IMG/VR virus record: IMGVR_UViG_3300042561_002100
Coordinates: 115,527 to 179,526 of that record
Origin: a virus
Strand: one strand, 5' to 3'
Length of the DNA: 64,000 nucleotides
Both the position numbers and the translations under genes were made by a program. The notes beneath the pieces were generated by a model, which was not told the DNA's origin, searched no databases, and was given only the letters and a program-made list of their open reading frames with translations. Within the stretch, counting starts at the first letter, position 1. Each line of letters begins with the position of its first letter. This document shows positions 1-64,000 of the stretch, piece after piece.

Positions 1-1
1 G

Positions 2-88
2 GTTCGTCGTGGTGTTGTACAAAATCCAAACGCACCTCACTATCTCAAGAAGTATCTTAAAATTCAAGAACAACTGGCGATGTTATGA
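2..88 (+). CDS. 3' end of an LRV-repeat gene (partial, runs off window start)
   Basis: Frame 2 reads VRRGVVQNPNAPHYLKKYLKIQEQLAML*, the family C-cap; its TGA (86-88) overlaps the next ATG (85-87). Confidence 0.9.
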   Translation, partial: VRRGVVQNPNAPHYLKKYLKIQEQLAML

Positions 89-570
89 ACAAATTTGAAC
101 AAGCTGGAGATCCAAACACTCAACCAAAAACCCTAGAACAACTAGCGACTGATGAGGAATATTTGGTTCGTTGTTGTGTAGCAAATAATCCAAACTCTTC
201 ACCCAAAACTCTAGAGCTTCTAGCGACCGATGAGGATTATCGTGTCCGTATTGTTGTAGCAGAAAATCTAAACACTCCACTAGAAATCCTAGAACAACTG
301 GCAACCGATGAGAATTCTGGTGTTCGTTATAATATAGCAAATAATCCAAACACACCACCAAAAGCCCTAGAACAACTAGCGACCGATAGGTATTATGAGG
401 TTCGTTGGAGGGTAGCATGTAATCAAAACATTCCACCAAAAGCTCTAGAACAACTAGCGACCGATGGGAATTGGGATGTTCGTTGTGAAGTAGCACTAAA
501 CCCAAACACACCACATTACATCAAAAAGTATATTAAAATTAAACAATACCTATCATGTCTACATTTTTAA
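85..570 (+). CDS. LRV/HEAT-like repeat protein, 5 variable units
   Basis: 26-aa repeat NPNTPPKxLEQLATDExxxVRxxVAx; N-cap MNKFEQA, C-cap PHYIKKYIKI. Confidence 0.9.
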   Translation: MNKFEQAGDPNTQPKTLEQLATDEEYLVRCCVANNPNSSPKTLELLATDEDYRVRIVVAENLNTPLEILEQLATDENSGVRYNIANNPNTPPKALEQLATDRYYEVRWRVACNQNIPPKALEQLATDGNWDVRCEVALNPNTPHYIKKYIKIKQYLSCLHF

Positions 571-794
571 TTTATTCAAAACCCGGTTGTCCTTATTGTG
601 TTAAAATTAAACAGGTAATGGACCTCAAGGAACTAAAACATGTTCTTTATACTCTAGATCAAGATTTCACTAAAGAAGAGTTTTACAATAAATTCGGCAA
701 TGGATCAACCTTCCCTCAGGTAGTCTATAATGATCAAAATCTCGGTGGTTGTGTTGACACGATCAAATATTTAAAAGAAAATAATATAATCTAA
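555..794 (+). CDS. grx: Glutaredoxin (NrdC-like)
   Basis: CPYC active site, TFPQV and GG motifs, 79 aa. Confidence 0.9.
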   Translation: MSTFLIYSKPGCPYCVKIKQVMDLKELKHVLYTLDQDFTKEEFYNKFGNGSTFPQVVYNDQNLGGCVDTIKYLKENNII

Positions 795-1157
795 ATGGAT
801 GAAATTTATTACGATCTCCAACAGGCAATTGATTTTGCTTTCGTACAAAATAAGTATGTACTAAATTCTTTTTCTTATTTGAAAGTCAAAGATGTAAGAC
901 GAGTTGATGCACAAGAATTGTTAAGATCATCTTTAGTGCAGGAACTATACTCCTATATCAATGATCTTAATCTTTATCTGAAGAATAGTCAAGATCCAGA
1001 TGTTCTTTATGCAGAAGAAGCTTATGGTTTTCTTACCAAAGCCGATGCCAAAAGAATTTCTACTTATTTTGATAACATTATAGAAGGAATAAAAAAGTAC
1101 ATTCAAGAGAGAAAAGGTGCAACAAAAAAACCAAAACCCAGAACCAAATCTAAATAA
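795..1157 (+). CDS. Conserved cyanomyovirus hypothetical protein
   Basis: Abuts grx stop; EEAYGFLTK..AKRI motif typical of this core block. Confidence 0.7.
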   Translation: MDEIYYDLQQAIDFAFVQNKYVLNSFSYLKVKDVRRVDAQELLRSSLVQELYSYINDLNLYLKNSQDPDVLYAEEAYGFLTKADAKRISTYFDNIIEGIKKYIQERKGATKKPKPRTKSK

Positions 1158-1311
1158 AGTTGACAGGGGTTTAGTTTTCATGCTCCAACCCAAGCAAAAG
1201 GAGGGCTCAATCTTTAGCTTAGTATGGTACAAGATGGTCGCTCTTTTCAACAAGGAATACCATCTTCGTTTTGAGTTTCAAGTTAAACCAAAAGGAGGAT
1301 TAAACAAATGA
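1117..1311 (+). CDS. Hypothetical protein
   Basis: Fills the operon gap, ATGA-coupled to next gene; start uncertain. Confidence 0.55.
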   Translation: MQQKNQNPEPNLNKVDRGLVFMLQPKQKEGSIFSLVWYKMVALFNKEYHLRFEFQVKPKGGLNK

Positions 1312-1550
1312 TTACGTTCGCAATAATCACACTTAGTATTCTTGTTCTTGTTGCATTCTTGGGTATCGGCGTTATCACAGGTTATCTTGTTCGCCAATAT
1401 TTTGAAGAGAATAAACCAGTTTATGCTACACATCCCGAATTATGGGATAGAGAAACCGGAAGACTTATTGTAGATTCAGAAATTCTGGCTATTAGAGTTG
1501 AAAACGAAAGCGGTGTTGAAATCGCTCCTGACGAATTAGAAGATGTTTGA
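1308..1550 (+). CDS. Small membrane protein
   Basis: N-terminal hydrophobic helix, HPELWD motif. Confidence 0.7.
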   Translation: MITFAIITLSILVLVAFLGIGVITGYLVRQYFEENKPVYATHPELWDRETGRLIVDSEILAIRVENESGVEIAPDELEDV

Positions 1551-1562
1551 AAATAAACAATT

Positions 1563-2126
1563 ATGACAACAGAAACAACAACAAAACCAAAGACTACCAG
1601 AGCTAAACCGATTGAAAAGCTCTCATCTAATCCTTTCATGTTTGAGATTTTAGATCTGGTTATTAAGCAAAAAACAAAAGCTAAAAAAATTGAAGTTTTA
1701 AATGAATATCGTTATGATGGAATGCTGATGATCTTTCTGTGGAATTATGTTCCAACACTGGAGTCCGCTCTGCCTCCTGGAGATGTTCCCTACTCAACAC
1801 TGAAGGAGTTGGAGCTGGGTAACGACACGCTCTCAGAGACCGTCAGAAAGCAGATTGACGCGGATCAGATGGTGGACGCTCTAGGATCCAACATGAGAAC
1901 CAGCATTCGTAGAGAGCATCAGATTTTTTACAACTTTCTTAAAGGTGGTAATCCAAGTCTGGCTAGTATCCGAAGAGAGACAATGTTTATCAATCTTCTA
2001 GAAGGTCTTCATCCGAGAGAAGCTGAAATTCTTATTCTTACAAAAGATAAGAGACTTACCGACAAGTATCCTATTCCTTTTGAACTTCTTCGTGAAGCTT
2101 ATCCTGATGTGAAGTGGGACCGATGA
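1563..2126 (+). CDS. Conserved T4-like phage hypothetical protein
   Basis: RRETMFINLLEGLHPREAEILI..KDK motif. Confidence 0.75.
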   Translation: MTTETTTKPKTTRAKPIEKLSSNPFMFEILDLVIKQKTKAKKIEVLNEYRYDGMLMIFLWNYVPTLESALPPGDVPYSTLKELELGNDTLSETVRKQIDADQMVDALGSNMRTSIRREHQIFYNFLKGGNPSLASIRRETMFINLLEGLHPREAEILILTKDKRLTDKYPIPFELLREAYPDVKWDR

Positions 2127-2428
2127 TGTGGACTGAAGAAGAGAGAAAAAGTGTTCCTTCTCAATATAATTGTGAACTTCTTTTTCATAATGCCAATGAT
2201 GATCAACTAAAGAATCCAGAGCTTCCGAGTGATGCCTATATTGTAGAGTATAATACAGATAGTGGTTCTTTTATTGATCTTTGTAGATCTAGTAAAATGT
2301 CTAATATCTTTGATTTATATTATGATAAAGTGGGCAATAACATCCGCCGCATTGATTTTGGTTATGGGCGGATGAATCCAAGACTTTGGGGTAACCCAGT
2401 TCCAGAACAGAAGAAGAGAAAAAGATGA
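2114..2428 (+). CDS. Conserved cyanomyovirus hypothetical protein
   Basis: LPSDAYIVEY...GYGRMNPRLWG; operon-coupled. Confidence 0.7.
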   Translation: MGPMMWTEEERKSVPSQYNCELLFHNANDDQLKNPELPSDAYIVEYNTDSGSFIDLCRSSKMSNIFDLYYDKVGNNIRRIDFGYGRMNPRLWGNPVPEQKKRKR

Positions 2429-2613
2429 GTGAAGGATTTAATAAACTAAGAGTTAATATTAACAAAGACGAGTTCAATAAGATTATCCGAAAATATAAAA
2501 ACGCAAAACGTTATATGAAATCTGGAATTTTTGCTGTTAGAACGATGAACGGAACAGAAGAATATATTTCTGGTCTTCTCAAAGAAACCGACAATCCTTC
2601 ACTAATGAATTAA
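2425..2613 (+). CDS. Hypothetical protein
   Basis: ATGA overlap with upstream gene, stop abuts speD ATG. Confidence 0.65.
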   Translation: MSEGFNKLRVNINKDEFNKIIRKYKNAKRYMKSGIFAVRTMNGTEEYISGLLKETDNPSLMN

Positions 2614-2940
2614 ATGGGTAAGCATTATCTACTGAATCTTTATGGTTGTGATCCACTTCTTCTTAATGATATGGATTTTGTTGTTAAGATGTTGTCTGAT
2701 GCAGCTTTATTTTGTAATGCGACTATATTAAATGTTGCATCGCATAAGTTTGAGCCTTGTGGTCTTACAGTAGTTTTAATGCTTGCCGAATCGCATATTA
2801 GTATGCATACATGGCCCGATAGACATACCGCAGCGTGTGATGTTTATACTTGTTCTAAGACCGATCCAAAGATTGGATGTGATTTTATTATTGAAAAACT
2901 TCGTCCAATTAAAAACGATTTGATCTTTATTCAGAGATAA
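2614..2940 (+). CDS. speD: S-adenosylmethionine decarboxylase proenzyme
   Basis: HKFEPCGLT..MLAESHISMHTWP...CDVYTC with the E|SH autocleavage site. Confidence 0.95.
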   Translation: MGKHYLLNLYGCDPLLLNDMDFVVKMLSDAALFCNATILNVASHKFEPCGLTVVLMLAESHISMHTWPDRHTAACDVYTCSKTDPKIGCDFIIEKLRPIKNDLIFIQR

Positions 2941-2944
2941 CTTA

Positions 2945-3517
2945 TTGAGCTATTTTATTATGAACGAACTTGACCAGGCTATAGATCCTAACACACCATC
3001 AACAATATTAGAACAACTAGCGACCGATGAGGATTGTGGTGTTCGTTGTTGTGTAGCACAAAATCCAAACACTTCATCAGAAATTCTAGAACAACTAGCA
3101 ACTAATGATGAATGGTATGTTCGTTATTATGTATCATATAATCCAAACACATCACCGACAACATTAGAAGTTCTAGCGACAGATGAGGAATATTGGGTTC
3201 GTCGTGATGTAGCGTGTCATTCAAACACACCACCAACAACATTAGAACAACTAGCGACCGATGTGTATTCTAATGTTCGTCATGGTGTAGCAGATAATCC
3301 AAATACTCCACCAAAAGTCTTAGAAATTCTAGCGACCGATGAGGAATATTGTGTTCGTTGGAGAGTAGCAGATAATCCAAACACACCACCAAAAATCTTA
3401 GAACAACTAGCGACCGATGATGATTGGGATGTTCGTTGGAGGGTAGCAGGAAATCCAAACACACCACACTATATCAAGAAGTATCTTAAAATTCAAGAAC
3501 ATTTGGCTAGATTATGA
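2945..3517 (+). CDS. LRV/HEAT-like repeat protein, 6 units
   Basis: 26-aa repeat plus family caps; probable start 2960 (MNELDQA); TGA overlaps next ATG. Confidence 0.9.
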   Translation: MSYFIMNELDQAIDPNTPSTILEQLATDEDCGVRCCVAQNPNTSSEILEQLATNDEWYVRYYVSYNPNTSPTTLEVLATDEEYWVRRDVACHSNTPPTTLEQLATDVYSNVRHGVADNPNTPPKVLEILATDEEYCVRWRVADNPNTPPKILEQLATDDDWDVRWRVAGNPNTPHYIKKYLKIQEHLARL

Positions 3518-3774
3518 ACAAAAAGAAACTAATACTTCATCTTAATAGTATTCAAAATCTTATTGATACCATAAGACTTGAATTAGAAGAGGAAGAAAAT
3601 GTTATTGATTCTCAACCAAATAATACCATAAGTATTCCAGATTTTATTAGATCCGCTAATGTTGATTTAGAAGATGATGTTCAATATGCAGAAGAATCTG
3701 ATGACGGACCACCAATACTGTTGAATAGTAAGGCTGAGCGGGATTTTTATGAAAGATTTAGATTAGGAGATTGA
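3514..3774 (+). CDS. Acidic hypothetical protein
   Basis: ORF coupled to the upstream LRV gene. Confidence 0.6.
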   Translation: MNKKKLILHLNSIQNLIDTIRLELEEEENVIDSQPNNTISIPDFIRSANVDLEDDVQYAEESDDGPPILLNSKAERDFYERFRLGD

Positions 3775-3825
3775 TTGAGATATTATATTTGTGTTTTATG
3801 AAACTTGACTGTATAATAAATTATT

Positions 3826-4119
3826 ATGATCAAATCGTATCTTGACCAACAACAGAATAATTGGAGAGAATATTGTAATAATTTTCTTTTAGCCGAAAAT
3901 CCAAACACTTCACCTGAAATCCTAGAACAACTAGCGTCTGATGAGAGTTTTTATGTTCGTCGCTGTGTAGCGAGTCATCCAAACACACCACCAAAAGTCC
4001 TAGAACAACTAGCGACCGATGAGGAATATTATGTTCGTTGGAGTGTAGCACTAAATCCAAACACACCACGCTATCTCAAAAAATATCTTAAAATTCAAGA
4101 ACATCTAAAAACATTATAA
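3826..4119 (+). CDS. LRV/HEAT-like repeat protein, 2 units, atypical N-terminus
   Basis: Repeat and C-cap PRYLKKYLKIQEHL. Confidence 0.85.
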   Translation: MIKSYLDQQQNNWREYCNNFLLAENPNTSPEILEQLASDESFYVRRCVASHPNTPPKVLEQLATDEEYYVRWSVALNPNTPRYLKKYLKIQEHLKTL

Positions 4120-4144
4120 ACACATCAATCAGGAGAACGTATCA

Positions 4145-4897
4145 ATGATCGGTAAACTACTAGAATCTATTAATAAGCTTCTGCCAAAAAAACAAAATAG
4201 CAAAAGTGATCCAGAATTACCAAAAGTAAAACTCGTCTCCATTACTCGGGGTGTTGGAGATCTTATGAATACTAGCGCCCAGGAAGTTATTTCATATATT
4301 GCCAGAGTGAGTAATCCAAATAATCAACTCAATTTTGATACAGCAGAGGGTCTTATTCGTTATTGTATTAAAAACAAACATGTGAGCATTTTTGAACATG
4401 CTTATATGACTCTTGAGATTAATACAACGAGAGCTATTGCAGCTCAGATTTTAAGACATAGAAGTTTCACATTTCAGGAATATAGTTTACGGTATATGGA
4501 CATAACCGCTCTTTCCGATAATCCATTAATTCCTGAACTAAGACGACAAGATAATAAGAATCGGCAAAATTCTATTGATGATTTTTCCGAAGATGAGCAA
4601 TTAAAAATGCAAAAAGAGATTCAGCAGTATTTTGATACTGGTATGAAGCTTTATGAAAAATTACTCTCAAACGGTGTCGCAAAAGAGTGTGCAAGATTTA
4701 TTCTGCCATTATCAACTCCAACAAGAATTTATATGACGGGTAACGTAAGATCCTGGATAACTTATATTGCTCTTAGAGAAAAAAATGGAACTCAGAAGGA
4801 ACATAAGGACATCGCCAAGGCATGTAAAGAAATCTTTGCGGAGCAGTTTCCAACCTGTTATGAGGCTCTCGGAGGAGACGAAGAATGGGCTATCTAG
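4145..4897 (+). CDS. thyX: Flavin-dependent thymidylate synthase
   Basis: QILRHRSFTFQEYSLRY ThyX motif; VAKECARFILP; TQKEH. Confidence 0.95.
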   Translation: MIGKLLESINKLLPKKQNSKSDPELPKVKLVSITRGVGDLMNTSAQEVISYIARVSNPNNQLNFDTAEGLIRYCIKNKHVSIFEHAYMTLEINTTRAIAAQILRHRSFTFQEYSLRYMDITALSDNPLIPELRRQDNKNRQNSIDDFSEDEQLKMQKEIQQYFDTGMKLYEKLLSNGVAKECARFILPLSTPTRIYMTGNVRSWITYIALREKNGTQKEHKDIAKACKEIFAEQFPTCYEALGGDEEWAI

Positions 4898-5817
4898 AAT
4901 ACTTACAACAATACCGTGAAAAATATCATTTAGATGATATCTTCAATCACGATAATAGCGCCGATGAAGAACAAGTAACGGAGTATATTGGGGAATTATG
5001 TGGATGGTCTGGCGAATTCCTTTGTTTGTGGTATGGCGAACATAGGGACAAATATTACAAAAGTGGAAGGTCGTTTCCGGCCAATATCTATAGGTTTATT
5101 GTAAAAAATAGTGTATTAGAAAATACTCTTAAAAAACCGAAGGACATTGATTATCTTACCAGATTCTTAGTAACAACATTAGATCATCCTGATTGTCTTA
5201 TTTTAGATTCAATCGCAAAAGAGAATAATCCATTAATAAACAAAAACATCTCACGCCACAAGAATACATCTAGCGACACTTTATTGTATCTTGCATCTTA
5301 TAGTTTCCTTGGATTTAATATTTTTAATAATAAAAATTCAAATGATGATGTTTTATTGGAAGTAACTAATACCATATTGCGCGATTTAAGCAATAAAATT
5401 TACGAGGATATAATTCCAGAAAATGGGGACTGGGGAATTGATCAAGATATAGAAAGTTACATTAGAGAATATAAGCCCGGATTTCACTTCGTTCGTCATA
5501 GAACCTTAGATAAAATGGAATGGGTCGCCCAGCATTTTAAAATCACCGAAAGTATTTGTAATAAAATTATTTCGGCAGATCAGGAAACACTAAAAACTTT
5601 AGAATGGTATCACATTTTTTATGCTATGGGTCGGAATCCTTTTACACCAGAAACAATTTTAGAAATACTTTCTGAACGGAAACCCTTGACTACATTTAAA
5701 CCCTCAAGCCTAATCGGCGTTCTTGAAAATCCCAATGCACCCGAGCATATATTAGAAAAACATTTAGATCATTACCCCAATATAAAACATTGGAGATATG
5801 TTAATTTCGGAAAATAA
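4885..5817 (+). CDS. Hypothetical protein with diverged LRV-like motifs
   Basis: HKNTSSDTLLYLA, RNPFTPETILEIL, ENPNAPEHILEK. Confidence 0.6.
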   Translation: MGYLEYLQQYREKYHLDDIFNHDNSADEEQVTEYIGELCGWSGEFLCLWYGEHRDKYYKSGRSFPANIYRFIVKNSVLENTLKKPKDIDYLTRFLVTTLDHPDCLILDSIAKENNPLINKNISRHKNTSSDTLLYLASYSFLGFNIFNNKNSNDDVLLEVTNTILRDLSNKIYEDIIPENGDWGIDQDIESYIREYKPGFHFVRHRTLDKMEWVAQHFKITESICNKIISADQETLKTLEWYHIFYAMGRNPFTPETILEILSERKPLTTFKPSSLIGVLENPNAPEHILEKHLDHYPNIKHWRYVNFGK

Positions 5818-5874
5818 TCTTCCTTCTTTCGCATAGATAGTTCATAATAACAAAGGAAATGAAGAATGGACAAT

Positions 5875-5881
5875 CTAAATA
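5875..5881 (+). promoter_or_regulatory. T4-type late promoter (CTAAATA)
   Basis: Matches the cyanomyovirus late -10 consensus, 23 nt upstream of the next ATG. Confidence 0.6.
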
Positions 5882-5903
5882 ACGTCACATATTATTAAAT
5901 CTT

Positions 5904-6146
5904 ATGGCAATTTATCCTATTAAAAATAAAGAAACAGGTGAAACAAAAGTGATTGAAATGAGTGTTCATGAGATCACACAATGGTACAAGAACAATCCTC
6001 AATGGCAACGAGATTGGTCACAAGGATGTGCGACACCAGCCGAAGTTGGAGAATGGCGAGACAAACTCGCTAAGGCACATCCTAGTTGGAATGAAGTTTT
6101 AGGCAAAGTCAGTAAGGCACCAAATTCAAAAGTAAAAAAGATCTAA
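5904..6146 (+). CDS. Conserved cyanomyovirus protein upstream of phoH
   Basis: MAIYPIKNKETGE...W.EVL.KVSK.P; usual phoH neighbour. Confidence 0.75.
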   Translation: MAIYPIKNKETGETKVIEMSVHEITQWYKNNPQWQRDWSQGCATPAEVGEWRDKLAKAHPSWNEVLGKVSKAPNSKVKKI

Positions 6147-6151
6147 TCTCT

Positions 6152-6904
6152 ATGGCAAGAAAAAGAAAGAGTTCACAACAAGTCGGCATTAGTACAGCAT
6201 ATAAGAATAGAAGAAAACCCCAACAAATCACACTGGATCAGATGGTTGAATTGCAGCCATTGACCGATAATCAAGAAAAACTTTTTGACTCTTACGATAA
6301 AGGTAAATGTATTGTCGCTCATGGCGCCGCCGGTACAGGAAAGAGTCTTATTACCATCTATAAGGCTCTTGAAGAAGTATTGGATCCATCAACACCTTAC
6401 GAAAAAGTTATTATTGTTCGCTCTATTGTTCCAACAAGAGATATTGGCTTTCTTAAGGGTTCTATTGAAGATAAGCAATCAGAATACGAAAAGCCATACA
6501 AGTACATGATTAAAAAGCTTTTCAATCTGAATTCCGATGAAGAATATGAGCTTCTTTATGCTAATCTAAAAGCACAAAAGTCATTCTATTTCATGTCAAC
6601 AAGCTTCATTCGCGGAATGACTTTTGATGATTGTATTATTATTGTGGATGAATTCCAAAATCTTTCTGGTCATGAACTTGATTCAATAATCACTCGTATT
6701 GGAGAAAACTCCAAGATTATGTTCTGTGGTGATGTCACACAATCTGATTTGATTAAAACAAATGATAGAAATGGTATTATTGATTTTATGAAGATTTTGA
6801 GAGAGATGCCATCGGTTGATATTATTGAATTTCAACTAGAAGATGTTGTGCGCTCTGGATTTGTTAAGGAATATCTCACTGTTAAATATAGTCTTAATTT
6901 ATGA
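6152..6904 (+). CDS. phoH: PhoH-family ATPase
   Basis: GAAGTGKS Walker A; RGMTFDDCIIIVDEFQN; GDVTQSDL. Confidence 0.95.
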   Translation: MARKRKSSQQVGISTAYKNRRKPQQITLDQMVELQPLTDNQEKLFDSYDKGKCIVAHGAAGTGKSLITIYKALEEVLDPSTPYEKVIIVRSIVPTRDIGFLKGSIEDKQSEYEKPYKYMIKKLFNLNSDEEYELLYANLKAQKSFYFMSTSFIRGMTFDDCIIIVDEFQNLSGHELDSIITRIGENSKIMFCGDVTQSDLIKTNDRNGIIDFMKILREMPSVDIIEFQLEDVVRSGFVKEYLTVKYSLNL

Positions 6905-7000
6905 TAAGTGAAAACCCAAAGTGTATTAAATCTTGAAATCTTATGTATATTATCAGCTACTTCTCAATGTGACTGATAATTATTCCACCTCAAAACCCAC

Positions 7001-7029
7001 TTGACAAAACCGGCTTCCTGTGCTAGGCT
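7001..7029 (+). promoter_or_regulatory. Sigma70-type promoter
   Basis: TTGACA-17 nt-TAGGCT with extended -10 TG. Confidence 0.7.
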
Positions 7030-7052
7030 GGAAGCCGTTTCAAAAAGACCTC

Positions 7053-7346
7053 ATGGACAATCCAGCATACCAAAAGAGATATCATTTCGACGTGTTAGAT
7101 CTCGATTGTGAAATATCTTTGTTACCCGATGAACTAGGAGTAGAAATTAGCATTGAACATGATTATATGCTAGCCGATAATGCCTATATGATAAAAAAAG
7201 ATAAGTGGGGATGGGAAGGTGGTCTCATTGCTGATGAAAAAGATATTAAATATTCTGACTCCATTTTAAAATATCTTAATGAGAATGGAACACCTTTTGA
7301 TGATGTTATTTTGCAAGCTAGAAAAGAGTTAATATTAAATGAATAA
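7053..7346 (+). CDS. Hypothetical protein
   Basis: ORF-track start at 7020 lies inside the promoter; ATG 7053 preferred. Confidence 0.6.
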   Translation: MDNPAYQKRYHFDVLDLDCEISLLPDELGVEISIEHDYMLADNAYMIKKDKWGWEGGLIADEKDIKYSDSILKYLNENGTPFDDVILQARKELILNE

Positions 7347-7505
7347 TTCAATACCTCTCTGAAAGATAATGAAAGTTCCACTAACACCACTGATGAAGAA
7401 ACTTCTTCAAGATAAAGAAGCGAGTGAACAACTCCAACAAGCTCTAATAGATCACAATAAAACAATAACAGTTGACGGTAAAACATATAAATTAGAATCT
7501 ATTTA

Positions 7506-8522
7506 ATGGAAAGAAAAATATTCAACCACAATCCAATAACACTACCAAAATTAAAACAGGTTAACGTTCCGGGACTTCGTTATTACACAACAGAAAGTAG
7601 TAAAAACAAGTTCGTCTCAATTACGTCTATCATTTCTCATAACACAAAACATAAATTCGTCAAATGGCGAAAAGATGTTGGAGAAAAAGAGGCAAATAGA
7701 GTCACTAATCGTTCAACACTAAGAGGAACCAAAACCCACTCGCTTATTGAGGCATATGTTGGAAATGAAGAACAACCTCTTTTAGAAAGCATCTTTAAAC
7801 CAGAAGAAGACGAAAAAATTGAAAGGCTTCTTAATCCTTACGATAGAATCTGCGCTCTGAATAATAAGCTGGTCATAGAGATCTTTAAAAATAGCGAAAA
7901 TCTATTGAGAGTTAAAATCTCAGGAAACAATAAATCAGCTAATCTTTTTCTAGATCTCATCTACGACCAATTCGGTGAGATTCTTTTTGAGCCTGGTACC
8001 AATCCAGATGGCTACAATAAACACATTTTAGTTCAGGCCGAGTATCAAAATTTTATTGATTTTTCTCTTGAATCTATTGATGGTGCTACACTCTATCCCG
8101 AGACAGTAGAATCTTATAAAAATCTGCCTTTTAGGCTCTTTGATAATCTTAGACCGGAACTCAATAAAATTGATAACGTTCTGGGTATTGAGATTCCTCT
8201 TTATAGTGAATACTTTGGAATCGCTGGAACTTCTGACTGTATTGCGGAATATAATGGAATTCTGAGTATCATTGACTATAAGACTTCCGATTATATCAAA
8301 CGTAAAGAATGGATTCTAGATTATTTTGTACAGGCTGTTGCTTATCGCTACATGTTAAAGGAGCGAACGGGATTAGATGCACAGCAACTTGTTATTTTTA
8401 TGGCTGCGGAAAACGGAGAGATCAAGCCTTTTATTGAGACCGATTTCACTCCTTATTCTAAGAAACTTGTTCAATATATCAATAATTACAAAAATGAAAA
8501 AATCAAAGAAGTTGAATCTTGA
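7506..8522 (+). CDS. PD-(D/E)xK exonuclease (ExoA-like) with ~110-aa insertion
   Basis: SITSII..KWRK.VGE.EANR...RGT..H; IAGTSDCIAEY..ILSIIDYKTS. Confidence 0.85.
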   Translation: MERKIFNHNPITLPKLKQVNVPGLRYYTTESSKNKFVSITSIISHNTKHKFVKWRKDVGEKEANRVTNRSTLRGTKTHSLIEAYVGNEEQPLLESIFKPEEDEKIERLLNPYDRICALNNKLVIEIFKNSENLLRVKISGNNKSANLFLDLIYDQFGEILFEPGTNPDGYNKHILVQAEYQNFIDFSLESIDGATLYPETVESYKNLPFRLFDNLRPELNKIDNVLGIEIPLYSEYFGIAGTSDCIAEYNGILSIIDYKTSDYIKRKEWILDYFVQAVAYRYMLKERTGLDAQQLVIFMAAENGEIKPFIETDFTPYSKKLVQYINNYKNEKIKEVES

Positions 8523-8775
8523 TCAGGAACTAGAGAAAGAGTACAATAAGAAGTTCATCTCACAAGAAAAGTTTGCAGAACAGATTGAACAATATTGTCA
8601 TGACAATGGTTATGAGAATTACATTTCTGCAATAGCCGATTATTGTGAGCTTAATAATATTGATATTGATTCTGTTCCCAAGCTAATATCAAAACAATTC
8701 AAACAAAAGATTCAACATCAGGCAACGAAACTGAATTTTCTAAAGATTAAACCTCTACCAGAATTACCAATTTGA
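8494..8775 (+). CDS. gp33: Late promoter transcription co-activator gp33
   Basis: KFAEQIE..NYISAIADYCELNNIDIDSVPKLISKQFK.KI..QA..LNFL; start set at MKKSKK. Confidence 0.85.
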   Translation: MKKSKKLNLDQELEKEYNKKFISQEKFAEQIEQYCHDNGYENYISAIADYCELNNIDIDSVPKLISKQFKQKIQHQATKLNFLKIKPLPELPI

Positions 8776-9368
8776 AGCCGACACCATATGAATGTTACAC
8801 AATATATCTTGCCTTAAAACAACATTTCTCCAATGAGAATTACGACTTCTTTCAATACAATGGAAAAGTCAGAACATCAATAAAAACTTATAACAAAAGA
8901 AACGACCGATATTTTTTTGAGAAACTGAGCAGAAAATACGACAAACAAGAAATCATTGAGTATTTTGCTGCATCATTTATTATGGCTCCAGATCCGGGAA
9001 ACTTATGGATCGGAGATTTAAGAACAAAAGGTGAAGAAAATTATAATACCTGGAAAGCTAACACATCATCGCTCGCTTATAGATTCAATGAAGAGATAAA
9101 AAGTCTTACAGAATCAAAACATCTATATGAGTGTGTGAAGTTTATTGACAATAAACATCCGCAGATTATCAAAGCTTTTCTGAGAAACGAAGTGTCATTA
9201 GAGACTTTGTTTATACTTGAAGATATTCTACATTTTATGAAAAGTTCCGATTATGATCCGATTCTAAAATTGATTGAATTTAAGATCAAAAAATATCGTC
9301 CGTTCTTTGAATATAACAAACCATATTTCATAGAACAGATGAAGACCATATGCTTTCAGACGAGTTAG
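8772..9368 (+). CDS. gp59: Helicase loader gp59
   Basis: YLALKQHF...YDFFQYNGK...KRNDRYFFEKLSRK; follows gp33. Confidence 0.9.
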   Translation: MKPTPYECYTIYLALKQHFSNENYDFFQYNGKVRTSIKTYNKRNDRYFFEKLSRKYDKQEIIEYFAASFIMAPDPGNLWIGDLRTKGEENYNTWKANTSSLAYRFNEEIKSLTESKHLYECVKFIDNKHPQIIKAFLRNEVSLETLFILEDILHFMKSSDYDPILKLIEFKIKKYRPFFEYNKPYFIEQMKTICFQTS

Positions 9369-9934
9369 TAGAAGAGATAGAAAGACGAGTAAGAGATCAT
9401 CATAAACTGTACGATTTAAGTGTAAAAGGTGAATATTGGGAAGAGATTTTAGCGAAGTCAATAATTGTAACCGGAGGACAATCAGATTGGCTAGCGGAAA
9501 GAACACACACAATCGGTAAAGATCAGATCTGCAGTTGGGGATCTTACGAGAACAAAAGAATATCAAACAAAAGCGGAGTCTATACGATTTCCTCAAATAC
9601 ATTAAAAATCAATGGTTCAAGAAGCACCACTTATTCAACATTAGAAGATAAGATCGCTTATTTTTCAGATAAAAAAGAAGACTTCTATTTTTGCCTTGCC
9701 ACATCAACACTCAAGAAAGATTTAAATTATTATCTATTTTGTTTTGAGACAAATATTCTTGATTATAAAAAAGCTGATTGGCAAGAGCATTACAATGATA
9801 AAAAAGAGCTTATGGGTTGGAAGTGTACAACACCAATCTACAATGCCTGGATTAAACGTAATATGTCAGATCAATTATGGACACACATAAAATTGGATGT
9901 CGCTAATATTAAACCCACATGCATAACACGATAA
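9350..9934 (+). CDS. Putative restriction-endonuclease-like protein
   Basis: Overlaps a DNA methyltransferase gene; WEE..GKDQ..RISNKSG is compatible with a PD-(D/E)xK core (weak). Confidence 0.4.
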   Translation: MLSDELVEEIERRVRDHHKLYDLSVKGEYWEEILAKSIIVTGGQSDWLAERTHTIGKDQICSWGSYENKRISNKSGVYTISSNTLKINGSRSTTYSTLEDKIAYFSDKKEDFYFCLATSTLKKDLNYYLFCFETNILDYKKADWQEHYNDKKELMGWKCTTPIYNAWIKRNMSDQLWTHIKLDVANIKPTCITR

Positions 9935-10677
9935 GATTATTCCACGGTGATTGTCTAGATTTATTACCTCAGATAGAAGATAATTCGGTTGATATGGTGA
10001 TGTGTGATCTGCCTTATGAGAAAACCATCTTATCCTGGGATTCCATTATTGATCTGAATAGATTATGGCCGGAATACAACAGAATCTGTAAGCTCAATGC
10101 AGCCATGGTCTTTACCGCAGTACAGCCATTCACTTCATTATTAGTTCAATCCAATGTTGCTAATTTTCGTTATGAATGGATCTGGGAAAAACCACAAGGA
10201 ACCAATCCTCTCAATAAGGATTCCATGCCTTTGAGATCACATGAAAATATTTTGGTCTTTTATCGCAAACCACCTATCTACAATCCACAGATGGAAAAGG
10301 GTAGTCCCTACAAGGGTTTCAGCTCACAGAAATCCAAAATCGGGGAAGTCTATGGTTCAGCCAAAAGTATGCACCGAGACAATGAAGAAGGCACAAGATA
10401 TCCAAAAACCGTTCTTAAATTTAAGCAAGAAAAAGGATTACATCCAACTCAGAAACCAGTTTCTTTGATGGAATATCTAATTAGAACCTACACCAATGAA
10501 AATGCTGTTATTCTAGATAATACAATGGGAAGTGGAACAACTGGAGATGCAAGTCTTAGAAGTGGTAGAAACTTTATAGGAATGGAGAAAGAACTAGAAT
10601 ACTATAATATTGCAGAAAAGAGACTTAAAGAGCAATCCATAAGATCCCAGATGAATATTATGGATCTTTTAACCTAA
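9919..10677 (+). CDS. DNA N6-adenine/N4-cytosine methyltransferase (beta class)
   Basis: DLPY motif IV, HPTQKP, LDNTMGSGTTG motif I. Confidence 0.92.
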   Translation: MHNTIRLFHGDCLDLLPQIEDNSVDMVMCDLPYEKTILSWDSIIDLNRLWPEYNRICKLNAAMVFTAVQPFTSLLVQSNVANFRYEWIWEKPQGTNPLNKDSMPLRSHENILVFYRKPPIYNPQMEKGSPYKGFSSQKSKIGEVYGSAKSMHRDNEEGTRYPKTVLKFKQEKGLHPTQKPVSLMEYLIRTYTNENAVILDNTMGSGTTGDASLRSGRNFIGMEKELEYYNIAEKRLKEQSIRSQMNIMDLLT

Positions 10678-10694
10678 TAACATCACAAAAAATT

Positions 10695-11309
10695 ATGCGA
10701 GAATTTACACCAAATCAGGCAATTGTTGATCCTGAAACACACGAAAAAGTAGTTAAACTATTTGATAAGATTAAAGAAGAGGCAGAAAAATCCAAGTGGG
10801 TATGGGAAGATGTTCCACCAGAGGAAGAAGAATATATTGAATCATATAATATTAGTTTTGATTTTGATGCATCAGCAATTTTAGCGAAAGAAATTAAAGA
10901 TCGGGAAAATCTAACACCATGGAAAACTGAGATAATAAAACATGAGAATTCTGTGAGAACATATTATGGGCAATTTAAAACAGAAGAAAGTTATAAAAAT
11001 TATCTAAGTGAATGTGAAAAATATACTAAAGAAATTGAGCCCTATATTTTTGGTTATTGTGGTGCTGCGCATGGAATCTATAAAAACAAGTTATTAGAAT
11101 TTCAGACGCTCAAATTTAAATCTTTTGATAATCTGATTACACATCTTAAAAAATTAACTGAAGATAAAAATATCATTCTATTACGCTTTCGGTATTCATA
11201 TTTTGAGATTGAAACTATTCTTGATGATAAACTCAACATTAAGGATAATATTGAATTAGAAAAACCAGAATATTACTTCATTATCAGATTCGCTCTTGTA
11301 GACAAGTAA
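10695..11309 (+). CDS. Hypothetical protein
   Basis: 204-aa ORF with phage-like codon use. Confidence 0.65.
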   Translation: MREFTPNQAIVDPETHEKVVKLFDKIKEEAEKSKWVWEDVPPEEEEYIESYNISFDFDASAILAKEIKDRENLTPWKTEIIKHENSVRTYYGQFKTEESYKNYLSECEKYTKEIEPYIFGYCGAAHGIYKNKLLEFQTLKFKSFDNLITHLKKLTEDKNIILLRFRYSYFEIETILDDKLNIKDNIELEKPEYYFIIRFALVDK

Positions 11310-11398
11310 AATTTTGTGATCTGGATACACTAATAAATAAATATGGGTTGGTAAACCCACCAAAGAAGCTTCCGGTTTAACGCTATCTAAAAACAAAA

Positions 11399-12328
11399 AT
11401 GAAAGATTTTAAGCAACTAAAGAAAGCATCTTCTCTTGGTACTCTAACTGAGAAACTGATTAAAGATGCACAAACAATGAATAGTTCACTGAAAGATGAA
11501 CGTATCTTCAATGTAGAACGAGATAAATCCGGTCTAGGTTATGCCGTTGTGCGATTTATGCCAGCTCCTCCCAATGAAGAAGCTGCTTTCGTGAAACTGT
11601 ATAATCACGGCTTCAAGGGTAACAGTCGCTGGTTTGTTGAAAACTGTCCGACTACTCTCGGACAAGATTGTCATGTATGTTTCGAAAATTCTTTACTCTA
11701 TAACTCCGGTGTAGACGCCAATAAGAAAATCGCATCTAGTCGTAAGCGTAAACTGAGCTATTACAGTAATGTTTACATCGTTAAAAATCCTTCTAATCCT
11801 GCACTAGAAGGAACCGTAATGCTCTATCGTTATGGTAAAAAAATTTATGATAAAGTGATGTCGGCACTAAAGCCAGAATTTGAAGACGAAACTCCAGTAG
11901 ATCCCTTTGATCTTTGGGGTGGTGCAAACTTCAAAATCAAAGTGAAGACGGTAAAAGAATCTTCTGGTGAATCATATCCAAATTACGATGATAGTTCGTT
12001 TGAATCTCCTGCACCACTTCTGGGCGGTGATGATGCAAAACTAGAAGCTGTTTGGAAACAATGTTATTCTCTATCGGATCTTATTTCCGCTGATAAATTC
12101 CGTTCTTATGATGATCTTCGGACTCGCTTCAATCGGGTAACTGGATCAACTTCGGAAGCTTCTGTTCAACGACAAGAGGCTGAACTGGAAGAGGTAGCTC
12201 AGGCAGTGAATGATGATAACATTATGGAAGAACTTGAGGCTCATTATAAGCGCCAAACTTCTAGCTCTGAAGACTCACTCTTTGATGATCCACTCAAAGC
12301 CTTTGAAGAACTGAATGATGACGACTAA
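11399..12328 (+). CDS. gp32: Single-stranded DNA-binding protein gp32
   Basis: YAVVRFMP, HGFKG..WFVENCPTTLG..CHVC zinc site, FDLWGGANFKIK, acidic tail; ATAAATA at 11333. Confidence 0.95.
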   Translation: MKDFKQLKKASSLGTLTEKLIKDAQTMNSSLKDERIFNVERDKSGLGYAVVRFMPAPPNEEAAFVKLYNHGFKGNSRWFVENCPTTLGQDCHVCFENSLLYNSGVDANKKIASSRKRKLSYYSNVYIVKNPSNPALEGTVMLYRYGKKIYDKVMSALKPEFEDETPVDPFDLWGGANFKIKVKTVKESSGESYPNYDDSSFESPAPLLGGDDAKLEAVWKQCYSLSDLISADKFRSYDDLRTRFNRVTGSTSEASVQRQEAELEEVAQAVNDDNIMEELEAHYKRQTSSSEDSLFDDPLKAFEELNDDD

Positions 12329-13323
12329 TTGTAAAGTCTAATATTATCTCCCTTCTTTAGGGTACGGCTCTCATATTGAGAGCTTTTTTTATACCTCATA
12401 ATATTCTCAATGTCATCAAAAAGAATACTCAGATAAGCTGGTTTAATAATATAAATCTCTCTTTTCTTGTCTTCCTTGTTCATCTCGTATTCATAATTTG
12501 TCACTCCAGTAACGAAACTAGATTTCGGTGTGTGGACCGTATAACCTAAACCATCATCATAAAACTCGTAATAATAAGAATTAGCAGTAAAGGTGCTATT
12601 CTCACTTAAGGTAAAATGAACTTCTTCTACTCTAGGATCCGCTAAAATCGGTTCAGAATTAGCTGGAACTTCATTCAGAATAAATTCAAATGACGTGACT
12701 AAATTATCAGTTTCTTCTAAAATATTACTAATAAAAAATTGACCATTATATTCTCTGTCTGATATATTGAATAGTGTTATTTGAGTTCCCACCTCTAATC
12801 CAACAATACCATTAACAAGTTCAATTGATCCGGTAGTTCCACTACTTGTTAAGGTATTAATCTTTGCATTAACAACTTCAATAAAATTGCCATTGGTTTT
12901 CCATGTTGGTGATAATCTGATACCACCTTTCAGCATTGTTATTCCTACTGAGTTTTGAATCTCTTCGGTTTCATAGTGATGAATTCCAGAATAAAGATTA
13001 TCATAAGATCCATATTTTTGTAGCATCACTTGATCAAAAACATTAGAAGGTAACGGCCATTCATCTTGAACATTCAGAATATTATTAGACAGAAAAACAA
13101 CCCAATCTAATGTTGGATCATCGTAGAATTTATGTGCTACTTGATCAGCACGTTCATCTCCTTCAATTGAATATTTCTCAAAATAAGCGAGATTATTGAA
13201 GATGCTAGATGTAATCTGTCCACGACGAAAGAAATTCTTGACTATGGTGTAATCAGAAATCTTTGAATCTGGAAGAAGACTGACGTAATTAAAGTCAGAA
13301 ACGTAACTGAAGTAGTGTGCCAT
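12325..13323 (-). CDS. gp53: Baseplate wedge subunit gp53 (with internal insertion)
   Basis: YSIEGDERADQVAHKFYDDPTLDWVV..NNI...WP; IHHYET; YEYEMNKEDKKREI. Confidence 0.88.
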   Translation of the reverse strand: MAHYFSYVSDFNYVSLLPDSKISDYTIVKNFFRRGQITSSIFNNLAYFEKYSIEGDERADQVAHKFYDDPTLDWVVFLSNNILNVQDEWPLPSNVFDQVMLQKYGSYDNLYSGIHHYETEEIQNSVGITMLKGGIRLSPTWKTNGNFIEVVNAKINTLTSSGTTGSIELVNGIVGLEVGTQITLFNISDREYNGQFFISNILEETDNLVTSFEFILNEVPANSEPILADPRVEEVHFTLSENSTFTANSYYYEFYDDGLGYTVHTPKSSFVTGVTNYEYEMNKEDKKREIYIIKPAYLSILFDDIENIMRYKKSSQYESRTLKKGDNIRLYN

Positions 13324-14318
13324 TAGTATCCAATCGGATGATCGTCTTCATCATAATCACTCGCATAAACAGGAAGAATTTCTTGGAATGTCATATTAAC
13401 ATTATATGCAACCATCGTGCCGTCTTTATATGTCATGTAAGAATTATTGGGAGTATAATCAACCGTACAATTTTGCAATGCGCAGGTTTTTACTTTCCCG
13501 ATGCCAATGTGTGTCTTACTGCTACCCATCAAATACTTAATACCAAAGACGTAAGGTGATTTAATGAATAAGCTATTCTCTTGAACTCTTGGTGCCATTC
13601 CTTGCTTAAAGAATCTTATGATTTTCTTGACTTCATCAGCTTCATCTTGATCTCTAGGTGATAATTTAAAGTTGAACGTAAATGGTCGCAATGATGGAGT
13701 GTTAAAGAGTAACTCTAAATTTGGATTAAGAATCTTACCTGTTGCTCTTGTGAATAATCCTTGTACACTAATAATCTGCTCAACTAATGCGAGTCTACCA
13801 AGATCACCAATAGATTCATCTGTTAATAAACTTGTCATGGCATCTATTGACTTATCCATTTGGAGTCCTTCGCCGCCCTTCATTGCATTATATGATAGAT
13901 TGGCAACTCTTCTTTGAATATCGTTTAACTGACCTCCATCTGCCCAGGTAACCGCATTGGTATCCTGGATTTTATCCTGAATTGGAAGAAATACTCTTTC
14001 TACACTATTACCTCCCATTTTTAGAGCACTATTGACATAAAATTCCGATTCCTTCATTGCATTTTTTACTTGAGGAAAAGGAGTATCAATGTTCAAATTT
14101 TCTGCCGGACCAACTCTAGGCGCTTCTAATTTATCGCTTTTTAGTTTATATTCTTTGATGCTAAATTCTATTCTATCTTGCCCTTCAACCACATCGTCAT
14201 TTTTCATGTTAGTGGGATACATCAGGTAGGACTTGTTTCCACCTTTACCTGATTTTTTTACATTTCTGTTTAACGAACCACCCAATGTCTCTAATCTGGC
14301 GGTTGAAATGATGGGCAT
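13323..14318 (-). CDS. gp48: Baseplate tail-tube cap gp48
   Basis: LNPNLELLFNTPSLRPFTFNFKLSPR..EA..V..II.FFK; minus-strand CTAAATA at 14330-14336. Confidence 0.88.
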   Translation of the reverse strand: MPIISTARLETLGGSLNRNVKKSGKGGNKSYLMYPTNMKNDDVVEGQDRIEFSIKEYKLKSDKLEAPRVGPAENLNIDTPFPQVKNAMKESEFYVNSALKMGGNSVERVFLPIQDKIQDTNAVTWADGGQLNDIQRRVANLSYNAMKGGEGLQMDKSIDAMTSLLTDESIGDLGRLALVEQIISVQGLFTRATGKILNPNLELLFNTPSLRPFTFNFKLSPRDQDEADEVKKIIRFFKQGMAPRVQENSLFIKSPYVFGIKYLMGSSKTHIGIGKVKTCALQNCTVDYTPNNSYMTYKDGTMVAYNVNMTFQEILPVYASDYDEDDHPIGY

Positions 14319-14332
14319 TGTTTTTATTATAT

Positions 14333-14893
14333 TTAGAGCTTAATTGGATAGAATGTTTGTATTCTTAAAACATCTTCCAACTCCCACTCCTTTATTTCAT
14401 AAAAACGAGACTGAAAACCACTATAATTGTAATTTCTATACATGCTCTCAATGTACTGTGGTGCATACTTCCAATGTAGATTCACACCTAAAACCTTGAA
14501 TGCGCTCTTATCTATAATAATAGAAACAGGATAAAGATCAAAATACTTACCTTTTGTTTTTGCCCAATACTTAAAAGTATAATATTTACCCAGTTCCAAT
14601 GATTCTTCTTGTCTTCCTAGATTTTGTAATGTCTCCACTAGCTTATCCCAATAAAAATTAGGACTCTTTCCTGGTGGCAATGAATCCGCTAACTCTTTTA
14701 TGCTATAGAGCTGCTGTCTTTCACGAATTCTTCTTTCTTTATCGGTAGTTGATTGAACAATAGAAACAGGTTTCTTTTCTTCTTTCTCTAATGCTAATCT
14801 TTTCGCTCTACTAATAAGACCACCAAATTGGATATTCGTTTCAATCCATTTAAGAATCCATTGAGTTGAGCGAGAGATTATGTTCTTGAACAT
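14333..14893 (-). CDS. gp2: DNA end protector gp2-like protein
   Basis: GKYYTFKY...FDLYP...GVNLHW; sits between gp48 and gp4. Confidence 0.65.
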   Translation of the reverse strand: MFKNIISRSTQWILKWIETNIQFGGLISRAKRLALEKEEKKPVSIVQSTTDKERRIRERQQLYSIKELADSLPPGKSPNFYWDKLVETLQNLGRQEESLELGKYYTFKYWAKTKGKYFDLYPVSIIIDKSAFKVLGVNLHWKYAPQYIESMYRNYNYSGFQSRFYEIKEWELEDVLRIQTFYPIKL

Positions 14894-14897
14894 CAGC

Positions 14898-15344
14898 TTA
14901 CTTAATTCCTAAATCGCTTTCTGTTAGAATAATAAATTCCATTCCATTTCTATCACAAAACTCTTCAGCAAACTTCCATTTTGATGTGTTTTTCTGATAG
15001 GTCTTACACTCATTGATATAAGTTCTGGTTTTCTTTCTTCCTTCTTTTGGTGGTTGAGTTTGACGATAGGGTTTTACTTCCGCAAGATATTTCTTAGTTT
15101 GACCATCTTTATTGACAATTTCCATATAGACATCTGGAAAGTATCTGCGGGTTTTCATTGACGATTCGTCCCAATACTTAATAGCAAACGGTTCACTAGA
15201 CCATTTTAGAACACTACTTGTATTATCGCAGAATTGAAACAGATGTCTTTCCCAAGAAGAACGAAAGACAATTTCATTAAGATCTCCAATATACTTATCT
15301 GGATTTATTGGATGATAAAAGTTCTGTACCCAATTAGTAGCCAC
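14898..15344 (-). CDS. gp4: Head completion nuclease gp4
   Basis: NPDKYIGD...RSSWER...WSSE...RRYFPD...EVKP..QT..P...N..KW. Confidence 0.92.
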   Translation of the reverse strand: MATNWVQNFYHPINPDKYIGDLNEIVFRSSWERHLFQFCDNTSSVLKWSSEPFAIKYWDESSMKTRRYFPDVYMEIVNKDGQTKKYLAEVKPYRQTQPPKEGRKKTRTYINECKTYQKNTSKWKFAEEFCDRNGMEFIILTESDLGIK

Positions 15345-15375
15345 TAAATATACTTTAGACTCTTTTTATATTTAG
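15344..15375. promoter_or_regulatory. Divergent pair of late promoters
   Basis: CTAAATA on + (15344-15350) and on - (15369-15375) between divergent genes. Confidence 0.65.
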
Positions 15376-15382
15376 CGGAACG

Positions 15383-16093
15383 TTGTATAAACCCAAACCA
15401 CCAACAATAGCACAATTAAAAAGTAAGATTCTTCGTCCGGCAACGACATCTAATTTTCAATGTTGGTTTCCGCCACCAGCACAAGTTAGAAACTGGATCT
15501 CCGATAAGAATAAAGCGGGTATTGATATTAATTTCAACGATGAGACTTTTGAACTCATTAGTCTTAATTGTACTGAAGCTAGTCTTCCGGGTTCAACATT
15601 TGCAACAAATGAAATCACCGATGATTATACTGGTGTAACAGAAAGACATGCCTATCGTAGACAATATGACGATAGAAGCGACTTTACTTTTCAGGTGGAT
15701 AACTCCGTTGATAATGCACAGAATAGTCCGAATTATAGAGTTTTATTGTTCTTTGAATTATGGATGGAATATATTGCAGATGAACAAAAATCTTTAGGTC
15801 TTGAGGATCCGAATTATTTTTATAGAGTAAATTTCCCTTCTTCTTATCAGGCACCATATATTATCTTAAACAAGTTTGAAAAAGATTATAGAGGAAATTA
15901 CTTACAATATAAGTTTTTACAAGCCTTTCCGATTGCGATAAACAGCATTCCAGTTTCTTACGATTCAACTCAATTATTGCAATGTACAGTGTCTTTTGCC
16001 TATACTCGCTATGTTATCAATACACTACCTCTTTCGGGATTACCGATTCCAAATAATCCGGCTCCACAAAATCCTCTCACACCAACCACATAA
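15383..16093 (+). CDS. Baseplate/tail-tube initiator-like protein (gp54/gp19 fold)
   Basis: CTEASLPG...AFPIAI..IPVSYD.TQLLQCTVSFAY; TTG start. Confidence 0.7.
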   Translation: MYKPKPPTIAQLKSKILRPATTSNFQCWFPPPAQVRNWISDKNKAGIDINFNDETFELISLNCTEASLPGSTFATNEITDDYTGVTERHAYRRQYDDRSDFTFQVDNSVDNAQNSPNYRVLLFFELWMEYIADEQKSLGLEDPNYFYRVNFPSSYQAPYIILNKFEKDYRGNYLQYKFLQAFPIAINSIPVSYDSTQLLQCTVSFAYTRYVINTLPLSGLPIPNNPAPQNPLTPTT

Positions 16094-16122
16094 ATAAAAG
16101 CAAAACATATTATTTTTGATTC

Positions 16123-16890
16123 ATGTCTGTTCTACCTCGTCCAGTTTATCCTACCTATGAGATTGTTATTCCGTCTCTCAAAAAGAAAGTAAAGTTTCGG
16201 CCTTATAGAGCTGTAGAAGAAAAAGTTCTTGCAATCGCAATGGAGAGCGAAAACATCTCCGAGATTACTACTGCGATTAAGATGATTCTTGAAAATTGCA
16301 TTCAAGCTAAAGATGTTGATGTAGAAAGACTTGCAACTTTTGACATTGAATATCTTTTTCTTAATATTCGGGCAAAGGCATCTGGGGAGGTTATTGAACT
16401 TCAGGTTCTTTATCCTGGTGAAGAAGATCTCTATGTTCCTGTTAAGGTCAATATTGATGAGATTAAAATACAGGAAACTAAAGGTCACACCAATATTATT
16501 AAACTTGATGATGATATGACGATGATTATGAAGTATCCAACCTTTGACTTCTTCATTAAAGAGCAATTTGAGATGCCAGAAGATGCGGATACCGAAGATA
16601 AAATGAAGAAAGGTTATGATCTTATTGCTTCTTGTGTTGATAAGATCTGTAAAGGTGAAGATGTATGGTTAGCGGAAGATGTCGGAAGAGAAGAAGTTAT
16701 TTCCTTTCTAGATGATCTTCTCACAAAACAGTTTGAAAAAGTTGAGGAGTTTCTTAATACCATGCCGCAACTAAAACATACAATTAAGATTCAACATCCA
16801 ACTCGTACTGTTATTGATCCAAAAACCAAAAAAGAAGTTCCAGAAGAAGCAGAAATTACACTGAATGGGTTAGTTGATTTTTTTATCTAG
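16123..16890 (+). CDS. gp26: Baseplate hub subunit gp26
   Basis: P.YEIVIPS...FRPY...EEK.L; LATFDIEYLFLNIRAKASGE; MKYP; ends GL.DFF. Confidence 0.9.
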   Translation: MSVLPRPVYPTYEIVIPSLKKKVKFRPYRAVEEKVLAIAMESENISEITTAIKMILENCIQAKDVDVERLATFDIEYLFLNIRAKASGEVIELQVLYPGEEDLYVPVKVNIDEIKIQETKGHTNIIKLDDDMTMIMKYPTFDFFIKEQFEMPEDADTEDKMKKGYDLIASCVDKICKGEDVWLAEDVGREEVISFLDDLLTKQFEKVEEFLNTMPQLKHTIKIQHPTRTVIDPKTKKEVPEEAEITLNGLVDFFI

Positions 16891-16892
16891 GA

Positions 16893-17084
16893 ATGTCGCA
16901 CACCAATCTTGAGGTGTATTATCGGCGAATGTTTGCATTAGTTCAATATCATAAATGGAATCCCGAATGGCTAGATAATATACTACCATGGGAATTTGAT
17001 GCATATGTTGAAATGTTAAAAATGCATCTAGAGGAAGAAAAAGTCAAACAGCAACAACAACAACAAAGTCAAAATAGGGTCTAA
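16893..17084 (+). CDS. gp51: Baseplate hub assembly catalyst gp51
   Basis: FALVQYHKW....LDNILPWEFDAYV. Confidence 0.85.
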   Translation: MSHTNLEVYYRRMFALVQYHKWNPEWLDNILPWEFDAYVEMLKMHLEEEKVKQQQQQQSQNRV

Positions 17085-17110
17085 ATATTCTGTAGTATCC
17101 ATAAGCCATA

Positions 17111-19813
17111 ATGCCGGCAACAAGAGTACGCCGCCCTAAAATAGAGGATCTTAAATTAACAGCAGTTCAGTTAGCGAAAGCGCAAGATTTTGTAGAAGAT
17201 CTTGGAATTGGTGTTAAGGATTCTCTATATTATTATGCGATCTTATGGTGTAAAAATCACGAAAAGTCAAACGGTGATTTTCTAACAGACAATCAAAGAA
17301 AAAAGTTTGATGACGACGTAAGCAAAAATAGACGAAGTGCTCTCACGCTTAAGATTTTAGGTGAGATTAGCTTATTACAAGAATCGGATAAAGATGATAA
17401 AGATCGGCTACAAAATAATACTTCCGCAACCAATCAACAATTAAGATCCAATACAACTCGTTTAAGACGACAGAAAACAAAGCCGATAAACAAACCACCT
17501 GTTCTAAAAATCACTATTGATAAGAGTGAAGTAGAAAAAGGTGAAAGTTATACCGTAAGCTGGAAGTCTGAAAATGCAATAGCTGTTTCTAGATCTGTTG
17601 GATTTTATCCAAAGATTCCAGACGTTGAACTGAGTGGATCTAGAACTTTTGTTGCAGATAGAATTGGTAGTAAGACTTTTGCTATCACAGTAAGATCAGC
17701 ATCCGGTAGAGGAGTATTATCCACAGCAAAAATTCAAATTGTTGAGACAAAAACATTACCCGATCAACAAGCGGCTCCAGCATCATCGCAACCAAGAATA
17801 AAAACCGCAAGATTAACAAGATCCACATCTTCTCAAGGACCAACACAAGTTTTTGTTGATATTAATGATTCACTCACAAATATTATTAAGATTCTTGATG
17901 CACAGAATAAGTTTCTTCTAAAAATAGGTAAGAAAAAGACCCAAGAAGATGAGAATGAGAATCGTAAAAAAAGAGAATCTCTGTTAAAAAAATCTAAAAG
18001 ATTCAGAAAACAGGTAATGAAAAAAGCCATGGCTCCTGTTAAGAATCTTCTTGAGAGAATATGGAAATTCATATATCTTACTTTTCTAGGAAGAGTTTTT
18101 ACTGAATTTATAAAATGGGCAAGTGATCCAAGTAATGCAGGAAAAATAAAATCTATTAGTAGATTTTTTAAAGACTTTTGGGTTTGGATTGCTGGTGCGG
18201 CAACAATATTCTTTACTCCACTGTATGGATTTATTAGGGGTACATTGAAGACACTCAACTTTTTCCGTAAAGTATTAATAAAAGCTCCAATAAGAAATTT
18301 ATTATTTAATCCTACGGTTTTAGCTATAGCTGGAATAACGGGATTGGCAGTTGCGGCCAATGAAGTAACAGGACAACGAAAAGCAGCAAAGCTTCAGACA
18401 GAGAGAGCTGCCAAAGTTCAAGCCGGAAAGGCAATTGATGTTCCTGGCATTGATATTATTAACGAAAAGTATAAAACACCTGGAATTGGTGGAAGAACTG
18501 AAAGAGGTTTCCTAAAAGGTGCATCTACTGGTGGAATCGTAACACCTAGCACCGGAATAACAGTAAAGGGTGCTGGTGTTGATACTCAATTAGTTCCAAT
18601 TCAAGATGGTGGTTCTGTTGTCTTACAAAAAGGAGAAGCGATTCTTCAAAAAGGTGCGAGAGAACGAATGATCTCTTCAACCGGAATTGATCCTCTTATG
18701 TTCAATATTGGAGCTAATGCTAATAGACCAAGAACAATCGGATCCAAGTTGACCACAATGAGTACAGGTGGAATTGTTGGAGGTAAATTAGATCTCATAA
18801 AACCACAAGCTAGATCTATTCTTGACAGACTTATTAAAGGTGGTCTAACACCAACAGCCGCCGCTGGTGTTGTTTCTAATATCGGTGTTGAAAGTGCTTA
18901 CACTTATGATCCAAATACTCATCAACATAGAGGTGGTCCTGGTAGAGGATTAGTTCAATGGGAAAAGGGCGGAAGATTTGATACTGATCCAATGAATCTT
19001 ACATCTTTTGCTAAAAGTAGAGGAAAACCATGGAATGATTTGAATACTCAAGTTGATTTTATTCTACATGAACTAAACAATCATCCTGAATATAGTTTAG
19101 TAAAAGATAAAATCAATAAGGCTAAAAATATAGGAGAAGCAACCAAAATCTTTTTGAATGATTATGAAAAAGCCGGCACCCCTCATATTGAAAATAGATT
19201 AGCTGTCGGTAATCAATTGATGAAAAGTGGTTGGTTAAATCCACCAAAACAAAAAACAAAATCTCAGTTTCCCGATATACTGAGAATGCTCACAGGACAG
19301 CCTAGAGCGGTTTCGGCTGCGGAATCCCCCAAACCAAGCCGGGCATCAACCAAACCAAAACCGATGCCGAAACCCCAACCCCCGCAACGGTCTTGGTGGG
19401 ATCCTAGACGCCTTATGGGGTTGAAAAAGGGTGGTCTGATAAGAGCGAGTCATCCGACTGCTGGAAGTAATCCAGATGATAAACATTTAGCACTTTTGAA
19501 AGCAGGTGAGTATGTTATTCCTAGACTTACTGTTCAACGAGTCGGATTAAACTTCTTTGATAATCTTGTTGCAAAAACCGACGAGAATTCAAATGCAGCT
19601 AGAATGTTACCGATTCCAAAAGATGATAGTATTCTTCCACCATCACCAAGAATGGGTAATATGGGTGGATTTATAACACTTCCACCGATGGCACATAACA
19701 TGATGGATGATAAAACAAATTCTCCTGTGACAAGTGTTCCGAGTTTTGGTGTTATTGCACCGATGGGAACTGGTGTTCGTCAGATGCTCGCTGAAATTTA
19801 CGGTATTGGTTAA
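17111..19813 (+). CDS. Tape-measure/baseplate hub-like protein with phage tail lysozyme domain
   Basis: AAAGVVSNIGVES...GRGLVQWE..GRF...QVDFILHEL; late promoter at 17081. Confidence 0.75.
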   Translation: MPATRVRRPKIEDLKLTAVQLAKAQDFVEDLGIGVKDSLYYYAILWCKNHEKSNGDFLTDNQRKKFDDDVSKNRRSALTLKILGEISLLQESDKDDKDRLQNNTSATNQQLRSNTTRLRRQKTKPINKPPVLKITIDKSEVEKGESYTVSWKSENAIAVSRSVGFYPKIPDVELSGSRTFVADRIGSKTFAITVRSASGRGVLSTAKIQIVETKTLPDQQAAPASSQPRIKTARLTRSTSSQGPTQVFVDINDSLTNIIKILDAQNKFLLKIGKKKTQEDENENRKKRESLLKKSKRFRKQVMKKAMAPVKNLLERIWKFIYLTFLGRVFTEFIKWASDPSNAGKIKSISRFFKDFWVWIAGAATIFFTPLYGFIRGTLKTLNFFRKVLIKAPIRNLLFNPTVLAIAGITGLAVAANEVTGQRKAAKLQTERAAKVQAGKAIDVPGIDIINEKYKTPGIGGRTERGFLKGASTGGIVTPSTGITVKGAGVDTQLVPIQDGGSVVLQKGEAILQKGARERMISSTGIDPLMFNIGANANRPRTIGSKLTTMSTGGIVGGKLDLIKPQARSILDRLIKGGLTPTAAAGVVSNIGVESAYTYDPNTHQHRGGPGRGLVQWEKGGRFDTDPMNLTSFAKSRGKPWNDLNTQVDFILHELNNHPEYSLVKDKINKAKNIGEATKIFLNDYEKAGTPHIENRLAVGNQLMKSGWLNPPKQKTKSQFPDILRMLTGQPRAVSAAESPKPSRASTKPKPMPKPQPPQRSWWDPRRLMGLKKGGLIRASHPTAGSNPDDKHLALLKAGEYVIPRLTVQRVGLNFFDNLVAKTDENSNAARMLPIPKDDSILPPSPRMGNMGGFITLPPMAHNMMDDKTNSPVTSVPSFGVIAPMGTGVRQMLAEIYGIG

Positions 19814-22644
19814 TGGATCCACAATCAAAAAATCGTTCATTAACTGATAAGGCACTTGTTCTTAAGATTCGTAAAAAAGTCTTAACGATGGAGAAGGTAT
19901 TAAAAAATAGTATCGGGGCACAACTTCTTAATCAAAAGAATGATGATAAACAAAAGAAGAAAAGTAAAAAATTATCAGACGATAAAGATAAGAAAAAAAG
20001 AAGAAAACAGACGCTCTTTGAGAAGGTAAGAAATAAAGCTGCTGTTAAGACCGGAATTTTTGATGGATTAACAAACTTTTTTGTTAATAGTCTTTTAGGT
20101 TTTGTTTTTACTAAGATCATACCATTTCTTCCAAGATTAACTGGAATTCTTGGAGCATTGAAACCTGCTGGTGATTTTCTCGCACTTATCGCCAGACTTT
20201 TCATGGGTGCAATTGGTGGATTTATTGAGACTGGTTATAAGGTTCATGATCAATTAAAGGGTAAGCATGAGGCAATTAAAAAGATTCCAATTAAACAAGA
20301 ATTTAACTCTTTTCAGCAAGCATTAACTAATACTCTTAGTGATGTTACTGATGTTGTTTATAAAATTGCTGGTCAAGATACACCTAAAACTGCAACATCA
20401 AAAACACAACAGAAGCCAATAAAAGGTGCTGCAACTGGTGGAACAATAGGACCAACCAGAGGAAACATTCCAGTTTATAAATCTCCAACAAGAGAGCTAA
20501 AATCAACAAGACAAACAAGAGTTCCAAGAAAGCAAAGTATTCCTGAAACAAATATCGGTAAAGATGTTGGTGGTGAAGCAAAAGTTCGGAGATTTTATGG
20601 AAGTCCCAAAATCGGACTTGGTGGCATTCTCGGTATTTTTAGACCAAAAGGAACACCTTCAAGAAAAACACCAGTTGATAGTATCTCCAATGTCTCCAAG
20701 ACCTTGAGAAGAAGAAATCAACTATTTGGTGATATTGCAAGTGTTGGTTCCGATCTCGCTTTAGGTCAAAAACCAAGTAAGACTGTTTATAAAAACACTG
20801 CTAAAGATGTTATTGAATTAGCGAGATTTATTGCAGAACGACAGGAGCAAAAACAAAAAGATTCAATTTTTGCAATGGCTTATGGTGGTGTTATTCCTTC
20901 TAGAGCATCAGAAGTTGCATCCAGAAATAATCTGGTTGAAATGGTTTCTGTTATTATTGAAAGATCTGTTGAAGAAAGAGTTAATAAGGCAATTGGTGAT
21001 TTTAGGCAACCCATTGGCCGAGATGAAATGCTTGAAAAGAATAGACAAAAAGGTGGCGGTGTATCTGGACCAGATTATGGTACATCTGAAGGTGTGAGTG
21101 GTATTTCTGGGGGAACTTATGGTGGCTATAATCCCAGAGGCGGTTTAGAAAAACAGATCTACGAATATCTAACCAAAGATAAGAAGATGAGTGATATTCA
21201 AGCTCTCGGTCTTATGGCTAATATTTCAAGAGAGAGTAGTTTTATTCCAAATAACAGAGAACCTGGCGGAACTGGTATCGGATTATTCCAATGGTCTCAT
21301 GGAAGACGAGTACCATTTATGAGAGCGGTTCCTGACTGGGAAACAAATTGGAAGGCGCAGATTGATTATGCACTAAATGAGCCACAATCTCTATCGGGAG
21401 TAAGACCCGGCTCCTATTCCACTAAAAGTTTTGCTTCTGCACAAGAAGCTGCAGATTGGTGGATGGCTGAATGGGAAAGACCCGCTGATAAAATTTCTGG
21501 TTCCAGAAAACATTCAGGATATTTAAGAGATATTCCTAGAGGACCACAAGGTAGTGCTATGTTTAGAGCACCCGAGTTTTCTTCTAGTGAAGTAGAATCT
21601 AAATCAACAGGATTTAGAAGTGGTCTTAAAACTGGCCCAGAAGGTAGAATTGGTGCAGGAACTGGATATCACGTTGATGCGAGATTTGTTACTGGTCTAT
21701 CATTAAAGGATAAAATCGCAATGATGGATTCTATGGCATCTGCTCATGCAGCGGAAGGTTATGTTATGGAATTCTCTGGTGTTGGTGTTAGTAATCTAAG
21801 ATGGAATCCTAATGCAAGTCAAAAAGAAAAAGAGGAATTAGCAAAGAGGGTGTTAGTTTCACACCATTCTGCTAGAGCAGGCTATGAGCCATTCGATTAT
21901 TTTATTGTTAAACAAAATGTTAAAAATAGATTTGTTGGTGGATCTGATCTGTCTGTTTCTGGTATTGCAGGAGCTAACATAATGGCACCAAAAATATCAG
22001 GTGGAACTTTTGAATATCAAGCAGAACCCGGTGGCTATGGCAGATTTCTTGTTATTCGTGATAAGAATGGGAATTTAGTGATGAAAATAGGTCATGGTGA
22101 TTTGGGTTTACCTTCTCCAAGAGAATTAGGAAAAAGATTTAATATGGATGAATTGCGGGAGTCTGATAGTGGATTGGTTATTAAGAATGGCAAACAAGGT
22201 GTGATGGTTGATGGCAAATTTAAACCAAAAAAATGGACAAATGAAGAAAAACTTAAATTTGAGCAAACTTCTAATACTCCAAAGAAAGATAACAAAAAAT
22301 CCAACACCAAACAAAATATTAAGACTACCACCAAAACAATTAATAATCGCTCCCGAAAAATTCCAAAAACCAATAAACCTGCAGCTAAACCAAATGCTCT
22401 TCAAAGCACCTGGAGTAATATAAAAAGTGGATTCAAAAAATTAACAGGATTGAAGCGAGGTGGATTCATCGGTAATTACTCAAGTGTTCCATCTGGCTAT
22501 GCTTCTTATGAAAATTATGGAGGTTCGGTTATTGTTGCAATTCAACCTGTTATGATACAAAAAGAAGTGGCGATTGATAACACTATTCCGATACCATTTC
22601 CAATGCCTTCTAGTGTAAATAATGTATCCAACTTTAGAGGATAA
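19813..22644 (+). CDS. Tape-measure-like protein with tail lysozyme and M23-like domains
   Basis: ALGLMANISRESS...GIGLFQWS.GR; HVD...GGYG.F..I.....HG. Confidence 0.7.
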   Translation: MDPQSKNRSLTDKALVLKIRKKVLTMEKVLKNSIGAQLLNQKNDDKQKKKSKKLSDDKDKKKRRKQTLFEKVRNKAAVKTGIFDGLTNFFVNSLLGFVFTKIIPFLPRLTGILGALKPAGDFLALIARLFMGAIGGFIETGYKVHDQLKGKHEAIKKIPIKQEFNSFQQALTNTLSDVTDVVYKIAGQDTPKTATSKTQQKPIKGAATGGTIGPTRGNIPVYKSPTRELKSTRQTRVPRKQSIPETNIGKDVGGEAKVRRFYGSPKIGLGGILGIFRPKGTPSRKTPVDSISNVSKTLRRRNQLFGDIASVGSDLALGQKPSKTVYKNTAKDVIELARFIAERQEQKQKDSIFAMAYGGVIPSRASEVASRNNLVEMVSVIIERSVEERVNKAIGDFRQPIGRDEMLEKNRQKGGGVSGPDYGTSEGVSGISGGTYGGYNPRGGLEKQIYEYLTKDKKMSDIQALGLMANISRESSFIPNNREPGGTGIGLFQWSHGRRVPFMRAVPDWETNWKAQIDYALNEPQSLSGVRPGSYSTKSFASAQEAADWWMAEWERPADKISGSRKHSGYLRDIPRGPQGSAMFRAPEFSSSEVESKSTGFRSGLKTGPEGRIGAGTGYHVDARFVTGLSLKDKIAMMDSMASAHAAEGYVMEFSGVGVSNLRWNPNASQKEKEELAKRVLVSHHSARAGYEPFDYFIVKQNVKNRFVGGSDLSVSGIAGANIMAPKISGGTFEYQAEPGGYGRFLVIRDKNGNLVMKIGHGDLGLPSPRELGKRFNMDELRESDSGLVIKNGKQGVMVDGKFKPKKWTNEEKLKFEQTSNTPKKDNKKSNTKQNIKTTTKTINNRSRKIPKTNKPAAKPNALQSTWSNIKSGFKKLTGLKRGGFIGNYSSVPSGYASYENYGGSVIVAIQPVMIQKEVAIDNTIPIPFPMPSSVNNVSNFRG

Positions 22645-23975
22645 TGACACTTAATCTTAATGCTGCGGTGAGTTCTTCGCAGTTAAAACAATTCACATTA
22701 TACTCTAATAACAACAGAGATGTTGATATTACTGGTGGTTTTATTGAGATGTGTTTTTATCAAAGTTGTCTTGATTATAGTGTAAGAGTAACAGCCATTA
22801 TTGGTGATACTGGTTATCGTCTAGAAAACAACTCTTCTGGTATGTTTGAAAGAGATGATCTTAATCTAACGGCGGGAGAAAAAGCAACAATTCTTGCGGA
22901 AGATGGTTATGGTAATAAACTCTCATTTTTAGACGATTATCATCTAAGACTTCAACAAGTAAGAGATATAGATGAACATACAGGTAAAGCCGTATTCACT
23001 TTAGATTTTTATTCTAAAGAATGTATTGATAATGAATTGGTTGATTGTAGAGTCACCAAAAGATATAACGGTAGAATTTCTGATTCAGTTTCTTCTATTT
23101 TAAGTGAAACTCTTAAGACACCAAAAAAGCTTTATATTGATGAGACGATTAATAAGTTTAACTTTCTTGGTAATATAGAAAAACCATTCTATAAAATTCC
23201 TTGGCTCGCATCTAAATCGGTTCCTAATCTACCAGAATCCATCGGGAAATACGCCGGTTATTTTTTCTATGAGACACCAGATGACGGTCATGGTAATGGA
23301 GGTTATCATTTCAAATCTATTGATAAATTTTTCTCACAGACACCCAAAAAGAAACTGATTTTCAATAATACACCATTTCTTCCTTCCGGATATGATGAGA
23401 AGATTCTTGCATATTCAATCAATAGCTCGGTCAATTTGGATAATACTCTTAGAATGGGTTCACTCACAAAACCGATTCTTAAAAGTTTCAATCCATTCAC
23501 TCAAGAGTACAAAGAGGAAACAACTTTTAGTGATGTTGAGAGAATGAATGAGAATTATATGGGTGGTACAAATATGCCACAAATTGCTCAGGATTTAGAT
23601 CTTTGGAATAAATCAACCAAAATTTATAACAGATGGAAGCCGATCGGTATTCTTCCAACTGGTAGTACGCTTGAAAAACAATTAGAAGAGATTGAAGCCG
23701 CAGATTGGGATATTGAGTCTATTGAAAGGCAGGCAAAGGCGAGATACAATAATCTCTTCAACACCCGCCTAAATATTACCATTCCGGGTGATTTCTCTAT
23801 TCAAGCTGGTAACATCTTAACATGTGACTTTCCAGAAATATCAGGCAAGGCATCAAAGATTGTCAGTAATAAGAAGAGTGGAAATTATCTGGTTATTGAT
23901 GTGGCTCACAGAATAACAAAAATGAATTGTTTCACATCAATAAATCTAGTAAGAGAATCAATCTACAAGACATAA
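22644..23975 (+). CDS. Baseplate hub-like structural protein
   Basis: Position before cp12/gp5; ITIPGDFSIQAG...SG.YL...V.H is typical of gp27-like hubs. Confidence 0.6.
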   Translation: MTLNLNAAVSSSQLKQFTLYSNNNRDVDITGGFIEMCFYQSCLDYSVRVTAIIGDTGYRLENNSSGMFERDDLNLTAGEKATILAEDGYGNKLSFLDDYHLRLQQVRDIDEHTGKAVFTLDFYSKECIDNELVDCRVTKRYNGRISDSVSSILSETLKTPKKLYIDETINKFNFLGNIEKPFYKIPWLASKSVPNLPESIGKYAGYFFYETPDDGHGNGGYHFKSIDKFFSQTPKKKLIFNNTPFLPSGYDEKILAYSINSSVNLDNTLRMGSLTKPILKSFNPFTQEYKEETTFSDVERMNENYMGGTNMPQIAQDLDLWNKSTKIYNRWKPIGILPTGSTLEKQLEEIEAADWDIESIERQAKARYNNLFNTRLNITIPGDFSIQAGNILTCDFPEISGKASKIVSNKKSGNYLVIDVAHRITKMNCFTSINLVRESIYKT

Positions 23976-23979
23976 ATTT

Positions 23980-24189
23980 ATGAATAGTATTACCGAACAC
24001 ATTAGATCAAATCAAAAAGAACTTGATAATCCGGGTCTTAGTCCACAAAGACGCAGACATGTTTCTCAAGAATTAGACTTTCTTGAACGTTATCAAAGAA
24101 ATCATCCCGATTCCGATAAAGATCCATCGGCTCTAGAGCTTTATTGTGATGAAAATCCCAATGCATTAGAATGTAGAATTCATGAGTGA
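23980..24189 (+). CDS. cp12: Calvin cycle inhibitor CP12 (phage type)
   Basis: 69 aa; SPQRRRH..EL..L; C-terminal LELYCDENPNALECRI. Confidence 0.88.
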   Translation: MNSITEHIRSNQKELDNPGLSPQRRRHVSQELDFLERYQRNHPDSDKDPSALELYCDENPNALECRIHE

Positions 24190-26344
24190 AACTCCTGGAG
24201 TTAATGCTACTTATTGGTGGGTGGGACAGGTTGTTGATGAGAAGAACTGGCAAAAATCTCAAACCGGTTTACTTCATCGTCCGACCGATACTAAAGGTGA
24301 AACGTTTTCTTATAAAGTGAGAATCGTAGGTCGGCACACTCCAGAAACTCCAAGTATTGATCTCCCAACGGCTTCTGTTGCCTTACCTGTAACCGCTGGC
24401 GGAGGATTGGCGGGATCTGTTCAAACACCAAACATAAGACAGGGTTCTTATGTTGTTGGGTTTTATCGTGATGGTAAAGACGGCAATGAGCCTTTTATTG
24501 CATTTGTTCTTCCGGTAAATCCAAAAACGAGTCTGTTTCCAGAAGAACCAGAAAAAGGATTTATCGCAAGAAGTGCGTTCACGAATAAACCAATTCCAAC
24601 GGGAAATATCGGCGCGGAAAATAAACCCACCGAAAGCATTGATCCAAATCTATACACAACAGCCGATAGAGATCGTTATGTTGATGGAAGAAGATCCTTT
24701 TATCTTCCAAAAACAAAGGCATGTGAAGGTCCATCGGGTCCGTTAAAGGGAATTCAAAAATCTATTGGTGATGCAATATCAATAACAAATCTTATTAAAT
24801 CTGGTGTATTAGGAAGTGCGTCTGATCTTTCTGGATTATTAGATAATCAATTATCCTCAATTCAAAATCGTACAACGGGATTGGTGAAGACTCTTATTGA
24901 TTCAATGAGAACTTCGGTTATGAATAAAATCAATAAGGAATTCAGCGAAAAGTTAGATCAATTTAATCCTCAAGAGAGAATCAAATACAGTAAAGAATTT
25001 GAGAGTGCTAACGATATTGTATTTTGTTTATTTCAAAAGATTCTAAATCGTCTACCCAATATTATTAAAGATCTTTTTGATAGTGTTATTGATAAGTACG
25101 TCAATGCACCTCTTTGTGCTGCGGAAAATTTTCTAGCTGAAATACTATCAAAGGTCTTTGGTGAATTATCTGACGGTATTAGTGGAATTCTTGCATTTTC
25201 GGGAATAGGTGATGTCACCAATCAGATCTATTCTGGTTTATCAATTTTTGTTGGAGTTTTAGAGTTTCTCACCTGTGAAGATGATATAAATTGTGAGATG
25301 AATGAGCAATGGAGTATTTTTAGTGGACCCAAAAAGGCTCTTGAAAATCTAGGCTCAGATATTGATAAAAGAATTGCTGGTATCACTTCATCTATCACAA
25401 ACAATGAAAATAATTCGTCTTGTAGTACATCTCAAGTACCTTGTGGTCCACCAACCGTTAGATTCTTAAGTTCTTCGGGTTCAGGAGCATCAGCTAATCC
25501 CATCGTGAGTTTCACTGGATCTATTATCGGATTTGATATTATTACTGGTGGAAGTGGATACACATCACCACCAACAATTGAGATTGTTGATAAATGTGGT
25601 AATGGTTCTGGTGCCATGGGAGTTGCAATTATGAGAAAAGATAATTCGTCTGTTATTGATAATGTCGTAATGATTGATAGTGGCGCTGGTTATTTGCAAT
25701 ATCCAGACGGAAGTACCGGAGGAGAAGGATTTATATTCTCAAATCCAAATGATACGATTATTTTCAATGAAACTTCAGGATATTCTGTCTATGGTCCAGG
25801 AACTGTTGTTGATGTACTGGAAAATGATTTAATTTATTTTAAGACTTTTGCTAATACCACAGTTTATAATTCCAGCGGAAATGTTTTACAAGACATAATT
25901 GGAAAAGGTCCGACAGTTCCAGTGACAATAAACTATAATGGAACTCTCACAACTTCGGTATCAGATGATATAATCTCAAATCGTGGTGATTTTCCTTCTT
26001 CTGATAACTCTTATCCAGTTGTTCTCACTATTGATGATATAGCTGTCACTAATTCTGGATCTAATTATGTTAATGGTGATGAAGTAGTATTAGCTCCGTC
26101 TAATGGCGCTGAAATTTCAATCTCCTTTGATAACAATGGATCTATTAAAAATGTGGTTGTTAACAATGGAGGAATAGGCTTTACAGAAGTTCCAAAAATA
26201 TCAATTAAAACAAAAACCGGATTCAATGCAAATCTTATTCCTGTGTTTAAGGTTCTAAGAGTTGGTGATAGTAAAGAAGATATTATACCACCAAATACAC
26301 CTATCGTGAATGTTATTGATTGTGTGGGGGTTGTAGAGAAATGA
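24182..26344 (+). CDS. gp5: Baseplate hub/spike gp5-like protein
   Basis: WWVGQV...YKVRIVGRH...LP.A..LPVTAG.G....G..VVGFY.DG OB-fold. Confidence 0.85.
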   Translation: MSETPGVNATYWWVGQVVDEKNWQKSQTGLLHRPTDTKGETFSYKVRIVGRHTPETPSIDLPTASVALPVTAGGGLAGSVQTPNIRQGSYVVGFYRDGKDGNEPFIAFVLPVNPKTSLFPEEPEKGFIARSAFTNKPIPTGNIGAENKPTESIDPNLYTTADRDRYVDGRRSFYLPKTKACEGPSGPLKGIQKSIGDAISITNLIKSGVLGSASDLSGLLDNQLSSIQNRTTGLVKTLIDSMRTSVMNKINKEFSEKLDQFNPQERIKYSKEFESANDIVFCLFQKILNRLPNIIKDLFDSVIDKYVNAPLCAAENFLAEILSKVFGELSDGISGILAFSGIGDVTNQIYSGLSIFVGVLEFLTCEDDINCEMNEQWSIFSGPKKALENLGSDIDKRIAGITSSITNNENNSSCSTSQVPCGPPTVRFLSSSGSGASANPIVSFTGSIIGFDIITGGSGYTSPPTIEIVDKCGNGSGAMGVAIMRKDNSSVIDNVVMIDSGAGYLQYPDGSTGGEGFIFSNPNDTIIFNETSGYSVYGPGTVVDVLENDLIYFKTFANTTVYNSSGNVLQDIIGKGPTVPVTINYNGTLTTSVSDDIISNRGDFPSSDNSYPVVLTIDDIAVTNSGSNYVNGDEVVLAPSNGAEISISFDNNGSIKNVVVNNGGIGFTEVPKISIKTKTGFNANLIPVFKVLRVGDSKEDIIPPNTPIVNVIDCVGVVEK

Positions 26345-26997
26345 TTGATCTATCACATTTAAAAATTAATGAGACTGGACCAAAGACGAATCCTGAAGCT
26401 ATCGCTTATGGTAATAAAGATGGTAAGATTCATTTTGGTTATATGTACACCGCTAATCTTGATGCAACAGCGGCAAGTGCATTAGCCGGAGTTCATATAC
26501 AGGGATTCCATTCACTCCATTATATGAGTTTGATGAAGAATGGACCAATGAAAGGTTCTACTATTAATCGTTGCCCTGGACCTTATCAGATTGTTTGTGC
26601 ATCTGAACATGCAGGAGTCGTCGGTGAAACTGATGGAACCGGTTATTTTCTGTTTGTTGAAAACGGAGATGTTGTTATAAGAGCCCCAAACGGACGAGTA
26701 AGAATTTCCGGTCAAGATGTTGACATAAGAGCGGAAGGGTCAGACACTTCAAGAGGCACAATCAATCTGGATTCAAATCAAGCCGTTAATATAAAAACCG
26801 GAAGCTTTGATGTAAAGGCCGATCTTGGTATGAAACTCTTCACTCCAAAGAGCATAGATATAGTAGCGAACACTTCTTTGGGCCTGATCAGTAATTTCGT
26901 TAATGGTCTCACCGCAGCATCTTCAACGAGACCAGCTAAAGGAGTTCCAATATCAGCTTCTACTAAAAAGTTCAAAAATTCTCAAAGTTATAATTAA
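26320..26997 (+). CDS. Baseplate spike-associated structural protein
   Basis: ENGDVVIRAPNGRVRISGQDVDI beta-helix-like; probable start 26341. Confidence 0.65.
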   Translation: MCGGCREMIDLSHLKINETGPKTNPEAIAYGNKDGKIHFGYMYTANLDATAASALAGVHIQGFHSLHYMSLMKNGPMKGSTINRCPGPYQIVCASEHAGVVGETDGTGYFLFVENGDVVIRAPNGRVRISGQDVDIRAEGSDTSRGTINLDSNQAVNIKTGSFDVKADLGMKLFTPKSIDIVANTSLGLISNFVNGLTAASSTRPAKGVPISASTKKFKNSQSYN

Positions 26998-26999
26998 GT

Positions 27000-27794
27000 A
27001 TGGCATTTTCACAAGACGATGTATGTGTATCTCATCAATTAGTTGTTGGTGATGGTTTTCCTGATTTTTTGGGTGTCGGCGAAGAAAAGATAAGAGGATC
27101 GGCCTATGTTGAAGGTCCGATGGTTATTGGTGATCCTGATATTTTTTCAAATGTTTCTGCAACACTTATCGTTGGTCCCAATATTAACGTAGACTCGGAA
27201 CCATCTTTTGTTGGTGGTAATGGTATTTGTGGTAATAATTATAGTCCATATTCACTAGCGGTTTCCGGTGATGCTGTTATTTTTGATAATCTCAGTGTTA
27301 ATGGTAGAGTGGATGTTGGTACTCATCTTGTCGCTCAAGGAGAAGTGATTTCTAGATGCGGTAAACATGTTCTTTCGGCTAAGAAGAATTTTGATATTGA
27401 ACATCCATCAAAACCCGGTTGGAGATTAAGACACACCTGCCCCGAAGCACCATCTAATGATGTTTATATTAGAGGAACACTTAAAAATTCAAATGAAATC
27501 TTATTACCAAAATACTGGAAAGATTTTGTTGATATTGAATCAATAACAGTCAATATCACACCAATTAAAACCCTTCAAAATATTACAGTAAAAGATATAA
27601 CAGAAGAAAGAATTCTTTTGCTTTCCAATTTTTCAATGCCTATTCATTGTTTTTATCATGTCTTTGCTGAAAGAAAAGATGGTGAAAAATTGATTCCAGA
27701 ATATAGTGGTGATAGTCCAGCCGATTATCCCGGTAATAATAACGAATATTCAATTTCGGGTTATCACTACGACGTAAAAAATAATCATGGTTGA
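27000..27794 (+). CDS. Structural protein with C-terminal tail-fibre chaperone-like domain
   Basis: KNFDIEHPSKPGWRLRHTCPEAP..DVYIRG. Confidence 0.65.
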   Translation: MAFSQDDVCVSHQLVVGDGFPDFLGVGEEKIRGSAYVEGPMVIGDPDIFSNVSATLIVGPNINVDSEPSFVGGNGICGNNYSPYSLAVSGDAVIFDNLSVNGRVDVGTHLVAQGEVISRCGKHVLSAKKNFDIEHPSKPGWRLRHTCPEAPSNDVYIRGTLKNSNEILLPKYWKDFVDIESITVNITPIKTLQNITVKDITEERILLLSNFSMPIHCFYHVFAERKDGEKLIPEYSGDSPADYPGNNNEYSISGYHYDVKNNHG

Positions 27795-28551
27795 AACTAC
27801 AAATAATATTCTAATCACTAGAGAATATGGCGAAAAGGATTGTTCTGATCCGGTTATAACAGGAATTCCATCAAATCGTTTTGATTTTGTGTTGAAGCCA
27901 TATAATGCCGATTTAGAAGATATATCTTCAGAATTAAATATTGATCCTCCTTGTGATCTTTGGTATTATTATAACATGAAGGTGGGTTCACTAAAGGCAT
28001 TAGAAGATGTTAATGTTGATGGAGAAGTTACTGCCGTTGGTGAAGTGTCATCCAATAATGGAATTCATGTTCTGTCAAATAAGAAAAATTTACCCTTTGA
28101 TATGCCTCATCCTAATAAAAAAGGATGGAGATTAAGGCATGTTTGTATTGAAGGTCCCGAAATCGCTGTTTATTGTAGAGGTGAAATAAATGAAACCGGA
28201 ATTATTGATTTGCCTTCTTTCTGGGACGGTTTGGTAAATCTTGATGATATGACCATAAATATCACACCTATTGGTCATTGGCAAGAATTATTCGTTGAAC
28301 ATATCAATAAAAATAAAAAACAAGTCATCATTAAAAATAATAACGGTACCAAAATTCGGGCAAATTATCATATTGTTGCAAGAAGATTAGATGATGATCT
28401 TATTGTAGAATATCAAGGTGAAAATTATACAGATTATCCAAAAGGAAATGAAGGATATTCTTTTAATTATGAACATTCTTATGTTGAAAATTTAATCAAA
28501 GAACAAATTAAGAGAGAAATAAAAAATGCAAGTAACAAGAGAAGTCAGTGA
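27787..28551 (+). CDS. Paralogue of the preceding structural protein
   Basis: PFDMPHPNKKGWRLRHVCIEGPE..VYCRG. Confidence 0.65.
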   Translation: MVETTNNILITREYGEKDCSDPVITGIPSNRFDFVLKPYNADLEDISSELNIDPPCDLWYYYNMKVGSLKALEDVNVDGEVTAVGEVSSNNGIHVLSNKKNLPFDMPHPNKKGWRLRHVCIEGPEIAVYCRGEINETGIIDLPSFWDGLVNLDDMTINITPIGHWQELFVEHINKNKKQVIIKNNNGTKIRANYHIVARRLDDDLIVEYQGENYTDYPKGNEGYSFNYEHSYVENLIKEQIKREIKNASNKRSQ

Positions 28552-28681
28552 CGATCTTATCGCACTACAAGAAGATATCGCGGCTCATTTCTGTGAAGAT
28601 AACTTTCCTATGAGTGGTGAATTGTATTGGACTTTAGTTGAATCTATTGCCACTGCAAAGCTATCGGAAATTACATCTTGA
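28526..28681 (+). CDS. Small conserved cyanophage protein (not in ORF track)
   Basis: MQVTREVSDDLIALQEDIAAHFCEDNFPMSGELYWTLVESIATAKL, 51 aa. Confidence 0.65.
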   Translation: MQVTREVSDDLIALQEDIAAHFCEDNFPMSGELYWTLVESIATAKLSEITS

Positions 28682-28691
28682 CCACTTTACG

Positions 28692-28736
28692 AACTGTCAC
28701 TAGGTAACTCCAAAATCCATCAGGATGTGTTAAGAT
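28692..28736 (+). promoter_or_regulatory. Early promoter with upstream box
   Basis: AACTGTCAC; -10 TAAGAT starts 39 nt after box start. Confidence 0.7.
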
Positions 28737-28760
28737 TGATTCATCTTCGTATTTGAAGTA

Positions 28761-28958
28761 ATGAAAATCTCAAAAACAAATATTCAAGCTCAATATAATG
28801 AACTATTAGATCAAGGTCTAGAGGATTGGGAAGCTAGAACTACAATTATCAATGATATGATTTCATTGGAACCCACATCAGAACATTTTGTGGGAAATCC
28901 TGGAGATTCTGAATATTATTTCACAATCCAAACCATTTGGAATCTATGTAATCTATGA
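28761..28958 (+). CDS. Hypothetical protein
   Basis: First ORF after the early promoter. Confidence 0.6.
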   Translation: MKISKTNIQAQYNELLDQGLEDWEARTTIINDMISLEPTSEHFVGNPGDSEYYFTIQTIWNLCNL

Positions 28959-29164
28959 GACCCGAAACTCGTGAAGCTATGGAGAATCTCTTTGGTGCAA
29001 AATGGAATGTACCAAAAGCGGCGGATTATTGTAATCTCACCAACAAAGAGTGTAAAATTGTCTTTAATGAATATTGTCGCCTAAATCCTCCAACATATGT
29101 TCAAGAAAGTTCTTTTGATCTACTTGTGTTATCTCATTCTGATGATGTGAAAGATGAATCTTGA
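28955..29164 (+). CDS. Conserved cyanomyovirus hypothetical protein
   Basis: MRPETREAME.LF.AKWNVPKAA..CNLT.KE.K..F.EY. Confidence 0.75.
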   Translation: MRPETREAMENLFGAKWNVPKAADYCNLTNKECKIVFNEYCRLNPPTYVQESSFDLLVLSHSDDVKDES

Positions 29165-29855
29165 TAATAAAAGCGATATCATACATGATGACATTGAAAG
29201 TCTTTCATTGGATGATAGAATTAATCTGGCATATAATCCAAACACCCCACCAACAACATTAGATCAACTAGCTACTAATGAGCATTATTGGGTTCGTTAT
29301 TGGGTAGCACAACATCCAAACACACCACCAAAAGCCCTAGAACAACTAGCGACCGATGAGGAATATTATGGTATTCGTCGTGAAGTAGCACAAAACCGAA
29401 ACACACCACCAAAAGTCCTAGAACAACTAGCGACCGATGAGGAATATTATGGTATTCGTCGTGAAGTAGCACAAAACCGAAACACACCACCAAAAGTCCT
29501 AGAACAACTAGCGACCGATGAGGATCTTTATGTTCGTTATTGGGTAGCACAACATCCAAACACACCACCAAAAGCCCTAGAACAACTAGCGACCGATGAG
29601 GATTCTAGTGTTCGTTGTTGGGTAGCAGAAAATCCAAACACTCCACCAAAAGCTCTAGAACAACTAGCGACCGATGAGGATTCTGGTGTTCGTTGGAGTG
29701 TAGCACATAATCCAAACACACCACCAAAAGCTCTAGAACAACTAGCGACCGATGAGGATTCTAGTGTTCGTTATAGGGTAGCACTAAATCCAAACACTCC
29801 CCACTACATCAAAAAGTATATTAAAATTCAGGAGCACCTAAAAACATTTGACTAA
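29154..29855 (+). CDS. LRV/HEAT-like repeat protein, 7 units
   Basis: Contains an exact tandem duplication of an 81-bp unit. Confidence 0.9.
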   Translation: MNLDNKSDIIHDDIESLSLDDRINLAYNPNTPPTTLDQLATNEHYWVRYWVAQHPNTPPKALEQLATDEEYYGIRREVAQNRNTPPKVLEQLATDEEYYGIRREVAQNRNTPPKVLEQLATDEDLYVRYWVAQHPNTPPKALEQLATDEDSSVRCWVAENPNTPPKALEQLATDEDSGVRWSVAHNPNTPPKALEQLATDEDSSVRYRVALNPNTPHYIKKYIKIQEHLKTFD

Positions 29856-29976
29856 AATTGTTTTAGATATCTTTCTCACACTCACTGTTTTCTGTATTGC
29901 ATCTTATCTTATCACAATAGACTGACCGAGTGATTGATGACTCTAAATAATAAAACAGGAATTGTTTTAGAAGACA

Positions 29977-32900
29977 ATGAGTCTAAATCGGCTAGAAAAT
30001 TTTTTAAGAACAGCAAAAGGAACAGTAATATACGTTAATGTTGACGGTCTAGATGCCACCGATAGCATTGAGAATACTGGTACATCATTAGCTAGACCTT
30101 TTAAAACACCTCAACGAGCAATTATTGAAGCCGTTAGATATAGCTACATTTCAGGTACCAATAACGACCTTTACGGTAATACAACAATTATTGTCTTTCC
30201 TGGACAATATGATATAGACGATAGACCTGGAGTTCTAGTAAAGAACGATGGGTCTTTGTTATTGAGAAGCAGTCAATCAACAACTCTTACTGAATGGAAA
30301 ACTAATACTAATTTCAATCTTTACGATTCTGCTAATCAATTATACAAACTCAATTCAGTTTATGGTGGAGTTATCGTTCCAAGAGGAACGACAATTTGGT
30401 GTTACGATTCAAGAAAGACAGTATTTCGTCCACTTTATGTTCCTAGTCCAACCAATAATAACATAGAAAGAAGTTGTGTATTTCGTAGAAGTGCTGGATC
30501 TGTTTTAGAAAATCTAGCATTTAGAGATGCAGATCCTAACGGATTCTGCTATAAAGATTATACTGTCACTAAGTTCTCTCCAAATTTTTCACATCATAAA
30601 CTTGATTGTTATCAAGATGTTGATGGTGTTAATAATGTGATCATTCAAGATAATTTTCTCAATGTAACAACGTCTAGAACCGATCTAGAAATGTATTATG
30701 AGAAAATTTCACTTGTTTATGGTTTATCATCTGGTAGAGAAATTCAAGATGCAATTTATTCTACCACGATTTCTGTTGATATTCAACCTGTTATTGATGA
30801 GTTTCGGATTATTAGTTCAACTGGAAAAGAAGTTGGAATTACATCTATTCGGGCTGGTGATGGAGTTACTCCAAATAATACAATTACGGTTACTTTAGAA
30901 GAACCAACGGAAGATCTGAATATTGATACACCAATTCAAATAAGTGGTGTTGGTGTTGCAGGTTATGATGGACAAAATATTGTTTCCTCTGTTATTAGTT
31001 CTTCTCAGATCCAATATAGATCATCCATTACACCGAGTAATGCATTACCGTCTTCTGTGGGTGCATCACTTAATATCATCGTAGATAGCATCACTTCCGA
31101 TTCACCACTGATTAAAAATAATACTCTCAGAAGTGTCTATGGAATGTGTGGCTATTATGGAAATGGTGATAACGTTTCAGGCTTTAAGAGTTTTATTGTT
31201 GACCAATTTGAAGGAATAAGCCTACAAAAAGATGACAATGCCTTCGTCAAATATGATTATAGTAGTGGAACTTATAAAGACTCAACTGCTATCACAAATC
31301 TTCATAGTGATCCAGATGCTCGTTATAAACCCGATTATGAGCATTACTTTTTACGAATTGCTAATGACACTTCCGCCGATGTTAATTCATGTAGTGCAAC
31401 AGGATTTGCTCAACAATACTCAGTGAATTCTGGATCTGAGATTAATATGAATGCATCAAGATCCAAATATGGAGCAAAGGCATTAGTTGCAGAAGGATTT
31501 AAAAAACAAGCGTATTCATATGATGATAATGGTTATCTTGTGGGAGTAGTTCCACCAAAGTTCGTTTCATCAGAAACAACCAATTTTTATTTTGGTTCTT
31601 TTGATGTTGGTCTTACTACTTCCGTTGGTAATAGTGCAAGACTTTATATCGCAAATGAAAAGAATTTTTATGCTCCTCCTGAACATAATCTTTTTGGTTA
31701 TAATATTGGTGCTAAAAGGGGTGAAATTATTAAAGTGGAATTATCCAATAATACCACAGTTGGAATTTATACCGCAAGTGTTCTGATTCCTTCAACTAAT
31801 TTAACATCGGAAAAAGTTTACTATGTTCCAAGAATCAATAACAACACAGAAAATTCTATCTTTAATAATGCGATTGATTTAACATCTTCTCATAATCTTA
31901 TTACGGGCGAAAAGATTAGAGTTTTTTCTGAAAATGGTCATCTTCCCGATGGATTGACCTCAAATAAAGTTGGTTACGCGATCACAACAGGATTACTTTC
32001 AACTAAAGTCAAAGTCGCCGAGACTTATAATGATGCGCTTGCAAATGTTCCATTAAATATAAACAGAAAAGGTGGAAATCTTACTGTTGTCAGTAGAGTG
32101 GCGGATAAAAAGCCGGGTGAAATCGGACATCCAATTCAATGGGATTCTGGTAATGCTAATTGGTATATTGGTGTAAATACAAACAATTCAATTTATAACC
32201 AATTAAATTCTCTTGGTACTTCGGTTTTAGGTAATTATACGCCTTCATTTTATGTTGAACGTGTTGTTGATACTAGATCTGATGATGAGAAGATCTTTAA
32301 ATTTAGATATATTATTCCGTCAAATACTACGGAATCAAGCAGACTACCATTAAAATCCTTCATTCTTCAAGAGTCTAATGATGTGGTATTGGATTCGGTT
32401 GAAATGGGCAAGTATTTTTCTTCTACTGTATCAACTCTTATTTCACCCGAAGAGCTAAGAAACTCTCACTATATTTCAGATGTGACTTGGAGTTCAAACG
32501 TTGCGACATTAAAAACCGAACTTCCATCAGATGTTACTATTGGTTCTAAGATTGAACTTGTTAATTTTATTGGTGGAGTTCATACTGTTTCTTCTGTTAT
32601 CAATAACAAAAAATTTACTATTCCATTATCAACAAATCCTGGAGCATTCAATAAAGACACGACAACCAGAAATCAAAATCTACCATACTTTAAAAAATTA
32701 GAAACTACTAATACTTATAAAATTCATGAGGTCAAAGAACTTCAAGAATACATTTATAATAAACAAGATGGTGTTTATGATTTAACTGTAATTAATACAT
32801 CAAATTCCCCAACAGTATCACCATTCACCGATCTTAAGTTCCCCCAACCAATAAAAAATCTTTATCCAATAAGTGATGTTGATAATCTAGAATCGGATCC

Positions 32901-34413
32901 TAAAGCCACAGCTTCTTTCGCGCTTCCAGATAAAATCGGACAGGTTATTGTAAATAATGAATCATTCTCATTAACTAAAGAAACTCGCAATAAACTAGCA
33001 GAAGACTTCCAATATGGAATAAAGGTTTCAAATATCGTTTCTAACTTAGCGGGGATTGCTCATACTTTCACCACTGAAGTATCTCACAACTTTAGAGGAA
33101 TTACTAACTTTAGTATTCTGAATGTTGGTAGTAATTATGTTCCAGGAACTTATTATGGTGCTGATGTTATTGCTAGTAGTGGAAGTGGAAGAAATGCCAA
33201 CGTCAGACTAACCGTTAGTGGTGCAGGTACGGTCAGTGATCTGGAGATAATGGATTCAGGTTGTGCTTATTGTGTTGGTGATATTGCGACTCTTATTCCT
33301 TCTGCTGGTATCGGAACCACTACAGGTTTCACTCCTGCCACTATTCTTGTTACGAATGTTGTTGATAATATAAACGATACTCTTTATCTTGTAGATAATC
33401 TTATTCCTTTTAGAATAACTGTTATTGAGGATCACAATAAAATTCAAGTTGCTTCTCCTACTGTTGCTGTGGGACTTAATACATCTTATTGTTTATCTGC
33501 AGGAAAAGCGGTTCTAATTAATAATTTTTCTTATAATGCTTCTTCTGGTATTGCAACAGCAACGTGTGCGATTGCTCATGGTAACACTTTAGATGAAACA
33601 ATTAGATTAGGAGGATTTGATAGTGATTATTTCAATAAAGAAGCTGTCGTTATTGACACTCCTACAGTACAATCTCTGGTTGTTAATATTGGTAAAGATG
33701 GAGTATCCTTACCAACTACTGGTACTCGTTATATCTATCCAACAATAACAGCTAATAACAACAAGCCTTATTATTCTTATGCAGGAATAACAACAAACAT
33801 TAGTAGTGCACTAACTTCTGAATCAAATGTAGACGTTTTGACGATTGATAATGCAGTGAATGCTGGATTGAATATTGGTGATTTTATAAAAGTCAATGAT
33901 GAAATTTTTAGAGTTAAATCCGACATCACATCAAATAATGTCTCTGTTTTTCGGGCACAAATGGGAACTGTTAGACAAACTCATTCGGTTAATTCTGTAG
34001 TCAAAAAAATCAAAATAGTTCCAATTGAACTTAGAAAGAGTTCTACGATTAATACCACTTCTCATATTTTTGAATCTGTTGGATTTGGGCCAGGTAACTA
34101 TTCAACCTCAATTCCAGATAGAGTAAATAAAACACTAACTGAGGAAGAAAAATCTATCGCACAGTATCATATGATTAATGGTGGAACTGTTACTCAAGAT
34201 ATTCCTGAAGTTAATAATTTAATTCCAGAATATTATACTGATACTCCTTATATTACCCTTCAAGGAAGATCAATCGGAGTAGGAACAACAACACCCTCTA
34301 GTGGAAATTATGGTGATATTATTTACAGTGTAAATCCTAAGAGCGGGAATTATGTTGGATGGACTTATACAATTGAAAATAAATGGAAAGGATTCGGCAT
34401 AATTGGATCTTAA
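29977..34413 (+). CDS. Large virion structural/tail-associated protein
   Basis: 1478 aa beta-rich; DATDSIEN.G.S..RPFKT.QRA.IE; late promoter at 29943. Confidence 0.75.
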   Translation: MSLNRLENFLRTAKGTVIYVNVDGLDATDSIENTGTSLARPFKTPQRAIIEAVRYSYISGTNNDLYGNTTIIVFPGQYDIDDRPGVLVKNDGSLLLRSSQSTTLTEWKTNTNFNLYDSANQLYKLNSVYGGVIVPRGTTIWCYDSRKTVFRPLYVPSPTNNNIERSCVFRRSAGSVLENLAFRDADPNGFCYKDYTVTKFSPNFSHHKLDCYQDVDGVNNVIIQDNFLNVTTSRTDLEMYYEKISLVYGLSSGREIQDAIYSTTISVDIQPVIDEFRIISSTGKEVGITSIRAGDGVTPNNTITVTLEEPTEDLNIDTPIQISGVGVAGYDGQNIVSSVISSSQIQYRSSITPSNALPSSVGASLNIIVDSITSDSPLIKNNTLRSVYGMCGYYGNGDNVSGFKSFIVDQFEGISLQKDDNAFVKYDYSSGTYKDSTAITNLHSDPDARYKPDYEHYFLRIANDTSADVNSCSATGFAQQYSVNSGSEINMNASRSKYGAKALVAEGFKKQAYSYDDNGYLVGVVPPKFVSSETTNFYFGSFDVGLTTSVGNSARLYIANEKNFYAPPEHNLFGYNIGAKRGEIIKVELSNNTTVGIYTASVLIPSTNLTSEKVYYVPRINNNTENSIFNNAIDLTSSHNLITGEKIRVFSENGHLPDGLTSNKVGYAITTGLLSTKVKVAETYNDALANVPLNINRKGGNLTVVSRVADKKPGEIGHPIQWDSGNANWYIGVNTNNSIYNQLNSLGTSVLGNYTPSFYVERVVDTRSDDEKIFKFRYIIPSNTTESSRLPLKSFILQESNDVVLDSVEMGKYFSSTVSTLISPEELRNSHYISDVTWSSNVATLKTELPSDVTIGSKIELVNFIGGVHTVSSVINNKKFTIPLSTNPGAFNKDTTTRNQNLPYFKKLETTNTYKIHEVKELQEYIYNKQDGVYDLTVINTSNSPTVSPFTDLKFPQPIKNLYPISDVDNLESDPKATASFALPDKIGQVIVNNESFSLTKETRNKLAEDFQYGIKVSNIVSNLAGIAHTFTTEVSHNFRGITNFSILNVGSNYVPGTYYGADVIASSGSGRNANVRLTVSGAGTVSDLEIMDSGCAYCVGDIATLIPSAGIGTTTGFTPATILVTNVVDNINDTLYLVDNLIPFRITVIEDHNKIQVASPTVAVGLNTSYCLSAGKAVLINNFSYNASSGIATATCAIAHGNTLDETIRLGGFDSDYFNKEAVVIDTPTVQSLVVNIGKDGVSLPTTGTRYIYPTITANNNKPYYSYAGITTNISSALTSESNVDVLTIDNAVNAGLNIGDFIKVNDEIFRVKSDITSNNVSVFRAQMGTVRQTHSVNSVVKKIKIVPIELRKSSTINTTSHIFESVGFGPGNYSTSIPDRVNKTLTEEEKSIAQYHMINGGTVTQDIPEVNNLIPEYYTDTPYITLQGRSIGVGTTTPSSGNYGDIIYSVNPKSGNYVGWTYTIENKWKGFGIIGS

Positions 34414-34453
34414 GGCTAAATATTAAAAAGAGTGGAAAAGCGGAAACTCTACA

Positions 34454-35647
34454 ATGCCAAATAAGAATTTTATAGTAAAGAACGGAATTGAGGTTGATGG
34501 TAATCTCATTTTCGCGGATCCTGATACTAATAAAGTAGGAATAAAAACATCCACGCCAACTGTAGAACTAGATGTAAGCGGTGATATTAGATCTAATAAC
34601 TTAACGGTTAGCGATGTATTATCTCTTTATGGTAACATCGCAATTAATGGTGAGTTAGGCGAAGTTGGTTCCTTTCTTTCTGTAACAGGATCGGGTGTTA
34701 CTTGGAGTCCTATTCCGGGATTAAGAACGGTTGCATCCATTGTCGCAGCTCCAGGGCAAACATTAATTAATGCTGTTTATAATCCTTCAACTGGAGTTGA
34801 TGTTTTCGTTGATGGAGTTAGACTAACGTCAACAGATTATACCGCGAATACTGGAACCGAAATTGTATTAGCTGTTTCTCTTTTTGGTGGGGAGCGAGTA
34901 GATATTATTGCATATTCTGTTTTTGGTACAGATGGTCCGGGAATCACTATTGAAAATAATTCAACACAAGTTGGTTTATCTAATGTCATAAGTACCATCA
35001 ATTTTGTTGGATTTAGTAGTATTTCTTTATCTGAAGATGGATTTGGTATAACGCTTGAAAATTCACCCGAAAATTATTATAATTTGGGTGTGAAAAATGA
35101 AATAAGATTTTATGAAAATACATTAAGTTGCCCCGATTATATTTCTCTCAAGGCACCCGGTATATTAACATCCACATCTTCTTATCAGCTGCCTGATAAT
35201 TATCCGGTGGGAAATGAATATTATTTGTCTTCAAGTTCTGTTGGTATTATGACTTGGAAACAAAAAACGGACACAACGATTATACCATTAACATCCGAGA
35301 CCAAAATTTTGGAGGTGAGCACATTAACAACTATACCATATTGGCCAGAAAATACATTTTTGTCATCGCAACCAATATGGATGGTAAATACGGCAGCTAC
35401 CGGCTCTGAAATTATTTTTGATATTAGAATTAATAATTCGTCTATCTTTTCAGTATTACCAACTATAGATCAGGTTGAAAACAGTAGTGCTACTGCTGCT
35501 ATTCCATCTTCATTTTCAACTTCTTTTGTTAATAATAACAAAATGATTTCAATTGGATCCACTGTCACCTTCCATTGTGTTGGTATCGGAAGCACATATG
35601 CCGGTAGTGGAGCAAAGGTAAATATTTATAGTTTTAGTAGTCAATAA
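34454..35647 (+). CDS. Tail fibre-like protein
   Basis: NKNFIVKNGIEV; VGIKTSTP; VDVFVDGVRL..DY; late promoter at 34416. Confidence 0.7.
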   Translation: MPNKNFIVKNGIEVDGNLIFADPDTNKVGIKTSTPTVELDVSGDIRSNNLTVSDVLSLYGNIAINGELGEVGSFLSVTGSGVTWSPIPGLRTVASIVAAPGQTLINAVYNPSTGVDVFVDGVRLTSTDYTANTGTEIVLAVSLFGGERVDIIAYSVFGTDGPGITIENNSTQVGLSNVISTINFVGFSSISLSEDGFGITLENSPENYYNLGVKNEIRFYENTLSCPDYISLKAPGILTSTSSYQLPDNYPVGNEYYLSSSSVGIMTWKQKTDTTIIPLTSETKILEVSTLTTIPYWPENTFLSSQPIWMVNTAATGSEIIFDIRINNSSIFSVLPTIDQVENSSATAAIPSSFSTSFVNNNKMISIGSTVTFHCVGIGSTYAGSGAKVNIYSFSSQ

Positions 35648-35681
35648 ATAGAAATTAAAGTTTACAATGGGGATAATTTAG

Positions 35682-37106
35682 ATGGGTATTCGTTATTGGG
35701 GATCTAATATATCAGAGCCCTTTTCTACATTATGGGTAAGTCGTCTTACTACAGCGACACGATCACCACAGGCTAATGGTGGCGGAAAAGGTTCAATTGT
35801 GGCTGGTAACGGTGGTAGTTCATTTGAAGTATTTTGGTTTGAAGCTGTAGGAGGAACAGCTGTTAGGGTAGCAGTCGTAAAACGTGATATTAAAGGTTTT
35901 ATAACTTGGTCGCGTTGGACTTCTGCAGAATTTGGAGATACCGTAACAAGTCGCGATAATTATGACCCGCAAGTATTGCCATTATCTGATGGTGGTTGTG
36001 TTGTATTTTGCAAGGGTGTTGCTAGTGGTACGACAATATCAGCATGGCGGTTAGATGCAAGTGGCAATCAAACATGGCGACAAGATTATACAGGTAGTTT
36101 AATTGGTGCCGTTAGGGTTGCATTAAATGGTTCTGAAATTATAGTTTTAACAGCTGCTAGTGTATTGCTTCCCGGTAATTTTTCACGTTGGCAGCCAGCA
36201 GTATTAAGACTTGCGGTTAGTAATGGTGCAGTATTGGGCTGCAATGCGTATCGTATTGATAGTTCAGTTAGCAATATTACGCCAAATAGCAGGGATGATC
36301 TTTTTGCCTTATCCTCTGGTTCGGTTATGTTAAAAGTTAGTGATGCTTACTTTCTTGAAACCAATGCTGCTGGCACAAGTGTAACCAATAGCGTTATTTT
36401 TTCTGGATCTGATTCTGGTGGTACTATGTTTGGTCCTGCTGCGTTATTGCCTAGCGGTGGCTACTTGTGTCGTGATGATGATCAAACACTTGTCAAGTTA
36501 GATTCTAGTTTCAATATTACAGATAGATATAAACACTCTAATGCGATGCAAACTGGTGGTAAATTCTGGGGGCTTCAAACACTTGCATTGGCAGTAAATA
36601 CTTCTGGTGAAGGTTGGGCATTATCATATGGTTTTGGTTCTGGTGAGTTTTTAGGCATTGGTTTCAAAATAGTAAAATTTACATCTAATGGTGCAACACC
36701 ATCGGTTTATAATGAGGTCGCCTATGGTTCAAATATCGGTGGACCACAGCTAACGGTGGGATGCGACATTGATCTAATCAATGAATATGGTTTTACTCGT
36801 GTTATTGGTTCTATTAGTCAAAGTGCCAGCTGTCGTATTACCACATTGGGTTTCAACTTAAATCAACCGACAAGCACTGCTAGTAATACAACACCGGCGG
36901 CTACATTAGATACCGGATCATGTAGTAATACGATGAGTGTAAGGGGATGGGATGCTGTAACTTATTCCACTGTCACACCAGATACAATAACTAGAACAAC
37001 TGTAACGACCACTGTTACGGCTATTACAATCACCGACGCAACGGGTTCTATCAACTTGGTAGACGCTTCTAGTACACTCACCTGGTCTCGTTCTGAATTA
37101 ATATGA
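35682..37106 (+). CDS. Putative tail-associated/receptor-binding protein, elevated GC
   Basis: Beta-rich with propeller-like W/D periodicity; between fibre genes; late promoter at 35644. Confidence 0.5.
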   Translation: MGIRYWGSNISEPFSTLWVSRLTTATRSPQANGGGKGSIVAGNGGSSFEVFWFEAVGGTAVRVAVVKRDIKGFITWSRWTSAEFGDTVTSRDNYDPQVLPLSDGGCVVFCKGVASGTTISAWRLDASGNQTWRQDYTGSLIGAVRVALNGSEIIVLTAASVLLPGNFSRWQPAVLRLAVSNGAVLGCNAYRIDSSVSNITPNSRDDLFALSSGSVMLKVSDAYFLETNAAGTSVTNSVIFSGSDSGGTMFGPAALLPSGGYLCRDDDQTLVKLDSSFNITDRYKHSNAMQTGGKFWGLQTLALAVNTSGEGWALSYGFGSGEFLGIGFKIVKFTSNGATPSVYNEVAYGSNIGGPQLTVGCDIDLINEYGFTRVIGSISQSASCRITTLGFNLNQPTSTASNTTPAATLDTGSCSNTMSVRGWDAVTYSTVTPDTITRTTVTTTVTAITITDATGSINLVDASSTLTWSRSELI

Positions 37107-37157
37107 TAACTCTCATAAATAGACATATTAATATGTCTCATAACATTCTAACAGCCG

Positions 37158-38882
37158 ATGCAATATTCTAATAGAGAACTTTCACAATTTGCCTATTTTT
37201 TGAAGGTAAATGATACTAATCAAAAAATTGCAATAACTACAACAGCGACACCTTTTGTTGGAATCGGCTCAACTAATCCAACAGAAAAATTAGATGTTTA
37301 TGGTAATATTAAAGCGAGTGGTATTGTTAGTGCTATGGCTTTTTATGGTGATGGTTCAACATTAAATAATGTTACTGCTGTGGTGAATGGTTATTTTGTT
37401 TCAACTGTTGCTGGAATATGGACTGGATCTAATGTTGGAATCGGAACCAGCACATTTGATCACAAATTAAATGTTGGTGGAAATGTTTCAGCGAATAGAT
37501 TTATATCATATGCTCCACAGGGAACTGCACCATTTCAAGTATTCTCTAATACGGTTGTATCTAATCTTAATGCGACATTTTTAAACGGTAGATCCGCGCC
37601 GAGTGGTAATATAGTTGGTACTGGTGATTCACAGACCTTAACAAATAAGACACTAATAAATCCCATTATATCAGCAGTTAATAATGGTAATGCAATTTTA
37701 ACAATTCCCACAACTTCAGGTATTCTTGTTCATACGAATGCTTCCGGTATTTTAACAAGTGGTCTTTATTCTTCAGGTAGTATTAATAATATTCATATAG
37801 CCGTTGGTGCGGGTATTTCTTATAGTAAATTAAACTTAACGAATACTATTAATAATTCTGATATTGCTGTTGGTGCAGCTATCAGTTATTCAAAACTTAG
37901 TCTCAGTAATACAATTCGTTCATCTGATATTGATCCTAATAACAAAATTCAAAACGGAAAATTAGTAAATAGCACAATTTCTGGTGTTTCACTTGGAAGT
38001 AATCTTAATCCGTTGGAAGCTGGAAATTATCTAAATGGTGATAATTATGATGGTTCTTCCCAAATTACTTTTGATGTTGATGCGAGCACTGATAATGTTG
38101 GAGGAACACTTGTAGCAAGAGATAGTGAAGGTGATATTACTGGTAATAATTTACACTTAAAAAATATATTTGGAACTGGGGATTTACAACTTACTACTGA
38201 TGGTGAAGACTATAGTTCATATCTTCTTTCTGGCGTACCACCACCAGATTCAATTGGTGCGAAGATTAAATATGTTGTTGATCAAGAGGGTAGCATTTTT
38301 GTTAATGGTGGCCCCGATGGGGTTTGGGTTTTTCATAATGTTGCCAGAACCGCCAATAGAACCATATCATTTGCTTTGGCCAATGAATCTTTAAGTGGTT
38401 ATGATACATTTTTTAGAATGTATCGGAATCAATCAAACGGTTCAAAGAATGTTGAATGTCCAACACCGGGAACTATTTTTACAGTTAATGGAACCAAAAA
38501 CTTTAAAATCACACATCCACTAGATGATAAAAAGTTCTTAACGCATGTATCAATTGAAGGACCCAGAGCAGATCTAATTTATAGAGGGTTAGTGAAATTA
38601 AATAATGGTTCGGCTATTATTAATCTTGATAATGAATATAATCTAACACCGGGAACTTTTGATGCTCTATGTAGGAATCCTCAGGTGTGGATTTCTAATA
38701 TTGATGGTTGGGCGCAATGTAGAGGAAAAGTTGATAATGGAGTATTGATTATTGAAGCCATGAATAATAAGACAAATGAGAATGTAAATTGGATGGTTGT
38801 TGCAGAAAGACAAGATGTCGCAATGTATAATCCGGGTAGTGACGAGAACGGTAGACCGATTTTGGAGGAAGATAAATCATAA
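37158..38882 (+). CDS. Tail fibre protein
   Basis: VGIGSTNP..KLDV; AAISYSKL repeats; C-terminal KNFKITHP...HVSIEGP; late promoter at 37115. Confidence 0.8.
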   Translation: MQYSNRELSQFAYFLKVNDTNQKIAITTTATPFVGIGSTNPTEKLDVYGNIKASGIVSAMAFYGDGSTLNNVTAVVNGYFVSTVAGIWTGSNVGIGTSTFDHKLNVGGNVSANRFISYAPQGTAPFQVFSNTVVSNLNATFLNGRSAPSGNIVGTGDSQTLTNKTLINPIISAVNNGNAILTIPTTSGILVHTNASGILTSGLYSSGSINNIHIAVGAGISYSKLNLTNTINNSDIAVGAAISYSKLSLSNTIRSSDIDPNNKIQNGKLVNSTISGVSLGSNLNPLEAGNYLNGDNYDGSSQITFDVDASTDNVGGTLVARDSEGDITGNNLHLKNIFGTGDLQLTTDGEDYSSYLLSGVPPPDSIGAKIKYVVDQEGSIFVNGGPDGVWVFHNVARTANRTISFALANESLSGYDTFFRMYRNQSNGSKNVECPTPGTIFTVNGTKNFKITHPLDDKKFLTHVSIEGPRADLIYRGLVKLNNGSAIINLDNEYNLTPGTFDALCRNPQVWISNIDGWAQCRGKVDNGVLIIEAMNNKTNENVNWMVVAERQDVAMYNPGSDENGRPILEEDKS

Positions 38883-38928
38883 TACCATATGTACTTCTAT
38901 TTGTCAAGGTCTTGTATGACGATCAACA

Positions 38929-38974
38929 AAGTGGCATAATACCCATTGACATTTTAAGGAATCTGCTGTAGGAT
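38929..38974 (+). promoter_or_regulatory. Early promoter with upstream box
   Basis: AAGTGGCAT, then TTGACA-17-TAGGAT. Confidence 0.8.
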
Positions 38975-39022
38975 CAGCCTTGTCACCGATGATGAACATC
39001 TTGTATTTACTAATTACTACTA

Positions 39023-39229
39023 ATGAATAAGATACTAACAATCACTAATGGTACTGAATCAATTGATATTGAGTGTACTACTAAAATCAGAACAAGAGTC
39101 AGTGAAGAATGTTTTATTGCAATGAAGAATACAACATCTATTGATGTCAATAATATTATTCTACATGTACTTTTAGATGAAACTCAAATTATTATGGAAG
39201 AACGTAACAAATGGACATTATGCAAGTAA
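39023..39229 (+). CDS. Hypothetical protein
   Basis: ORF after early promoter. Confidence 0.55.
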   Translation: MNKILTITNGTESIDIECTTKIRTRVSEECFIAMKNTTSIDVNNIILHVLLDETQIIMEERNKWTLCK

Positions 39230-39450
39230 TTCAAGATTGGTATAACATTCTTCAAGATATTCGGAGTAATTATCAGTTCTTTCTTGATATTAATTCTGGA
39301 TGGTTAGAAATGGAATTCAAACATCTTTATGGTGATAATCCTACAGAAAAAGATTATTGGAATTGGATGTTGCGTAATGCTGAAACAGTCTATGTGTCTA
39401 ATGATTTTTATGAACTACTTCTAAATGAGAACAATAATAGCCGGAAGTAG
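39211..39450 (+). CDS. Hypothetical protein
   Basis: Overlapping operon ORF. Confidence 0.55.
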   Translation: MDIMQVIQDWYNILQDIRSNYQFFLDINSGWLEMEFKHLYGDNPTEKDYWNWMLRNAETVYVSNDFYELLLNENNNSRK

Positions 39451-39778
39451 AACCGCCACTGATATTAAAGATCTTATTGACGCAGTAGCTAAATGTGGAT
39501 GGAAAATAACAACAATTGTTTCCGGTAAAGCTAGAGGAGCCGATCATTTGGGTGAATTATGGGCAAATTATCATAATATTCCAATAGATGAATATCCTGC
39601 TGATTGGAAAAAGTATGGTAGATCTGCCGGACCAAGACGCAATATTGAAATGGCTGAAAATGCGGATGCTCTTATTGCTCTTTGGAATGGAGAAAGCAGA
39701 GGAACCAAACATATGATAGAAGCAGCAAAGAAAAAGAACCTAAAAGTTTATGTTCATATTATAGAGTGTGTCGGTTAA
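39425..39778 (+). CDS. SLOG-family (YspA/DUF2493-like) protein
   Basis: IIAGSR...SG.ARGAD.LGE.WA...W..YGRSAGP.RN.EM...ADALIA.W.G.SRGT..M. Confidence 0.88.
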   Translation: MRTIIAGSRTATDIKDLIDAVAKCGWKITTIVSGKARGADHLGELWANYHNIPIDEYPADWKKYGRSAGPRRNIEMAENADALIALWNGESRGTKHMIEAAKKKNLKVYVHIIECVG

Positions 39779-39780
39779 GA

Positions 39781-39824
39781 GACTGGCACACTCTTTTTAC
39801 GTCTAGCTGAGCTTCTGTTATTAT
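39781..39824 (+). promoter_or_regulatory. Early promoter with upstream box
   Basis: GACTGGCAC; TG-T-TATTAT at +38. Confidence 0.65.
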
Positions 39825-39856
39825 TGTTTTGTTAGTCATCCAATGATGTTGGATTT

Positions 39857-40258
39857 ATGAACAAACTTGAACAAGCTAGAGATCCAAACACACCACCAAA
39901 AGCCCTAGAACAACTAGCGACTGATGAGCATTATGGTGTTCGTTGGTTTGTAGCAGAAAATCCAAACACACCAATAAAAACTCTAGAACAATTAGCGACC
40001 GATAAGGATTCTTCGGTTCGTCGTGGTGTAGCATATAATCCAAACACTCCACCAAAAGCCTTAGAACAACTAGCGACCGATGAGGATCTTTATGTTCGTT
40101 GGTGGGTAGCACTAAATCCAAACACACCACCAACAATATTAGAAATTCTAGCGTCCGATGTTGCTTATTGTATTCGTGAAGGAGTAGCAGAAAACCCAAA
40201 CACACCACACTATATCAAAAAGTATCTTAAAATTCAAAAACAACTCCAAAAACTATGA
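39857..40258 (+). CDS. LRV/HEAT-like repeat protein, 4 units
   Basis: Repeat plus N- and C-caps; ATGA overlap with the helicase. Confidence 0.9.
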   Translation: MNKLEQARDPNTPPKALEQLATDEHYGVRWFVAENPNTPIKTLEQLATDKDSSVRRGVAYNPNTPPKALEQLATDEDLYVRWWVALNPNTPPTILEILASDVAYCIREGVAENPNTPHYIKKYLKIQKQLQKL

Positions 40259-41526
40259 AACTCTTGACCGACTTTCAACCAAGGCAATCTCAGAAAGAGG
40301 TTGTTGATATTATGAGTGAGCATAACAAACTCAGAATTATCGCACCTACTTCTGCAGGCAAGAGCTTTATGATCTTCTTGGATATCTTCAATAAGATGCA
40401 AACACAAGAAGATTCACTTTTTGTTATTGTTTCATCCAGAATTCTTTTACTCCAACAACTTTCTTCTGAGTATTCTAAACTTATCGGTAATACTCACATT
40501 GTTCATATGCATTCTGGAGATAGTAATAATCGTAAGATCACTGATTATCTGGAGTTCGCTTATTGGTGTGAGAAAGTCAAAGGACCAAAGGTTGTCTTTG
40601 TCACTTATCACTCATTGAAGAAGATTGTTAAATCCGAAGTAGAAATTGATGCGATTTATCTTGATGAGTGTCATAATGGTGCAAAGAAACACTTTTTTGA
40701 ATATGTTAAAGGTGCTGAAGTCATCTCCAAATCTCTTTATAGCTTCACTGCAACTCCTCGTTATCATGAGGATCCCAAAAAGAATGGTAATAACAATGTA
40801 GAAGTTTATGGTAGCGAAGTCTATAATATTAACGCGGTAGAACTCATTAAAAATGGTTCAATTCTTCCACCTAAGATTTCACCACTTCGTATTCCAGATG
40901 TACGTGAAAGAAAGAAAGATGTCCATGAAAGAGATTATTATACGTTGATGGATTGTCTTCTCAATGAAGATAATACCGATAGAGTTCTTATTACTTGTCC
41001 TTCAACAAGATCTTTGATGGATCTTCTGTGTTTGACTGATTTTGTGCAAGATCTTAACAATAATGGATATGACCTATTTCATATCACATCAAAGTATGGT
41101 GCATTCCATAATAAAACAAAACTTAAGAGAACCGAGTTTCTCAAAAGAATTGAAGATTATGGAAAAGAAGATAAAAAATTTGTGATTCTTCATTATAGTA
41201 TTCTAACAGAAGGGTGGAGCAATAATTCCATTCAATCTTCTATTTTTATGCGACCTCAGAGTATGGGTGCAACGGTACAGAATGTTGGTCGTACTTTACG
41301 ATTGGGTCATACAGATATTGAGAGAATCAATAATGGTGAATTGATTCCTGGAGATTATGACAATTATGAGAAACCATATGGTAATGTTATTGTTCCTGTT
41401 TATGAGAACACTGGTTCAAATATTCAAGAACAAGTAGAGTATGTTATTGATGAAGTGTTTGAGCGAGGTAATTATGTGTTTGATGTTATTACATCACCAA
41501 AAGAAAAAGAGAAAGAGGTGGCATGA
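40255..41526 (+). CDS. SF2 (DEAD/DEAH-box) helicase-like protein
   Basis: APTSAGKS motif I, LDECH motif II, FTAT motif III, Q.VGR.LR motif VI. Confidence 0.88.
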   Translation: MKLLTDFQPRQSQKEVVDIMSEHNKLRIIAPTSAGKSFMIFLDIFNKMQTQEDSLFVIVSSRILLLQQLSSEYSKLIGNTHIVHMHSGDSNNRKITDYLEFAYWCEKVKGPKVVFVTYHSLKKIVKSEVEIDAIYLDECHNGAKKHFFEYVKGAEVISKSLYSFTATPRYHEDPKKNGNNNVEVYGSEVYNINAVELIKNGSILPPKISPLRIPDVRERKKDVHERDYYTLMDCLLNEDNTDRVLITCPSTRSLMDLLCLTDFVQDLNNNGYDLFHITSKYGAFHNKTKLKRTEFLKRIEDYGKEDKKFVILHYSILTEGWSNNSIQSSIFMRPQSMGATVQNVGRTLRLGHTDIERINNGELIPGDYDNYEKPYGNVIVPVYENTGSNIQEQVEYVIDEVFERGNYVFDVITSPKEKEKEVA

Positions 41527-42182
41527 TGGTAGAATCTAGAAATGTTTATGATCGTTGTGATCTAGCAAATAATCCAAACACACCAACAGAAATCCTAGAA
41601 CAACTAGCGACCGATGAGAAATGGTATGTTCGTTGTCGAGTAGCAGAAAACCCAAACACACCACCAAAAGTTCTAGAACTACTAGCGACCGATGAGGATT
41701 CTAGTGTTCGTTATTGTGTAGCAATACATCCAAACACACCACCAAAAGTTCTAGAACTACTAGCGACCGATGAGGATTCTAGTGTTCGTTATTGTGTAGC
41801 AATACATCCAAACACACCACCAAAAGCCCTAGAACTACTAGCGACCGATAATGCGCCTTCTGTTCGTTATAATGTAGCAGAAAATCCAAACACTCCACCA
41901 AAAGTCCTAGTACAATTTACGACCGATGCGCATTGGAATGTTCGTTGTGGAGTAGCAGAAAATCCAAACACACCACCAAAAGCACTAGAATTACTAGCTA
42001 CCAATGGGAGTTCTAATGTTCGTTGGATAGTAGCACAAAATCCAAATACACCAATAAAAACGCTAGAAGTTCTAGCATCCGATAAGGATTATTATGTTCG
42101 TTATTGGGTATCAACTAACCCAAACACTCCACACTACATCAAAAAGTATATTAAAATTCAAGACCACCTAAAAACATTATGA
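41523..42182 (+). CDS. LRV/HEAT-like repeat protein, 7 units
   Basis: Exact tandem 78-bp duplication at ~41652-41826. Confidence 0.9.
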   Translation: MMVESRNVYDRCDLANNPNTPTEILEQLATDEKWYVRCRVAENPNTPPKVLELLATDEDSSVRYCVAIHPNTPPKVLELLATDEDSSVRYCVAIHPNTPPKALELLATDNAPSVRYNVAENPNTPPKVLVQFTTDAHWNVRCGVAENPNTPPKALELLATNGSSNVRWIVAQNPNTPIKTLEVLASDKDYYVRYWVSTNPNTPHYIKKYIKIQDHLKTL

Positions 42183-42583
42183 ACAAACTTGAACAAGCTA
42201 GAGATCCTAACACTCCACCAGAGATCCTAGAACAACTAGCTACCGATGAAGATTCTTGTGTTCGTTCTAGGGTAGCAAGACATCCTAACACTCTACCAAC
42301 AACATTAGAACTTTTAGCTACTGATAATGATTATTGGGTTCTTTGGGATGTAACAGAACATCCAAACACACCACCAAAAGTTCTAGAACAACTAGCGACC
42401 GATTATCGATATTGGGTTCGTTGGAACGTAGCAGAAAATCCAAACACTCCACCAAAAGTTCTAGAACAACTGGCAACTGATGAGAGTTATAGAGTTCGTT
42501 ATTACGTGGCAGGAAATCCAAACACACCCCGCTACATCAAAAAGTATCTTAAAATTCAAGAGCAGCTTAGGTCACTTCCATAA
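42179..42583 (+). CDS. LRV/HEAT-like repeat protein, 4 units
   Basis: ATGA-coupled to the preceding paralogue; its stop overlaps a promoter box. Confidence 0.9.
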   Translation: MNKLEQARDPNTPPEILEQLATDEDSCVRSRVARHPNTLPTTLELLATDNDYWVLWDVTEHPNTPPKVLEQLATDYRYWVRWNVAENPNTPPKVLEQLATDESYRVRYYVAGNPNTPRYIKKYLKIQEQLRSLP

Positions 42584-42627
42584 CTGTCACAATAACCACG
42601 GATAACACCATAGAAATCTGCTATAGT
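42582..42627 (+). promoter_or_regulatory. Early promoter with upstream box
   Basis: AACTGTCAC; TG-C-TATAGT at +40. Confidence 0.7.
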
Positions 42628-42649
42628 TTGTGATAATTACAAATTTCTC

Positions 42650-43393
42650 ATGTCCAACTATGTTTTTATTGGAGACGTACATTCACAATACTCTAATTTT
42701 TCTGCTGCTATTCGGTGGGTCCAGGAGAATGTAGAGGATTATCACATCATTCAAGGTGGTGATCTTTTTGATTCACGTACACAAGAATCCGATTCATTGG
42801 GTGTCTATAATCTAGTTCGCTCTCTTGGAGATAAAATCACGGTTCTTCATTCCAATCATCATCTTAAACTTTATAAGTATCTTACTCAAGATAATAACAA
42901 TATGCAAAATCTTGAGTCACTTATGAGAACGGTGAATGATTTTGGATTTGATACTAACGAAGAACTTAGAGATGAAGTGACAAAATGGCTGTCATCTCTT
43001 TCGTATGGAGTCGCAATTAAGGATAATGATGGTCTTGAGTATAGAGCATGTCATGCTTATTGGTTCTCACGTCTTTATGTGTCACATGATTATAAAGGAA
43101 TTTATAAGATCTTTGATGTATCTTCTAAGGCAAAGGGTCAGATGCTTTATGGTATCTCTCGTCGTGGAGTAGATGGTAATTCTGAACAAATTTTATGGTG
43201 GAATTCAACTGAACATAGGCAACACGAAACTTTCGTAAGAGTTGCTTTTCATTATCATACTGTTTCAATTGATCTTCAAAATCGTTATCTGATTCTGGAT
43301 GGATCTTGTGGTGATGATAATGGAACTTTAATTGCTTATGATGTGAACAATAAGCAATGTGTAGGTTTTCAAAGTGGCACAAGACTTTTCTAA
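42650..43393 (+). CDS. Calcineurin-like metallophosphoesterase
   Basis: FIGDVH, GGDLFD, SNH, CHA, FHYH motifs. Confidence 0.85.
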   Translation: MSNYVFIGDVHSQYSNFSAAIRWVQENVEDYHIIQGGDLFDSRTQESDSLGVYNLVRSLGDKITVLHSNHHLKLYKYLTQDNNNMQNLESLMRTVNDFGFDTNEELRDEVTKWLSSLSYGVAIKDNDGLEYRACHAYWFSRLYVSHDYKGIYKIFDVSSKAKGQMLYGISRRGVDGNSEQILWWNSTEHRQHETFVRVAFHYHTVSIDLQNRYLILDGSCGDDNGTLIAYDVNNKQCVGFQSGTRLF

Positions 43394-43416
43394 ACACTTT
43401 CTAAACATGTTATGGT
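43372..43416 (+). promoter_or_regulatory. Early promoter with upstream box
   Basis: AAGTGGCAC; TG-T-TATGGT at +39. Confidence 0.7.
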
Positions 43417-43579
43417 ACTTGAAAATTGGAGAACTCAATGGCTCTTGACAAATTTTTGACTCAACTTCTTCTTGATTTGGAAGATCTTGAGAATGACATT
43501 AAATATGATCTTCCAGGTGAAAGTGTTCCTGCATCTAAGCTCAGAGACATTATTGAAAACGTGGAAGATTATCAAGAAA

Positions 43580-43732
43580 ATGAGGTATAAAGTTATCTTT
43601 TTTAAACCCAAAAAGAAGAGAGGCTTCTTTTCTAGACAAGAAGCCACATTCTTTGATATTGAATCTGCATTCTTCTATCAAACAAAGATGGAACAACTAG
43701 GTTCAAAAGATTTCAAAATCATTCCAATTTGA
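43580..43732 (+). CDS. Small conserved cyanophage protein
   Basis: MRYKVIFFKPKKK...QEATFFDIE.A..Y...M; start moved from the ORF track. Confidence 0.6.
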   Translation: MRYKVIFFKPKKKRGFFSRQEATFFDIESAFFYQTKMEQLGSKDFKIIPI

Positions 43733-44189
43733 TGAGGCTTTAACAATGACTCAAACTCTAATCCGAACCGAAATGCCCCGAATTGTTGATGTTGAGCCTT
43801 ATTTTGATAATAATTTTTGGTGGGCTCACATTAGATACAGTGATGGTGGTGAGGATGTTCATGGACCTTTTGATTCTAAAGAAAAAGCTGAAGGAGTTAT
43901 CTTTTGATGACTTTGAAAGTTCATTATATCAGATCTCCGACGAGCAAGGATTTCTTTCTCCCGATCAGATGTTGATCATGGGAGTTAAAGTTCATGTTCA
44001 TTTATTCGTTTCTGATTTTTTAGATCTATTCATTTACTCAAGACTCAAACTATGAAACTCAAACCGCTTTATCCCGAACCGAAAACCGAAGAGTCATCCT
44101 CAGAAGAACGAATTATGGATTTGCTTTTAGAAGACGATGACGAACAGGAATATCCTGAATATGATGACGTTCCACCCGCAATCTGAATC

Positions 44190-44459
44190 ATGTCTGACAT
44201 TCTTGAAATCATTCGTGTTGAAATTGATTATCAACCAAAGACCTCTACTCTATGGATGAGAGTTCAGGCGCTTGTTGATAACATGGTTCTGGTTCATCAT
44301 CAGACTCTATATGATCCAGAAGAATATGAACCCGCTGTATGTGTAACGGAACTGACTCTTGATGATTATGAACCAGATCTAGTTCTTAACAACGAGAATG
44401 TTGCTGAGATTTTGGAGGAATCTGGATGTACCTGGACCCTTTACGAAGGTGACACTTGA
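44190..44459 (+). CDS. Conserved cyanomyovirus hypothetical protein
   Basis: V.ALVDNMVLVHHQT.YDPEEY.PA.C. Confidence 0.7.
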   Translation: MSDILEIIRVEIDYQPKTSTLWMRVQALVDNMVLVHHQTLYDPEEYEPAVCVTELTLDDYEPDLVLNNENVAEILEESGCTWTLYEGDT

Positions 44460-44461
44460 AG

Positions 44462-44506
44462 AACTGCCACATAACCACTTGAAATTTGGAGAAAACGTGC
44501 TATGGT
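44462..44506 (+). promoter_or_regulatory. Early promoter with upstream box
   Basis: AACTGCCAC; TTGAAA; TG-C-TATGGT at +39. Confidence 0.75.
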
Positions 44507-44909
44507 CAATTTGTCGGGCGATCTATTAGATGAGGATAGTTTTCCTGAATTTCATCAGGAATTGCTAGACTCCGACACACTTAAAATTTTGGAAAATTAC
44601 GAAATGGAATCTGTTATGAATTCTGTAGAAACACAACCCACTATGGGTCAACTGAATGTTGGTCCTAACAATACTTTTGAAGCCACTTTCGCTGAAGCAG
44701 GAAGTAGTGCTATTTCTTTTATGTCATATATGAATGAACAACTTACGGTGAGATTCCGCAACTCCACACGAGAATATCAATATCTGGTTTCAGACTCAGC
44801 TCTGACTGAAATTATGGCTGAAGTTCGGGCTACTCTTGTTGATGCTGAAGGATCCGTTGGTACTCTTATTCAACGTATGACTCGTCAAAATATCATTCAA
44901 CTTGTTTGA
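44502..44909 (+). CDS. Hypothetical protein, possibly KTSC-like
   Basis: SSAISFMSY..EQLTVRF.NS..EYQY; true start probably downstream because the track start lies in the -10. Confidence 0.5.
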   Translation: MVNLSGDLLDEDSFPEFHQELLDSDTLKILENYEMESVMNSVETQPTMGQLNVGPNNTFEATFAEAGSSAISFMSYMNEQLTVRFRNSTREYQYLVSDSALTEIMAEVRATLVDAEGSVGTLIQRMTRQNIIQLV

Positions 44910-45056
44910 GGAACTTATGTATCATAAAAAAATTGAAACACAGAAAGAAGCACTAGATTTTATCAGAAAGGGTGAGGTGGTAGATCTTCTTGATCGTCTT
45001 GATCGTCTTGTTGAGATGATTGGTGAAAAAGGAAGTGAAGAGTCCGAAGGAGAGAC

Positions 45057-45605
45057 TTGATGACTAAGTTCAAAGAAGGTGATATTGTCATCTCAAAAAA
45101 TGGTAAATATCCAGCTAGAGTAACCGAGAATAATTCTTGGGGTGGTTATACTAATATTGTTTATCTACACAACAATTCATACTCCACTCTAGTAACAGAC
45201 AATCTTATTCTTTATAATGAATCCGAAAACATGACCACTGAAACTCAAATGCTTTATCAATTCAAAACCGAAGATAGTTCTACTGCCTACGGCACACACA
45301 TTGGAACCAATTCTAAAAGTCTTTGGTTAATGGAAGAAAAGGGCTCAGGTAGAGTTCTTACCATTGATCCGAAAGATGCCGAAGAGGTGCTTCCTTATAC
45401 CTTTAGTGTCAAAATGCGAGGTAACACTACTCACTATATCGGTGAAGAGGGTATGGTTAGCACGGGAGATGTTCTTCTATACACTGGAGGAGATTATCCT
45501 GAAATCGCTACCGTTACCGCTGTCAACACAAAAAATAAATCCGCTCGCGCCAAATTCACTGGTCGTAGAGTGGTCACCGAACAACTTACCCAAACTGCTG
45601 TATAA
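45057..45605 (+). CDS. Hypothetical protein
   Basis: 182-aa ORF; EEVLPYTFSVK. Confidence 0.65.
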   Translation: MMTKFKEGDIVISKNGKYPARVTENNSWGGYTNIVYLHNNSYSTLVTDNLILYNESENMTTETQMLYQFKTEDSSTAYGTHIGTNSKSLWLMEEKGSGRVLTIDPKDAEEVLPYTFSVKMRGNTTHYIGEEGMVSTGDVLLYTGGDYPEIATVTAVNTKNKSARAKFTGRRVVTEQLTQTAV

Positions 45606-45607
45606 TT

Positions 45608-45811
45608 ATGATTGAACAAATGACAAGAGAAGAAGAAGTTTCTCTAATTTTAGAGGACATCTTTGATGGTGATAATGATTCTCAAGATCGCTGTGTTCAG
45701 CAACTTGCAGAAATGCATGATCTTGTTTACTCTGAAATGAGCAAAGAAGAAATTGAAGAACTGATTATTGAGAATGAGGATACTCTTTATTCTCTATCAA
45801 TGGCTGCTTGA
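45608..45811 (+). CDS. Acidic hypothetical protein
   Basis: Operon ORF ending just before the terminator. Confidence 0.6.
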   Translation: MIEQMTREEEVSLILEDIFDGDNDSQDRCVQQLAEMHDLVYSEMSKEEIEELIIENEDTLYSLSMAA

Positions 45812-45826
45812 CATAAGCAACTTCCT

Positions 45827-45862
45827 GAGGAGTGTCTACGGATGCTCCTCTTTAGTCCTTTT
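45827..45862 (+). terminator. Intrinsic terminator
   Basis: GAGGAGTGTC-TACG-GATGCTCCTC stem followed by T-rich tail. Confidence 0.7.
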
Positions 45863-46062
45863 TGGTAATTCCTATGAAAAAAACTTATTCACATCACACA
45901 TGGCTACTATATGCTCCCAAAAAGGCTACTGAGATCTCAAATTTTTTGAATGAAAAACGTGAAGAAGGATTGATGTATGCTCCCAAAAATGTAGGAAAAA
46001 ATAAATACTCGCTTGTGGAAGTTTTTGATTCTGAAGGTTATTCTTTGGGTTATTTGGGCTGA
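45862..46062 (+). CDS. Hypothetical protein
   Basis: Probable start ATG at MKKTYS. Confidence 0.5.
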   Translation: MVIPMKKTYSHHTWLLYAPKKATEISNFLNEKREEGLMYAPKNVGKNKYSLVEVFDSEGYSLGYLG

Positions 46063-46067
46063 TTGAT

Positions 46068-46415
46068 ATGGTTTATGCTATAGAACTCGTAGCACAAAAA
46101 ATTTCATTGGTGCTAAATCTAAACACTCCAACAGAAATTTTAGAGCTTCTAGAGTCTGATAAGAGTTATGGTGTTCGTATTGGTGTAGCAAAACATCCAA
46201 ACACCCCAACAGAAATCCTAGAACAACTAGCGACCGATGAGGATGATTTGATTCGTTATTGGGTAGCAAATAATCCAAACACACCACCAAAAGTCTTAGA
46301 AATTCTAGCGACCGATGAGAATTATCTTGTTCGTTATTGGGTAGCAAATCATCCAAATACCCCACGCTACATCAAAAAGTATCTTAAAATTCAAAAACAT
46401 TTGGCTAAATTATGA
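46068..46415 (+). CDS. LRV/HEAT-like repeat protein, 3 units
   Basis: Repeat plus C-cap; ATGA-coupled to next paralogue. Confidence 0.88.
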   Translation: MVYAIELVAQKISLVLNLNTPTEILELLESDKSYGVRIGVAKHPNTPTEILEQLATDEDDLIRYWVANNPNTPPKVLEILATDENYLVRYWVANHPNTPRYIKKYLKIQKHLAKL

Positions 46416-46969
46416 ACAAACGTGAACAAGCTATTGATCCAAAAACACCACCAAAAGTCCTAGAACAACTAGCGACCGATAAGAATTCTTGGGTTCGTTG
46501 GGGAATATCACTAAACCCAAACACACCACCAAAAGCCCTAGAACAACTAGCGACCGATGAGTATTATGGGGTTCGTTGTTATGTAGCAAAAAATATAAAC
46601 GCGCCACCAAAAGTCCTAGAACAACTAGCGACCGATGAGAATTCTGATGTTCGTTGGGGAATATCACTAAACCCAAACACACCACCAAAAGTCCTAGAAC
46701 AACTAGCGACAGATGATAATTATTGGGTTCGTCGCGGTGTAGCGTGTCATTCAAACACATCACCAAAAGTTCTAGAACAACTAGCGACCGATGATTATTG
46801 GGATGTTCGTTGGAGTGTGGCAAATAATCCAAACACCCCACCAAAAGTCCTAGAACTTCTAGCGACCGATGAGTATTCTGTTGTTCGGTATTATGTAGCA
46901 CTAAATCCAAACACACCACACTATATCAAAAAGTATCTTAAAATTCAAGATCATCTAGCGATATTATGA
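46412..46969 (+). CDS. LRV/HEAT-like repeat protein, 6 units
   Basis: Repeat plus caps; unit VRWGISLNPN occurs twice. Confidence 0.9.
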   Translation: MNKREQAIDPKTPPKVLEQLATDKNSWVRWGISLNPNTPPKALEQLATDEYYGVRCYVAKNINAPPKVLEQLATDENSDVRWGISLNPNTPPKVLEQLATDDNYWVRRGVACHSNTSPKVLEQLATDDYWDVRWSVANNPNTPPKVLELLATDEYSVVRYYVALNPNTPHYIKKYLKIQDHLAIL

Positions 46970-47122
46970 AGCATTATACAGTTAGAAGTCACACCGAATC
47001 ATTTCAAACAGATTCGTTAGATGAAGCACATTCTGTAATGGAATCAATGGCATTTTATTATGGATGTGCATCTATTATTGATAATACAACAAATAAGATC
47101 ATAGAGGAGTGGACGGTATGAA

Positions 47123-47167
47123 AACTGTCCCCTTTCGTTCCTAACCACACCTTGTCTACCCTATACT
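47123..47167 (+). promoter_or_regulatory. Early promoter with upstream box
   Basis: AACTGTCC; TATACT at +39. Confidence 0.65.
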
Positions 47168-47188
47168 AATTCTAGTTAAATTGAATTC

Positions 47189-47437
47189 ATGAACATCTTA
47201 AATGACAATCAGACCAAGCTCGTTGAAAATGCGCTCACGCGACTTAAAACGCATCATACTCAAGTTATTTCGCAACATTATCTTGATGTTGACGCGAACG
47301 AAACAGTGCAAACGTCTGTTGAGATCATTAAGCAAATTGACGATCTTCTCTATTGTTTTTCAAATCATTCACCTCTTTACATTCTAAACGAGAATACCGA
47401 CGAAAAGATTTTGGCTGACATTTTTCATGATCTATAA
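47189..47437 (+). CDS. Hypothetical protein
   Basis: First ORF after promoter. Confidence 0.6.
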   Translation: MNILNDNQTKLVENALTRLKTHHTQVISQHYLDVDANETVQTSVEIIKQIDDLLYCFSNHSPLYILNENTDEKILADIFHDL

Positions 47438-47888
47438 AAACGAGGAATTTATTGTTCCTTCGGTTTCTTTTTTGAAGAGTAGAATTTTAGATCAAGTTAT
47501 TGCTGTAGCTATGGCGAGTAACGGACCCAAACGAATGGGTGCAATTTTACTTAAAAAAAACAGAGTCGTCGCTGCTGCTTGTAACAACTATGAAAAATCT
47601 GATGCATTTCAATTCAGAATCTCTAACAGAGCATCCTTGGTCTACAACAAACCAGAATACTCTAAACGAGTTTTTGGACATGCTGAAACACTTGCCATCA
47701 AACAAATCAGAAATGGTGATGCCGACACGATTGTTGTTTGTCGTCTTTCGGGAAAGTATTCTTCCAGAAAGTTGAGAATGGCAAGACCTTGTAGAATCTG
47801 CACTCATCTAATTTTGAATTTTTATTCGTCCATTAGACACATTCATTATTCAACTGAAAACGGATTTCTTTACGAGCAATGGCAATGA
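47427..47888 (+). CDS. Zinc-dependent cytidine/dCMP deaminase-family protein
   Basis: HAE ... PCxxC (GHAETLAI, ARPCRIC). Confidence 0.85.
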   Translation: MIYKNEEFIVPSVSFLKSRILDQVIAVAMASNGPKRMGAILLKKNRVVAAACNNYEKSDAFQFRISNRASLVYNKPEYSKRVFGHAETLAIKQIRNGDADTIVVCRLSGKYSSRKLRMARPCRICTHLILNFYSSIRHIHYSTENGFLYEQWQ

Positions 47889-48151
47889 AAACGATTTCAC
47901 TTCTTGAGGCATACCGACTACTGAAAAAGTATCGGTATGTTATTTTTGATGAAGACACTTCTAGAATGACTCTCAATCTTAATGAAGAGGGTCTTATCAT
48001 CAAATTGAAGAATAAAGGATCCGAAAATGTTATGTTGTTCCCATATGAATTCAATGAGAGTGTTGAAGTGAATGAAAGTGTTATCACTTTTTATGATAGA
48101 ATGAAATGGCGACACGATTTTGAACCTCTGATGAAAGCGGAGTTATTGTGA
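47879..48151 (+). CDS. Hypothetical protein
   Basis: Coupled operon ORF. Confidence 0.55.
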   Translation: MAMKTISLLEAYRLLKKYRYVIFDEDTSRMTLNLNEEGLIIKLKNKGSENVMLFPYEFNESVEVNESVITFYDRMKWRHDFEPLMKAELL

Positions 48152-48483
48152 ATCATATTGAAAGGCTTACTCTAGCAGATGATCCAAACACACCACCAAA
48201 AGCTCTAGAACAACTAGCGACTGATGAGAGTTATTATGTTCGTTGTTGGGTAGCACTAAATCCAAACACTTCTCCAAAAGCCCTAGAACAACTAGCGACC
48301 GATGAGGATCTTTATGTTTGTCGTGGTGTAGCAAATAATCCAAACACACCACCAAAAGCCCTAGAACAACTAGCGACTGATGAGGATTCTTATGTTCGTT
48401 ATTGTGTAGCACAAAATCCAAACACTCCCCACTACATCAAAAAGTATATTAAAATTAAACAACATCTTAGGTCACTTCCATAA
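48148..48483 (+). CDS. LRV/HEAT-like repeat protein, 3 units
   Basis: Repeat plus C-cap; 3' end shared with gene 42179-42583. Confidence 0.9.
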   Translation: MNHIERLTLADDPNTPPKALEQLATDESYYVRCWVALNPNTSPKALEQLATDEDLYVCRGVANNPNTPPKALEQLATDEDSYVRYCVAQNPNTPHYIKKYIKIKQHLRSLP

Positions 48484-48526
48484 CTGTCCACCACACCACC
48501 ATAAATACCATAAAGGGTGTTATGGT
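48482..48526 (+). promoter_or_regulatory. Early promoter with upstream box (drives tRNA-Arg and tsf)
   Basis: AACTGTCCAC; TG-T-TATGGT at +39. Confidence 0.7.
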
Positions 48527-48547
48527 TTAGAAGTCGTCAAGACACAT

Positions 48548-48621
48548 GGCCCAGTAGCTCAGCGGATTAGAGTAGTCGGCTTCTACCCGATATGTCGCAG
48601 GTTCGAATCCTGCCTGGGTCG
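48548..48621 (+). tRNA. tRNA-Arg(TCT)
   Basis: GGCCCAG/CTGGGTC acceptor; GTCGG-CT TCT AC-CCGAT; GCAGG-TTCGAAT-CCTGC; no encoded CCA. Confidence 0.95.
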
Positions 48622-48645
48622 TTTAATTCGTTACCTTTATCATTT

Positions 48646-49068
48646 ATGGAAATCTCTGACCTTGAAGATAAAATTTCAGATCTAGATAATAAAATTGACG
48701 AACTTCGTTTTGAGTTTAATCAACAAGTAGGATTTATTACTGAAGCAATCACCCAATTAGATGAAGACTTCATAACAACCGCGATCATCAATAACCTATT
48801 ACCAGATTCAATCAAAGATTATATCGTTAATAATTACAAGAAATTTAGCAGTAAAATTGTTTCTACACTTCTAGAATCAGAGTATTTTTATGCCGATATT
48901 CTTTTCCGATATAATTATCATTCAAACAAAACATACTATTCTAAAATATTAGAAGAATATCAATATTTGGAATACATTCTAGACAATCCCAACTTAAGTC
49001 CATATAACAAAAAAGAAATTAAAAAACGCATCGCAAAACACAAAAGAGATCTAAAAAACGATGACTGA
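48646..49068 (+). CDS. Hypothetical protein
   Basis: Track start overlaps the tRNA; ATG 48646 used. Confidence 0.6.
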   Translation: MEISDLEDKISDLDNKIDELRFEFNQQVGFITEAITQLDEDFITTAIINNLLPDSIKDYIVNNYKKFSSKIVSTLLESEYFYADILFRYNYHSNKTYYSKILEEYQYLEYILDNPNLSPYNKKEIKKRIAKHKRDLKNDD

Positions 49069-49255
49069 AGATGAATTGGGTGATAAACTAAAACAACTAG
49101 AACAACAAGAAGCCGGAAGAAAAGCCGATCCTTTTCTTCCTCTTATGGCAGAAAGTGAGATTGAATATTATGCTTTACAACGTTGGATAGAAAATCAATA
49201 TAACATTATTGAAGAAGTAGAGCCACCAGAACAACCTGAACATTTTTATCCATGA
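49061..49255 (+). CDS. Hypothetical protein
   Basis: Coupled to tsf by ATGA. Confidence 0.55.
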   Translation: MTEDELGDKLKQLEQQEAGRKADPFLPLMAESEIEYYALQRWIENQYNIIEEVEPPEQPEHFYP

Positions 49256-49854
49256 CAATCACAACAGAACAAGTTAAGAATCTTAGAGTAAAAACCGGAG
49301 CCGGAATGATGCTCTGTAAAGAAGCACTACAATCTTCTTCAGGAGATCAAGAAGGTGCAATACTTTGGCTCAGACAAAAAGGAATCACTCTGGCTGATGG
49401 AAAGATTGGTAGATCTACTACCGAAGGAGCAATCGGAACTTATATTCATACTGGCAGCCGAGTTGGTGTGATGGTTGAGATTCTTTGTGAGACAGATTTT
49501 GTTGCAAAGACACCGGAATTCCAAGAACTGATTCGTAACATTGGAATGCAGATTGCAGCATGTCCTAATGTTCAAGGTATCAGTCTAGATGATATTCCTC
49601 AGAGTTTTATTGATTCTGAAACTGCTCTTGAAATGAGTGAAGCTGATCTTACCAATAAACCAGAATCAATTCGCCAGAAGATCGTAGAAGGTAGAGTTGG
49701 TAAGAAACTCAAAGAAGTTACGCTTATGAGTCAACCTTATGTTAAAGATCCTACCATTACAGTTGAAACCTTAATCAAGAACTTTTCAGCTCAAGTTGGA
49801 GAGAATATTGTTGTTAGACGCTTTGTACGTTTTGTTCTCGGTGAGGATCTATGA
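49252..49854 (+). CDS. tsf: Translation elongation factor Ts (short cyanobacterial type)
   Basis: VKNLRVKTGAGMMLCKEAL; EILCETDFVAK; QIAA; KP..I..KIVEGR; RRFVRF.LGE. Confidence 0.95.
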   Translation: MTITTEQVKNLRVKTGAGMMLCKEALQSSSGDQEGAILWLRQKGITLADGKIGRSTTEGAIGTYIHTGSRVGVMVEILCETDFVAKTPEFQELIRNIGMQIAACPNVQGISLDDIPQSFIDSETALEMSEADLTNKPESIRQKIVEGRVGKKLKEVTLMSQPYVKDPTITVETLIKNFSAQVGENIVVRRFVRFVLGEDL

Positions 49855-49968
49855 GTATTATGGAACATGAACTTTTTGCTATGTGTGAGAAACTCACTAA
49901 TAAATTACATGAATATTGTAATTGTCATCCGACACACGATACTGAATTTTGTTTTCAGTCAATTCTGA

Positions 49969-50013
49969 AACCGTCTACTACCTCTTGACAGGTCAGCAAC
50001 TCTATGTTATTTT
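49969..50013 (+). promoter_or_regulatory. Early promoter with upstream box
   Basis: AACCGTCTAC; TTGACA-17-TATTTT at +39. Confidence 0.8.
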
Positions 50014-50036
50014 ACTAAGGTAGTACACGAACTTCA

Positions 50037-50363
50037 ATGAAACCACTAGAAATTATTGCGACTGTTGTTGTCGCTGGCGCCGCAGTATTTGGTATCAGTT
50101 ATTATGGACTGGTTCACTATGGATTTTTCGCTCCGCGTTTTGAAAATGTACGAAGAAACGTATTTGAGAACACTCAATCCTATAATGACGGAATGATTCA
50201 AGAACTCCAAAAGTATTATCTTGAATATCAAAAATCTGATGCTAATGGAAAAGAGGCAATTAGGCTCGTGATTCAACATCAGTACGCCAATTATCCAATT
50301 GAGAGGCTTCCATCTCATCTTAATTCTTTCGTCTCATCTATTCTGAATCCAACAACTTTTTGA
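50037..50363 (+). CDS. Membrane-anchored conserved phage protein
   Basis: N-terminal TM helix; ENVRRNVFENTQSYNDG. Confidence 0.7.
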   Translation: MKPLEIIATVVVAGAAVFGISYYGLVHYGFFAPRFENVRRNVFENTQSYNDGMIQELQKYYLEYQKSDANGKEAIRLVIQHQYANYPIERLPSHLNSFVSSILNPTTF

Positions 50364-50839
50364 TCATGAAACGTTTTATTATTGGTTTGACCACACTTGC
50401 TATTCTTCCCGTTCTTACTGGTTGTATTGAATCTTCCGATAGGATTCAAAGTGCAGCGCAAGAAAAACTTCTTCTTGAAGGAACAGCGCAAACTGGAATG
50501 CCGGCGATTAAAAATTTCCGAGAGCGAAAATTGCTCAAGATGATTCTTGAACTTCGTGATCAAGAAAATCTTAATACTTACACTTATACCTTTAGTGAAG
50601 TATCAGGAGAGAAAAAGTTTTTCTGTAATTCCGTTGGCTATGGTATTCCTTATTCCACACAATACACTAATCCTGAGCGTTACGCATATAATGGTACAAT
50701 TCTTCCTCAGGCTGATCCTACGGGACTATTTTCTCCATCAAGTGCAGATGCCACATGGGTAATGTGTAAATCACCGGAAGGAAAAATTACTCCAGTTTAT
50801 GTTGAACCCAAGATTATTGTGACAACTTACAAACTTTGA
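50360..50839 (+). CDS. Putative lipoprotein
   Basis: Lipobox LTGC; S.GYGIPYSTQYTNPE...PQADP.GLF. Confidence 0.75.
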   Translation: MIMKRFIIGLTTLAILPVLTGCIESSDRIQSAAQEKLLLEGTAQTGMPAIKNFRERKLLKMILELRDQENLNTYTYTFSEVSGEKKFFCNSVGYGIPYSTQYTNPERYAYNGTILPQADPTGLFSPSSADATWVMCKSPEGKITPVYVEPKIIVTTYKL

Positions 50840-50853
50840 TTCTTATTTAAACA

Positions 50854-51015
50854 ATGGAAAATCTTATGTCTGAAGAAACTGTGACCATTCCTAAAAAAGA
50901 ATACGAACAACTTATTGAAGATCAACGAGTTTTAAACGCACTTGAGTAGGCAGGTGTTAATAATTGGGAGTGGTATGGTGATGCACTAGAAAGTCTATCC
51001 GAAAGCCAATCCTGA
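50854..51015 (+). pseudogene. Small phage protein interrupted by in-frame TAG
   Basis: MENLMSEETVTIPKKEYEQLIEDQRVLNALE*AGVNNWEWYGDALESL; TAG at 50947-50949. Confidence 0.65.
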
Positions 51016-51060
51016 AACCGTCCACAGTCTCTTGACAAACTAGCTCTTCCATGCTAGATT
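51016..51060 (+). promoter_or_regulatory. Early promoter of the DUF2828/RNA-motif operon
   Basis: AACCGTCCAC; TTGACA-17-TAGATT at +39, extended TG. Confidence 0.85.
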
Positions 51061-51071
51061 GAACAAGTTCA

Positions 51072-51134
51072 AAGATGAGACAGCAATTCCCCTTCGCTCT
51101 TTCCTTTTAAGAAAACAAAGCCAAAACTCATCTT
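51072..51134 (+). ncRNA. CAGCA stem motif, copy A (operon leader)
   Basis: AAGATGAG-A-CAGCAATT...AAAA-CTCATCTT; 8-bp closing stem. Confidence 0.75.
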
Positions 51135-51155
51135 GTCTAATCATCCAAACTAATT

Positions 51156-51365
51156 ATGAATTCAACTCAATCACTAGAACCACATCAACAACGAATGATT
51201 GATGAGCATTCCGAACTTTCTCAACGTCTTTCTGATCTTCGCCACTTTTTTGATAATCCTTATTTTAAGGATCTACCTGAAGCCGAACGAGTGCGCATGA
51301 AAGCTCAAGAGCTTTTTATGACTGGTTACGAAGACATCTTGAGCCAAAGAATCGCCGCTATCTGA
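51156..51365 (+). CDS. Small conserved phage helical protein
   Basis: PHQQRMIDEH.EL..RL..L..F...L...Q...M..Y..IL.QRI. Confidence 0.75.
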   Translation: MNSTQSLEPHQQRMIDEHSELSQRLSDLRHFFDNPYFKDLPEAERVRMKAQELFMTGYEDILSQRIAAI

Positions 51366-51400
51366 ATTAAGTTAATTCCGCACCAATAACATACATTAAC

Positions 51401-52876
51401 TTGGAGAATACCATGACTTTTATGAACGCTCTTTCTACCGAAATGAATAATACGACCACCGCAAATGGTGCAAAGGCATACGAATCAACTCAAAACGAAT
51501 GTCTTGATCTCTACGGTTCCATCGGTGCTTGTCGTAATAATCTCACTCTAGCCGAGCGTCTATTCTTTGCGGCATACGAACAACATCCAGAAACGGCAGT
51601 ACGAATTCTGTTCTATTCTCGTGATATTCGCGGAGCAAGTCAAGGTGAACGCTCAGTTTTCCGGGCTCTTATGCCTAAACTCGCTCATAAGAATCCAAGA
51701 ATCGCAGCACGTCTGGTGTCTTTGATTCCTTATTATGGTCGCTGGGATGATCTTCTGTGTCTAGAGAATACTCCAGTTTGGAATGAAGTCTTGAAGACCA
51801 TTGAAACTCAACTAAAGACAGACATGAGTAGTGATAAGACTTCGCTGCTAGCCAAATGGCTTCCTTCTATCAATGCATCGTCTAAAGATAGTAAGCGTCT
51901 AGGTAGACTGATCGCAGCTCATATGGGTTGGTCTGAACGTCAATATCGCAAGAATCTTTCTGCACTTCGGGCTAAGATCAAGATTGTTGAAACTCCGATG
52001 TGTGTAAAAGAATGGAGTGTTATTGATTATGAGCATCTTCCTTCTCGTGCAGCCTTCATGTATCGCAAGGCATTTAAGAAACATGATGAGACTCGTTATT
52101 CCAATTATCTTTCAAGAGTAGAGAAAGGTGAAGCCAAGATCAATGCGGGAACATTATATCCTTATGATATTGTTAATAAGTATCTTTATCAAGGTGCTCA
52201 TAATGATAAGACTCTTGAGCTTCAATGGAATGCCTTGCCTAATTACATGGAAGATCTAGAATTTAATGGTCTTGTTGTTGCCGATGTTTCTGATTCTATG
52301 AAGAGATATGGTGGTATGCCGTTGGCAGTTTCCATCTCACTCGCAATGTATATTTCTGAGCGTAATCCATCTGAGATCTGGAAGAATAAGTTTCTGACTT
52401 TCTCTGAAGCACCAAAACTTCAAACTATTCTAGGCAACAACATTGAAGAAAAAATTAGGCATCTGAAACTAGCCGATTGGGGTTGGAATACCGATCTGAT
52501 TGCCGTTTTTGATACCATTCTGAAAGCAGCAACTGAAAATAAAGTCGCAGCTAAAGACATGCCACAAAAACTGATTATTGTTTCCGATATGCAATTTGAT
52601 GTGGCATGTAGATCCAATAAGCGTACTAACTTTGAGCAGATTCAAAAGATGTATCGGAAGTCTGGTTATGAGATGCCTCAGCTTATTTTCTGGAATGTAA
52701 ACGCAAGTGCTAATGTTCCGATTCAAGCTGATGACACTGGAACCGCATTAGTTTCTGGTTGTAGTCCTGCTATTCTGAAGTCTGTTCTGAGTGGTAAAAT
52801 CGTATCTCCTGTGGATGTTATGATGGATAGCCTTTATGTAGAGCGTTATGCTCCGATTGGTGAAGTTTTTGCCTGA
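51401..52876 (+). CDS. DUF2828-family protein with C-terminal vWA domain (putatively Ro60/TROVE-like)
   Basis: T.NGA.AY.ST...LDL; RDIRG..GER; YGRWDDL; AKWLPS; LYPYDIV; MIDAS-like DVSDSM; IIVSDMQFD; FWNV. Confidence 0.85.
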   Translation: MENTMTFMNALSTEMNNTTTANGAKAYESTQNECLDLYGSIGACRNNLTLAERLFFAAYEQHPETAVRILFYSRDIRGASQGERSVFRALMPKLAHKNPRIAARLVSLIPYYGRWDDLLCLENTPVWNEVLKTIETQLKTDMSSDKTSLLAKWLPSINASSKDSKRLGRLIAAHMGWSERQYRKNLSALRAKIKIVETPMCVKEWSVIDYEHLPSRAAFMYRKAFKKHDETRYSNYLSRVEKGEAKINAGTLYPYDIVNKYLYQGAHNDKTLELQWNALPNYMEDLEFNGLVVADVSDSMKRYGGMPLAVSISLAMYISERNPSEIWKNKFLTFSEAPKLQTILGNNIEEKIRHLKLADWGWNTDLIAVFDTILKAATENKVAAKDMPQKLIIVSDMQFDVACRSNKRTNFEQIQKMYRKSGYEMPQLIFWNVNASANVPIQADDTGTALVSGCSPAILKSVLSGKIVSPVDVMMDSLYVERYAPIGEVFA

Positions 52877-52889
52877 TTGATAAATTTTT

Positions 52890-52939
52890 AAGATGGTTCA
52901 GCAATTCTCCTATGTTTTGGGTACATAAAAGACCATCTT
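52890..52939 (+). ncRNA. CAGCA stem motif, copy B
   Basis: AAGATGGT-T-CAGCAATT-[TATGT/ACATA hairpin]-AAAG-ACCATCTT. Confidence 0.75.
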
Positions 52940-52946
52940 GTTTAAC

Positions 52947-53062
52947 GGGCGGGTAGCTCAGCTGGTAGAGCAGTAGAACACTTAAAACAAATCTAGTCTA
53001 GATTTTAACAGCATTATAAATACAAAATCTCCGGGTCCTAGGTTCAAGTCCTAGTCCGCCCA
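52947..53062 (+). ncRNA. tRNA-like RNA 1 with 50-nt anticodon loop carrying motif copy C
   Basis: Acceptor GGGCGGG/TCCGCCC; D arm GCTC-AGCTGGTA-GAGC; T arm CTAGG-TTCAAGT-CCTAG; no assignable anticodon. Confidence 0.8.
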
Positions 53063-53063
53063 T

Positions 53064-53110
53064 TAGATGATTCAGCAATTCTTTCTTCGCTAGGAACACA
53101 AAATCATCTA
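53064..53110 (+). ncRNA. CAGCA stem motif, copy D
   Basis: TAGATGATT-CAGCAATT-[hairpin]-ACAA-AATCATCTA, right after the tRNA-like 3' end. Confidence 0.8.
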
Positions 53111-53137
53111 GCTAAACAACTCTTTCAACTCTCAAAA

Positions 53138-53374
53138 ATGTTCAATTTCATTTCCAACATCTTATTCCCATTTCTTGTTTCTGTTGCTATTGGTTGTTAT
53201 ATAGGATCAAGTTATATGAGGGATATGACTGTTATCTACTGTAATGAAAATCCTACAATTTGCCAACAAGAATACAAAATCACAAAATCTAAGTATCCAA
53301 ATGTTAATTTTACTGTAGAAGCTCCCACCATCGGTCAAGAAAAACCCAAAGTGAACATTATTGATACTAAATAA
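53138..53374 (+). CDS. Small membrane protein
   Basis: N-terminal TM helix; YC.ENPT.C motif. Confidence 0.6.
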   Translation: MFNFISNILFPFLVSVAIGCYIGSSYMRDMTVIYCNENPTICQQEYKITKSKYPNVNFTVEAPTIGQEKPKVNIIDTK

Positions 53375-53379
53375 CCATC

Positions 53380-53453
53380 AGCGGGCGAGTGTAACGGTAG
53401 TCACGTCGGGCTCATAACCCGGAGGAATATGGGTTCAATTCCCAGGTCCGCCA
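53380..53453 (+). tRNA. tRNA-fMet(CAT), initiator type
   Basis: TCGGG-CT CAT AA-CCCGG with three G-C pairs; 1:72 mismatch; TTCAATT T loop; CTAAATA at 53367. Confidence 0.85.
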
Positions 53454-53454
53454 T

Positions 53455-53510
53455 TAGATGATTCAGCAATTTCAAAACTTTCTTATTGGTTTAGAAAACA
53501 AAATCATCTA
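53455..53510 (+). ncRNA. CAGCA stem motif, copy E
   Basis: TAGATGATT-CAGCAATT-[TTTCT/AGAAA]-ACAA-AATCATCTA. Confidence 0.8.
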
Positions 53511-53517
53511 GTTCATT

Positions 53518-53616
53518 AGAAGAGTAGCCCAATTGGTTGAGGCGAGCGTAGAAACAAAAATCATCTTTTTGAGATGATTCAGCATTATCTTTCACCGAAG
53601 GACGCTTTGATGTTGG
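53518..53616 (+). ncRNA. tRNA-like RNA 2, 5' part (52-nt anticodon loop with motif copy F), split by IS
   Basis: TA-GCC..TGGTT..GGC D arm; AGCGT/ACGCT anticodon stem; GTTGG T-stem 5' strand just before the IS. Confidence 0.7.
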
Positions 53617-54896
53617 ATGAACTACTGCGAAGCTAAAGACTACGCGGTTTCCTGCTTCACAGAAGTTGCCTCTAGTTCCTTATGAACCTTTGGTCTTACA
53701 CTATCTCCACAGGCAGACACGGTAGTTCCTACCGCCAAAATGTTTTTCGCCGCATTAATGTCTCTATCATGATGACTACCACAATCAGGACAAGTCCATT
53801 CTCGGACATTTAACGGCATTTTAGTTTGAATAGAACCACAAGAGGAACAAGTTTTACTAGAAGGATACCATTGGTTAATAATAATTAACTCACGCCCATA
53901 CCAGTTGCATTTGTACTTCAAATAACTGCGAAACTGATACCAACCTTGTTCGCTAATTGCTCTGGATAACTTGCGGTTCTTAACCATATTTTTGATTTTT
54001 AAGTCCTCAAGAACGATAACTTGGTTTTCGTTAACGAGTTGTCTTGAGACTTGATGATGAAAGTTTAGTCTAATGAACTTAATTTTTTCATACTGTCTTG
54101 CGACTTTTAATCTTGCTTTGTTTCTGTTTTTAGAACCTTTTTGTTTTTTATAAAGTTTCTTTTGAAGTTTCTTTAATTTTTGATACTCTTTCTTTAAATC
54201 TGGAGACTTGATTTTATCTCCACTGGAGGTTGTAGCAAAAGTAGTAATACCCAAGTCAATACCAATTTGGTTGTTTACTTTAGGTAATGGTTCAATAGAA
54301 ACCTCAAGATTAAAAGAAACAAACCACTTTCCAGAAGGTTCAAGTATAATATAAATATACTTGATTTCTTGATTTTGTGGTAGTTGTCTATGAAACCTGA
54401 TGTTTAATGGTTGTTTGTTTTTAGCAATAAAGAACTTTCCGTCTTTAATGGAAAAAGCGCAAGTGTCAAGACCAATAGAATTGGTTCCAGACTTTTTCTT
54501 GAAGTTTGGAAAACCACAATTTCCTTTAAAGAACTTTTTATAAGTTCCGTCAAGTTCGTAAATAGAATACCTTAAAGGTATAATAGATACTTCACTCAAC
54601 CAAGAGTATTCAGGTTCTTTTTTAAGTTGCGTAAGTATTTTTGCTGTGTCGTAGTAAGACAAAGACTTATTTTCTTGTTTCCAAGATTTTTGTCTCAAAT
54701 CAAGAAAATAATTCCAGACCAATCTAGAACACCCAAGTGTCTTACGAAGCAAAATTTCTTGTTCTTTATTTGGATATAGTCTAAATCTAAATCCTTGACG
54801 CACTTGGGTTAAATGCATTATACTTACACAACTATTTATTAAAGTTTAATTCTTGACCCCGATGCTAAAGACATCGGGGATTGCGGATTAATTTAG
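53617..54896 (-). mobile_element. IS200/IS605-family element, tnpB only (IS1341-like)
   Basis: Subterminal hairpins sharing loop CTAAAGA at 53627-53646 and 54857-54879; no tnpA; ends uncertain by 1-2 nt. Confidence 0.85.
53640..54818 (-). CDS. tnpB: TnpB RNA-guided nuclease
   Basis: HTH FRLYPNKEQ..GCSR.VWN; RuvC IGIDLG / LEDL / DRDINAAKNI; zinc finger CSSC..CPDC. Confidence 0.95.
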   Translation of the reverse strand: MHLTQVRQGFRFRLYPNKEQEILLRKTLGCSRLVWNYFLDLRQKSWKQENKSLSYYDTAKILTQLKKEPEYSWLSEVSIIPLRYSIYELDGTYKKFFKGNCGFPNFKKKSGTNSIGLDTCAFSIKDGKFFIAKNKQPLNIRFHRQLPQNQEIKYIYIILEPSGKWFVSFNLEVSIEPLPKVNNQIGIDLGITTFATTSSGDKIKSPDLKKEYQKLKKLQKKLYKKQKGSKNRNKARLKVARQYEKIKFIRLNFHHQVSRQLVNENQVIVLEDLKIKNMVKNRKLSRAISEQGWYQFRSYLKYKCNWYGRELIIINQWYPSSKTCSSCGSIQTKMPLNVREWTCPDCGSHHDRDINAAKNILAVGTTVSACGDSVRPKVHKELEATSVKQETA

Positions 54897-54916
54897 TTCA
54901 TGTCCATCCTACTCTG
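54897..54916 (+). ncRNA. tRNA-like RNA 2, 3' part
   Basis: TTCATGT-CCATC-CTACTCT-G supplies T loop, T-stem 3' strand and acceptor 3' strand when the IS is removed. Confidence 0.55.
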
Positions 54917-54943
54917 TTGGTAATCAATTTCAATTATAATATT

Positions 54944-55111
54944 ATGTTAAAAATTACAAGCGGCATCACAAAACATCTCTGCGGCTCTTCACCATATTAT
55001 CACATTGAAGATAAAGACTTATCATCAGAACACTGGACTACCTTCAATCATGAGGGGTTAAAAGAACAACACAAAGAAGCCATTTGCCTTTTTGTGACCA
55101 ATTGCACTTAA
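54944..55111 (+). CDS. Hypothetical protein
   Basis: ATG 54944; the track start lies inside the IS end. Confidence 0.45.
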   Translation: MLKITSGITKHLCGSSPYYHIEDKDLSSEHWTTFNHEGLKEQHKEAICLFVTNCT

Positions 55112-55242
55112 AAAATGGGAATAATGAAATACTTTTTGGGTACTGTGGTTCATAAGAGACTTATTCTCCCACCACAATAATTAAGACTGTCTAAATAATA
55201 TCCAACAGACTTTAACACCACAAAAACGATCACTTAGTCTGT

Positions 55243-55974
55243 GTGATCTCAAGGAAACAAATGATGTACTCAAATCAATTTGCCGCAGCAATCAAGGTAA
55301 ACAATAAAATTCTCCGGGAGTTTGGAGACACTGTTTATCTTCCCTTCGGTTCCGAATATCAAATTCGTCTTAAAAATCTCAATACAACAAGAGCCAAAGT
55401 AACAGTTGAAATTGACGGTCAGAATGTTACTGATGGTGGTCTTGTTATTGACTCATTTCAAACTGTTGATCTAGAACGATTCATTCGTAATGGTAATCTA
55501 TCAGAAGGAAATCGGTTTAAATTCATTGAACGAACTTCTAAAATTGAAGATCATCGCGGAATTAAACTAGAAGATGGATTGATTACAATTCGTTATGAGT
55601 ATGAGATTTTCTCATATAATGTTAATTATTCAGCCGATATAGTACAAAAGAATAATTTGATTAATTGTTCTTATCGTAGTATGAACATTAACTCAGGACC
55701 AACAGCTAAGTTAACCTCTCACTCTGAAACTGGAATTACCGTAGAAGGTTCCAAAAGCAATCAAAAGTTCAATACTACTTCTTGGAGAGGATCAATTGGC
55801 GGCTCTCATGTGATGGTTATTAAACTTCTTGGTGAAACAGAAGAGAACAAAAAAGTAAGAGAACCCGTTACCGTCAAGACTAAACTAGAGTGTAAAACTT
55901 GCGGAACAACTAATCCTGTAACCTCAAAGTTCTGTTCTGAGTGTGGAACCTCTTTAGAGATTGTAGGTGGTTAA
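55243..55974 (+). CDS. Conserved phage protein with C-terminal zinc ribbon
   Basis: V.LPFGSEY.IRLKN...V.IDG.NV...DLERF; CKTC..CSEC; probable start 55261. Confidence 0.75.
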   Translation: MISRKQMMYSNQFAAAIKVNNKILREFGDTVYLPFGSEYQIRLKNLNTTRAKVTVEIDGQNVTDGGLVIDSFQTVDLERFIRNGNLSEGNRFKFIERTSKIEDHRGIKLEDGLITIRYEYEIFSYNVNYSADIVQKNNLINCSYRSMNINSGPTAKLTSHSETGITVEGSKSNQKFNTTSWRGSIGGSHVMVIKLLGETEENKKVREPVTVKTKLECKTCGTTNPVTSKFCSECGTSLEIVGG

Positions 55975-56039
55975 GAAACCGGCACCAAGAACGATTTCTG
56001 GGTGCTCTATACTATTTTATTCAATGAAGAACTTTAATC

Positions 56040-56552
56040 ATGAATCAACAGCGTCAAGATTTTTACCACAAGCTCAACGAAAGTCTTGAAGAAAATAAAA
56101 AATATTTTCTTGACATTTTAACTAGAACCGATAATTCTGCTAAACTACTTCAATGGATTATTGATGATAATATCAATCCCTATGCAGTGTTTCCAGAATA
56201 CCTCGCGGGTTCTTATTGTGGTTTTGAAGCTTTTATCAGTCTTTACACATCTCTCACTTATTTTGAGAAACATGCAGAAGTCACTTATCTTAATATCAAA
56301 GGAAAGAATTCCAATGGGCGTGAATTTGAACTTGGACCTAAAGTCATTCTACGACATCCAACAGATTCAGATTTTAAAGAAGGTGTTATGCGTGATCTAA
56401 ATTTAAAAGAAGTAGATTCTTTTGATGGTGAAGTATTCGTTTATGAGTTTGAGGTTCTTAAGAGTTTGGATGAATTCATTGAAACTTATAACCGAGTAGA
56501 AAAAGAACATCTAAATCTCCATGAAGAGATGGATCGTATTAGAACAAACTGA
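56040..56552 (+). CDS. Hypothetical protein
   Basis: 170-aa ORF after a promoter-like element at 55977-56013. Confidence 0.65.
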   Translation: MNQQRQDFYHKLNESLEENKKYFLDILTRTDNSAKLLQWIIDDNINPYAVFPEYLAGSYCGFEAFISLYTSLTYFEKHAEVTYLNIKGKNSNGREFELGPKVILRHPTDSDFKEGVMRDLNLKEVDSFDGEVFVYEFEVLKSLDEFIETYNRVEKEHLNLHEEMDRIRTN

Positions 56553-56606
56553 TTATGAAAGAGTCAAAGCCGAACTAATCCTTATTGAAAGTAAATTAAA
56601 ACTATC

Positions 56607-57059
56607 ATGCAAATCTCACTAGAAGAACTAAAAGAAATCTTTGATAAAGTTCTCACCGAAGTAAAAGTAAAAAAATGTTGTTCCGAATCAGATAACATTT
56701 TACTATCCAGAGATCCCAAAACTCCACCAAAAACACTCCAAGCCTTAGCGACAGATGTGAATCCTGATGTTCGTTATTTTGTAGCACAAAATCCCAATAC
56801 TCCAACAAAAGTTCTAGAACAACTAGCGACCGATGAGAATTGGCGTGTTCGTTGTGGAGTAGCACATAATCCAAATACTTCAACAAAAACACTAGAACAA
56901 CTAGCGACCGATGAGGATTCTTATGTTCGTTGGGGTGTAGCAAGAAATCCAAACTATAATCCAAAAGAGACTCTTGAAGTAACTAAACAACAAAAAGAAG
57001 CTCTCAAGAAATTGATTGATGCTAGTCAAGACGAATCACTTAAAACTATCAATCTTTAA
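56607..57059 (+). CDS. LRV/HEAT-like repeat protein, 3 units, non-family caps
   Basis: Three repeat units between unrelated N- and C-terminal segments. Confidence 0.85.
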   Translation: MQISLEELKEIFDKVLTEVKVKKCCSESDNILLSRDPKTPPKTLQALATDVNPDVRYFVAQNPNTPTKVLEQLATDENWRVRCGVAHNPNTSTKTLEQLATDEDSYVRWGVARNPNYNPKETLEVTKQQKEALKKLIDASQDESLKTINL

Positions 57060-57074
57060 TTCAGACGGTTGTTA

Positions 57075-57120
57075 AACTGTCACAACAGCCACCCAAATTC
57101 ATCTCTGGGTGGTTTATGCT
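57075..57120 (+). promoter_or_regulatory. Early promoter with upstream box
   Basis: AACTGTCAC; TATGCT at +40; CCACCCA/TGGGTGG inverted repeat in spacer. Confidence 0.65.
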
Positions 57121-57181
57121 AGATATTGTTCAGATAACGATTGATCTTTCTTTTTCGTTCACAATTTTGGAGATTTATTAA

Positions 57182-57754
57182 ATGAGTGACACTTTTCGTT
57201 CTCTTTGTGTTGACTTAGTTGATGTACTGAAGCTTCATTGCAACGACTGTGAGTTTTCTTGGGGAGTAATTGAACGCACCGAGAAACTTCTATCTCAATC
57301 TGAGCCAGAATTTACGACCGAAGAAATTGATATGAACGCTGCACCGTGGAGCCTTTTGACTCCAACACAGTCATCATTAGAGGAAGCCTTGCGCGATGCT
57401 ATCGGTGGATTGCGATACATTGAACAACATTATGGACGACTCTATGGTGTTGGCTGGGATCGTGTCTATAATAATGCCGAATTGCTATTGTGTGAAGATC
57501 CAAAAACTACTTTGACACAATCTTCCGATTATTCAGAGCCGGAGGAGCTGACGGATGATGACATTGAAGAAGCAGCCGCAATTATCTACGAATCGATGCG
57601 TTTTGGTGCCGGCCCCTTGAGCACTCCTCCCTGGATGGAGCATGGCAATTCGCTGATGTAAGATGAAGCACGCCGATCCGCCCGCGCTATCCTCGCCCGC
57701 TCGAGGGCCGCCCCACTGGGCCATCCCGCTGCCCACCACACAGGAGCCCAACCG
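57182..57754 (+). pseudogene. Mosaic gene with premature TAA (57659-57661)
   Basis: HGNSLM*DEARRSARAILAR continues in frame past the stop; GC rises to ~70% around the stop. Confidence 0.55.
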
Positions 57755-57982
57755 ATGAACATCATTCAATCCCTAGACGAAGCGCTAAACCGCAAAGTCA
57801 GATGTACTGATAACGCTTTGCGGCGCCTCACTCACTATGACAATAGCCTTGGGTATTACCAGAGGCCAATAGGGCAAGACGTGTGGATGGACCTAGGCGG
57901 CGTTTATCTGCATGTTTGCCAGAGGCTATTCATCGGCGGCACGATTGAAGACACCAGTACCACATCACAGGAGAAAACATGA
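57755..57982 (+). CDS. Hypothetical protein (GC-rich patch)
   Basis: AGGAG ribosome-binding site upstream; ATGA-coupled downstream. Confidence 0.55.
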   Translation: MNIIQSLDEALNRKVRCTDNALRRLTHYDNSLGYYQRPIGQDVWMDLGGVYLHVCQRLFIGGTIEDTSTTSQEKT

Positions 57983-58293
57983 GCGAATCACATCCTTATA
58001 CCCGTCACATTTCCTACCGCTTTGAGGTACTCGGAGAAGTGATTGAGATCCACAGCATCAACGGAGACGAAGCCATCGTTAGCGAAACTAGATTCAATGG
58101 GCAGGAAGACACTCACATGGTTATGCCCATTGAGCGCGTGAAAGGAGTTTGGAGATGGATAGACGATGAGGATGAGTTCAATCGTTTTGTCAAATATCAC
58201 GGTAGACAGCTAGCAGGAGCAATTCTCAAATACATTAATAAGTATGGTGTTCCAGATACAGAGAAAATCAGTATCACAGAAAAGAGAAATTGA
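57979..58293 (+). CDS. Hypothetical protein
   Basis: Operon ORF. Confidence 0.6.
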   Translation: MSESHPYTRHISYRFEVLGEVIEIHSINGDEAIVSETRFNGQEDTHMVMPIERVKGVWRWIDDEDEFNRFVKYHGRQLAGAILKYINKYGVPDTEKISITEKRN

Positions 58294-58296
58294 ACG

Positions 58297-58638
58297 ATGT
58301 TTGATAACTTTATTAACGGCTTTCTTTTTGGCTCAATGAGCGTACTACTATTGTGGTATGTTTTTGATTATCGCAAAATTTTACGAATTTTAGAAGACTT
58401 TGATCATCTAAGGGGATATAAACGACTTAACTTATTAATATCACCGCCTCTTGCGAAAGACATGAGAAATCTTAAAAATAAAACAGGTCTTTCTGAAGAT
58501 GAGATTTTTTACCTAGCAATGGCACTTTACAGAGTATCATATGATACTAAGGAAAAAGGTGGATGTGTTATTCTAAAAAATTCAGATGGCACTATCAGAG
58601 AAAATGTTGGTTTTGCGACACTTCCAGTCAATCGGTAA
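58297..58638 (+). CDS. Membrane-anchored ribbon-helix-helix-like protein
   Basis: N-terminal TM; RLNLLISPPLAKDM..L...TGLS..EIF..AM. Confidence 0.5.
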   Translation: MFDNFINGFLFGSMSVLLLWYVFDYRKILRILEDFDHLRGYKRLNLLISPPLAKDMRNLKNKTGLSEDEIFYLAMALYRVSYDTKEKGGCVILKNSDGTIRENVGFATLPVNR

Positions 58639-58682
58639 ACTGGCACACCAATCACCCAAACTGATCGTTTGGGTGCTACACT
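58638..58682 (+). promoter_or_regulatory. Early promoter with upstream box
   Basis: AACTGGCAC; TG-C-TACACT at +39; perfect CACCCAAA/TTTGGGTG inverted repeat in spacer. Confidence 0.75.
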
Positions 58683-58709
58683 AATTTTATTCAACGAGGA
58701 ACTCATATT

Positions 58710-59036
58710 ATGAATCAAGAAGTTAAAACAAAATGGATCCAGGCTCTTAGATCTGGAAAGTACAAGCAAGGTTTTGGTGTTCTTCGCAGTGAAGACTGTT
58801 ATTGTTGTCTTGGCGTTTTATGTGATCTGAATGAAGATACGGATTGGGAAGTCCTTGATAATCCAGTAAAAAATATTTATAAGCCATCTCCAGATGATTC
58901 CTATATGTGTCTACCCAATAAAATATCTGAATGGGCAGAACTAACATCTCATCAAGAAGATGTATTAGCGACATTTAATGATACAGCTAGGTACACTTTT
59001 GAACAAATTGCCGATTACATTGAAGAGAATCTTTGA
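58710..59036 (+). CDS. Conserved phage protein, paralogue 1
   Basis: KWIQALRSGKYKQG..L...YCCLGVLCDL...TFEQIADYIE. Confidence 0.75.
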   Translation: MNQEVKTKWIQALRSGKYKQGFGVLRSEDCYCCLGVLCDLNEDTDWEVLDNPVKNIYKPSPDDSYMCLPNKISEWAELTSHQEDVLATFNDTARYTFEQIADYIEENL

Positions 59037-59365
59037 TTATGAATCAAGAAGTTAAAACAAAATGGATCCAGGCTCTTAGATCTGGAAAGTACAAACAAGG
59101 TCAAGCATATCTTCGTGAAGGTGAATATTATTGTTGTCTTGGTGTTTTATGTGATCTGAATGAATCAAGACAATGGACTCCTATTGATCGTCCATCTAAA
59201 AAGATTTATAGCCCATTTCCCAATGAAGACCATCTAATGTTACCTAAAAATATCTCTCAGTGGGCAAATTTAATAGAAATTGAACAGGACGAGCTAATAA
59301 AACTTAATGATACAGATAATTACACTTTTGAACAAATTGCCGATTACATTGAAGAGAATCTTTGA
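59033..59365 (+). CDS. Conserved phage protein, paralogue 2 (tandem duplicate)
   Basis: Identical N- and C-termini to paralogue 1. Confidence 0.75.
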   Translation: MIMNQEVKTKWIQALRSGKYKQGQAYLREGEYYCCLGVLCDLNESRQWTPIDRPSKKIYSPFPNEDHLMLPKNISQWANLIEIEQDELIKLNDTDNYTFEQIADYIEENL

Positions 59366-59811
59366 TTATGCAAGAACATTTCCAAATTGTTAAACATTAT
59401 CAACGTACAACTTTTGATAATATCAAAAAATATCTAAAAGAAGGTAATTATGTTGCCGCCATTAATTGTTGGCAACATTCATATTATCCTATTTCGGTAG
59501 AAAATTTTCTTGCTTGTAATGAAACTGAAACTAATCGTGAACTTTTGGATAGTATTAAAGATATTCTTTCTTCAGTTGAACATTCTGTAAATAAAATTGA
59601 AGAGCATCTTAGAGAAGAAAGTTCACTATGGCAAGAAATGATGGAAGCGGGAGCACATCATAGTCATCCTCACCATCAAATGGCCGACAAAATTTTATGT
59701 GTTAGAGATTGGATTGACAATCATTTCTCTGCTAGAAAAATTGATTCTGGTGCGGTATTTGCTGCACTTACTAATCAAGCAAATAAATGTCGCAACTTTA
59801 AGCGTGATTAA
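59362..59811 (+). CDS. Hypothetical protein
   Basis: Coupled ORF. Confidence 0.6.
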   Translation: MIMQEHFQIVKHYQRTTFDNIKKYLKEGNYVAAINCWQHSYYPISVENFLACNETETNRELLDSIKDILSSVEHSVNKIEEHLREESSLWQEMMEAGAHHSHPHHQMADKILCVRDWIDNHFSARKIDSGAVFAALTNQANKCRNFKRD

Positions 59812-59814
59812 TAA

Positions 59815-60477
59815 ATGTTAAAAATCTTAGAATCCCAAGTTAAAATCGCCACAGAAGAAGCGGTCAAAGAACTTACTAAACCTTCATGGGTCGAACTTCC
59901 AGAATGGGCTGAGTGTCTTGGATTCGCTTTTTCTAGAGATGACGATGAATTTTATAATTCCATTTACGGAAAAGAATTAGTGGATCAAATGAAAGGTTAT
60001 TGGTGTTATTTTTCTTTTAATGATCCAGTAGGTGTTGCAAATCTTGAATATCGTCCAGAAGATAATACCATCAAAAAATATATTGTATGGATATGGTCAA
60101 TAGAAGGGGTAGGAATCAATTTTTATGTTGAAACTACTCTTTCTAAGACAAAACTTCAAAAATATTATTATCTAAAAAGTCCTACTATAAAAAGAGTTGA
60201 TGTTTACACAGAAGATCAAGAGATTCCCATTGATGGTAAACTACTAGGATCTGATCCAACAGTAAAAGTTGAATCTGCTGATTATGATATTCTGATTAGT
60301 GATATCCAAAAACATTATATTAAACTCAATAAAGAATTTGAATCATTATCTAAGAAACTTACAAATCCCAATTTTAAAGAAAAAGCACCAAAATCAGTTG
60401 TCCTAAAATGTCAAAGTGATTACGAAAAAGTTGAATCTAATTTAGCACTTCTTAAAACTAAATTGAATCTATTATGA
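59815..60477 (+). CDS. Protein ending in a valyl-tRNA synthetase C-terminal coiled-coil arm
   Basis: LSKKLTNPNFKEKAPKSVV...LL..KL..L matches the ValRS C-terminal arm. Confidence 0.7.
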   Translation: MLKILESQVKIATEEAVKELTKPSWVELPEWAECLGFAFSRDDDEFYNSIYGKELVDQMKGYWCYFSFNDPVGVANLEYRPEDNTIKKYIVWIWSIEGVGINFYVETTLSKTKLQKYYYLKSPTIKRVDVYTEDQEIPIDGKLLGSDPTVKVESADYDILISDIQKHYIKLNKEFESLSKKLTNPNFKEKAPKSVVLKCQSDYEKVESNLALLKTKLNLL

Positions 60478-60692
60478 CCAAGGAAGAACTTCTCCAATTT
60501 GTTAATCAGTATCAACGTTATTTTAATGTTGATGATCTCCAAGATTTAGAACCATTGGAAATCTTAAAAAAATTTACTCATAGATGTTATGAGTATGGAC
60601 ATGAGAAAGGAGATAGAAGGGGTTATAGAGAAGGTTTTGACGCAGGATATAAAGAAATAGAGTCTAGAGTATTAGATCTTTTTAATCATTAA
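60474..60692 (+). CDS. Hypothetical protein
   Basis: Coupled ORF; YEYGHEKG..GY.EGF.AG. Confidence 0.55.
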   Translation: MTKEELLQFVNQYQRYFNVDDLQDLEPLEILKKFTHRCYEYGHEKGDRRGYREGFDAGYKEIESRVLDLFNH

Positions 60693-60709
60693 ATCATCTT
60701 TCTAACATC

Positions 60710-61105
60710 ATGACCCGACGAATCATTGAAGAGCACATCACACTTTATGGAATCAATAACGATATTGATTCTCTAATTAATGAGCTACTAAAATATAAAG
60801 ATCAAGGATTTGAAAAATATACAACTGATCGTGAGGGTTTTATTGAACTTCATACTCTTCGTCCTGAGACCGAAGAAGAATCTCAAGAGCGACTTGAGCT
60901 TGAACGTCAAAGAGATGAACGACAAAAAAGAGAGTTAGAACAAAGACAAAAAGCTAAATTGCTCAAACAACAACGAAAAGAATATCACAGACTAAAAAAT
61001 ATTTTAAGTGATTCAACATTTAACGATAAGACTCCGACTCATATAGTAGAACAATACCATAATCGTTATAATACTCTTAAAGATATTCTCATTGCCACTT
61101 TATGA
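60710..61105 (+). CDS. Hypothetical coiled-coil protein
   Basis: RPETEEE..ERL; distant similarity to 61948-62253. Confidence 0.6.
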   Translation: MTRRIIEEHITLYGINNDIDSLINELLKYKDQGFEKYTTDREGFIELHTLRPETEEESQERLELERQRDERQKRELEQRQKAKLLKQQRKEYHRLKNILSDSTFNDKTPTHIVEQYHNRYNTLKDILIATL

Positions 61106-61150
61106 ACTGTCACACCGAAGAGCATTAAAACAGTTCAGATATGCAAGAAT
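61105..61150 (+). promoter_or_regulatory. Early promoter with upstream box
   Basis: AACTGTCAC; TG-C-AAGAAT at +40. Confidence 0.5.
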
Positions 61151-61175
61151 GATCAAGTTGGATGAAACATCGCTT

Positions 61176-61529
61176 ATGATCTGGCTTATTAAAGAACTTA
61201 GAGATGAGTTATTTTATTATCTCGCTAAAACAAAATATACACCACCAAAAGTTCTAGAACAACTAGCAACCGAAAAGGATTCTAGTGTTCGTGAATGTGT
61301 AGCACTAAATCCAAACACACCAACAAAAGCCCTAGAACTTCTAGCTACTGATAGGTATTGTTATGTTCGTTGGAATGTAGCAAGAAATCCAAACACACCA
61401 ACAAAAGCCCTAGAACTTCTAGCTACTGATAGGTATTATTGTGTTCGTTGTGATGTAGCAAGAAATCCAAACACTCCCCACTACATCAAAAAGTATCTTA
61501 AAATTCAAGAACATCTGGCGACGTTATGA
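61176..61529 (+). CDS. LRV/HEAT-like repeat protein, 3 units
   Basis: Repeat plus C-cap; start moved downstream of the promoter (track gives 61092). Confidence 0.85.
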   Translation: MIWLIKELRDELFYYLAKTKYTPPKVLEQLATEKDSSVRECVALNPNTPTKALELLATDRYCYVRWNVARNPNTPTKALELLATDRYYCVRCDVARNPNTPHYIKKYLKIQEHLATL

Positions 61530-61744
61530 ACAAATTTGAACAAGCTATAGATCCATCCACACCATCAAAAGCACTAGAACTACTAACGACCGATGAGGAT
61601 GATTATGTTCGTAGGTTTGTAGCAAGAAATCCAAACACACCACCAAAAATATTAAAACAACTAGCGACCGATGAGGATTATGATGTTCATGAAGAAGCTT
61701 CACAAAAACATTTTCTTATTATGATGCAAAATATTATCCGATAG
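61526..61744 (+). CDS. Truncated LRV repeat protein (N-cap plus 1-2 units, no C-cap)
   Basis: MNKFEQA N-cap; repeat breaks off at YDVH. Confidence 0.7.
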   Translation: MNKFEQAIDPSTPSKALELLTTDEDDYVRRFVARNPNTPPKILKQLATDEDYDVHEEASQKHFLIMMQNIIR

Positions 61745-61947
61745 AAAAGGTAAAAGGTACATAAGAATTAAAACTATTAAAACTAAAACACATCTACTAA
61801 AATTAATTATGGATAAACGTACAACATCAATGATCGTAATGACCACAGGATCGTTACTCACTATTATTGGATTATTGCCCAATGGACTCGTGTTTCTTTG
61901 GGTGGGTGGATTTATGTTTGGAACTGGTATTACTATATGGAGCGGTC

Positions 61948-62253
61948 ATGAAGAAAATTAGTAGAATTACGATCCATGAAGAGCAAATAATTGATTTGGA
62001 TGTTGATATTGATTCAGCTATTTCCCAACTACAATCATATAAAGAACAAGGTTGGGATAGAGTACGCTGTACTACAATATCTCATATGTATGATGTTGGT
62101 GAATATCCTGCAATATTAGTCTGTAGAAATAGATTGGAAACAGATGAAGAATATGAAAAGCGAAAAAAGAAAGAAGAACAGTTAAAAACCAAACAACAAG
62201 AATTAGATCTTAAAGAATACAGCAGACTAAAAAAATTATTTGAAAACAAATGA
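61948..62253 (+). CDS. Hypothetical protein
   Basis: RLETDEEYEKRK; ATG 61948 preferred. Confidence 0.6.
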   Translation: MKKISRITIHEEQIIDLDVDIDSAISQLQSYKEQGWDRVRCTTISHMYDVGEYPAILVCRNRLETDEEYEKRKKKEEQLKTKQQELDLKEYSRLKKLFENK

Positions 62254-62462
62254 ATGCCAAAGTTTATAAAATCATACTACAAGTTATTGATTATCAATCA
62301 GAAGAAGAAATTCGTTATAGAATAGAAAACATAAAAGATCTTTATCCCACAGTGATTACCATGGAATCAAGAGATCTCGGTGAGTGGTATGACGATCATC
62401 CATTAAACAAAAAAGAAACTTATTTAGCGGAATTTGAGAGGTTATTTAATGAGCAAGCTTAA
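62250..62462 (+). CDS. Hypothetical protein
   Basis: DLGEWYDDHPLN motif. Confidence 0.6.
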   Translation: MNAKVYKIILQVIDYQSEEEIRYRIENIKDLYPTVITMESRDLGEWYDDHPLNKKETYLAEFERLFNEQA

Positions 62463-62757
62463 TTTGAATGAATTATCTTATGAAGAATTATTGAATATAC
62501 AAGAAGACATTGAAAAAGAGATGTCTAATAGAAAAGATATGAGGGTATATAAGATCAGTTTTTACGTGGGCTTCATATCAAATAAACACCGACATGATGA
62601 GTTACTAACAGCAGATGATTTTGGTTATTATTTTGTTAATGAACCATCTAGGATGATTATAAATGATCTTAACCTCATTCATCCCGAAGATGTATCTGGT
62701 TTTGATGTAATAGAGCTGAAACCAGATCAGTTTCCAGATATGTTTAAAACAACTTAA
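62449..62757 (+). CDS. Hypothetical protein
   Basis: ATG 62449 preferred. Confidence 0.55.
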
Positions 62758-62770
62758 GATTAGAATAATT

Positions 62771-64000
62771 ATGAAAGAATGGCGACAATCACAACTACCA
62801 GATTGGATTCGGCGGGGAATGGTGGATCTGTTTCCTGAGGATGGTCTAGCTGAACGGTTAGATCAAACGGATCAACCTCTGCGGGTGAAACTGGGCATTG
62901 ATCCTACAGGTAGTGATATTCATCTGGGCCATTCAATTCTGTTCCGCCGCCTGCGGGCGTTTCAGGATGCGGGCCATACGGCGGTGCTGATCCTGGGGGA
63001 TTTCACCGCCCGCATCGGCGATCCCACGGGCAAGAGCGCTACGCGGGTGCAGCTGAGCGCGGCGGAGGTGGAGGCGTATGCGGAAACCTATCTGGTGCAA
63101 TTGGGCCTGGGCCAACCACGCGAGCGAGCGTTGCTGGATTTCGAAACTCCGGGCCGGCTGGAGGTGCGCCGCAACAGTGAATGGCTGGCGGGCCTGGATC
63201 TACCGCAGGTGATTGAGCTGCTGGGCACGAGCACGGTGGGCCAGATGCTGGCGAAGGAGGATTTCGCGAACCGCTACGGCAACGGCACACCGATTTCCTT
63301 GCATGAATTCCTCTACCCGCTGCTGCAGGGGTATGACTCGGTGGCGATCGAAGCGGACGTGGAACTGGGCGGCACGGATCAGAAGTTCAACGTGGCGATG
63401 GGCCGCGATCTGCAGCGCCACTTCGGCCAGCGCCCGCAATTCGGGATGCTGCTGCCGATTTTGCCGGGCACCGATGGCGTGCAGAAGATGAGCAAGAGCC
63501 TGGGCAATACGGTGGGCCTGCGGGAAGACCCGCTCTCGATGTATTCAAAGCTAGAAAAAGTGCCCGATGCATTAGTGGACGATTATATTACATTATTAAC
63601 CGATTTCAATCTTAAAGAATTACCAGAAAATCCCCGTGAACGCCAGAAAATAATGGCGTTAGATATAACTAGCAACTTCCACGGTGAAGATGTAGCAAAA
63701 ATGGCACAGAAGAATGCTGTTCAGTTAGTTTGTAATAATGGGAATCAAAATGTAGATCTCGTTAATGTTCCTGAGAATTCTCTTTCTAGTGTTAATTTTC
63801 CAGCTAAGGCATTTTATCTTCTATCAGCAATAGGAATATGTGCTACCAGTAGCGACGCTCAGCGACAAATTAAAGGTGGAGCTGTCCGATTAAATGGTGA
63901 AAAATTAACCGATCCTAATTATGTGTTTACATCAATAACAGAACTAGAAGGAAAGGTTGTGCAGTTGGGAAAGAAAGTATTTCGGAGATTGATAAAATAA
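62771..64000 (+). CDS. tyrS: Tyrosyl-tRNA synthetase, cyanobacterial type, GC-mosaic
   Basis: [15 protein letters not shown] (HIGH), [23 protein letters not shown]-terminal S4-like domain; TAA at 63998-64000. Confidence 0.95.

Follow-up and report, generated by a model that had tools for sequence, protein, structure and literature searches.

An LRV-repeat gene family of predicted alpha-solenoids with a near-invariant scaffold and a variable candidate binding surface in an uncultured freshwater cyanophage

What a phage gains from dozens of genes built of one 78-bp repeat is the question raised by the 64,000-nucleotide stretch of DNA analyzed here (the window), which comes from an uncultured freshwater cyanophage with a genome of roughly 240 kb. 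A sequence-only reading of the window had proposed a recombining repertoire of small binders. The explanation favored here, which we consider fairly probable, is that the genes form a lineage-specific, concertedly evolving family of capped LRV alpha-solenoids, putatively binders, carried by a clade of uncultured cyanomyoviruses with genomes of about 240 kb.

Size, genes and genomic setting of the LRV family

The earlier count of 14 genes with about 55 copies of the unit was reproduced: all 14 ORFs are present in the window, and an HMM count for the LRV repeat (PF01816) gave 55 units of 78 bp. The unit numbers are, from 5′ to 3′, 5, 6, 2, 7, 4, 7, 4, 3, 6, 3, 3, 3, and 2, in addition to a gene cut at position 2; whole genes hold two to seven units, and not one to seven as had been claimed. 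The whole 179.5-kb record (G000), which is 83% complete, contains 24 LRV genes with 101 units, ten of these genes lying upstream of the window, and the reading frame is open in all 24. About 60 kb that are present in the close relative G001 are missing from the G000 record and hold 13 further LRV ORFs, and 6–9% of the phage DNA is spent on LRV proteins. A 22-nt scaffold motif, searched with up to three mismatches, had 36 matches where 0 were expected, and every one of them lies on the + strand. The family was found in three related phage records. In the reference phage collection, only Moorella phage MTATph1 matched the LRV proteins (29% identity); no LRV match was found in Synechococcus phages B3 and B23, the closest named relatives, and a literature search found no published description of phage LRV families.

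All LRV genes of the window lie on the + strand. The cut gene (2..84; 115228–115611 of the genome, 4 units) enters with part of its last unit and its C-cap and is followed by a 161-aa gene (85..570) with N-cap MNKFEQA, five units, and a C-cap, whose start overlaps the preceding stop codon as ATGA, an arrangement seen in many of the LRV genes. The next gene encodes 185 aa from the ATG at 2960 (2960..3517; N-cap MNELDQA, six units, C-cap), a likelier start than the alternative TTG at 2945 that had been given before. It is followed by a 97-aa gene (3826..4119; private leader, two units, C-cap), the exact protein of which occurs on six public contigs. The 233-aa gene at 29154..29855 (private leader, seven units, C-cap) contains a perfect tandem pair of 27-aa variant units and stands directly upstream of a 1478-aa tail-fiber gene; the same locus carries three LRV ORFs in G001.

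A helicase gene is flanked by LRV genes on both sides, and this arrangement is kept in all three phages. On one side is a 133-aa gene (39857..40258; N-cap MNKLEQA, four units, C-cap), and directly 3′ of the helicase gene is a 219-aa gene (41523..42182; private leader MMVESRN, seven units, C-cap), followed by a 134-aa gene (42179..42583; N-cap MNKLEQA, four units, C-cap). Further downstream are a 115-aa gene (46068..46415; private leader, three units, C-cap), the 185-aa gene whose protein was used for modeling (46412..46969; N-cap MNKREQA, six units, C-cap), and a 111-aa gene with a GTG start (48148..48483; private leader, three units, C-cap), the G001 locus of which has five units. A second subtype is represented by a 150-aa gene (56607..57059; leader MQISLEEL..., three units), in which a different C-terminal tail (..TKQQKEALKKLIDAS..) replaces the usual C-cap. 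The 126-aa gene at 61149..61529 (leader MIKLDETSLM..., three units, C-cap) follows the public call P0007 in place of the start at 61176 proposed before. The last gene, truncated to 72 aa (61526..61744; N-cap MNKFEQA, two units, no C-cap), is probably decaying; its G001 counterpart is also a stub, of 50 aa. Thus, of the two caps that had been ascribed to most genes, the C-cap is indeed common (12 of 14), and the N-cap MNKxEQA occurs in only five or six of the 13 complete genes, the others having private leaders.

Most LRV genes have unrelated small genes and nucleotide-metabolism genes as neighbors. The proposal that several stand directly behind early promoters was not borne out, as generic sigma-70 scans performed at chance level (37 sites against 34.8 expected, and sites at 5 of 13 LRV genes against a background of 21%). 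Only 39857..40258 has an upstream terminator-like hairpin followed by a promoter-like site (39763–39824). AAA_5 (MoxR-type AAA+ ATPase) was absent from G000, G001, and the more distant relative G003, and a search for a VWA protein beside the LRV genes gave only a weak, below-cut-off signal inside a DUF2828 gene.

Predicted fold and evolution of scaffold and surface

Pfam analysis assigned the proteins to LRV with E values of 1e-16 to 1e-56 and 59.8–185.4 bits (curated cut-off, 21.6) over two to seven matched stretches per protein, and HEAT_2 matches reached 31–37 bits (cut-off, 27.7). In a PDB sequence search, 1LRV was the sole match. For the protein of 46412..46969, the single-sequence AlphaFold2 model was poor (pLDDT 69), and the alignment-based model used instead had a pLDDT of 98.1 and a pTM of 0.89. 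In a Foldseek search, this model matched 1LRV first (E value, 2e-6; TM 0.66; rmsd 3.1), and alphaRep 3LTM was matched with TM 0.68. The modeled units contain two regular helices of 7 and 9 residues, helix A at positions 6–12 and helix B at 18–26, both labeled H by DSSP, which does not tell alpha and 3-10 helices apart here. The modeling supports the reading of the phage proteins as capped LRV/HEAT-like alpha-solenoids in which each 26-residue unit supplies two helices.

The unit is 26 residues long in 99 of the 101 cases and 27 in the other two. Entropy peaks of 2.6–3.5 bits were found at unit positions 17, 18, 19, 22, 23, and 26, exactly those previously described as hypervariable; intermediate values were obtained for positions 8, 11, and 16, and no scaffold position exceeds 1.6 bits. 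On helix B, the variable sites follow an i, i+1, i+4, i+5, i+8 spacing. With helix B at 18–26, positions 18, 19, 22, 23, and 26 thus fall inside an arc of 140 degrees opposite the conserved V20, R21, V24, and A25. Model secondary structure, helical geometry, and the analogy to alphaRep proteins all support the view that these five positions share one side of the predicted helix B, so the solenoid with a variable helix face proposed from the letters holds up at the level of the model.

The residues used at the variable sites are strongly skewed. W is enriched 12-fold, C 8-fold, Y 3.7-fold, and R 1.8-fold, and K, T, V, A, and I are depleted; G and S, which had also been listed as abundant, are at background level. 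Distinct signatures were found in 92 of 99 units. Most variable codons have the form NNT and stand between stretches of invariant DNA, with TGG frequent among them. A single nucleotide change separates much of the Y/W/C/R spectrum from TGT, TAT, or TGG, and composition alone is therefore no proof of selection for binding.

The pooled NG86 estimate of dN/dS was 2.25 at the hypervariable sites (gene bootstrap CI, 1.89–2.78) and 0.43 in the scaffold (CI, 0.36–0.49), values that are approximate because the pooled units are paralogous, recombining, and partly saturated; the variable positions are, on this estimate, above 1 and not neutral. The reported near-invariance of the scaffold at synonymous sites was also confirmed. 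R21 is encoded by CGT in 93 of 94 units in G000 (genome, 18%) and A13 by GCG in 69 of 93 (genome, 12%), and the two scaffold valines are fixed on different codons (V20, GTT in 90 of 92; V24, GTA in 86 of 92). Such fixation against genome usage rules out codon bias as its source. In G003, another set of synonymous codons is fixed, which rules out a nucleotide-level function of the scaffold DNA and indicates concerted evolution. An exact-match search also found tracts of 77–108 nt common to paralogs up to about 107 kb apart, the longest (108 nt) between genes about 65 kb apart. Recombination and gene conversion between units keep the scaffold homogeneous within a genome, down to its synonymous codons, while diversifying selection acts on five to six positions that share one side of helix B. 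These two modes, concerted evolution in the scaffold and diversifying selection on the surface, are set apart with unusual clarity.

Turnover between strains and competing explanations

Between G000 and G001, non-LRV orthologs have a median amino acid identity of 95% (n = 49), whereas syntenic LRV genes are 51–87% identical, and only tail-fiber-like genes diverge comparably fast. The best-conserved LRV pair is 42179..42583 (87%), in which the swap is limited to the last unit. Only 4 of the 89 unit signatures of G001 are found in G000, unit and gene numbers differ at syntenic loci, and in further strains the LRV content differs between conserved flanks. The comparison of related genomes thus upholds the notion of a recombining repertoire in which units, blocks, and genes turn over between strains. 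Units, singly or in blocks, and entire genes are gained, lost, and exchanged, and strains that occur together and are about 95% identical in other regions have almost non-overlapping repertoires as a result.

It had been asked whether the copies could be assembly artifacts. The window is matched at 100% identity by three independent assemblies from other samples (L058, L059, and L003), which rules this out for the window. In one public contig (L030), two LRV loci that lie far apart are joined, indicating that chimeras or rearrangements at LRV repeats do occur. A search for reverse transcriptase (PF00078) gave no match in the 179.5-kb record, itself 83% complete. Together, the identical assemblies and the lack of a reverse transcriptase match argue against both an assembly artifact and a programmed mutator: the LRV family is not an actively diversifying library.

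The evolution of the LRV proteins and their modeled structure, together with the alphaRep analogy, support the reading that they may be binders. They would act as cytoplasmic binding modules whose variable, aromatic-rich helix-B surface binds variable proteins of the host or of rival phages, host defense or takeover proteins being one possibility, and their diversity would be kept up by a population-level arms race and not by programmed mutagenesis. No meaningful match of the phage genes to the known-defense protein models of PADLOC was found, which leaves the anti-defense idea without support of its own. A bolder version, possible but rather unlikely in our estimate, is that the clade keeps a population-level, recombination-shuffled repertoire of some 35–40 intracellular binders per genome, a natural equivalent of an alphaRep library put to offensive use, with each co-occurring strain carrying a different set matched to strain-specific targets in host defense or takeover.

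As a special case of the binder idea, the phage proteins might be decoys or mimics of giant host LRV proteins and compete for their partners or interfere with them. LRV-only proteins of 600–1500 aa are abundant in Nostoc, Calothrix, Microcoleus, Planktothrix, and other cyanobacteria, the host group of a cyanophage, and are 33–45% identical to those of the phage. Mimicry is nevertheless improbable, as it would favor conservation of the surface where near-complete turnover is seen, and the best match of the phage TnpB, just 47% to a Chroococcales MAG, does not identify the host. Self-propagating, recombination-driven duplication of repeats and genes, of little or no advantage to the phage and with the variable sites merely the least constrained, would agree with the concerted evolution, the copy-number changes, the perfect tandem duplications, and the truncated copies at 61526–61744 and in G001, and the conserved C-cap/ATGA/N-cap junction could serve as a recombination substrate. 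We consider this account quite improbable: all 101 units are in frame and accompanied by caps, the scaffold is constrained while the variable sites exceed neutrality, their residue use is skewed and not relaxed, and loci are kept in synteny in relatives with a helicase identity of only 71%.

A role as adaptors or chaperones for the phage's own machinery, such as tail-fiber or replication proteins, is suggested by the position of LRV gene 29154 beside the tail-fiber gene and of 39857, 41523, and 42179 around the helicase, by the conservation of the latter arrangement in three phages, and by the fast divergence that LRV genes share with tail-fiber-like genes alone. However, the unrelated neighbors of most LRV genes do not fit such a role, and the helicase is 97% identical between G000 and G001 although the neighboring LRV surfaces have been replaced, which is unlike co-evolving partners; this explanation is held to be distinctly unlikely. 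Reading of nucleic acid unit by unit through a residue code, as in TALE, PUF, and PPR proteins, is very unlikely. Near-identical repeats with few variable residues at i, i+1, and i+4 on one helix, the enrichment of aromatic residues and Arg, and the annotation of some homologs as AlkC-like (JGI) would fit, but no small recurrent code was seen, with 79 distinct triplets at positions 22, 23, and 26 in 99 units, near the shuffled expectation of 89, and most of the proteins are neutral to acidic (pI mostly 4.5–6.3; net charge down to −15). Programmed diversification during infection, by DGR-like mutagenesis or VLR-like somatic cassette assembly, is largely refuted and was rejected, since the mostly NNT codons within invariant DNA and the cytidine/dCMP-deaminase-family gene between LRV genes (47427–47888) are outweighed by the lack of a reverse transcriptase match in the record, the frequent TGG, beyond the reach of adenine-directed NNT mutagenesis, the identity of the loci across samples, and the ordinary place of a dCMP deaminase in the nucleotide metabolism of large phages, here amid ThyX, glutaredoxin, and similar genes.

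Likeness to known systems and meaning for the phage

The putative binder family shares the motif P..L..LA.D....VR..VA with the LRV protein of Azotobacter vinelandii (1LRV) and with long cyanobacterial LRV proteins. Unlike the former, the phage proteins are small (72–233 aa), have their own N- and C-caps, and are built of 26-residue units, whereas 1LRV aligns with shorter ones; no Fe-S domain was found among their Pfam matches, and their N-termini are short caps or private leaders. The phage family is also amplified to dozens of genes per genome, in contrast to both. The alphaRep proteins, derived from natural PBS-type HEAT-like repeats (3LTM, 4JW2), are likewise two-helix capped solenoids of variable unit number, in which variable positions 18, 19, 22, 23, and 26 flank a conserved VR..(A/V)A on the second helix, as in the phage units. 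In complexes, these randomized positions form the binding surface (PMC3754942). The alphaRep unit has 31 residues and the phage unit 26, and the phage family is natural, shaped by recombination and selection, and rich in Cys and Trp, whereas the alphaRep library design avoids Cys in the N-cap codons described (PMC3754942).

The phage proteins can also be set beside other expanded families, all of them many dispersed, strain-variable paralogs of a small binding fold thought to interact with the host. Poxviruses and giant viruses carry lineage-specific families of ankyrin-repeat proteins. In Bacillus phage G, a zinc-ribbon has expanded to roughly 35 copies (PMC7824862). The phage family differs from these in its LRV fold, in a scaffold that is homogenized even synonymously, and in variation confined to one helix face. 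In TALE repeats and lamprey VLR cassettes, a few hypervariable residues are set in almost identical repeat DNA, and recombination reshuffles the repeats. The phage family resembles them in its repeat DNA and reshuffling, but shows no discrete residue code, somatic assembly, or evidence of DNA binding.

Limited genome space makes multigene families rare in phages, and here 6–9% of a large cyanophage genome is devoted to one small fold, whose surface turns over faster than almost any locus except tail fibers. Several strains co-occur at the same site, so the contrast between scaffold and surface can be tracked in time-series metagenomes from it. If the LRV proteins are binders of host factors, they would represent a new class of phage determinants of host interaction or counter-defense in ecologically important cyanobacteria, and would also offer a natural library, ready for use, on a scaffold that is very stable and well predicted. 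If, in addition, the repertoires are matched to strains, LRV content may help decide which host strains can be exploited after entry.

Genome record and composition of the LRV gene family

The window forms the final 64 kb of a 179,526-bp IMG/VR virus record (G000) and contains myovirus-like structural genes for tape-measure-like proteins, a baseplate hub, and a 1478-aa tail fibre. One tail protein was matched exclusively by Synechococcus, Prochlorococcus, and related marine phage records, of which a few carry the label marine virus or Pelagibacter phage. Its best match (54%) was in B3 and B23, two freshwater Synechococcus phages that also encode a DUF2828 protein 65% identical to that of the window. 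These matches identify the element as an uncultured cyanophage. The DUF2828 gene itself (51401–52876) is Ro60/TROVE-like with a weak VWA signal. An IS605-type TnpB gene was located at 53640–54818 on the minus strand, but its closest genomic relatives (a Chroococcales MAG, Planktothrix, and others) are just 40–47% identical, and the host was therefore not identified through TnpB.

The close relative G001 (IMGVR_UViG_3300044591_002420, 125 kb) aligns collinearly with genome positions 126929–179526 and, at the opposite end, with positions 1–11898. Between these stretches lie approximately 60 kb of G001 (52875–113317) that are absent from the G000 record, and one window protein was also found on a 244,489-bp public contig. 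The G000 record is thus incomplete, and the true genome size is about 240 kb.

All ORFs that the sequence-only reading had assigned to a dispersed LRV/HEAT-repeat family were found to exist. The 22-nt scaffold motif gave 36 matches at up to three mismatches, all on the plus strand, against 0 expected, and the six ORFs scanned matched Pfam LRV (PF01816) with E values of 1e-16 to 1e-56, together with weaker LRV_2, HEAT, and HEAT_2 matches. An HMM of the 26-residue (78-bp) unit, built from the sequence, detected 55 units across 13 complete window genes and 101 units in 24 genes across the entire record; 10 of the 24 lie upstream of the window, four of these on the minus strand. LRV genes account for 5,885 bp (9.2%) of the window. 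Some details required correction: complete genes carry 2–7 units rather than 1–7, the N-cap MNKxEQA attributed to most genes was seen in only 5–6 of 13, with private leaders in the rest, and public gene calls place the start of the gene listed at 61176 at 61149.

A second LRV subtype (56607–57059; G001 39706–40323; proteins P0002 and P0029) ends in the tail ..T..Q..ALK.LI..S.D..L.. instead of the usual C-cap. One source annotated a homolog of it as CopG/RHH-like, and P0002 joins three leader–units–tail modules in one protein. Most LRV genes are also crossed by long antisense ORFs (e.g., 83–514, 46431–46919, and 39876–40208, all on the minus strand); these diverge in parallel with their sense counterparts and look like a consequence of repeat composition, not like genes.

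Hypervariable positions and the modelled solenoid

The hypervariability described at unit positions 17, 18, 19, 22, 23, and 26 was confirmed by amino-acid entropies of 2.6–3.5 bits; positions 8, 11, and 16 showed 1.7–2.2 bits and all others at most 1.6 bits. The proposed residue richness at these sites held for W (12-fold), C (8-fold), Y (3.7-fold), and, to a lesser degree, R (1.8-fold), but G and S were at background. The codons are mostly NNT plus TGG and cluster one step from TGT, TAT, and TGG, so part of the Y/W/C/R/S spectrum reflects mutational neighbourhood. F also lies one step away yet is depleted; K, T, V, A, and I are depleted too.

Nei-Gojobori estimates were pooled across every pair of units and are approximate, since these units are paralogous, recombining, and partly saturated. 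They gave dN 0.12, dS 0.28, and omega 0.42 for scaffold codons and dN 1.0, dS 0.44, and omega 2.26 for hypervariable codons. With gene bootstrapping, omega was 0.43 (0.36–0.49) for the scaffold and 2.25 (1.89–2.78) for the hypervariable codons; the dN/dS check proposed for these sites thus returned a value above 1, with the same approximation.

AlphaFold2 was applied to the 185-aa protein of 46412–46969. The single-sequence run was weak (pLDDT 69); the model based on a 66-sequence alignment (A1) reached pLDDT 98.1 and pTM 0.89 and formed a regular solenoid, with helix A at unit positions 6–12, helix B at positions 18–26, and the ends closed by a short helix as N-cap and a long one as C-cap. 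The sole PDB sequence match, 1LRV (E value, 1.3e-5), was also the top Foldseek match of the model (TM 0.66), and the artificial alphaRep proteins 3LTM and 4JW2 were structurally similar to it (TM 0.66–0.68). A 100-degree helical wheel places positions 18, 19, 22, 23, and 26 inside a 140-degree arc of helix B opposite the conserved V20, R21, V24, and A25, with a variability moment of 0.56. The alphaRep library was randomised at positions 18, 19, 22, 23, 26, and 30, and these positions make up the concave binding face in solved complexes (PMC3754942). The phage motif D-x4-VR-xx-VA-x is spaced in the same way. Judged from secondary structure, helical geometry, and the alphaRep analogy rather than from measured exposure, the variable residues would occupy a single face.

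Concerted evolution, turnover, and stability of the repertoire

The scaffold was indeed near-invariant at synonymous sites: codons in G000 units are fixed per position, contrary to codon usage in the genome as a whole. CGT encodes R21 in 93/94 units (18% genome-wide), A13 is GCG in 69/93 (12%), and L9 and L12 are CTA (15%); V20 is GTT in 90/92 units, yet V24 is GTA in 86/92. The more distant relative G003, whose helicase is 71% identical, carries at least 44 LRV units that vary at the same positions but are built on another scaffold (LERLAND, cap QYILTYLKIK.FLNYY) and have other fixed codons (L9 TTA in 25/25, L12 CTG, A13 GCT, V24 GTT). A conserved DNA- or RNA-level function of the scaffold is ruled out by this alternative choice of codons, and codon bias by fixation within genomes combined with difference between them. 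The same combination is the signature of concerted evolution, in which recombination or gene conversion homogenises the scaffold. Exact tracts of 77–108 nt are common to paralogs as far as ~107 kb apart, the 108-nt tract occurring in two oppositely oriented genes separated by ~65 kb. These tracts and the perfect tandem duplications of units show that exchange among units is recent.

The comparison with related genomes called for by the sequence-only reading revealed that unit content differs at syntenic G000/G001 loci and in further strains. Amino-acid identity between G000 and G001 had a median of 95% over 49 non-LRV orthologs and was 51–87% for syntenic LRV genes. The only other real genes of comparable divergence are two tail-fibre-like genes (35682–37106, 71%; 37158–38882, 63%), which suggests that the LRV repertoire and the determinants of host range evolve side by side. 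At syntenic loci, private leaders and caps persist but unit content and number change: one 7-unit gene corresponds to three ORFs in the other strain, 3 units to 5 units, and two genes to one, and a 2.6-kb insertion in G001 carries two additional LRV genes. In the 56607 ortholog pair, the caps and the variable residues of the first unit are identical, differences in units 2 and 3 are almost confined to variable codons, positions 6–8, and position 11, and one G001 unit matches a unit of another G000 gene at 74/78 nt. Among 99 G000 units, 92 distinct six-residue signatures were counted, and only 4/89 G001 units have a signature in common with G000. Other strains of this metagenome series have flanks 90–96% identical to G000; one contains a 3.3-kb LRV-filled insertion, and in another the LRV cluster is replaced. 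G001 harbors 91 units in 27 LRV ORFs, 13 of them within the 60 kb absent from G000, and a complete genome probably encodes 35–40 LRV genes.

A programmed mutator is largely ruled out, as no reverse transcriptase was found in the record and loci are identical across samples. For the window, an assembly artefact is ruled out: contigs that were independently assembled for other samples match positions 44427–50888 and 59067–61623 at 100% identity, and these stretches hold four complete LRV genes and the beginning of a fifth. Two LRV proteins were unchanged on six contigs. Given the identical independent assemblies and the lack of a reverse transcriptase, the repertoire is stable inside a strain and different among strains. 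The public contig L030 (IMGVR_UViG_3300044616_001284) aligns to G000 at ~52998–49818 (92%) and then at 157200–160003 (99.5%), the two alignments overlapping within LRV repeats; this contig is a chimera of assembly or else a genuine LRV-mediated rearrangement. LRV genes also flank a gene of the cytidine/dCMP-deaminase family at 47427–47888, with ThyX and glutaredoxin genes close by. Deaminases participate in certain repeat-receptor diversification systems, but no evidence linked this gene to the LRV genes, and it most likely serves ordinary nucleotide metabolism.

Genomic context, distribution, and putative function

Around the LRV genes lie ordinary genes of nucleotide metabolism and replication (glutaredoxin, SAM decarboxylase, ThyX, helicase, phosphoesterase, and dCMP-deaminase family), and one LRV gene directly precedes the tail fibre gene. 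Early promoters had been proposed upstream of several LRV genes. Promoter-like sites occurred at chance level, and the start of many LRV genes is joined to the preceding stop by an ATGA overlap, leaving the label "early" unsupported; a terminator followed by a promoter-like site was seen only at gene 39857. PADLOC matched no defence system, and no MoxR or VWA partner of the LRV genes was found.

Long LRV proteins are abundant in cyanobacteria, chiefly filamentous ones, and share 33–45% identity with the phage proteins. Cyanobacteria are the probable source of the fold, and the phage proteins may mimic host proteins. A nucleic-acid reader of the TALE or PUF type is unlikely, since no discrete residue code was seen in the units and the proteins are mostly neutral to acidic.

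Among 50,697 reference phage records, a collection that may leave out the window's own genome or a very near one, a detectable match was obtained in only one, Moorella phage MTATph1 (29% identity); phages B3 and B23, both included, had no LRV match. The unit pattern retrieved about 30 more contigs from IMG/VR, several with many units, and our literature search found no paper describing phage LRV families. The best-supported reading, from sequence and model, is that the LRV genes encode putative cytoplasmic binding modules whose variable surface would be under arms-race type selection. The family is rated among the virus-encoded repeat-protein multigene families bearing variable, putative binding surfaces.

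What the first reader, a model, noticed from the sequence alone, without database searches (positions are those of the whole stretch)
51016..54916. Candidate new ribonucleoprotein system: DUF2828 (Ro60-like) gene with six copies of a covarying CAGCA RNA motif
Seen: one operon runs promoter, motif A, small ORF, DUF2828, motif B, tRNA-like 1 (motif C inside), motif D, ORF, tRNA-fMet, motif E, tRNA-like 2 (motif F inside). The closing stem covaries: AGATGAG/CTCATCT, AGATGGT/ACCATCT, AGATTTT/AAAATCT, AGATGATT/AATCATCT. The unpaired CAGCA(A)TT on one side and an A-rich AAAA/ACAA tract on the other stay constant, and the enclosed hairpin is free to vary. I saw the motif nowhere else in the window. 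Established: Ro60/TROVE proteins (helical ring plus vWA domain) bind a conserved stem of Y RNAs, and bacterial Y RNAs include tRNA mimics. Inference: DUF2828 is Ro60-like and this motif is its binding or processing site, used for autoregulation (copy A in the leader), for tRNA maturation or protection, and for building tRNA-mimic partner RNAs. I cannot exclude that the motif is already in Rfam.
Basis: partly seen in the sequence, partly recalled or inferred. Interest (0 to 1): 0.95.

Follow-up and report, generated by a model that had tools for sequence, protein, structure and literature searches.

The report
Ro60-like phage protein, partner RNAs
A lake-water phage encodes a ring-shaped protein built like the RNA-surveillance protein Ro60 and surrounds its gene with six copies of a short RNA "handle", two of them built into tRNA-shaped RNAs. 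The same gene-plus-handle pairing recurs in many very different phages and I found no paper or RNA catalogue entry for it, so these are probably the protein's partner RNAs.

Summary
Six copies of a stem-plus-CAGCA motif lie on one strand at 51071-53588 and nowhere else in the 179.5 kb phage record.

- **Two forms.** Four copies are "open" handles: an 8-10 bp terminal stem, unpaired CAGCAAU, a variable hairpin and an A-rich strand. Two are a circularly permuted "closed" handle inside the anticodon arm of tRNA-like genes.
- **Independent detection.** Covariance models built only from distant relatives recover all six copies.
- **Protein fold.** The DUF2828/DUF7788 protein folds like full-length Ro60 (Z 23.4, 413 residues aligned, intact MIDAS). 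It has no significant sequence match to TROVE.
- **Linkage.** In 85 phage loci holding a homologue, all 138 open-handle and 96 closed-handle matches lie on the gene's strand, and most lie just upstream of the gene. Four phages without the gene have no handle.
- **Catalogues.** Rfam has no match.
- **Closest known.** By architecture these are Ro60 with YrlA-type Y RNAs. By handle sequence they are the Dictyostelium Class I RNAs.

The best reading is Y-RNA-like partner RNAs of a Ro60-like protein, released by tRNA processing. Binding itself is inferred, not shown. This scan has already met the same system on other DNA, in at least 19 genomes. I found no published description.

The parts
51032..51060 (+). 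Sigma-70-type promoter-like site (TTGACA, 17 nt, TAGATT, with TG before the -10). The predicted start falls a few bases before handle A.
   Evidence: 10 of 12 matches; a consensus match only; the same layout is seen in phage B3 and L009
51071..51135 (+). Open handle A, the leader copy: terminal stem, unpaired CAGCAAU, variable interior, A-rich 3' strand
   Evidence: R1 17.9 bits, E 0.14; pattern match; fold z -1.2. Weak on score; supported by its position and by the orthologous copy in L008 and L015.
51156..51365 (+). 69-aa ORF of Pfam family crAss001_48, lying between the leader handle and the Ro60-like gene. It is absent at this place in most relatives.
   Evidence: E 2.4e-18; for relatives
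51413..52876 (+). Gene for the Ro60-like protein (487 aa): DUF2828 helical part plus DUF7788 vWA part with a complete MIDAS motif
   Evidence: Pfam; fold; invariant D291, S293, S295, T360, D392; 6816 clusters at 50% identity
52889..52940 (+). Open handle B
   Evidence: R1 27.9 bits, E 8e-4; fold z -2.8
52947..53062 (+). tRNA-like 1: acceptor, D and T arms of a tRNA, with about 50 nt inserted in the anticodon arm and no canonical anticodon loop (A at position 33)
   Evidence: Rfam tRNA 42.7 bits with a 50-nt insert; ARAGORN finds it only with the intron option; fold
52979..53017 (+). Closed (circularly permuted) handle C inside tRNA-like 1: A-rich strand, capped stem, then CAGCAUU
   Evidence: R2 27.3 bits, E 4e-4
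53063..53111 (+). Open handle D. Its first base is the one right after the discriminator base of tRNA-like 1.
   Evidence: R1 32.5 bits; fold z -3.5; spacing
53138..53374 (+). 78-aa ORF with a hydrophobic N-terminus and no Pfam match. It is co-transcribed by position; whether it belongs to the system is unknown.
   Evidence: conserved in L008
53380..53453 (+). tRNA-Met (CAU) with initiator-like features: a 1:72 mismatch and three G-C pairs next to the anticodon loop
   Evidence: features read from the sequence
53454..53511 (+). Open handle E. It starts at the base right after the tRNA-Met discriminator.
   Evidence: R1 38.2 bits, E 4e-6; fold z -4.6
53518..53627 (+). tRNA-like 2, 5' part only (acceptor 5' strand, D arm, anticodon arm with insert). 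The T arm and 3' acceptor strand were lost to the insertion that follows.
   Evidence: comparison with the intact orthologue L008:4868-4990
53551..53588 (+). Closed handle F inside tRNA-like 2
   Evidence: R2 16.6 bits, E 0.18; orthologous copies in L008 and L015
53628..55191 (-). Window-specific 1.6 kb insertion carrying a TnpB gene (53640-54818, minus strand). It is not part of the system; it disrupts tRNA-like 2.
   Evidence: Pfam OrfB_IS605, Cas12f1-like_TNB, HTH_OrfB_IS605; breakpoints against L008

Best explanation
The locus encodes a Ro60/Y-RNA-type ribonucleoprotein built from a different protein family and a different RNA handle.

**Protein.** The 487-aa DUF2828/DUF7788 protein is a helical-repeat ring plus a vWA domain, like Ro60.

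**Transcription and processing.** One promoter drives a transcript that carries the gene, two tRNA-like RNAs, an initiator-like tRNA and four small RNAs. Each small RNA has its two ends paired in an 8-10 bp stem. An unpaired CAGCAAU follows the 5' strand, and an A-rich strand lies opposite. The small RNAs are most likely released by the host's tRNA-processing enzymes, because two of them begin at the base right after a tRNA's discriminator.

**Proposed binding.** I propose that the protein binds this handle (stem plus single-stranded CAGCAA) as Ro60 binds the conserved stem of Y RNAs. The variable interior would be the displayed cargo. In the two tRNA-like RNAs the same handle is circularly permuted: its stem is capped by a loop and sits in the anticodon arm. 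The protein would then be tethered to a tRNA-shaped body, as Ro60 is by YrlA. The leader copy may also let the protein sense its own messenger.

**Shown:** the motif, its two forms, the fold and the genomic linkage.
**Inferred:** binding, processing and the biological role. The likely role is handling, protecting or mimicking tRNAs during infection.
For: **Fold.**
- AF2 model: pLDDT 92.5, pTM 0.91.
- Foldseek ranks 1-13 are all Ro60/TROVE, full length, E 2e-8 to 2e-4.
- VIA-align gives Z 23.4, rmsd 3.8 A and 413 aligned residues for model residues 10-472 against Ro60 12-537. vWA-only hits reach Z about 10.
- The MIDAS residues are invariant across 57 homologues.

**Handle.**
- R1 and R2 were built without any window sequence and recover all six copies.
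- In the open-handle seed alignment the outermost U-G pair, a G-C pair and CAGCA are invariant. Six of the eight stem pairs change on both sides.
- In the closed form all 7 stem pairs change on both sides. 86.5% of cells pair, against 35-50% when the partner is slid by 1-3 columns.

**Test without selection for pairing.**
- Among CAGCAA hexamers within 500 nt upstream of the gene, 101 of 161 have a stem of at least 8 bp.
- The controls are 4 of 44 inside the gene, 31 of 185 on the other strand and 9 of 75 in reversed sequence.

**Linkage.**
- 138 R1 and 96 R2 matches (E <= 0.1) in 85 loci (528 kb, both strands searched) are all on the gene's strand.
- In my transcription of 136 of the 138 R1 matches, 75 lie within 300 nt upstream of the start codon and none lies inside the gene.
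- In five whole phage contigs, 22 of 23 matches lie within about 5 kb of the gene.
- Phage B3 has both the gene and handles. S-PM2, Syn9, P-SSM2 and T4 have neither.

**Biogenesis hint.** Handles D and E start at position 74 of the preceding tRNA. Twelve of 33 tRNA-adjacent handles in relatives do the same.

**Precedent.** YrlA Y RNAs are encoded next to rsr on the same strand, carry a tRNA-like domain and are bound through a short motif in the 5' strand of the terminal stem (PMC4201824).
Against: - There is no direct evidence that the protein binds the RNA, or that the small RNAs accumulate; I found no RNA data for this phage.
- The protein has no significant sequence similarity to TROVE, so homology with Ro60 rests on a predicted fold.
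- The handle does not resemble the Ro60-binding motif of Y RNAs (GNCGAA / GGUCCGA), and no Y RNA model of Rfam matches.
- Copies A and F score weakly (E 0.14 and 0.18).
- 21 of 85 homologue loci had no R1 match at E <= 0.1 within 2.5 kb. At least two of these, L010 and L013, do carry recognisable copies.
- Genomic linkage would also be produced by any function that merely requires co-expression.
- The record has no RtcB. The repair context of Salmonella rsr is therefore absent, but the record is only 83% complete.
Confidence: 0.65

Rival explanations
1. The handle is a processing or stability signal of the tRNA operon. It would act as punctuation read by a host or phage RNase, or as a protective terminal stem, and it works without being bound by the DUF2828 protein. 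The protein would act on other RNAs.
For: - Handles D and E abut tRNA 3' ends exactly, and 12 of 33 tRNA-adjacent handles in relatives do the same.
- The handles are interleaved with tRNAs and tRNA-likes.
Against: - Most copies in relatives (75 of the 136 R1 matches I transcribed) lie in the gene's leader, often with no tRNA nearby; 103 of the 136 have no tRNA within 60 nt upstream.
- The tRNA clusters of T4, S-PM2, Syn9 and P-SSM2, which lack the gene, have no handle.
- An invariant single-stranded CAGCA suggests sequence-specific recognition rather than a generic stem.
Confidence: 0.12
2. The closed copies are introns (or sites of cleavage and re-ligation) of real tRNA genes. The handle would be the recognition element of a splicing or self-cleaving activity, and the Ro60-like protein at most a cofactor.
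For: - In relatives the insert interrupts the 5' strand of an otherwise perfect 5-bp anticodon stem, after 0, 2, 3 or 4 pairs.
- A normal 7-nt loop with U33 and a purine at 37 follows, and the anticodon differs between orthologues. My script required U33, so that feature is partly by selection.
- The cap of the closed handle keeps the terminal bases of the open form, as if the ends had been joined.
Against: - No ribozyme or intron family of Rfam matches.
- No RtcB was found, and the only RNA_ligase-family gene lies 70 kb away.
- The window's own two tRNA-likes lack a canonical anticodon loop (A33 and C33), so splicing would not yield a usable tRNA here.
- The four open copies are not inside tRNAs.
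- The anticodon stem can also form with the handle left in place as an extra arm.
Confidence: 0.1
3. The copies are DNA-level repeats: ends or miniature derivatives of the neighbouring IS200/IS605-type (TnpB) element, or recombination sites.
For: - A TnpB element lies right beside copy F.
- Elements of this family use subterminal hairpins and insert with a strand bias (established knowledge).
Against: - The element is specific to this window. The 95% identical relative L008 and all other relatives have the handles without it.
- The copies always follow the orientation of the DUF2828 gene.
- The stems covary instead of being identical. They include an invariant U-G wobble pair, which does not pair on the complementary strand.
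Confidence: 0.02

Closest known systems
Ro60 (Rsr, TROVE + vWA) with Y RNAs, especially bacterial and mycobacteriophage YrlA/YrlB (Chen et al. 2014, PMC4201824); phage example: Thermus phage phiLo Ro60 (PDB 9l5y; PMC12135203)
   Same: - Ring of helical repeats plus a vWA domain with MIDAS.
- Several small RNAs are encoded beside the gene on the same strand.
- The RNA ends pair in a stem that carries a short conserved motif on the 5' side.
- At least one partner RNA has a tRNA-like body.
   Different: - The protein is not recognisable as TROVE by sequence.
- The handle sequence is CAGCAA, not GNCGAA.
- No Rfam Y RNA model matches.
- In YrlA the protein-binding stem holds the RNA's ends and the acceptor-like stem is capped. 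Here the tRNA-like RNAs keep free acceptor ends and the handle stem is capped inside the anticodon arm.
- The record has no RtcB.
Class I RNAs of dictyostelid social amoebae (Kjellin et al. 2021, PMC7919456)
   Same: - About 60 nt long, with a short covarying stem joining the 5' and 3' ends.
- A conserved motif, CCUUACAGCAA, lies directly after the 5' strand.
- The interior is variable and often A-rich before the 3' strand, and a conserved UG follows the stem.
- Distant phage relatives carry the longer form YUUACAGCAAY.
   Different: - These are eukaryotic RNAs with their own promoter element, reported as unique to Dictyostelia. Their one known direct binder is an RRM protein, Rnp1A.
- The window's copies have a shortened linker (UUCAGCAAU).
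- No Rfam family other than tRNA matches the window's copies at E <= 10.
- I did not test whether amoebae have a DUF2828 protein that binds these RNAs.
tRNA genes with introns at non-canonical positions, and split or permuted tRNA genes (archaea, red algae; from established knowledge)
   Same: An insert of about 40-50 nt interrupts the anticodon arm of an otherwise normal tRNA gene. In relatives the stem and loop are restored if the insert is ignored.
   Different: - No bulge-helix-bulge motif is apparent.
- The insert carries a conserved motif that is shared with free-standing small RNAs.
- The host range is phages of bacteria.
- Splicing is not shown.

Membership tests
Ro60 / TROVE proteins | Closed ring of HEAT-like helical repeats followed by a vWA domain | tested here: met
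   Predicted structure only. Foldseek ranks 1-13 are all Ro60/TROVE. VIA-align gives Z 23.4, rmsd 3.8 A and 413 aligned residues over residues 10-472.
Ro60 / TROVE proteins | MIDAS metal site in the vWA domain (DxSxS, T, D) | tested here: met
   D291, S293, S295, T360 and D392 are invariant in 57 homologues.
Ro60 / TROVE proteins | Sequence membership in Pfam TROVE (PF05731) | tested here: not met
   Pfam gives only DUF2828 and DUF7788. A TROVE search of the whole record finds nothing. The family profile against PDB sequences gives E 1.4 to phage TROVE proteins.
Ro60 / TROVE proteins | Binds a conserved stem of partner RNAs (Y RNAs) | not testable with these tools
   Only genomic linkage could be shown.
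Y RNAs / YrlA (Rfam) | Match to the family's covariance model | tested here: not met
   No Y RNA family appears at E <= 10 in the 5 kb or 721 nt searches.
Y RNAs / YrlA (Rfam) | Encoded beside the Ro60-type gene on the same strand, several per locus | tested here: met
   All 138 + 96 matches are on the gene's strand and clustered at the gene.
Y RNAs / YrlA (Rfam) | tRNA-like domain in at least one partner RNA | tested here: met
   tRNA-like 1 scores 42.7 bits on Rfam tRNA with a 50-nt insert that holds the handle. The topology differs from YrlA.
Dictyostelium Class I RNAs | Short covarying stem joining the two ends, with a conserved motif ending in ACAGCAA directly after the 5' strand | tested here: inconclusive
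   The architecture and the CAGCAA core are shared. The window's copies lack the UUA part of the 11-nt motif. No Rfam family other than tRNA matched.
Dictyostelium Class I RNAs | Dictyostelid genes with the upstream DUSE promoter element | tested here: not met
   These are phage genes behind a sigma-70-type promoter-like site.
tRNA (RF00005) | Cloverleaf above the gathering score, with a canonical 7-nt anticodon loop (U33, purine 37) | tested here: inconclusive
   tRNA-like 1 is above the gathering score (42.7 against 29), but the only loop next to the 3' stem strand has A33. tRNA-like 2 is truncated. Relatives' copies do have canonical loops.

The most novel reading that the evidence does not exclude
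The CAGCAA handle and the DUF2828 ring would be an ancient, widespread second branch of the Ro60/Y-RNA particle. It would extend beyond phages, so that the unexplained Class I RNAs of Dictyostelium are partner RNAs of a eukaryotic DUF2828 protein. In phages the closed handle would mark a class of tRNAs that function with the ring clamped on their anticodon arm, for example as shields or decoys against host anticodon nucleases.
Probability: 0.1. Interest if true: 0.92.

Novelty: new variant of a known kind. Interest (0 to 1): 0.8.

Why it matters
- **An unexplained protein family.** DUF2828 is a very large family (6816 clusters at 50% identity in the reference library). The five papers that mention it say nothing about its function.
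- **A concrete hypothesis.** A Ro60-like fold plus a dedicated, easily recognised RNA handle gives the family a testable role.
- **A new RNA family.** It adds a small-RNA family with hundreds of members that Rfam lacks.
- **Implications for Ro60 biology.** It suggests that Ro60-type RNA surveillance or tRNA mimicry is far more common in phages than the canonical TROVE family indicates.
- **Handle-bearing tRNAs.** They raise the question of whether phages deploy protein-clamped or decoy tRNAs against host tRNA-targeting defences.
- **Dictyostelium.** The resemblance to Class I RNAs offers a first lead on RNAs that have lacked an explanation for twenty years.

Tried and rejected
- **Rfam.** I searched the whole window at gathering scores, then 5 kb and 721 nt at E <= 10. 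Only tRNA matched; there was no ribozyme, Y RNA or other family.
- **Sequence links to solved structures.** Neither the single protein nor the family profile gave a significant match.
- **RNA-seq.** No RNA holder is listed for this stretch; all 24 runs are lake or freshwater DNA metagenomes.
- **Insertion polymorphism.** I laid four DNA runs over the TnpB insertion. No contig joined across it, so I have no evidence of a form without the insertion.
- **RNA repair genes.** RtcB and TROVE Pfam searches of the record found nothing. One RNA_ligase-family gene lies about 70 kb away and cannot be tied to the locus.
- **ARAGORN intron calls.** The anticodons it gave for the tRNA-likes were inconsistent, because the insert is not at the canonical position. 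I did not use them as identities.
- **Spliced-tRNA reading for the window's own copies.** No deletion restores a loop with U33.
- **TAG recoding.** I tested this as an explanation for an in-frame TAG upstream. Reading TAG as sense lengthens ORFs less than reading TGA or TAA as sense.
- **ESM Atlas feature search.** It returned only other DUF2828 clusters and gave no taxonomic lead to eukaryotes.
- **Class I pull-down paper.** I looked for the original paper that lists the proteins pulled down with a Class I RNA. It is not in the library.

Full report
**Source and layout.** The window is the last 64 kb of a 179.5 kb IMG/VR virus record that is 83% complete by CheckV. Its nearest deposited relatives are the 245 kb Synechococcus phages B3 and B23 (Kyanoviridae), at about 67% nucleotide identity over the gene. 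DNA runs that hold the stretch are lake and freshwater metagenomes.

- a promoter-like site (51032-51060)
- copy A (51071-51135)
- a 69-aa ORF of family crAss001_48
- the DUF2828/DUF7788 gene (51413-52876)
- copy B (52889-52940)
- tRNA-like 1 (52947-53062) with copy C inside
- copy D (53063-53111)
- a 78-aa ORF
- an initiator-like tRNA-Met (53380-53453)
- copy E (53454-53511)
- the 5' part of tRNA-like 2 with copy F

Shuffles give 0.47 on average.

The copies fall into two forms.
- **Open form (A, B, D, E).** The two ends pair in an 8-10 bp stem. The 5' strand is followed by unpaired CAGCAAU, then a variable hairpin, then an A-rich strand before the 3' strand. The minimum-energy folds show exactly this for B, D and E (z -2.8 to -4.6) and more weakly for A.
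- **Closed form (C, F).** The order is circularly permuted: A-rich strand, 3' strand, a short cap, 5' strand, then CAGCAUU. The whole module sits in the anticodon arm of a tRNA-shaped RNA. The comparative data favour the upstream partner.

**Comparative evidence.** I fetched 85 viral contigs that encode a homologue with 38-95% protein identity.
- I aligned 34 open handles from phages whose protein is at most 67% identical. The outermost U-G pair, one G-C pair and CAGCA are invariant, while six of eight stem pairs change on both sides. These seeds were picked for perfect pairing, so their 100% pairing is by construction.
- A test without that selection gives the same answer. Of all CAGCAA hexamers within 500 nt upstream of the gene, 101 of 161 are preceded by a strand that forms a stem of at least 8 bp with a downstream segment. 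The controls are 4 of 44 inside the gene, 31 of 185 on the opposite strand and 9 of 75 in reversed sequence.
- Model R1, which contains no window sequence, finds E, D, B and A and nothing else below E = 1 in the window.
- Model R2, built from 36 closed handles of other phages, finds C and F. In its alignment all seven pairs change on both sides, and 86.5% of cells pair, against 35-50% for slid controls.

**Linkage to the gene.**
- Over the 85 loci (528 kb, both strands) R1 gives 138 matches and R2 gives 96 matches at E <= 0.1. Every one is on the strand of the gene.
- I transcribed 136 of the 138 R1 matches. Seventy-five lie within 300 nt upstream of the start codon, 26 lie within 700 nt downstream, and none lies inside the gene. 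Sixty-four of 85 loci have at least one.
- In five complete or near-complete contigs (about 900 kb), 22 of 23 matches lie within about 5 kb of the gene.
- Among five deposited phages, B3 has the gene and three handles beside it. S-PM2, Syn9, P-SSM2 and T4 have neither.

**The protein.**
- Pfam sees only DUF2828 and DUF7788. The five papers that mention DUF2828 say nothing about its function.
- The family is very large: 6816 clusters at 50% identity with E <= 0.001.
- An AlphaFold2 model from 57 homologues is confident (pLDDT 92.5, pTM 0.91).
- Its 13 best Foldseek matches in the PDB are all Ro60/TROVE proteins aligned end to end: Xenopus and human Ro60, Deinococcus Rsr and Thermus phage phiLo Ro60.
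- VIA-align gives Z 23.4, rmsd 3.8 A and 413 aligned residues. vWA-only matches reach about Z 10.
- The MIDAS residues are invariant.
- There is no significant sequence similarity to TROVE. I therefore call the protein Ro60-like in fold, not a member of the TROVE family.

**The tRNA-like RNAs.**
- tRNA-like 1 scores 42.7 bits on the Rfam tRNA model with a 50-nt insert. It folds with acceptor, D and T arms plus the handle hairpin.
- Handle-bearing tRNA-shaped genes are common in the relatives. ARAGORN with its intron option called 98 such genes, and nearly all hold CAGCA.
- In many of them the insert interrupts the 5' strand of a perfect 5-bp anticodon stem, after 0, 2, 3 or 4 pairs. A normal 7-nt loop with U33 and a purine at 37 follows, and the anticodon differs between orthologues. 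My script required U33, so that feature is partly by selection.
- These could therefore be working tRNAs with an extra arm, or spliced tRNAs.
- In this window the loops are degenerate (A33 in tRNA-like 1, C33 in tRNA-like 2). tRNA-like 2 has also lost its T arm and 3' acceptor strand to a 1.6 kb insertion carrying TnpB. Here they are best described as tRNA mimics.

**Biogenesis.** Handles D and E begin at the base right after the discriminator of the preceding tRNA. Twelve of the 33 handles in relatives that lie within 60 nt downstream of a tRNA do the same. Cleavage by the enzyme that trims CCA-less tRNA precursors would then create the handle's 5' end, and RNase P at the next tRNA would free its 3' side. 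This step is inferred from position only. The promoter-like site would start transcription a few bases before handle A.

**Mechanism proposed.**
- By analogy with Ro60 and YrlA, I propose that the ring binds the handle and the variable interior or tRNA body is displayed. In YrlA, Ro60 contacts a short motif in the 5' strand of the terminal stem, and the rest of the RNA is a tRNA-like module (PMC4201824).
- The most conserved position of a handle is the gene's leader. This suits co-expression and possibly feedback, but I did not test it.
- The record has no RtcB, so the RNA-repair setting of Salmonella rsr is not evident.
- I put the probability that the handles are the protein's direct partner RNAs at about 0.65.
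- The main rivals are a protein-independent processing signal and an intron or cleavage element. A DNA-level repeat is close to excluded by three points: the strict orientation with the gene, the covarying stems with an invariant U-G wobble, and the absence of the TnpB element in relatives.

**Comparison with known systems.**
- By architecture the closest is Ro60 with YrlA-type Y RNAs. The differences are the protein family, the handle sequence and the topology of the tRNA-like partner.
- By handle sequence the closest is the Class I RNA family of dictyostelid amoebae. I checked the authors' own sequence files. These RNAs have a 6-bp covarying terminal stem, the motif CCUUACAGCAA directly after its 5' strand, a variable interior and a conserved UG after the 3' strand. 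The distant phage copies carry the same extended motif. The window's copies have a shorter linker.
- The authors report Class I RNAs as unique to Dictyostelia, with an RRM protein as the known binder. Whether amoebae pair them with a DUF2828 protein is untested, and I rate that bold reading at about 0.1.

**Earlier notes of this scan.** A look-up shows that the same system was already met on other DNA, in at least 19 genomes including Felix O1-type phages, with the same reading. I used those notes only as leads. I re-tested here the fold, the linkage, the absence from Rfam and the Class I resemblance. I found no published description of the protein's function or of the RNA family.

**Verdict.** This is a new variant of a known kind (the Ro60/Y-RNA type of particle), widespread and apparently undescribed. 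Binding and function still have to be shown at the bench.

Noticed in passing
window 53628-55191: A 1.6 kb insertion with a TnpB gene (53640-54818, minus strand; OrfB_IS605, Cas12f1-like TNB and HTH domains) replaces the T arm and 3' acceptor strand of tRNA-like 2. The 95% identical relative L008 has the intact RNA. A G+C-rich hairpin lies at 54856-54887. Contigs of three lake runs besides the possible source sample cover or bridge the left junction.
   Followed up: partly
window 50854-51015: A small ORF just upstream of the promoter has an in-frame TAG at 50947-50949 in the middle of a conserved peptide. The relative L015 has an arginine codon there. The window shows no general signal of TAG recoding, so this is probably a nonsense mutation.
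   Followed up: partly
window 53380-53453: The tRNA-Met has a mismatch at pair 1:72 and three consecutive G-C pairs next to the anticodon loop.
   Followed up: partly
L008 4228-4403: The closest relative carries one more open handle (4228-4281) and one more handle-bearing tRNA-like gene (about 4290-4403) between copy D and the 78-aa ORF. The number of modules therefore changes quickly between near-identical phages.
   Followed up: no
L066 4901-5021: In a distant relative the handle's terminal stem encloses a complete, apparently normal tRNA gene as its cargo.
   Followed up: no
L086 301-426; L064 1992-2118: Some handle-bearing tRNAs in relatives have anticodon loops that would read stop codons (for example anticodon CUA). 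They may be suppressor tRNAs.
   Followed up: no
window 51156-51365: A 69-aa ORF of Pfam family crAss001_48 lies between the leader handle and the Ro60-like gene in this lineage only. Most relatives have one or two handles directly before the start codon instead.
   Followed up: no
G000:C1:96819-97469 (outside the window): The phage record has one gene of the RNA_ligase family (PF09414, 47.5 bits) about 70 kb from the locus, and no RtcB.
   Followed up: no

What the first reader, a model, noticed from the sequence alone, without database searches (positions are those of the whole stretch)
53518..54916. Second tRNA mimic split in its T-arm by the tnpB element
Seen: removing ~53617-54896 joins GTTGG to TTCATGT-CCATC-CTACTCT-G, giving a T arm (one mismatch) and an acceptor 3' strand. 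CTACTCT pairs fully with AGAGTAG (53521-27) and at 5 of 7 positions with AGAAGAG (53518-24). Automated tRNA finders would miss this gene. Inference: a recent insertion inactivated one member of the RNA system; junctions are uncertain by 1-2 nt.
Basis: partly seen in the sequence, partly recalled or inferred. Interest (0 to 1): 0.72.

Follow-up and report, generated by a model that had tools for sequence, protein, structure and literature searches.

The report
tRNA-like RNA gene split by TnpB element
A small mobile element carrying the RNA-guided nuclease TnpB has landed exactly in the T-loop of a tRNA-shaped RNA gene that sits beside a Ro60-like gene in a cyanophage; this is a clear natural example of a known kind of event, and removing the element would no longer restore a good gene.

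Summary
A 1,280-nt tnpB-only IS200/IS605-type element (53617-54896, minus strand) separates a 99-nt 5' part (53518-53616) from a 20-nt 3' stub (54897-54916) of a tRNA-like RNA.

- **Junction:** A relative whose Ro60-like protein is 95% identical (L002) carries the uninterrupted gene. A second intact allele (L050) shows compensatory changes in the acceptor, anticodon and T stems.
- **Element ends:** These are fixed by four other insertion sites of 1,280-nt copies. The transposon-adjacent motif (TAM) is TTGAA, the complement of the T-loop TTCAA. An 81%-identical (DNA) copy splits a phage tRNA-Pro at the same position.
- **Corrections:** The true acceptor register is AGAAGAG (53518-24), not AGAGTAG. 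The stub pairs with it at only 5 of 7 positions, has a T-stem mismatch, and has lost the family-invariant A58. ARAGORN finds nothing after in-silico excision.
- **Age:** "Recent" is not supported. The RE hairpin has two broken pairs, and one sampled copy carries a frameshifted tnpB.

The neighbouring DUF2828 protein folds like Ro60, so the RNA is probably a Y-RNA-like partner. This scan has already noted tRNA genes split by TnpB elements on other DNA. The mechanism is known and the interest is moderate.

The parts
53518..53616 (+). 5' part (99 nt) of tRNA-like RNA 'mimic 2'. Acceptor 5' strand 53518-24; U8 A9 53525-26; D arm 53527-43; G26 53544; anticodon-stem 5' strand AGCGT 53545-49; 52-nt module 53550-53601 (hairpin 53559-79, CAGCATTA 53580-87); anticodon-stem 3' strand ACGCT 53602-06; variable loop TTGAT 53607-11; T-stem 5' strand GTTGG 53612-16.
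   Evidence: Aligns with the intact alleles L002:8381-8480 and L050. The L002 allele scores 36 bits on Rfam tRNA. Anticodon-stem change is compensatory: AGCGT/ACGCT here against AGCTT/AAGCT in L002. Hairpin from the fold.
53617..54896 (-). tnpB-only IS200/IS605-type element, 1,280 nt. The LE is at the high coordinate and the RE at the low coordinate.
   Evidence: Ends and length are identical in copies at four other sites with 89-90% nt identity. The RE end GGTAGTTCAT is conserved in all copies. The element is absent from L002 and L050.
53640..54818 (-). tnpB ORF, 392 aa.
   Evidence: Pfam HTH_OrfB_IS605, OrfB_IS605 and Cas12f1-like_TNB. ISDra2 TnpB 8H1J matches at E 8e-63. DLG188, EDL271 and RDINA352 motifs are present. 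The stop lies six codons earlier than in relatives.
53624..53648 (-). RE subterminal hairpin, the last stem of the presumed guide-RNA (omega RNA) scaffold. Two pairs are broken in this copy only.
   Evidence: Alignment A4 columns 203-227 carry compensatory changes in the other copies. The window has C-A at 205/225 and U-U at 209/221.
54857..54879 (-). LE subterminal hairpin (CCCCGATG ... CATCGGGG).
   Evidence: Read from the sequence. Conserved in L009-L012.
53597..53616 (-). Predicted guide of the omega RNA, that is the RE-flanking sequence CCAACATCAAAGCGTCCTTC. It is the antisense of the variable loop and T-stem side of the RNA gene.
   Evidence: The position follows from the established TnpB model (10.1101/2023.03.14.532601). 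The first 13 nt match the intact L002 allele next to its TTGAA. Not tested.
54897..54916 (+). 3' stub of mimic 2. T-loop TTCATGT 54897-903; T-stem 3' strand CCATC 54904-08; acceptor 3' strand CTACTCT 54909-15; discriminator G 54916. Its first five bases are the complement of the element's TAM (ATGAA on the minus strand).
   Evidence: 14/20 identical to L002:8481-8500, chance P 8e-5. Poorly complementary to the 5' part.
54926..55191 (+). Small-ORF cassette (ORF 54944-55111, 55 aa) lying between the stub and the point where homology to L002 resumes (55192). It is not part of the RNA gene. It is part of the 1,575 nt that replace 26 nt of L002.
   Evidence: blastn. ORF. A 75% nt relative sits in an unrelated phage context, L067-69. 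L050 has a different small ORF at this place.
51401..52876 (+). Context: DUF2828/DUF7788 protein with a Ro60-like predicted fold, the presumed protein partner of the RNA array.
   Evidence: Pfam. AlphaFold2 model, mean pLDDT 69.5. The ten best Foldseek PDB matches are all Ro60/TROVE, E 6e-6 to 3e-3.
52947..53062 (+). Context: intact paralogue 'mimic 1' with the same design.
   Evidence: Rfam tRNA 42.7 bits with a 50-nt insert. ARAGORN with the intron option finds it.

Best explanation
A non-autonomous, tnpB-only IS200/IS605-type insertion sequence of 1,280 nt inserted on the minus strand just 3' of a TTGAA transposon-adjacent motif (TAM). In this gene that motif is the complement of T-loop positions 54-58. 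The target is a tRNA-shaped RNA with acceptor, D and T arms, in which a 52-nt conserved hairpin plus CAGCAUUA module replaces the anticodon loop. It is one of an array encoded next to a Ro60-like (DUF2828) protein of a Synechococcus-type cyanophage, and it most likely serves as a Y-RNA-like partner of that protein.

The insertion cuts the gene between nucleotides 53 and 54. The 5' 99 nt keep the D arm, the anticodon stem and the module. The 3' 20 nt are left 1.28 kb downstream, so the tRNA-like body cannot form in one transcript.

Shown: the insertion, its exact borders, the intact alleles, and the conservation of the RNA fold.

Inferred:
- The element's guide RNA carries the flanking 16-20 nt and could direct TnpB to cut intact alleles.
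- The RNA binds the Ro60-like protein.
- The stub has since drifted, or came from another allele by recombination. It no longer matches the 5' part, and the element itself shows early decay.
For: - Empty site: L002 carries the intact gene (Rfam tRNA 36 bits), and homology breaks exactly at 53616/53617.
- Second intact allele: L050 has compensated acceptor, anticodon and T stems.
- Family fold: in 12 intact members the acceptor is 98.8% paired with all 7 pairs covarying, and the T stem is 100% paired with 4 of 5 pairs covarying. No shuffle out of 500 reaches the observed values, and slid controls give 37-50% paired.
- Element borders: 1,280 nt with identical ends at four further sites. The TAM is TTGAA at 5 of 8 distinct sites.
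- Same target position elsewhere: the copy in L012 splits tRNA-Pro(TGG) at the same T-loop position, and ARAGORN restores the tRNA after removal.
- Nuclease: three Pfam domains, a match to ISDra2 TnpB at E 8e-63, and catalytic motifs present.
- Guide-RNA region: conserved structure with 5 compensated pairs.
- Non-autonomous: no Y1 or serine TnpA in the 179.5-kb record, and a single tnpB.
- Independent assemblies carry the same split allele.
- The neighbouring protein has a Ro60-like fold.
Against: - The stub differs from L002 at 6 of 20 positions. It leaves 3 of 12 stem positions unpaired and lacks A58. A simple recent insertion into an L002-type allele therefore does not explain the present sequence.
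- 275 nt with a small ORF lie between the stub and the resumption of homology and are absent from L002. The difference between the two phages is thus more than one insertion.
- No expression data exist for the RNA, the guide RNA or TnpB.
- The Ro60-like assignment rests on a medium-confidence model (pLDDT 69.5, TM about 0.5).
Confidence: 0.88

Rival explanations
1. Homing with co-conversion. The element did not transpose into this phage. It was copied in from a co-infecting relative after TnpB cut the intact allele, and repair dragged in the donor's right flank (the non-cognate stub and the small-ORF cassette). This is a rival only for the history, not for what the feature is.
For: - No TnpA in the record.
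- The guide's first 13 nt match the L002 allele beside a consensus TTGAA.
- Identity to L002 is 97-100% on both sides but breaks down from about 53548 to 55191.
- The stub's three stem changes are what a third allele with a compensated 5' half would show. L002 and L050 also differ at 6 of 20 positions there.
- TnpB homing is an established mechanism (10.1101/2023.03.14.532601).
Against: - No donor allele with 5' strands AGAGTAG and GATGG was found in viral or metagenome contigs or in the genome.
- The T-stem 5' strand next to the element is L002-type and mismatched with the stub. A donor-derived tract would therefore already have been mismatched.
- The A58-to-T change is outside family variation under any allele.
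Confidence: 0.3
2. Old insertion with decay in place. The element transposed into an L002-like allele with TnpA supplied in trans, and the released 3' stub then accumulated six substitutions under no constraint.
For: - All six differences hit positions that are constrained in intact members and none is compensated.
- The element also shows damage: two broken RE pairs, an early stop, a non-consensus TAM, and a 29-nt deletion in one sampled copy.
Against: - The flanks are 97-100% identical to L002, so six changes in 20 nt is far above the local neutral level.
- The 5' part has kept every conserved position.
- The two acceptor changes happen to create a perfect 7/7 complement to a shifted register. 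Only 1 of 189 double substitutions does that.
Confidence: 0.4
3. The 20-nt 'stub' is unrelated sequence and the real 3' end was deleted. The resemblance to a T arm and acceptor strand would be chance.
For: It pairs poorly with the 5' part, and ARAGORN finds no gene after excision.
Against: - 14/20 identity to the orthologous 3' end at the exact expected position, P = 8e-5.
- It starts with TTCA directly at the element's LE, as the TAM rule requires.
Confidence: 0.03
4. The two pieces still work together as a split RNA joined in trans, as in split tRNA genes of some archaea.
For: The 7/7 complementarity of CTACTCT with AGAGTAG.
Against: - There are no complementary leader or trailer sequences to bring the halves together.
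- The T stem is mismatched and A58 is lost.
- The shifted register destroys U8, A9 and the D stem.
- The stub lies directly against the antisense element, with no promoter seen in the sequence read.
Confidence: 0.02

Closest known systems
ISDra2-type TnpB elements of the IS200/IS605 family (tnpB-only, IS1341-like); RNA-guided homing model of Meers et al. (10.1101/2023.03.14.532601)
   Same: - Same three-domain TnpB (E 8e-63 to PDB 8H1J/8EXA).
- A 5-nt TAM (TTGAA here, TTGAT in ISDra2 from my own knowledge).
- Insertion 3' of the TAM without target duplication.
- Subterminal hairpins.
- Guide-RNA scaffold overlapping the 3' end of tnpB, with the flanking DNA as guide.
   Different: - No TnpA in the phage.
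- The target is a tRNA-like RNA gene.
- The TAM is the complement of the T-loop.
- This copy has a weakened RE hairpin and a slightly shortened ORF.
- It is not the IS607/RAGATH-18 type: the RAGATH-18 match is only 20.9 bits against a cut-off of 44.9, and the RNA overlaps the coding sequence.
YrlA / bacterial and phage Y RNAs bound by Ro60 (Chen et al. 2014, PMC4201824); phage Ro60 of Thermus phage phiLo (PMC12135203, PDB 9L5Y)
   Same: A tRNA-like non-coding RNA encoded beside a Ro60-fold protein, with D and T arms and a 7-bp acceptor stem.
   Different: - In YrlA the RNA ends form the Ro60-binding stem and the acceptor-like stem is a closed stem-loop. Here the ends are at the acceptor, as in a real tRNA, and a conserved module replaces the anticodon loop.
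- The protein is DUF2828/DUF7788, not a Pfam TROVE match.
- No Rfam Y-RNA family matched, even at E up to 10.
tRNA genes as targets of mobile DNA
   Same: A mobile element sits inside a conserved tRNA loop. A related copy splits a true tRNA-Pro at the same nucleotide.
   Different: - The element carries no replacement copy.
- The target is a mimic, not a decoding tRNA.
- Only 2 of 8 sites of this element family are tRNA-like, so the T-loop hit follows from the TAM and is not a dedicated specificity.
'tRNA-Pseudo-GCA' annotated after gp345 in Synechococcus phages B3 and B23 (MN695334, MN695335)
   Same: The same gene order in cultured Kyanoviridae: a 491-aa gene, then a 110-nt tRNA-like gene, then the same spacer motif.
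   Different: There it is uninterrupted and annotated as a tRNA pseudogene. No function is assigned.

Membership tests
IS200/IS605 family, tnpB-only element | TnpB with HTH, RuvC-type OrfB_IS605 and zinc-ribbon domains | tested here: met
   Pfam E 3e-19, 3e-27 and 8e-28. Full-length match to ISDra2 TnpB.
IS200/IS605 family, tnpB-only element | RuvC catalytic Asp/Glu/Asp present | tested here: met
   DLG at 188, EDL at 271 and RDINA at 352 align with conserved motifs of TnpB-type nucleases. Activity was not tested.
IS200/IS605 family, tnpB-only element | Insertion 3' of a short conserved motif (TAM) with no target-site duplication | tested here: met
   The empty site in L002 reads ...TTTGAA|CCAAC... 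on the minus strand with nothing duplicated. TTGAA is found at 5 of 8 sites.
IS200/IS605 family, tnpB-only element | Subterminal hairpins at both ends | tested here: met
   LE 54857-79. RE 53624-48 with compensatory changes among copies; two pairs are broken in the window copy.
IS200/IS605 family, tnpB-only element | Guide RNA (omega RNA) scaffold overlapping the 3' end of tnpB | tested here: inconclusive
   Conserved predicted structure with 5 compensated pairs over the last 234 nt. No RNA data. RAGATH-18 is below its cut-off.
IS200/IS605 family, tnpB-only element | Y1 transposase TnpA in the element or genome | tested here: not met
   No PF01797 and no PF00239 in the 179.5-kb record. The element is therefore non-autonomous. 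The record is estimated 83% complete.
tRNA (Rfam RF00005) | Cloverleaf with a 7-bp acceptor, D arm and T arm | tested here: not met
   For the window copy there is no Rfam or ARAGORN hit, and none after in-silico excision. The intact L002 allele does reach 36 bits against a cut-off of 29.
tRNA (Rfam RF00005) | 7-nt anticodon loop able to decode | tested here: not met
   A 52-nt module lies between the strands of the anticodon stem. Every family member has a 40-52-nt insert.
YrlA / Y RNA | Encoded next to a Ro60 (TROVE plus vWA) protein | tested here: met
   The DUF2828/DUF7788 protein lies 640 nt upstream. The ten best Foldseek matches are all Ro60. The model is of medium confidence.
YrlA / Y RNA | Match to a curated Y-RNA covariance model | tested here: not met
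   No Y-RNA or YrlA family among Rfam hits at gathering score or at E up to 10.
YrlA / Y RNA | RNA ends form the Ro60-binding stem; the acceptor-like stem is a closed stem-loop | tested here: not met
   Here the ends are at the acceptor stem and the conserved module sits in the anticodon loop. YrlA topology taken from PMC4201824.
YrlA / Y RNA | Physical binding to the Ro60-like protein | not testable with these tools
   Needs co-immunoprecipitation or a gel-shift assay.

The most novel reading that the evidence does not exclude
The element is, or recently was, an RNA-guided homing drive that spreads among co-infecting cyanophages. Its guide is the antisense of the Ro60-partner RNA gene, and its TAM is the near-universal T-loop TTCAA. 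It would therefore cut intact alleles and be copied in by repair. The non-cognate stub and the linked small-ORF cassette would be co-conversion scars. Alleles with TTCGA T-loops, such as L050, would be naturally immune.
Probability: 0.2. Interest if true: 0.6.

Novelty: new member of a known kind. Interest (0 to 1): 0.4.

Why it matters
The split itself is an ordinary consequence of a known transposon family. It is still useful in three ways.

1. The IS-free alleles it led to give independent, covariation-backed proof that these odd 'tRNAs with a 50-nt anticodon-loop module' are real, conserved RNA genes. They sit beside a Ro60-like protein in freshwater cyanophages, where cultured phages B3 and B23 annotate them as tRNA pseudogenes.
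2. It provides a natural knockout of one array member, found in several metagenomes. That copy is therefore dispensable, at least as a tRNA-shaped molecule.
3. It shows a TnpB family whose TAM is the complement of the T-loop. That explains why such elements repeatedly land at nucleotide 53/54 of tRNA-like genes, and it gives a defined guide and target pair for testing TnpB homing between phages.

Tried and rejected
- **Phage collection, DNA searches.** Megablast of 53300-55300 against GenBank phages gave no match. A distant search with 54897-55400 gave none.
- **Search for the stub's origin.** An exact search for the 20-nt stub in viral contigs gave none. A search for a cognate 5' half (AGAGTAG ... 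GATGG) in the whole 179.5-kb genome gave only chance hits in coding DNA.
- **Small-ORF protein as a handle on the pre-insertion allele.**
  - One weak unrelated hit in viral contigs (L048).
  - In the big protein collection it led only to the same split genotype (L070, L071) or to an unrelated phage context (L067-69).
- **RAGATH-18.** The match at 53649-53713 is 20.9 bits, below the cut-off of 44.9. That family belongs to IS607-type TnpB with an RNA that does not overlap the gene. I therefore did not file the element there.
- **Group I or II intron in the anticodon loop.** Rejected. There is no intron family hit in Rfam. The 52-nt module is a conserved hairpin plus motif that also occurs alone in the spacers.
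- **PDB sequence search with the DUF2828 protein.** No hit. Only the fold comparison showed the relation to Ro60.
Full report
**What is in the sequence.**
- On the + strand, GTTGG (53612-16) is followed at 53617 by ATGAAC...
- After ...TTTAG (54896) come TTCATGT (54897-903), CCATC (54904-08), CTACTCT (54909-15) and G (54916).
- Between them lies a 392-aa ORF on the minus strand (53640-54818). It carries the three Pfam domains of TnpB and matches ISDra2 TnpB over its full length (PDB 8H1J, E 8e-63).
- ARAGORN and Rfam find only tRNA-Arg (48547-48622), tRNA-Met (53380-53453) and, Rfam only, a 116-nt tRNA-like gene at 52947-53062. They find nothing at the finding's coordinates.

**The empty site exists and has the predicted junction.**
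- A search with the neighbouring 491-aa protein found a viral contig (L002) whose protein is 95% identical.
- Downstream, L002 has the same order of elements. At L002:8381-8500 it has an uninterrupted 120-nt gene that Rfam scores as tRNA at 36 bits against a cut-off of 29.
- That gene reads: acceptor AGAAGAG, then TA, D arm GCC-CAATTGGTTGA-GGC, G, anticodon stem AGCTT, a 50-nt module, AAGCT, variable loop TTGAT, T arm GTTGG-TTCAAAT-CCAGC, acceptor CTCTTCT, A.
- blastn shows that homology between the window and L002 ends exactly at 53616 (L002 8480) and resumes at 55192 (L002 8507).
- A metagenome contig (L050) carries a second intact allele with acceptor ACGAGAG/CTCTCGT and T stem GTCAG/CTGAC. 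Both are compensated relative to L002.

**The element's borders are exact.**
- Five viral loci with about 85% identical TnpB and thirteen loci from four look-ups of 91-92% identical proteins were aligned to the element.
- Copies at four other insertion sites are exactly 1,280 nt long, with the same first and last bases (CTAA(A/T)TTAATCC ... GGTAGTTCAT).
- In element orientation, the five bases before the left end are:

| TAM | Sites |
|---|---|
| TTGAA | 5 of 8 distinct sites |
| ATGAA | the window |
| AAGAA | 1 |
| TTAAA | 1 |

- The L002 empty site reads ...ATTTGAA|CCAACATC... on that strand. The element therefore inserted 3' of a consensus TTGAA with no duplication, as IS200/IS605 elements do.
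- TTGAA is the complement of the T-loop TTCAA.
- The copy in L012 sits at the same nucleotide of a genuine tRNA-Pro(TGG) gene, and ARAGORN recovers that tRNA once the element is removed in silico.
- Only 2 of 8 sites are tRNA-like. The T-loop hit is thus a consequence of the TAM and not a dedicated specificity.

**The RNA family is real.** Twelve intact members from five related contigs, including mimic 1 of the window, were aligned.
- With the tRNA-body structure imposed, 96.4% of cells form standard pairs, against 75% in shuffles and 37-50% when partners are slid.
- All 7 acceptor pairs and 4 of 5 T-stem pairs show changes on both sides.
- Acceptor cells are 98.8% paired and T-stem cells 100%.
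- A58 of the T-loop is invariant.
- Every member has a 40-52-nt insert in place of the anticodon loop, with a hairpin followed by CAGCA(A/T)T. The same motif stands alone in the hairpins between the genes.

**The neighbouring protein is Ro60-like.**
- It matches Pfam DUF2828 and DUF7788 and has no sequence match in the PDB.
- Its AlphaFold2 model has mean pLDDT 69.5. The ten best Foldseek matches are all Ro60/TROVE structures, led by a TROVE-domain crystal structure (9KOP) and the Ro60 of Thermus phage phiLo. E ranges from 6e-6 to 3e-3, and TM is about 0.5 to the best.
- Bacterial and phage Ro60 genes are known to be flanked by tRNA-like Y RNAs (YrlA; PMC4201824). In YrlA, however, the RNA ends form the Ro60-binding stem and the acceptor-like stem is closed. 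Here the topology is that of a tRNA, with the conserved module in the anticodon loop.
- No Rfam Y-RNA family matches.
- I therefore read these RNAs as working like Y RNAs without being YrlA members.
- Cultured Synechococcus phages B3 and B23 have the same arrangement, annotated as 'tRNA-Pseudo-GCA'.

- *Register.* The acceptor 5' strand is AGAAGAG (53518-24), as both intact alleles show. The AGAGTAG register would consume U8, A9 and G10.
- *Fit of the stub.* Against the true register the stub pairs at 5 of 7 positions. The T stem has a T-T mismatch and the T-loop is TTCATGT, with A58 replaced.
- *In-silico excision.* ARAGORN with the intron option detects the two intact mimic-2 alleles (L002, L050) and mimic 1 of the window, but not L002 mimic 1b. 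It finds nothing in the joined window sequence. Precise excision would not give back a family-typical RNA.
- *The stub is still homologous.* It matches L002's 3' end at 14 of 20 positions (P = 8e-5).
- *More than one insertion.* The 275 nt between the stub and 55192 carry a promoter-like stretch and a 55-aa ORF (54944-55111) that L002 lacks. L050 has a different small ORF there, and a 75% relative of the cassette sits in an unrelated phage. This is a variable slot, and the two phages differ here by more than one insertion.

**History: unresolved between two readings.**
- *Decay in place.* All six differences hit constrained positions, and none is compensated in the unchanged 5' strands. The element itself is worn:
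  - Its RE hairpin has two broken pairs that are intact in seven other copies.
  - One of those changes creates a stop six codons early.
  - The TAM is non-consensus.
  - An otherwise identical contig from another metagenome has a 29-nt frameshifting deletion at 54173-54201.
- *Import from a third allele by recombination, possibly TnpB-driven homing.*
  - The phage has no TnpA.
  - The flanks are 97-100% identical to L002, while 53548-55191 is not.
  - L002 and L050 also differ at 6 of 20 positions in this segment, with compensation.
  - No such third allele was found.
- *One oddity remains.* The two acceptor changes create a perfect complement to the register shifted by three. Only 1 of 189 possible double substitutions does that. 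A templated (quasi-palindrome) mutation before the insertion could do it. This is speculation.

**How it most likely works now.**
- The + strand transcript of the array can still give a 99-nt fragment with the D arm, the anticodon stem (AGCGU/ACGCU, compensated relative to L002) and the full module. It cannot close the acceptor and T arms, so tRNA-type end processing and the tRNA-shaped surface are lost.
- On the minus strand, by the established TnpB model (10.1101/2023.03.14.532601), the last 150-230 nt of the element plus 16-20 nt of flank (CCAACATCAAAGCGTCCTTC) would form the guide RNA.
- The first 13 nt of that guide match the intact L002 allele next to its TTGAA. The L050 allele has TCGAA and three mismatches.
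- Whether this copy is still active is untested.

**Verdict.** The kind of event is known, and this scan has already noted tRNA genes split by TnpB elements in other phages and in archaea (AI notes, not evidence). Interest is moderate. The value lies in validating the RNA family and in offering a natural knockout and a defined guide and target pair.

Noticed in passing
L012:1417-2702 and flanks: An 81%-identical (DNA) copy of the element splits a phage tRNA-Pro(TGG) gene between T-stem and T-loop, the same nucleotide as in the window. ARAGORN recovers a 75-nt tRNA-Pro after in-silico removal.
   Followed up: yes
L002:7801-7915: The 95% relative has an extra tRNA-like gene ('mimic 1b', acceptor GTCGTGT/ACACGGC) with its own spacer hairpin, between mimic 1 and the 78-aa ORF. 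The window lacks it, so copy number of the array varies between close relatives.
   Followed up: partly
L051:260-410 and 708-835: A metagenome contig with a tRNA array holds tRNA-like genes that share the D arm of mimic 2. They carry a different, longer (about 80-nt) anticodon-loop insert with a GGTCGAG(G/A)ATAAT..GGTTA motif. This may be a second family of module-bearing tRNA mimics.
   Followed up: no
window 54173-54201 (L070:1107-1153 region): A contig from another metagenome (JGI 3300049629) is identical to the window over 2.9 kb except for a 29-nt deletion inside tnpB that splits the ORF. Either tnpB is decaying in this lineage or it is an assembly error.
   Followed up: partly
window 53640-53648: A single A-to-T change in the RE hairpin both breaks a conserved pair and creates the TAG stop. 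This TnpB therefore ends six residues before its 398-aa relatives.
   Followed up: yes
window 54926-55191: The slot downstream of mimic 2 is variable. The window has a 55-aa ORF with its own promoter-like TATAAT, L050 has a different small ORF, and L002 has none. A 75% relative of the window's cassette lies in an unrelated phage (L067:2440-2590).
   Followed up: partly
L066 (MN695334.1 219837-221814): Cultured Synechococcus phage B3 (and B23) has a 491-aa hypothetical protein gp345, followed by a 110-nt 'tRNA-Pseudo-GCA' and the same spacer motif. An experimentally tractable phage therefore carries the system.
   Followed up: partly
window 53518-53527 with 54909-54915: AGAAGAGTAG offers two overlapping 7-nt registers. 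The stub CTACTCT is a perfect complement of the shifted one, and only 1 of 189 double substitutions of CTCTTCT gives this. Unexplained.
   Followed up: partly
L005:5520-5813, L006, L007: More distant relatives (Ro60-like protein 64-66% identical) carry 15-25 tRNA genes and a permuted cyanobacterial-type tmRNA just upstream of the Ro60-like gene.
   Followed up: no
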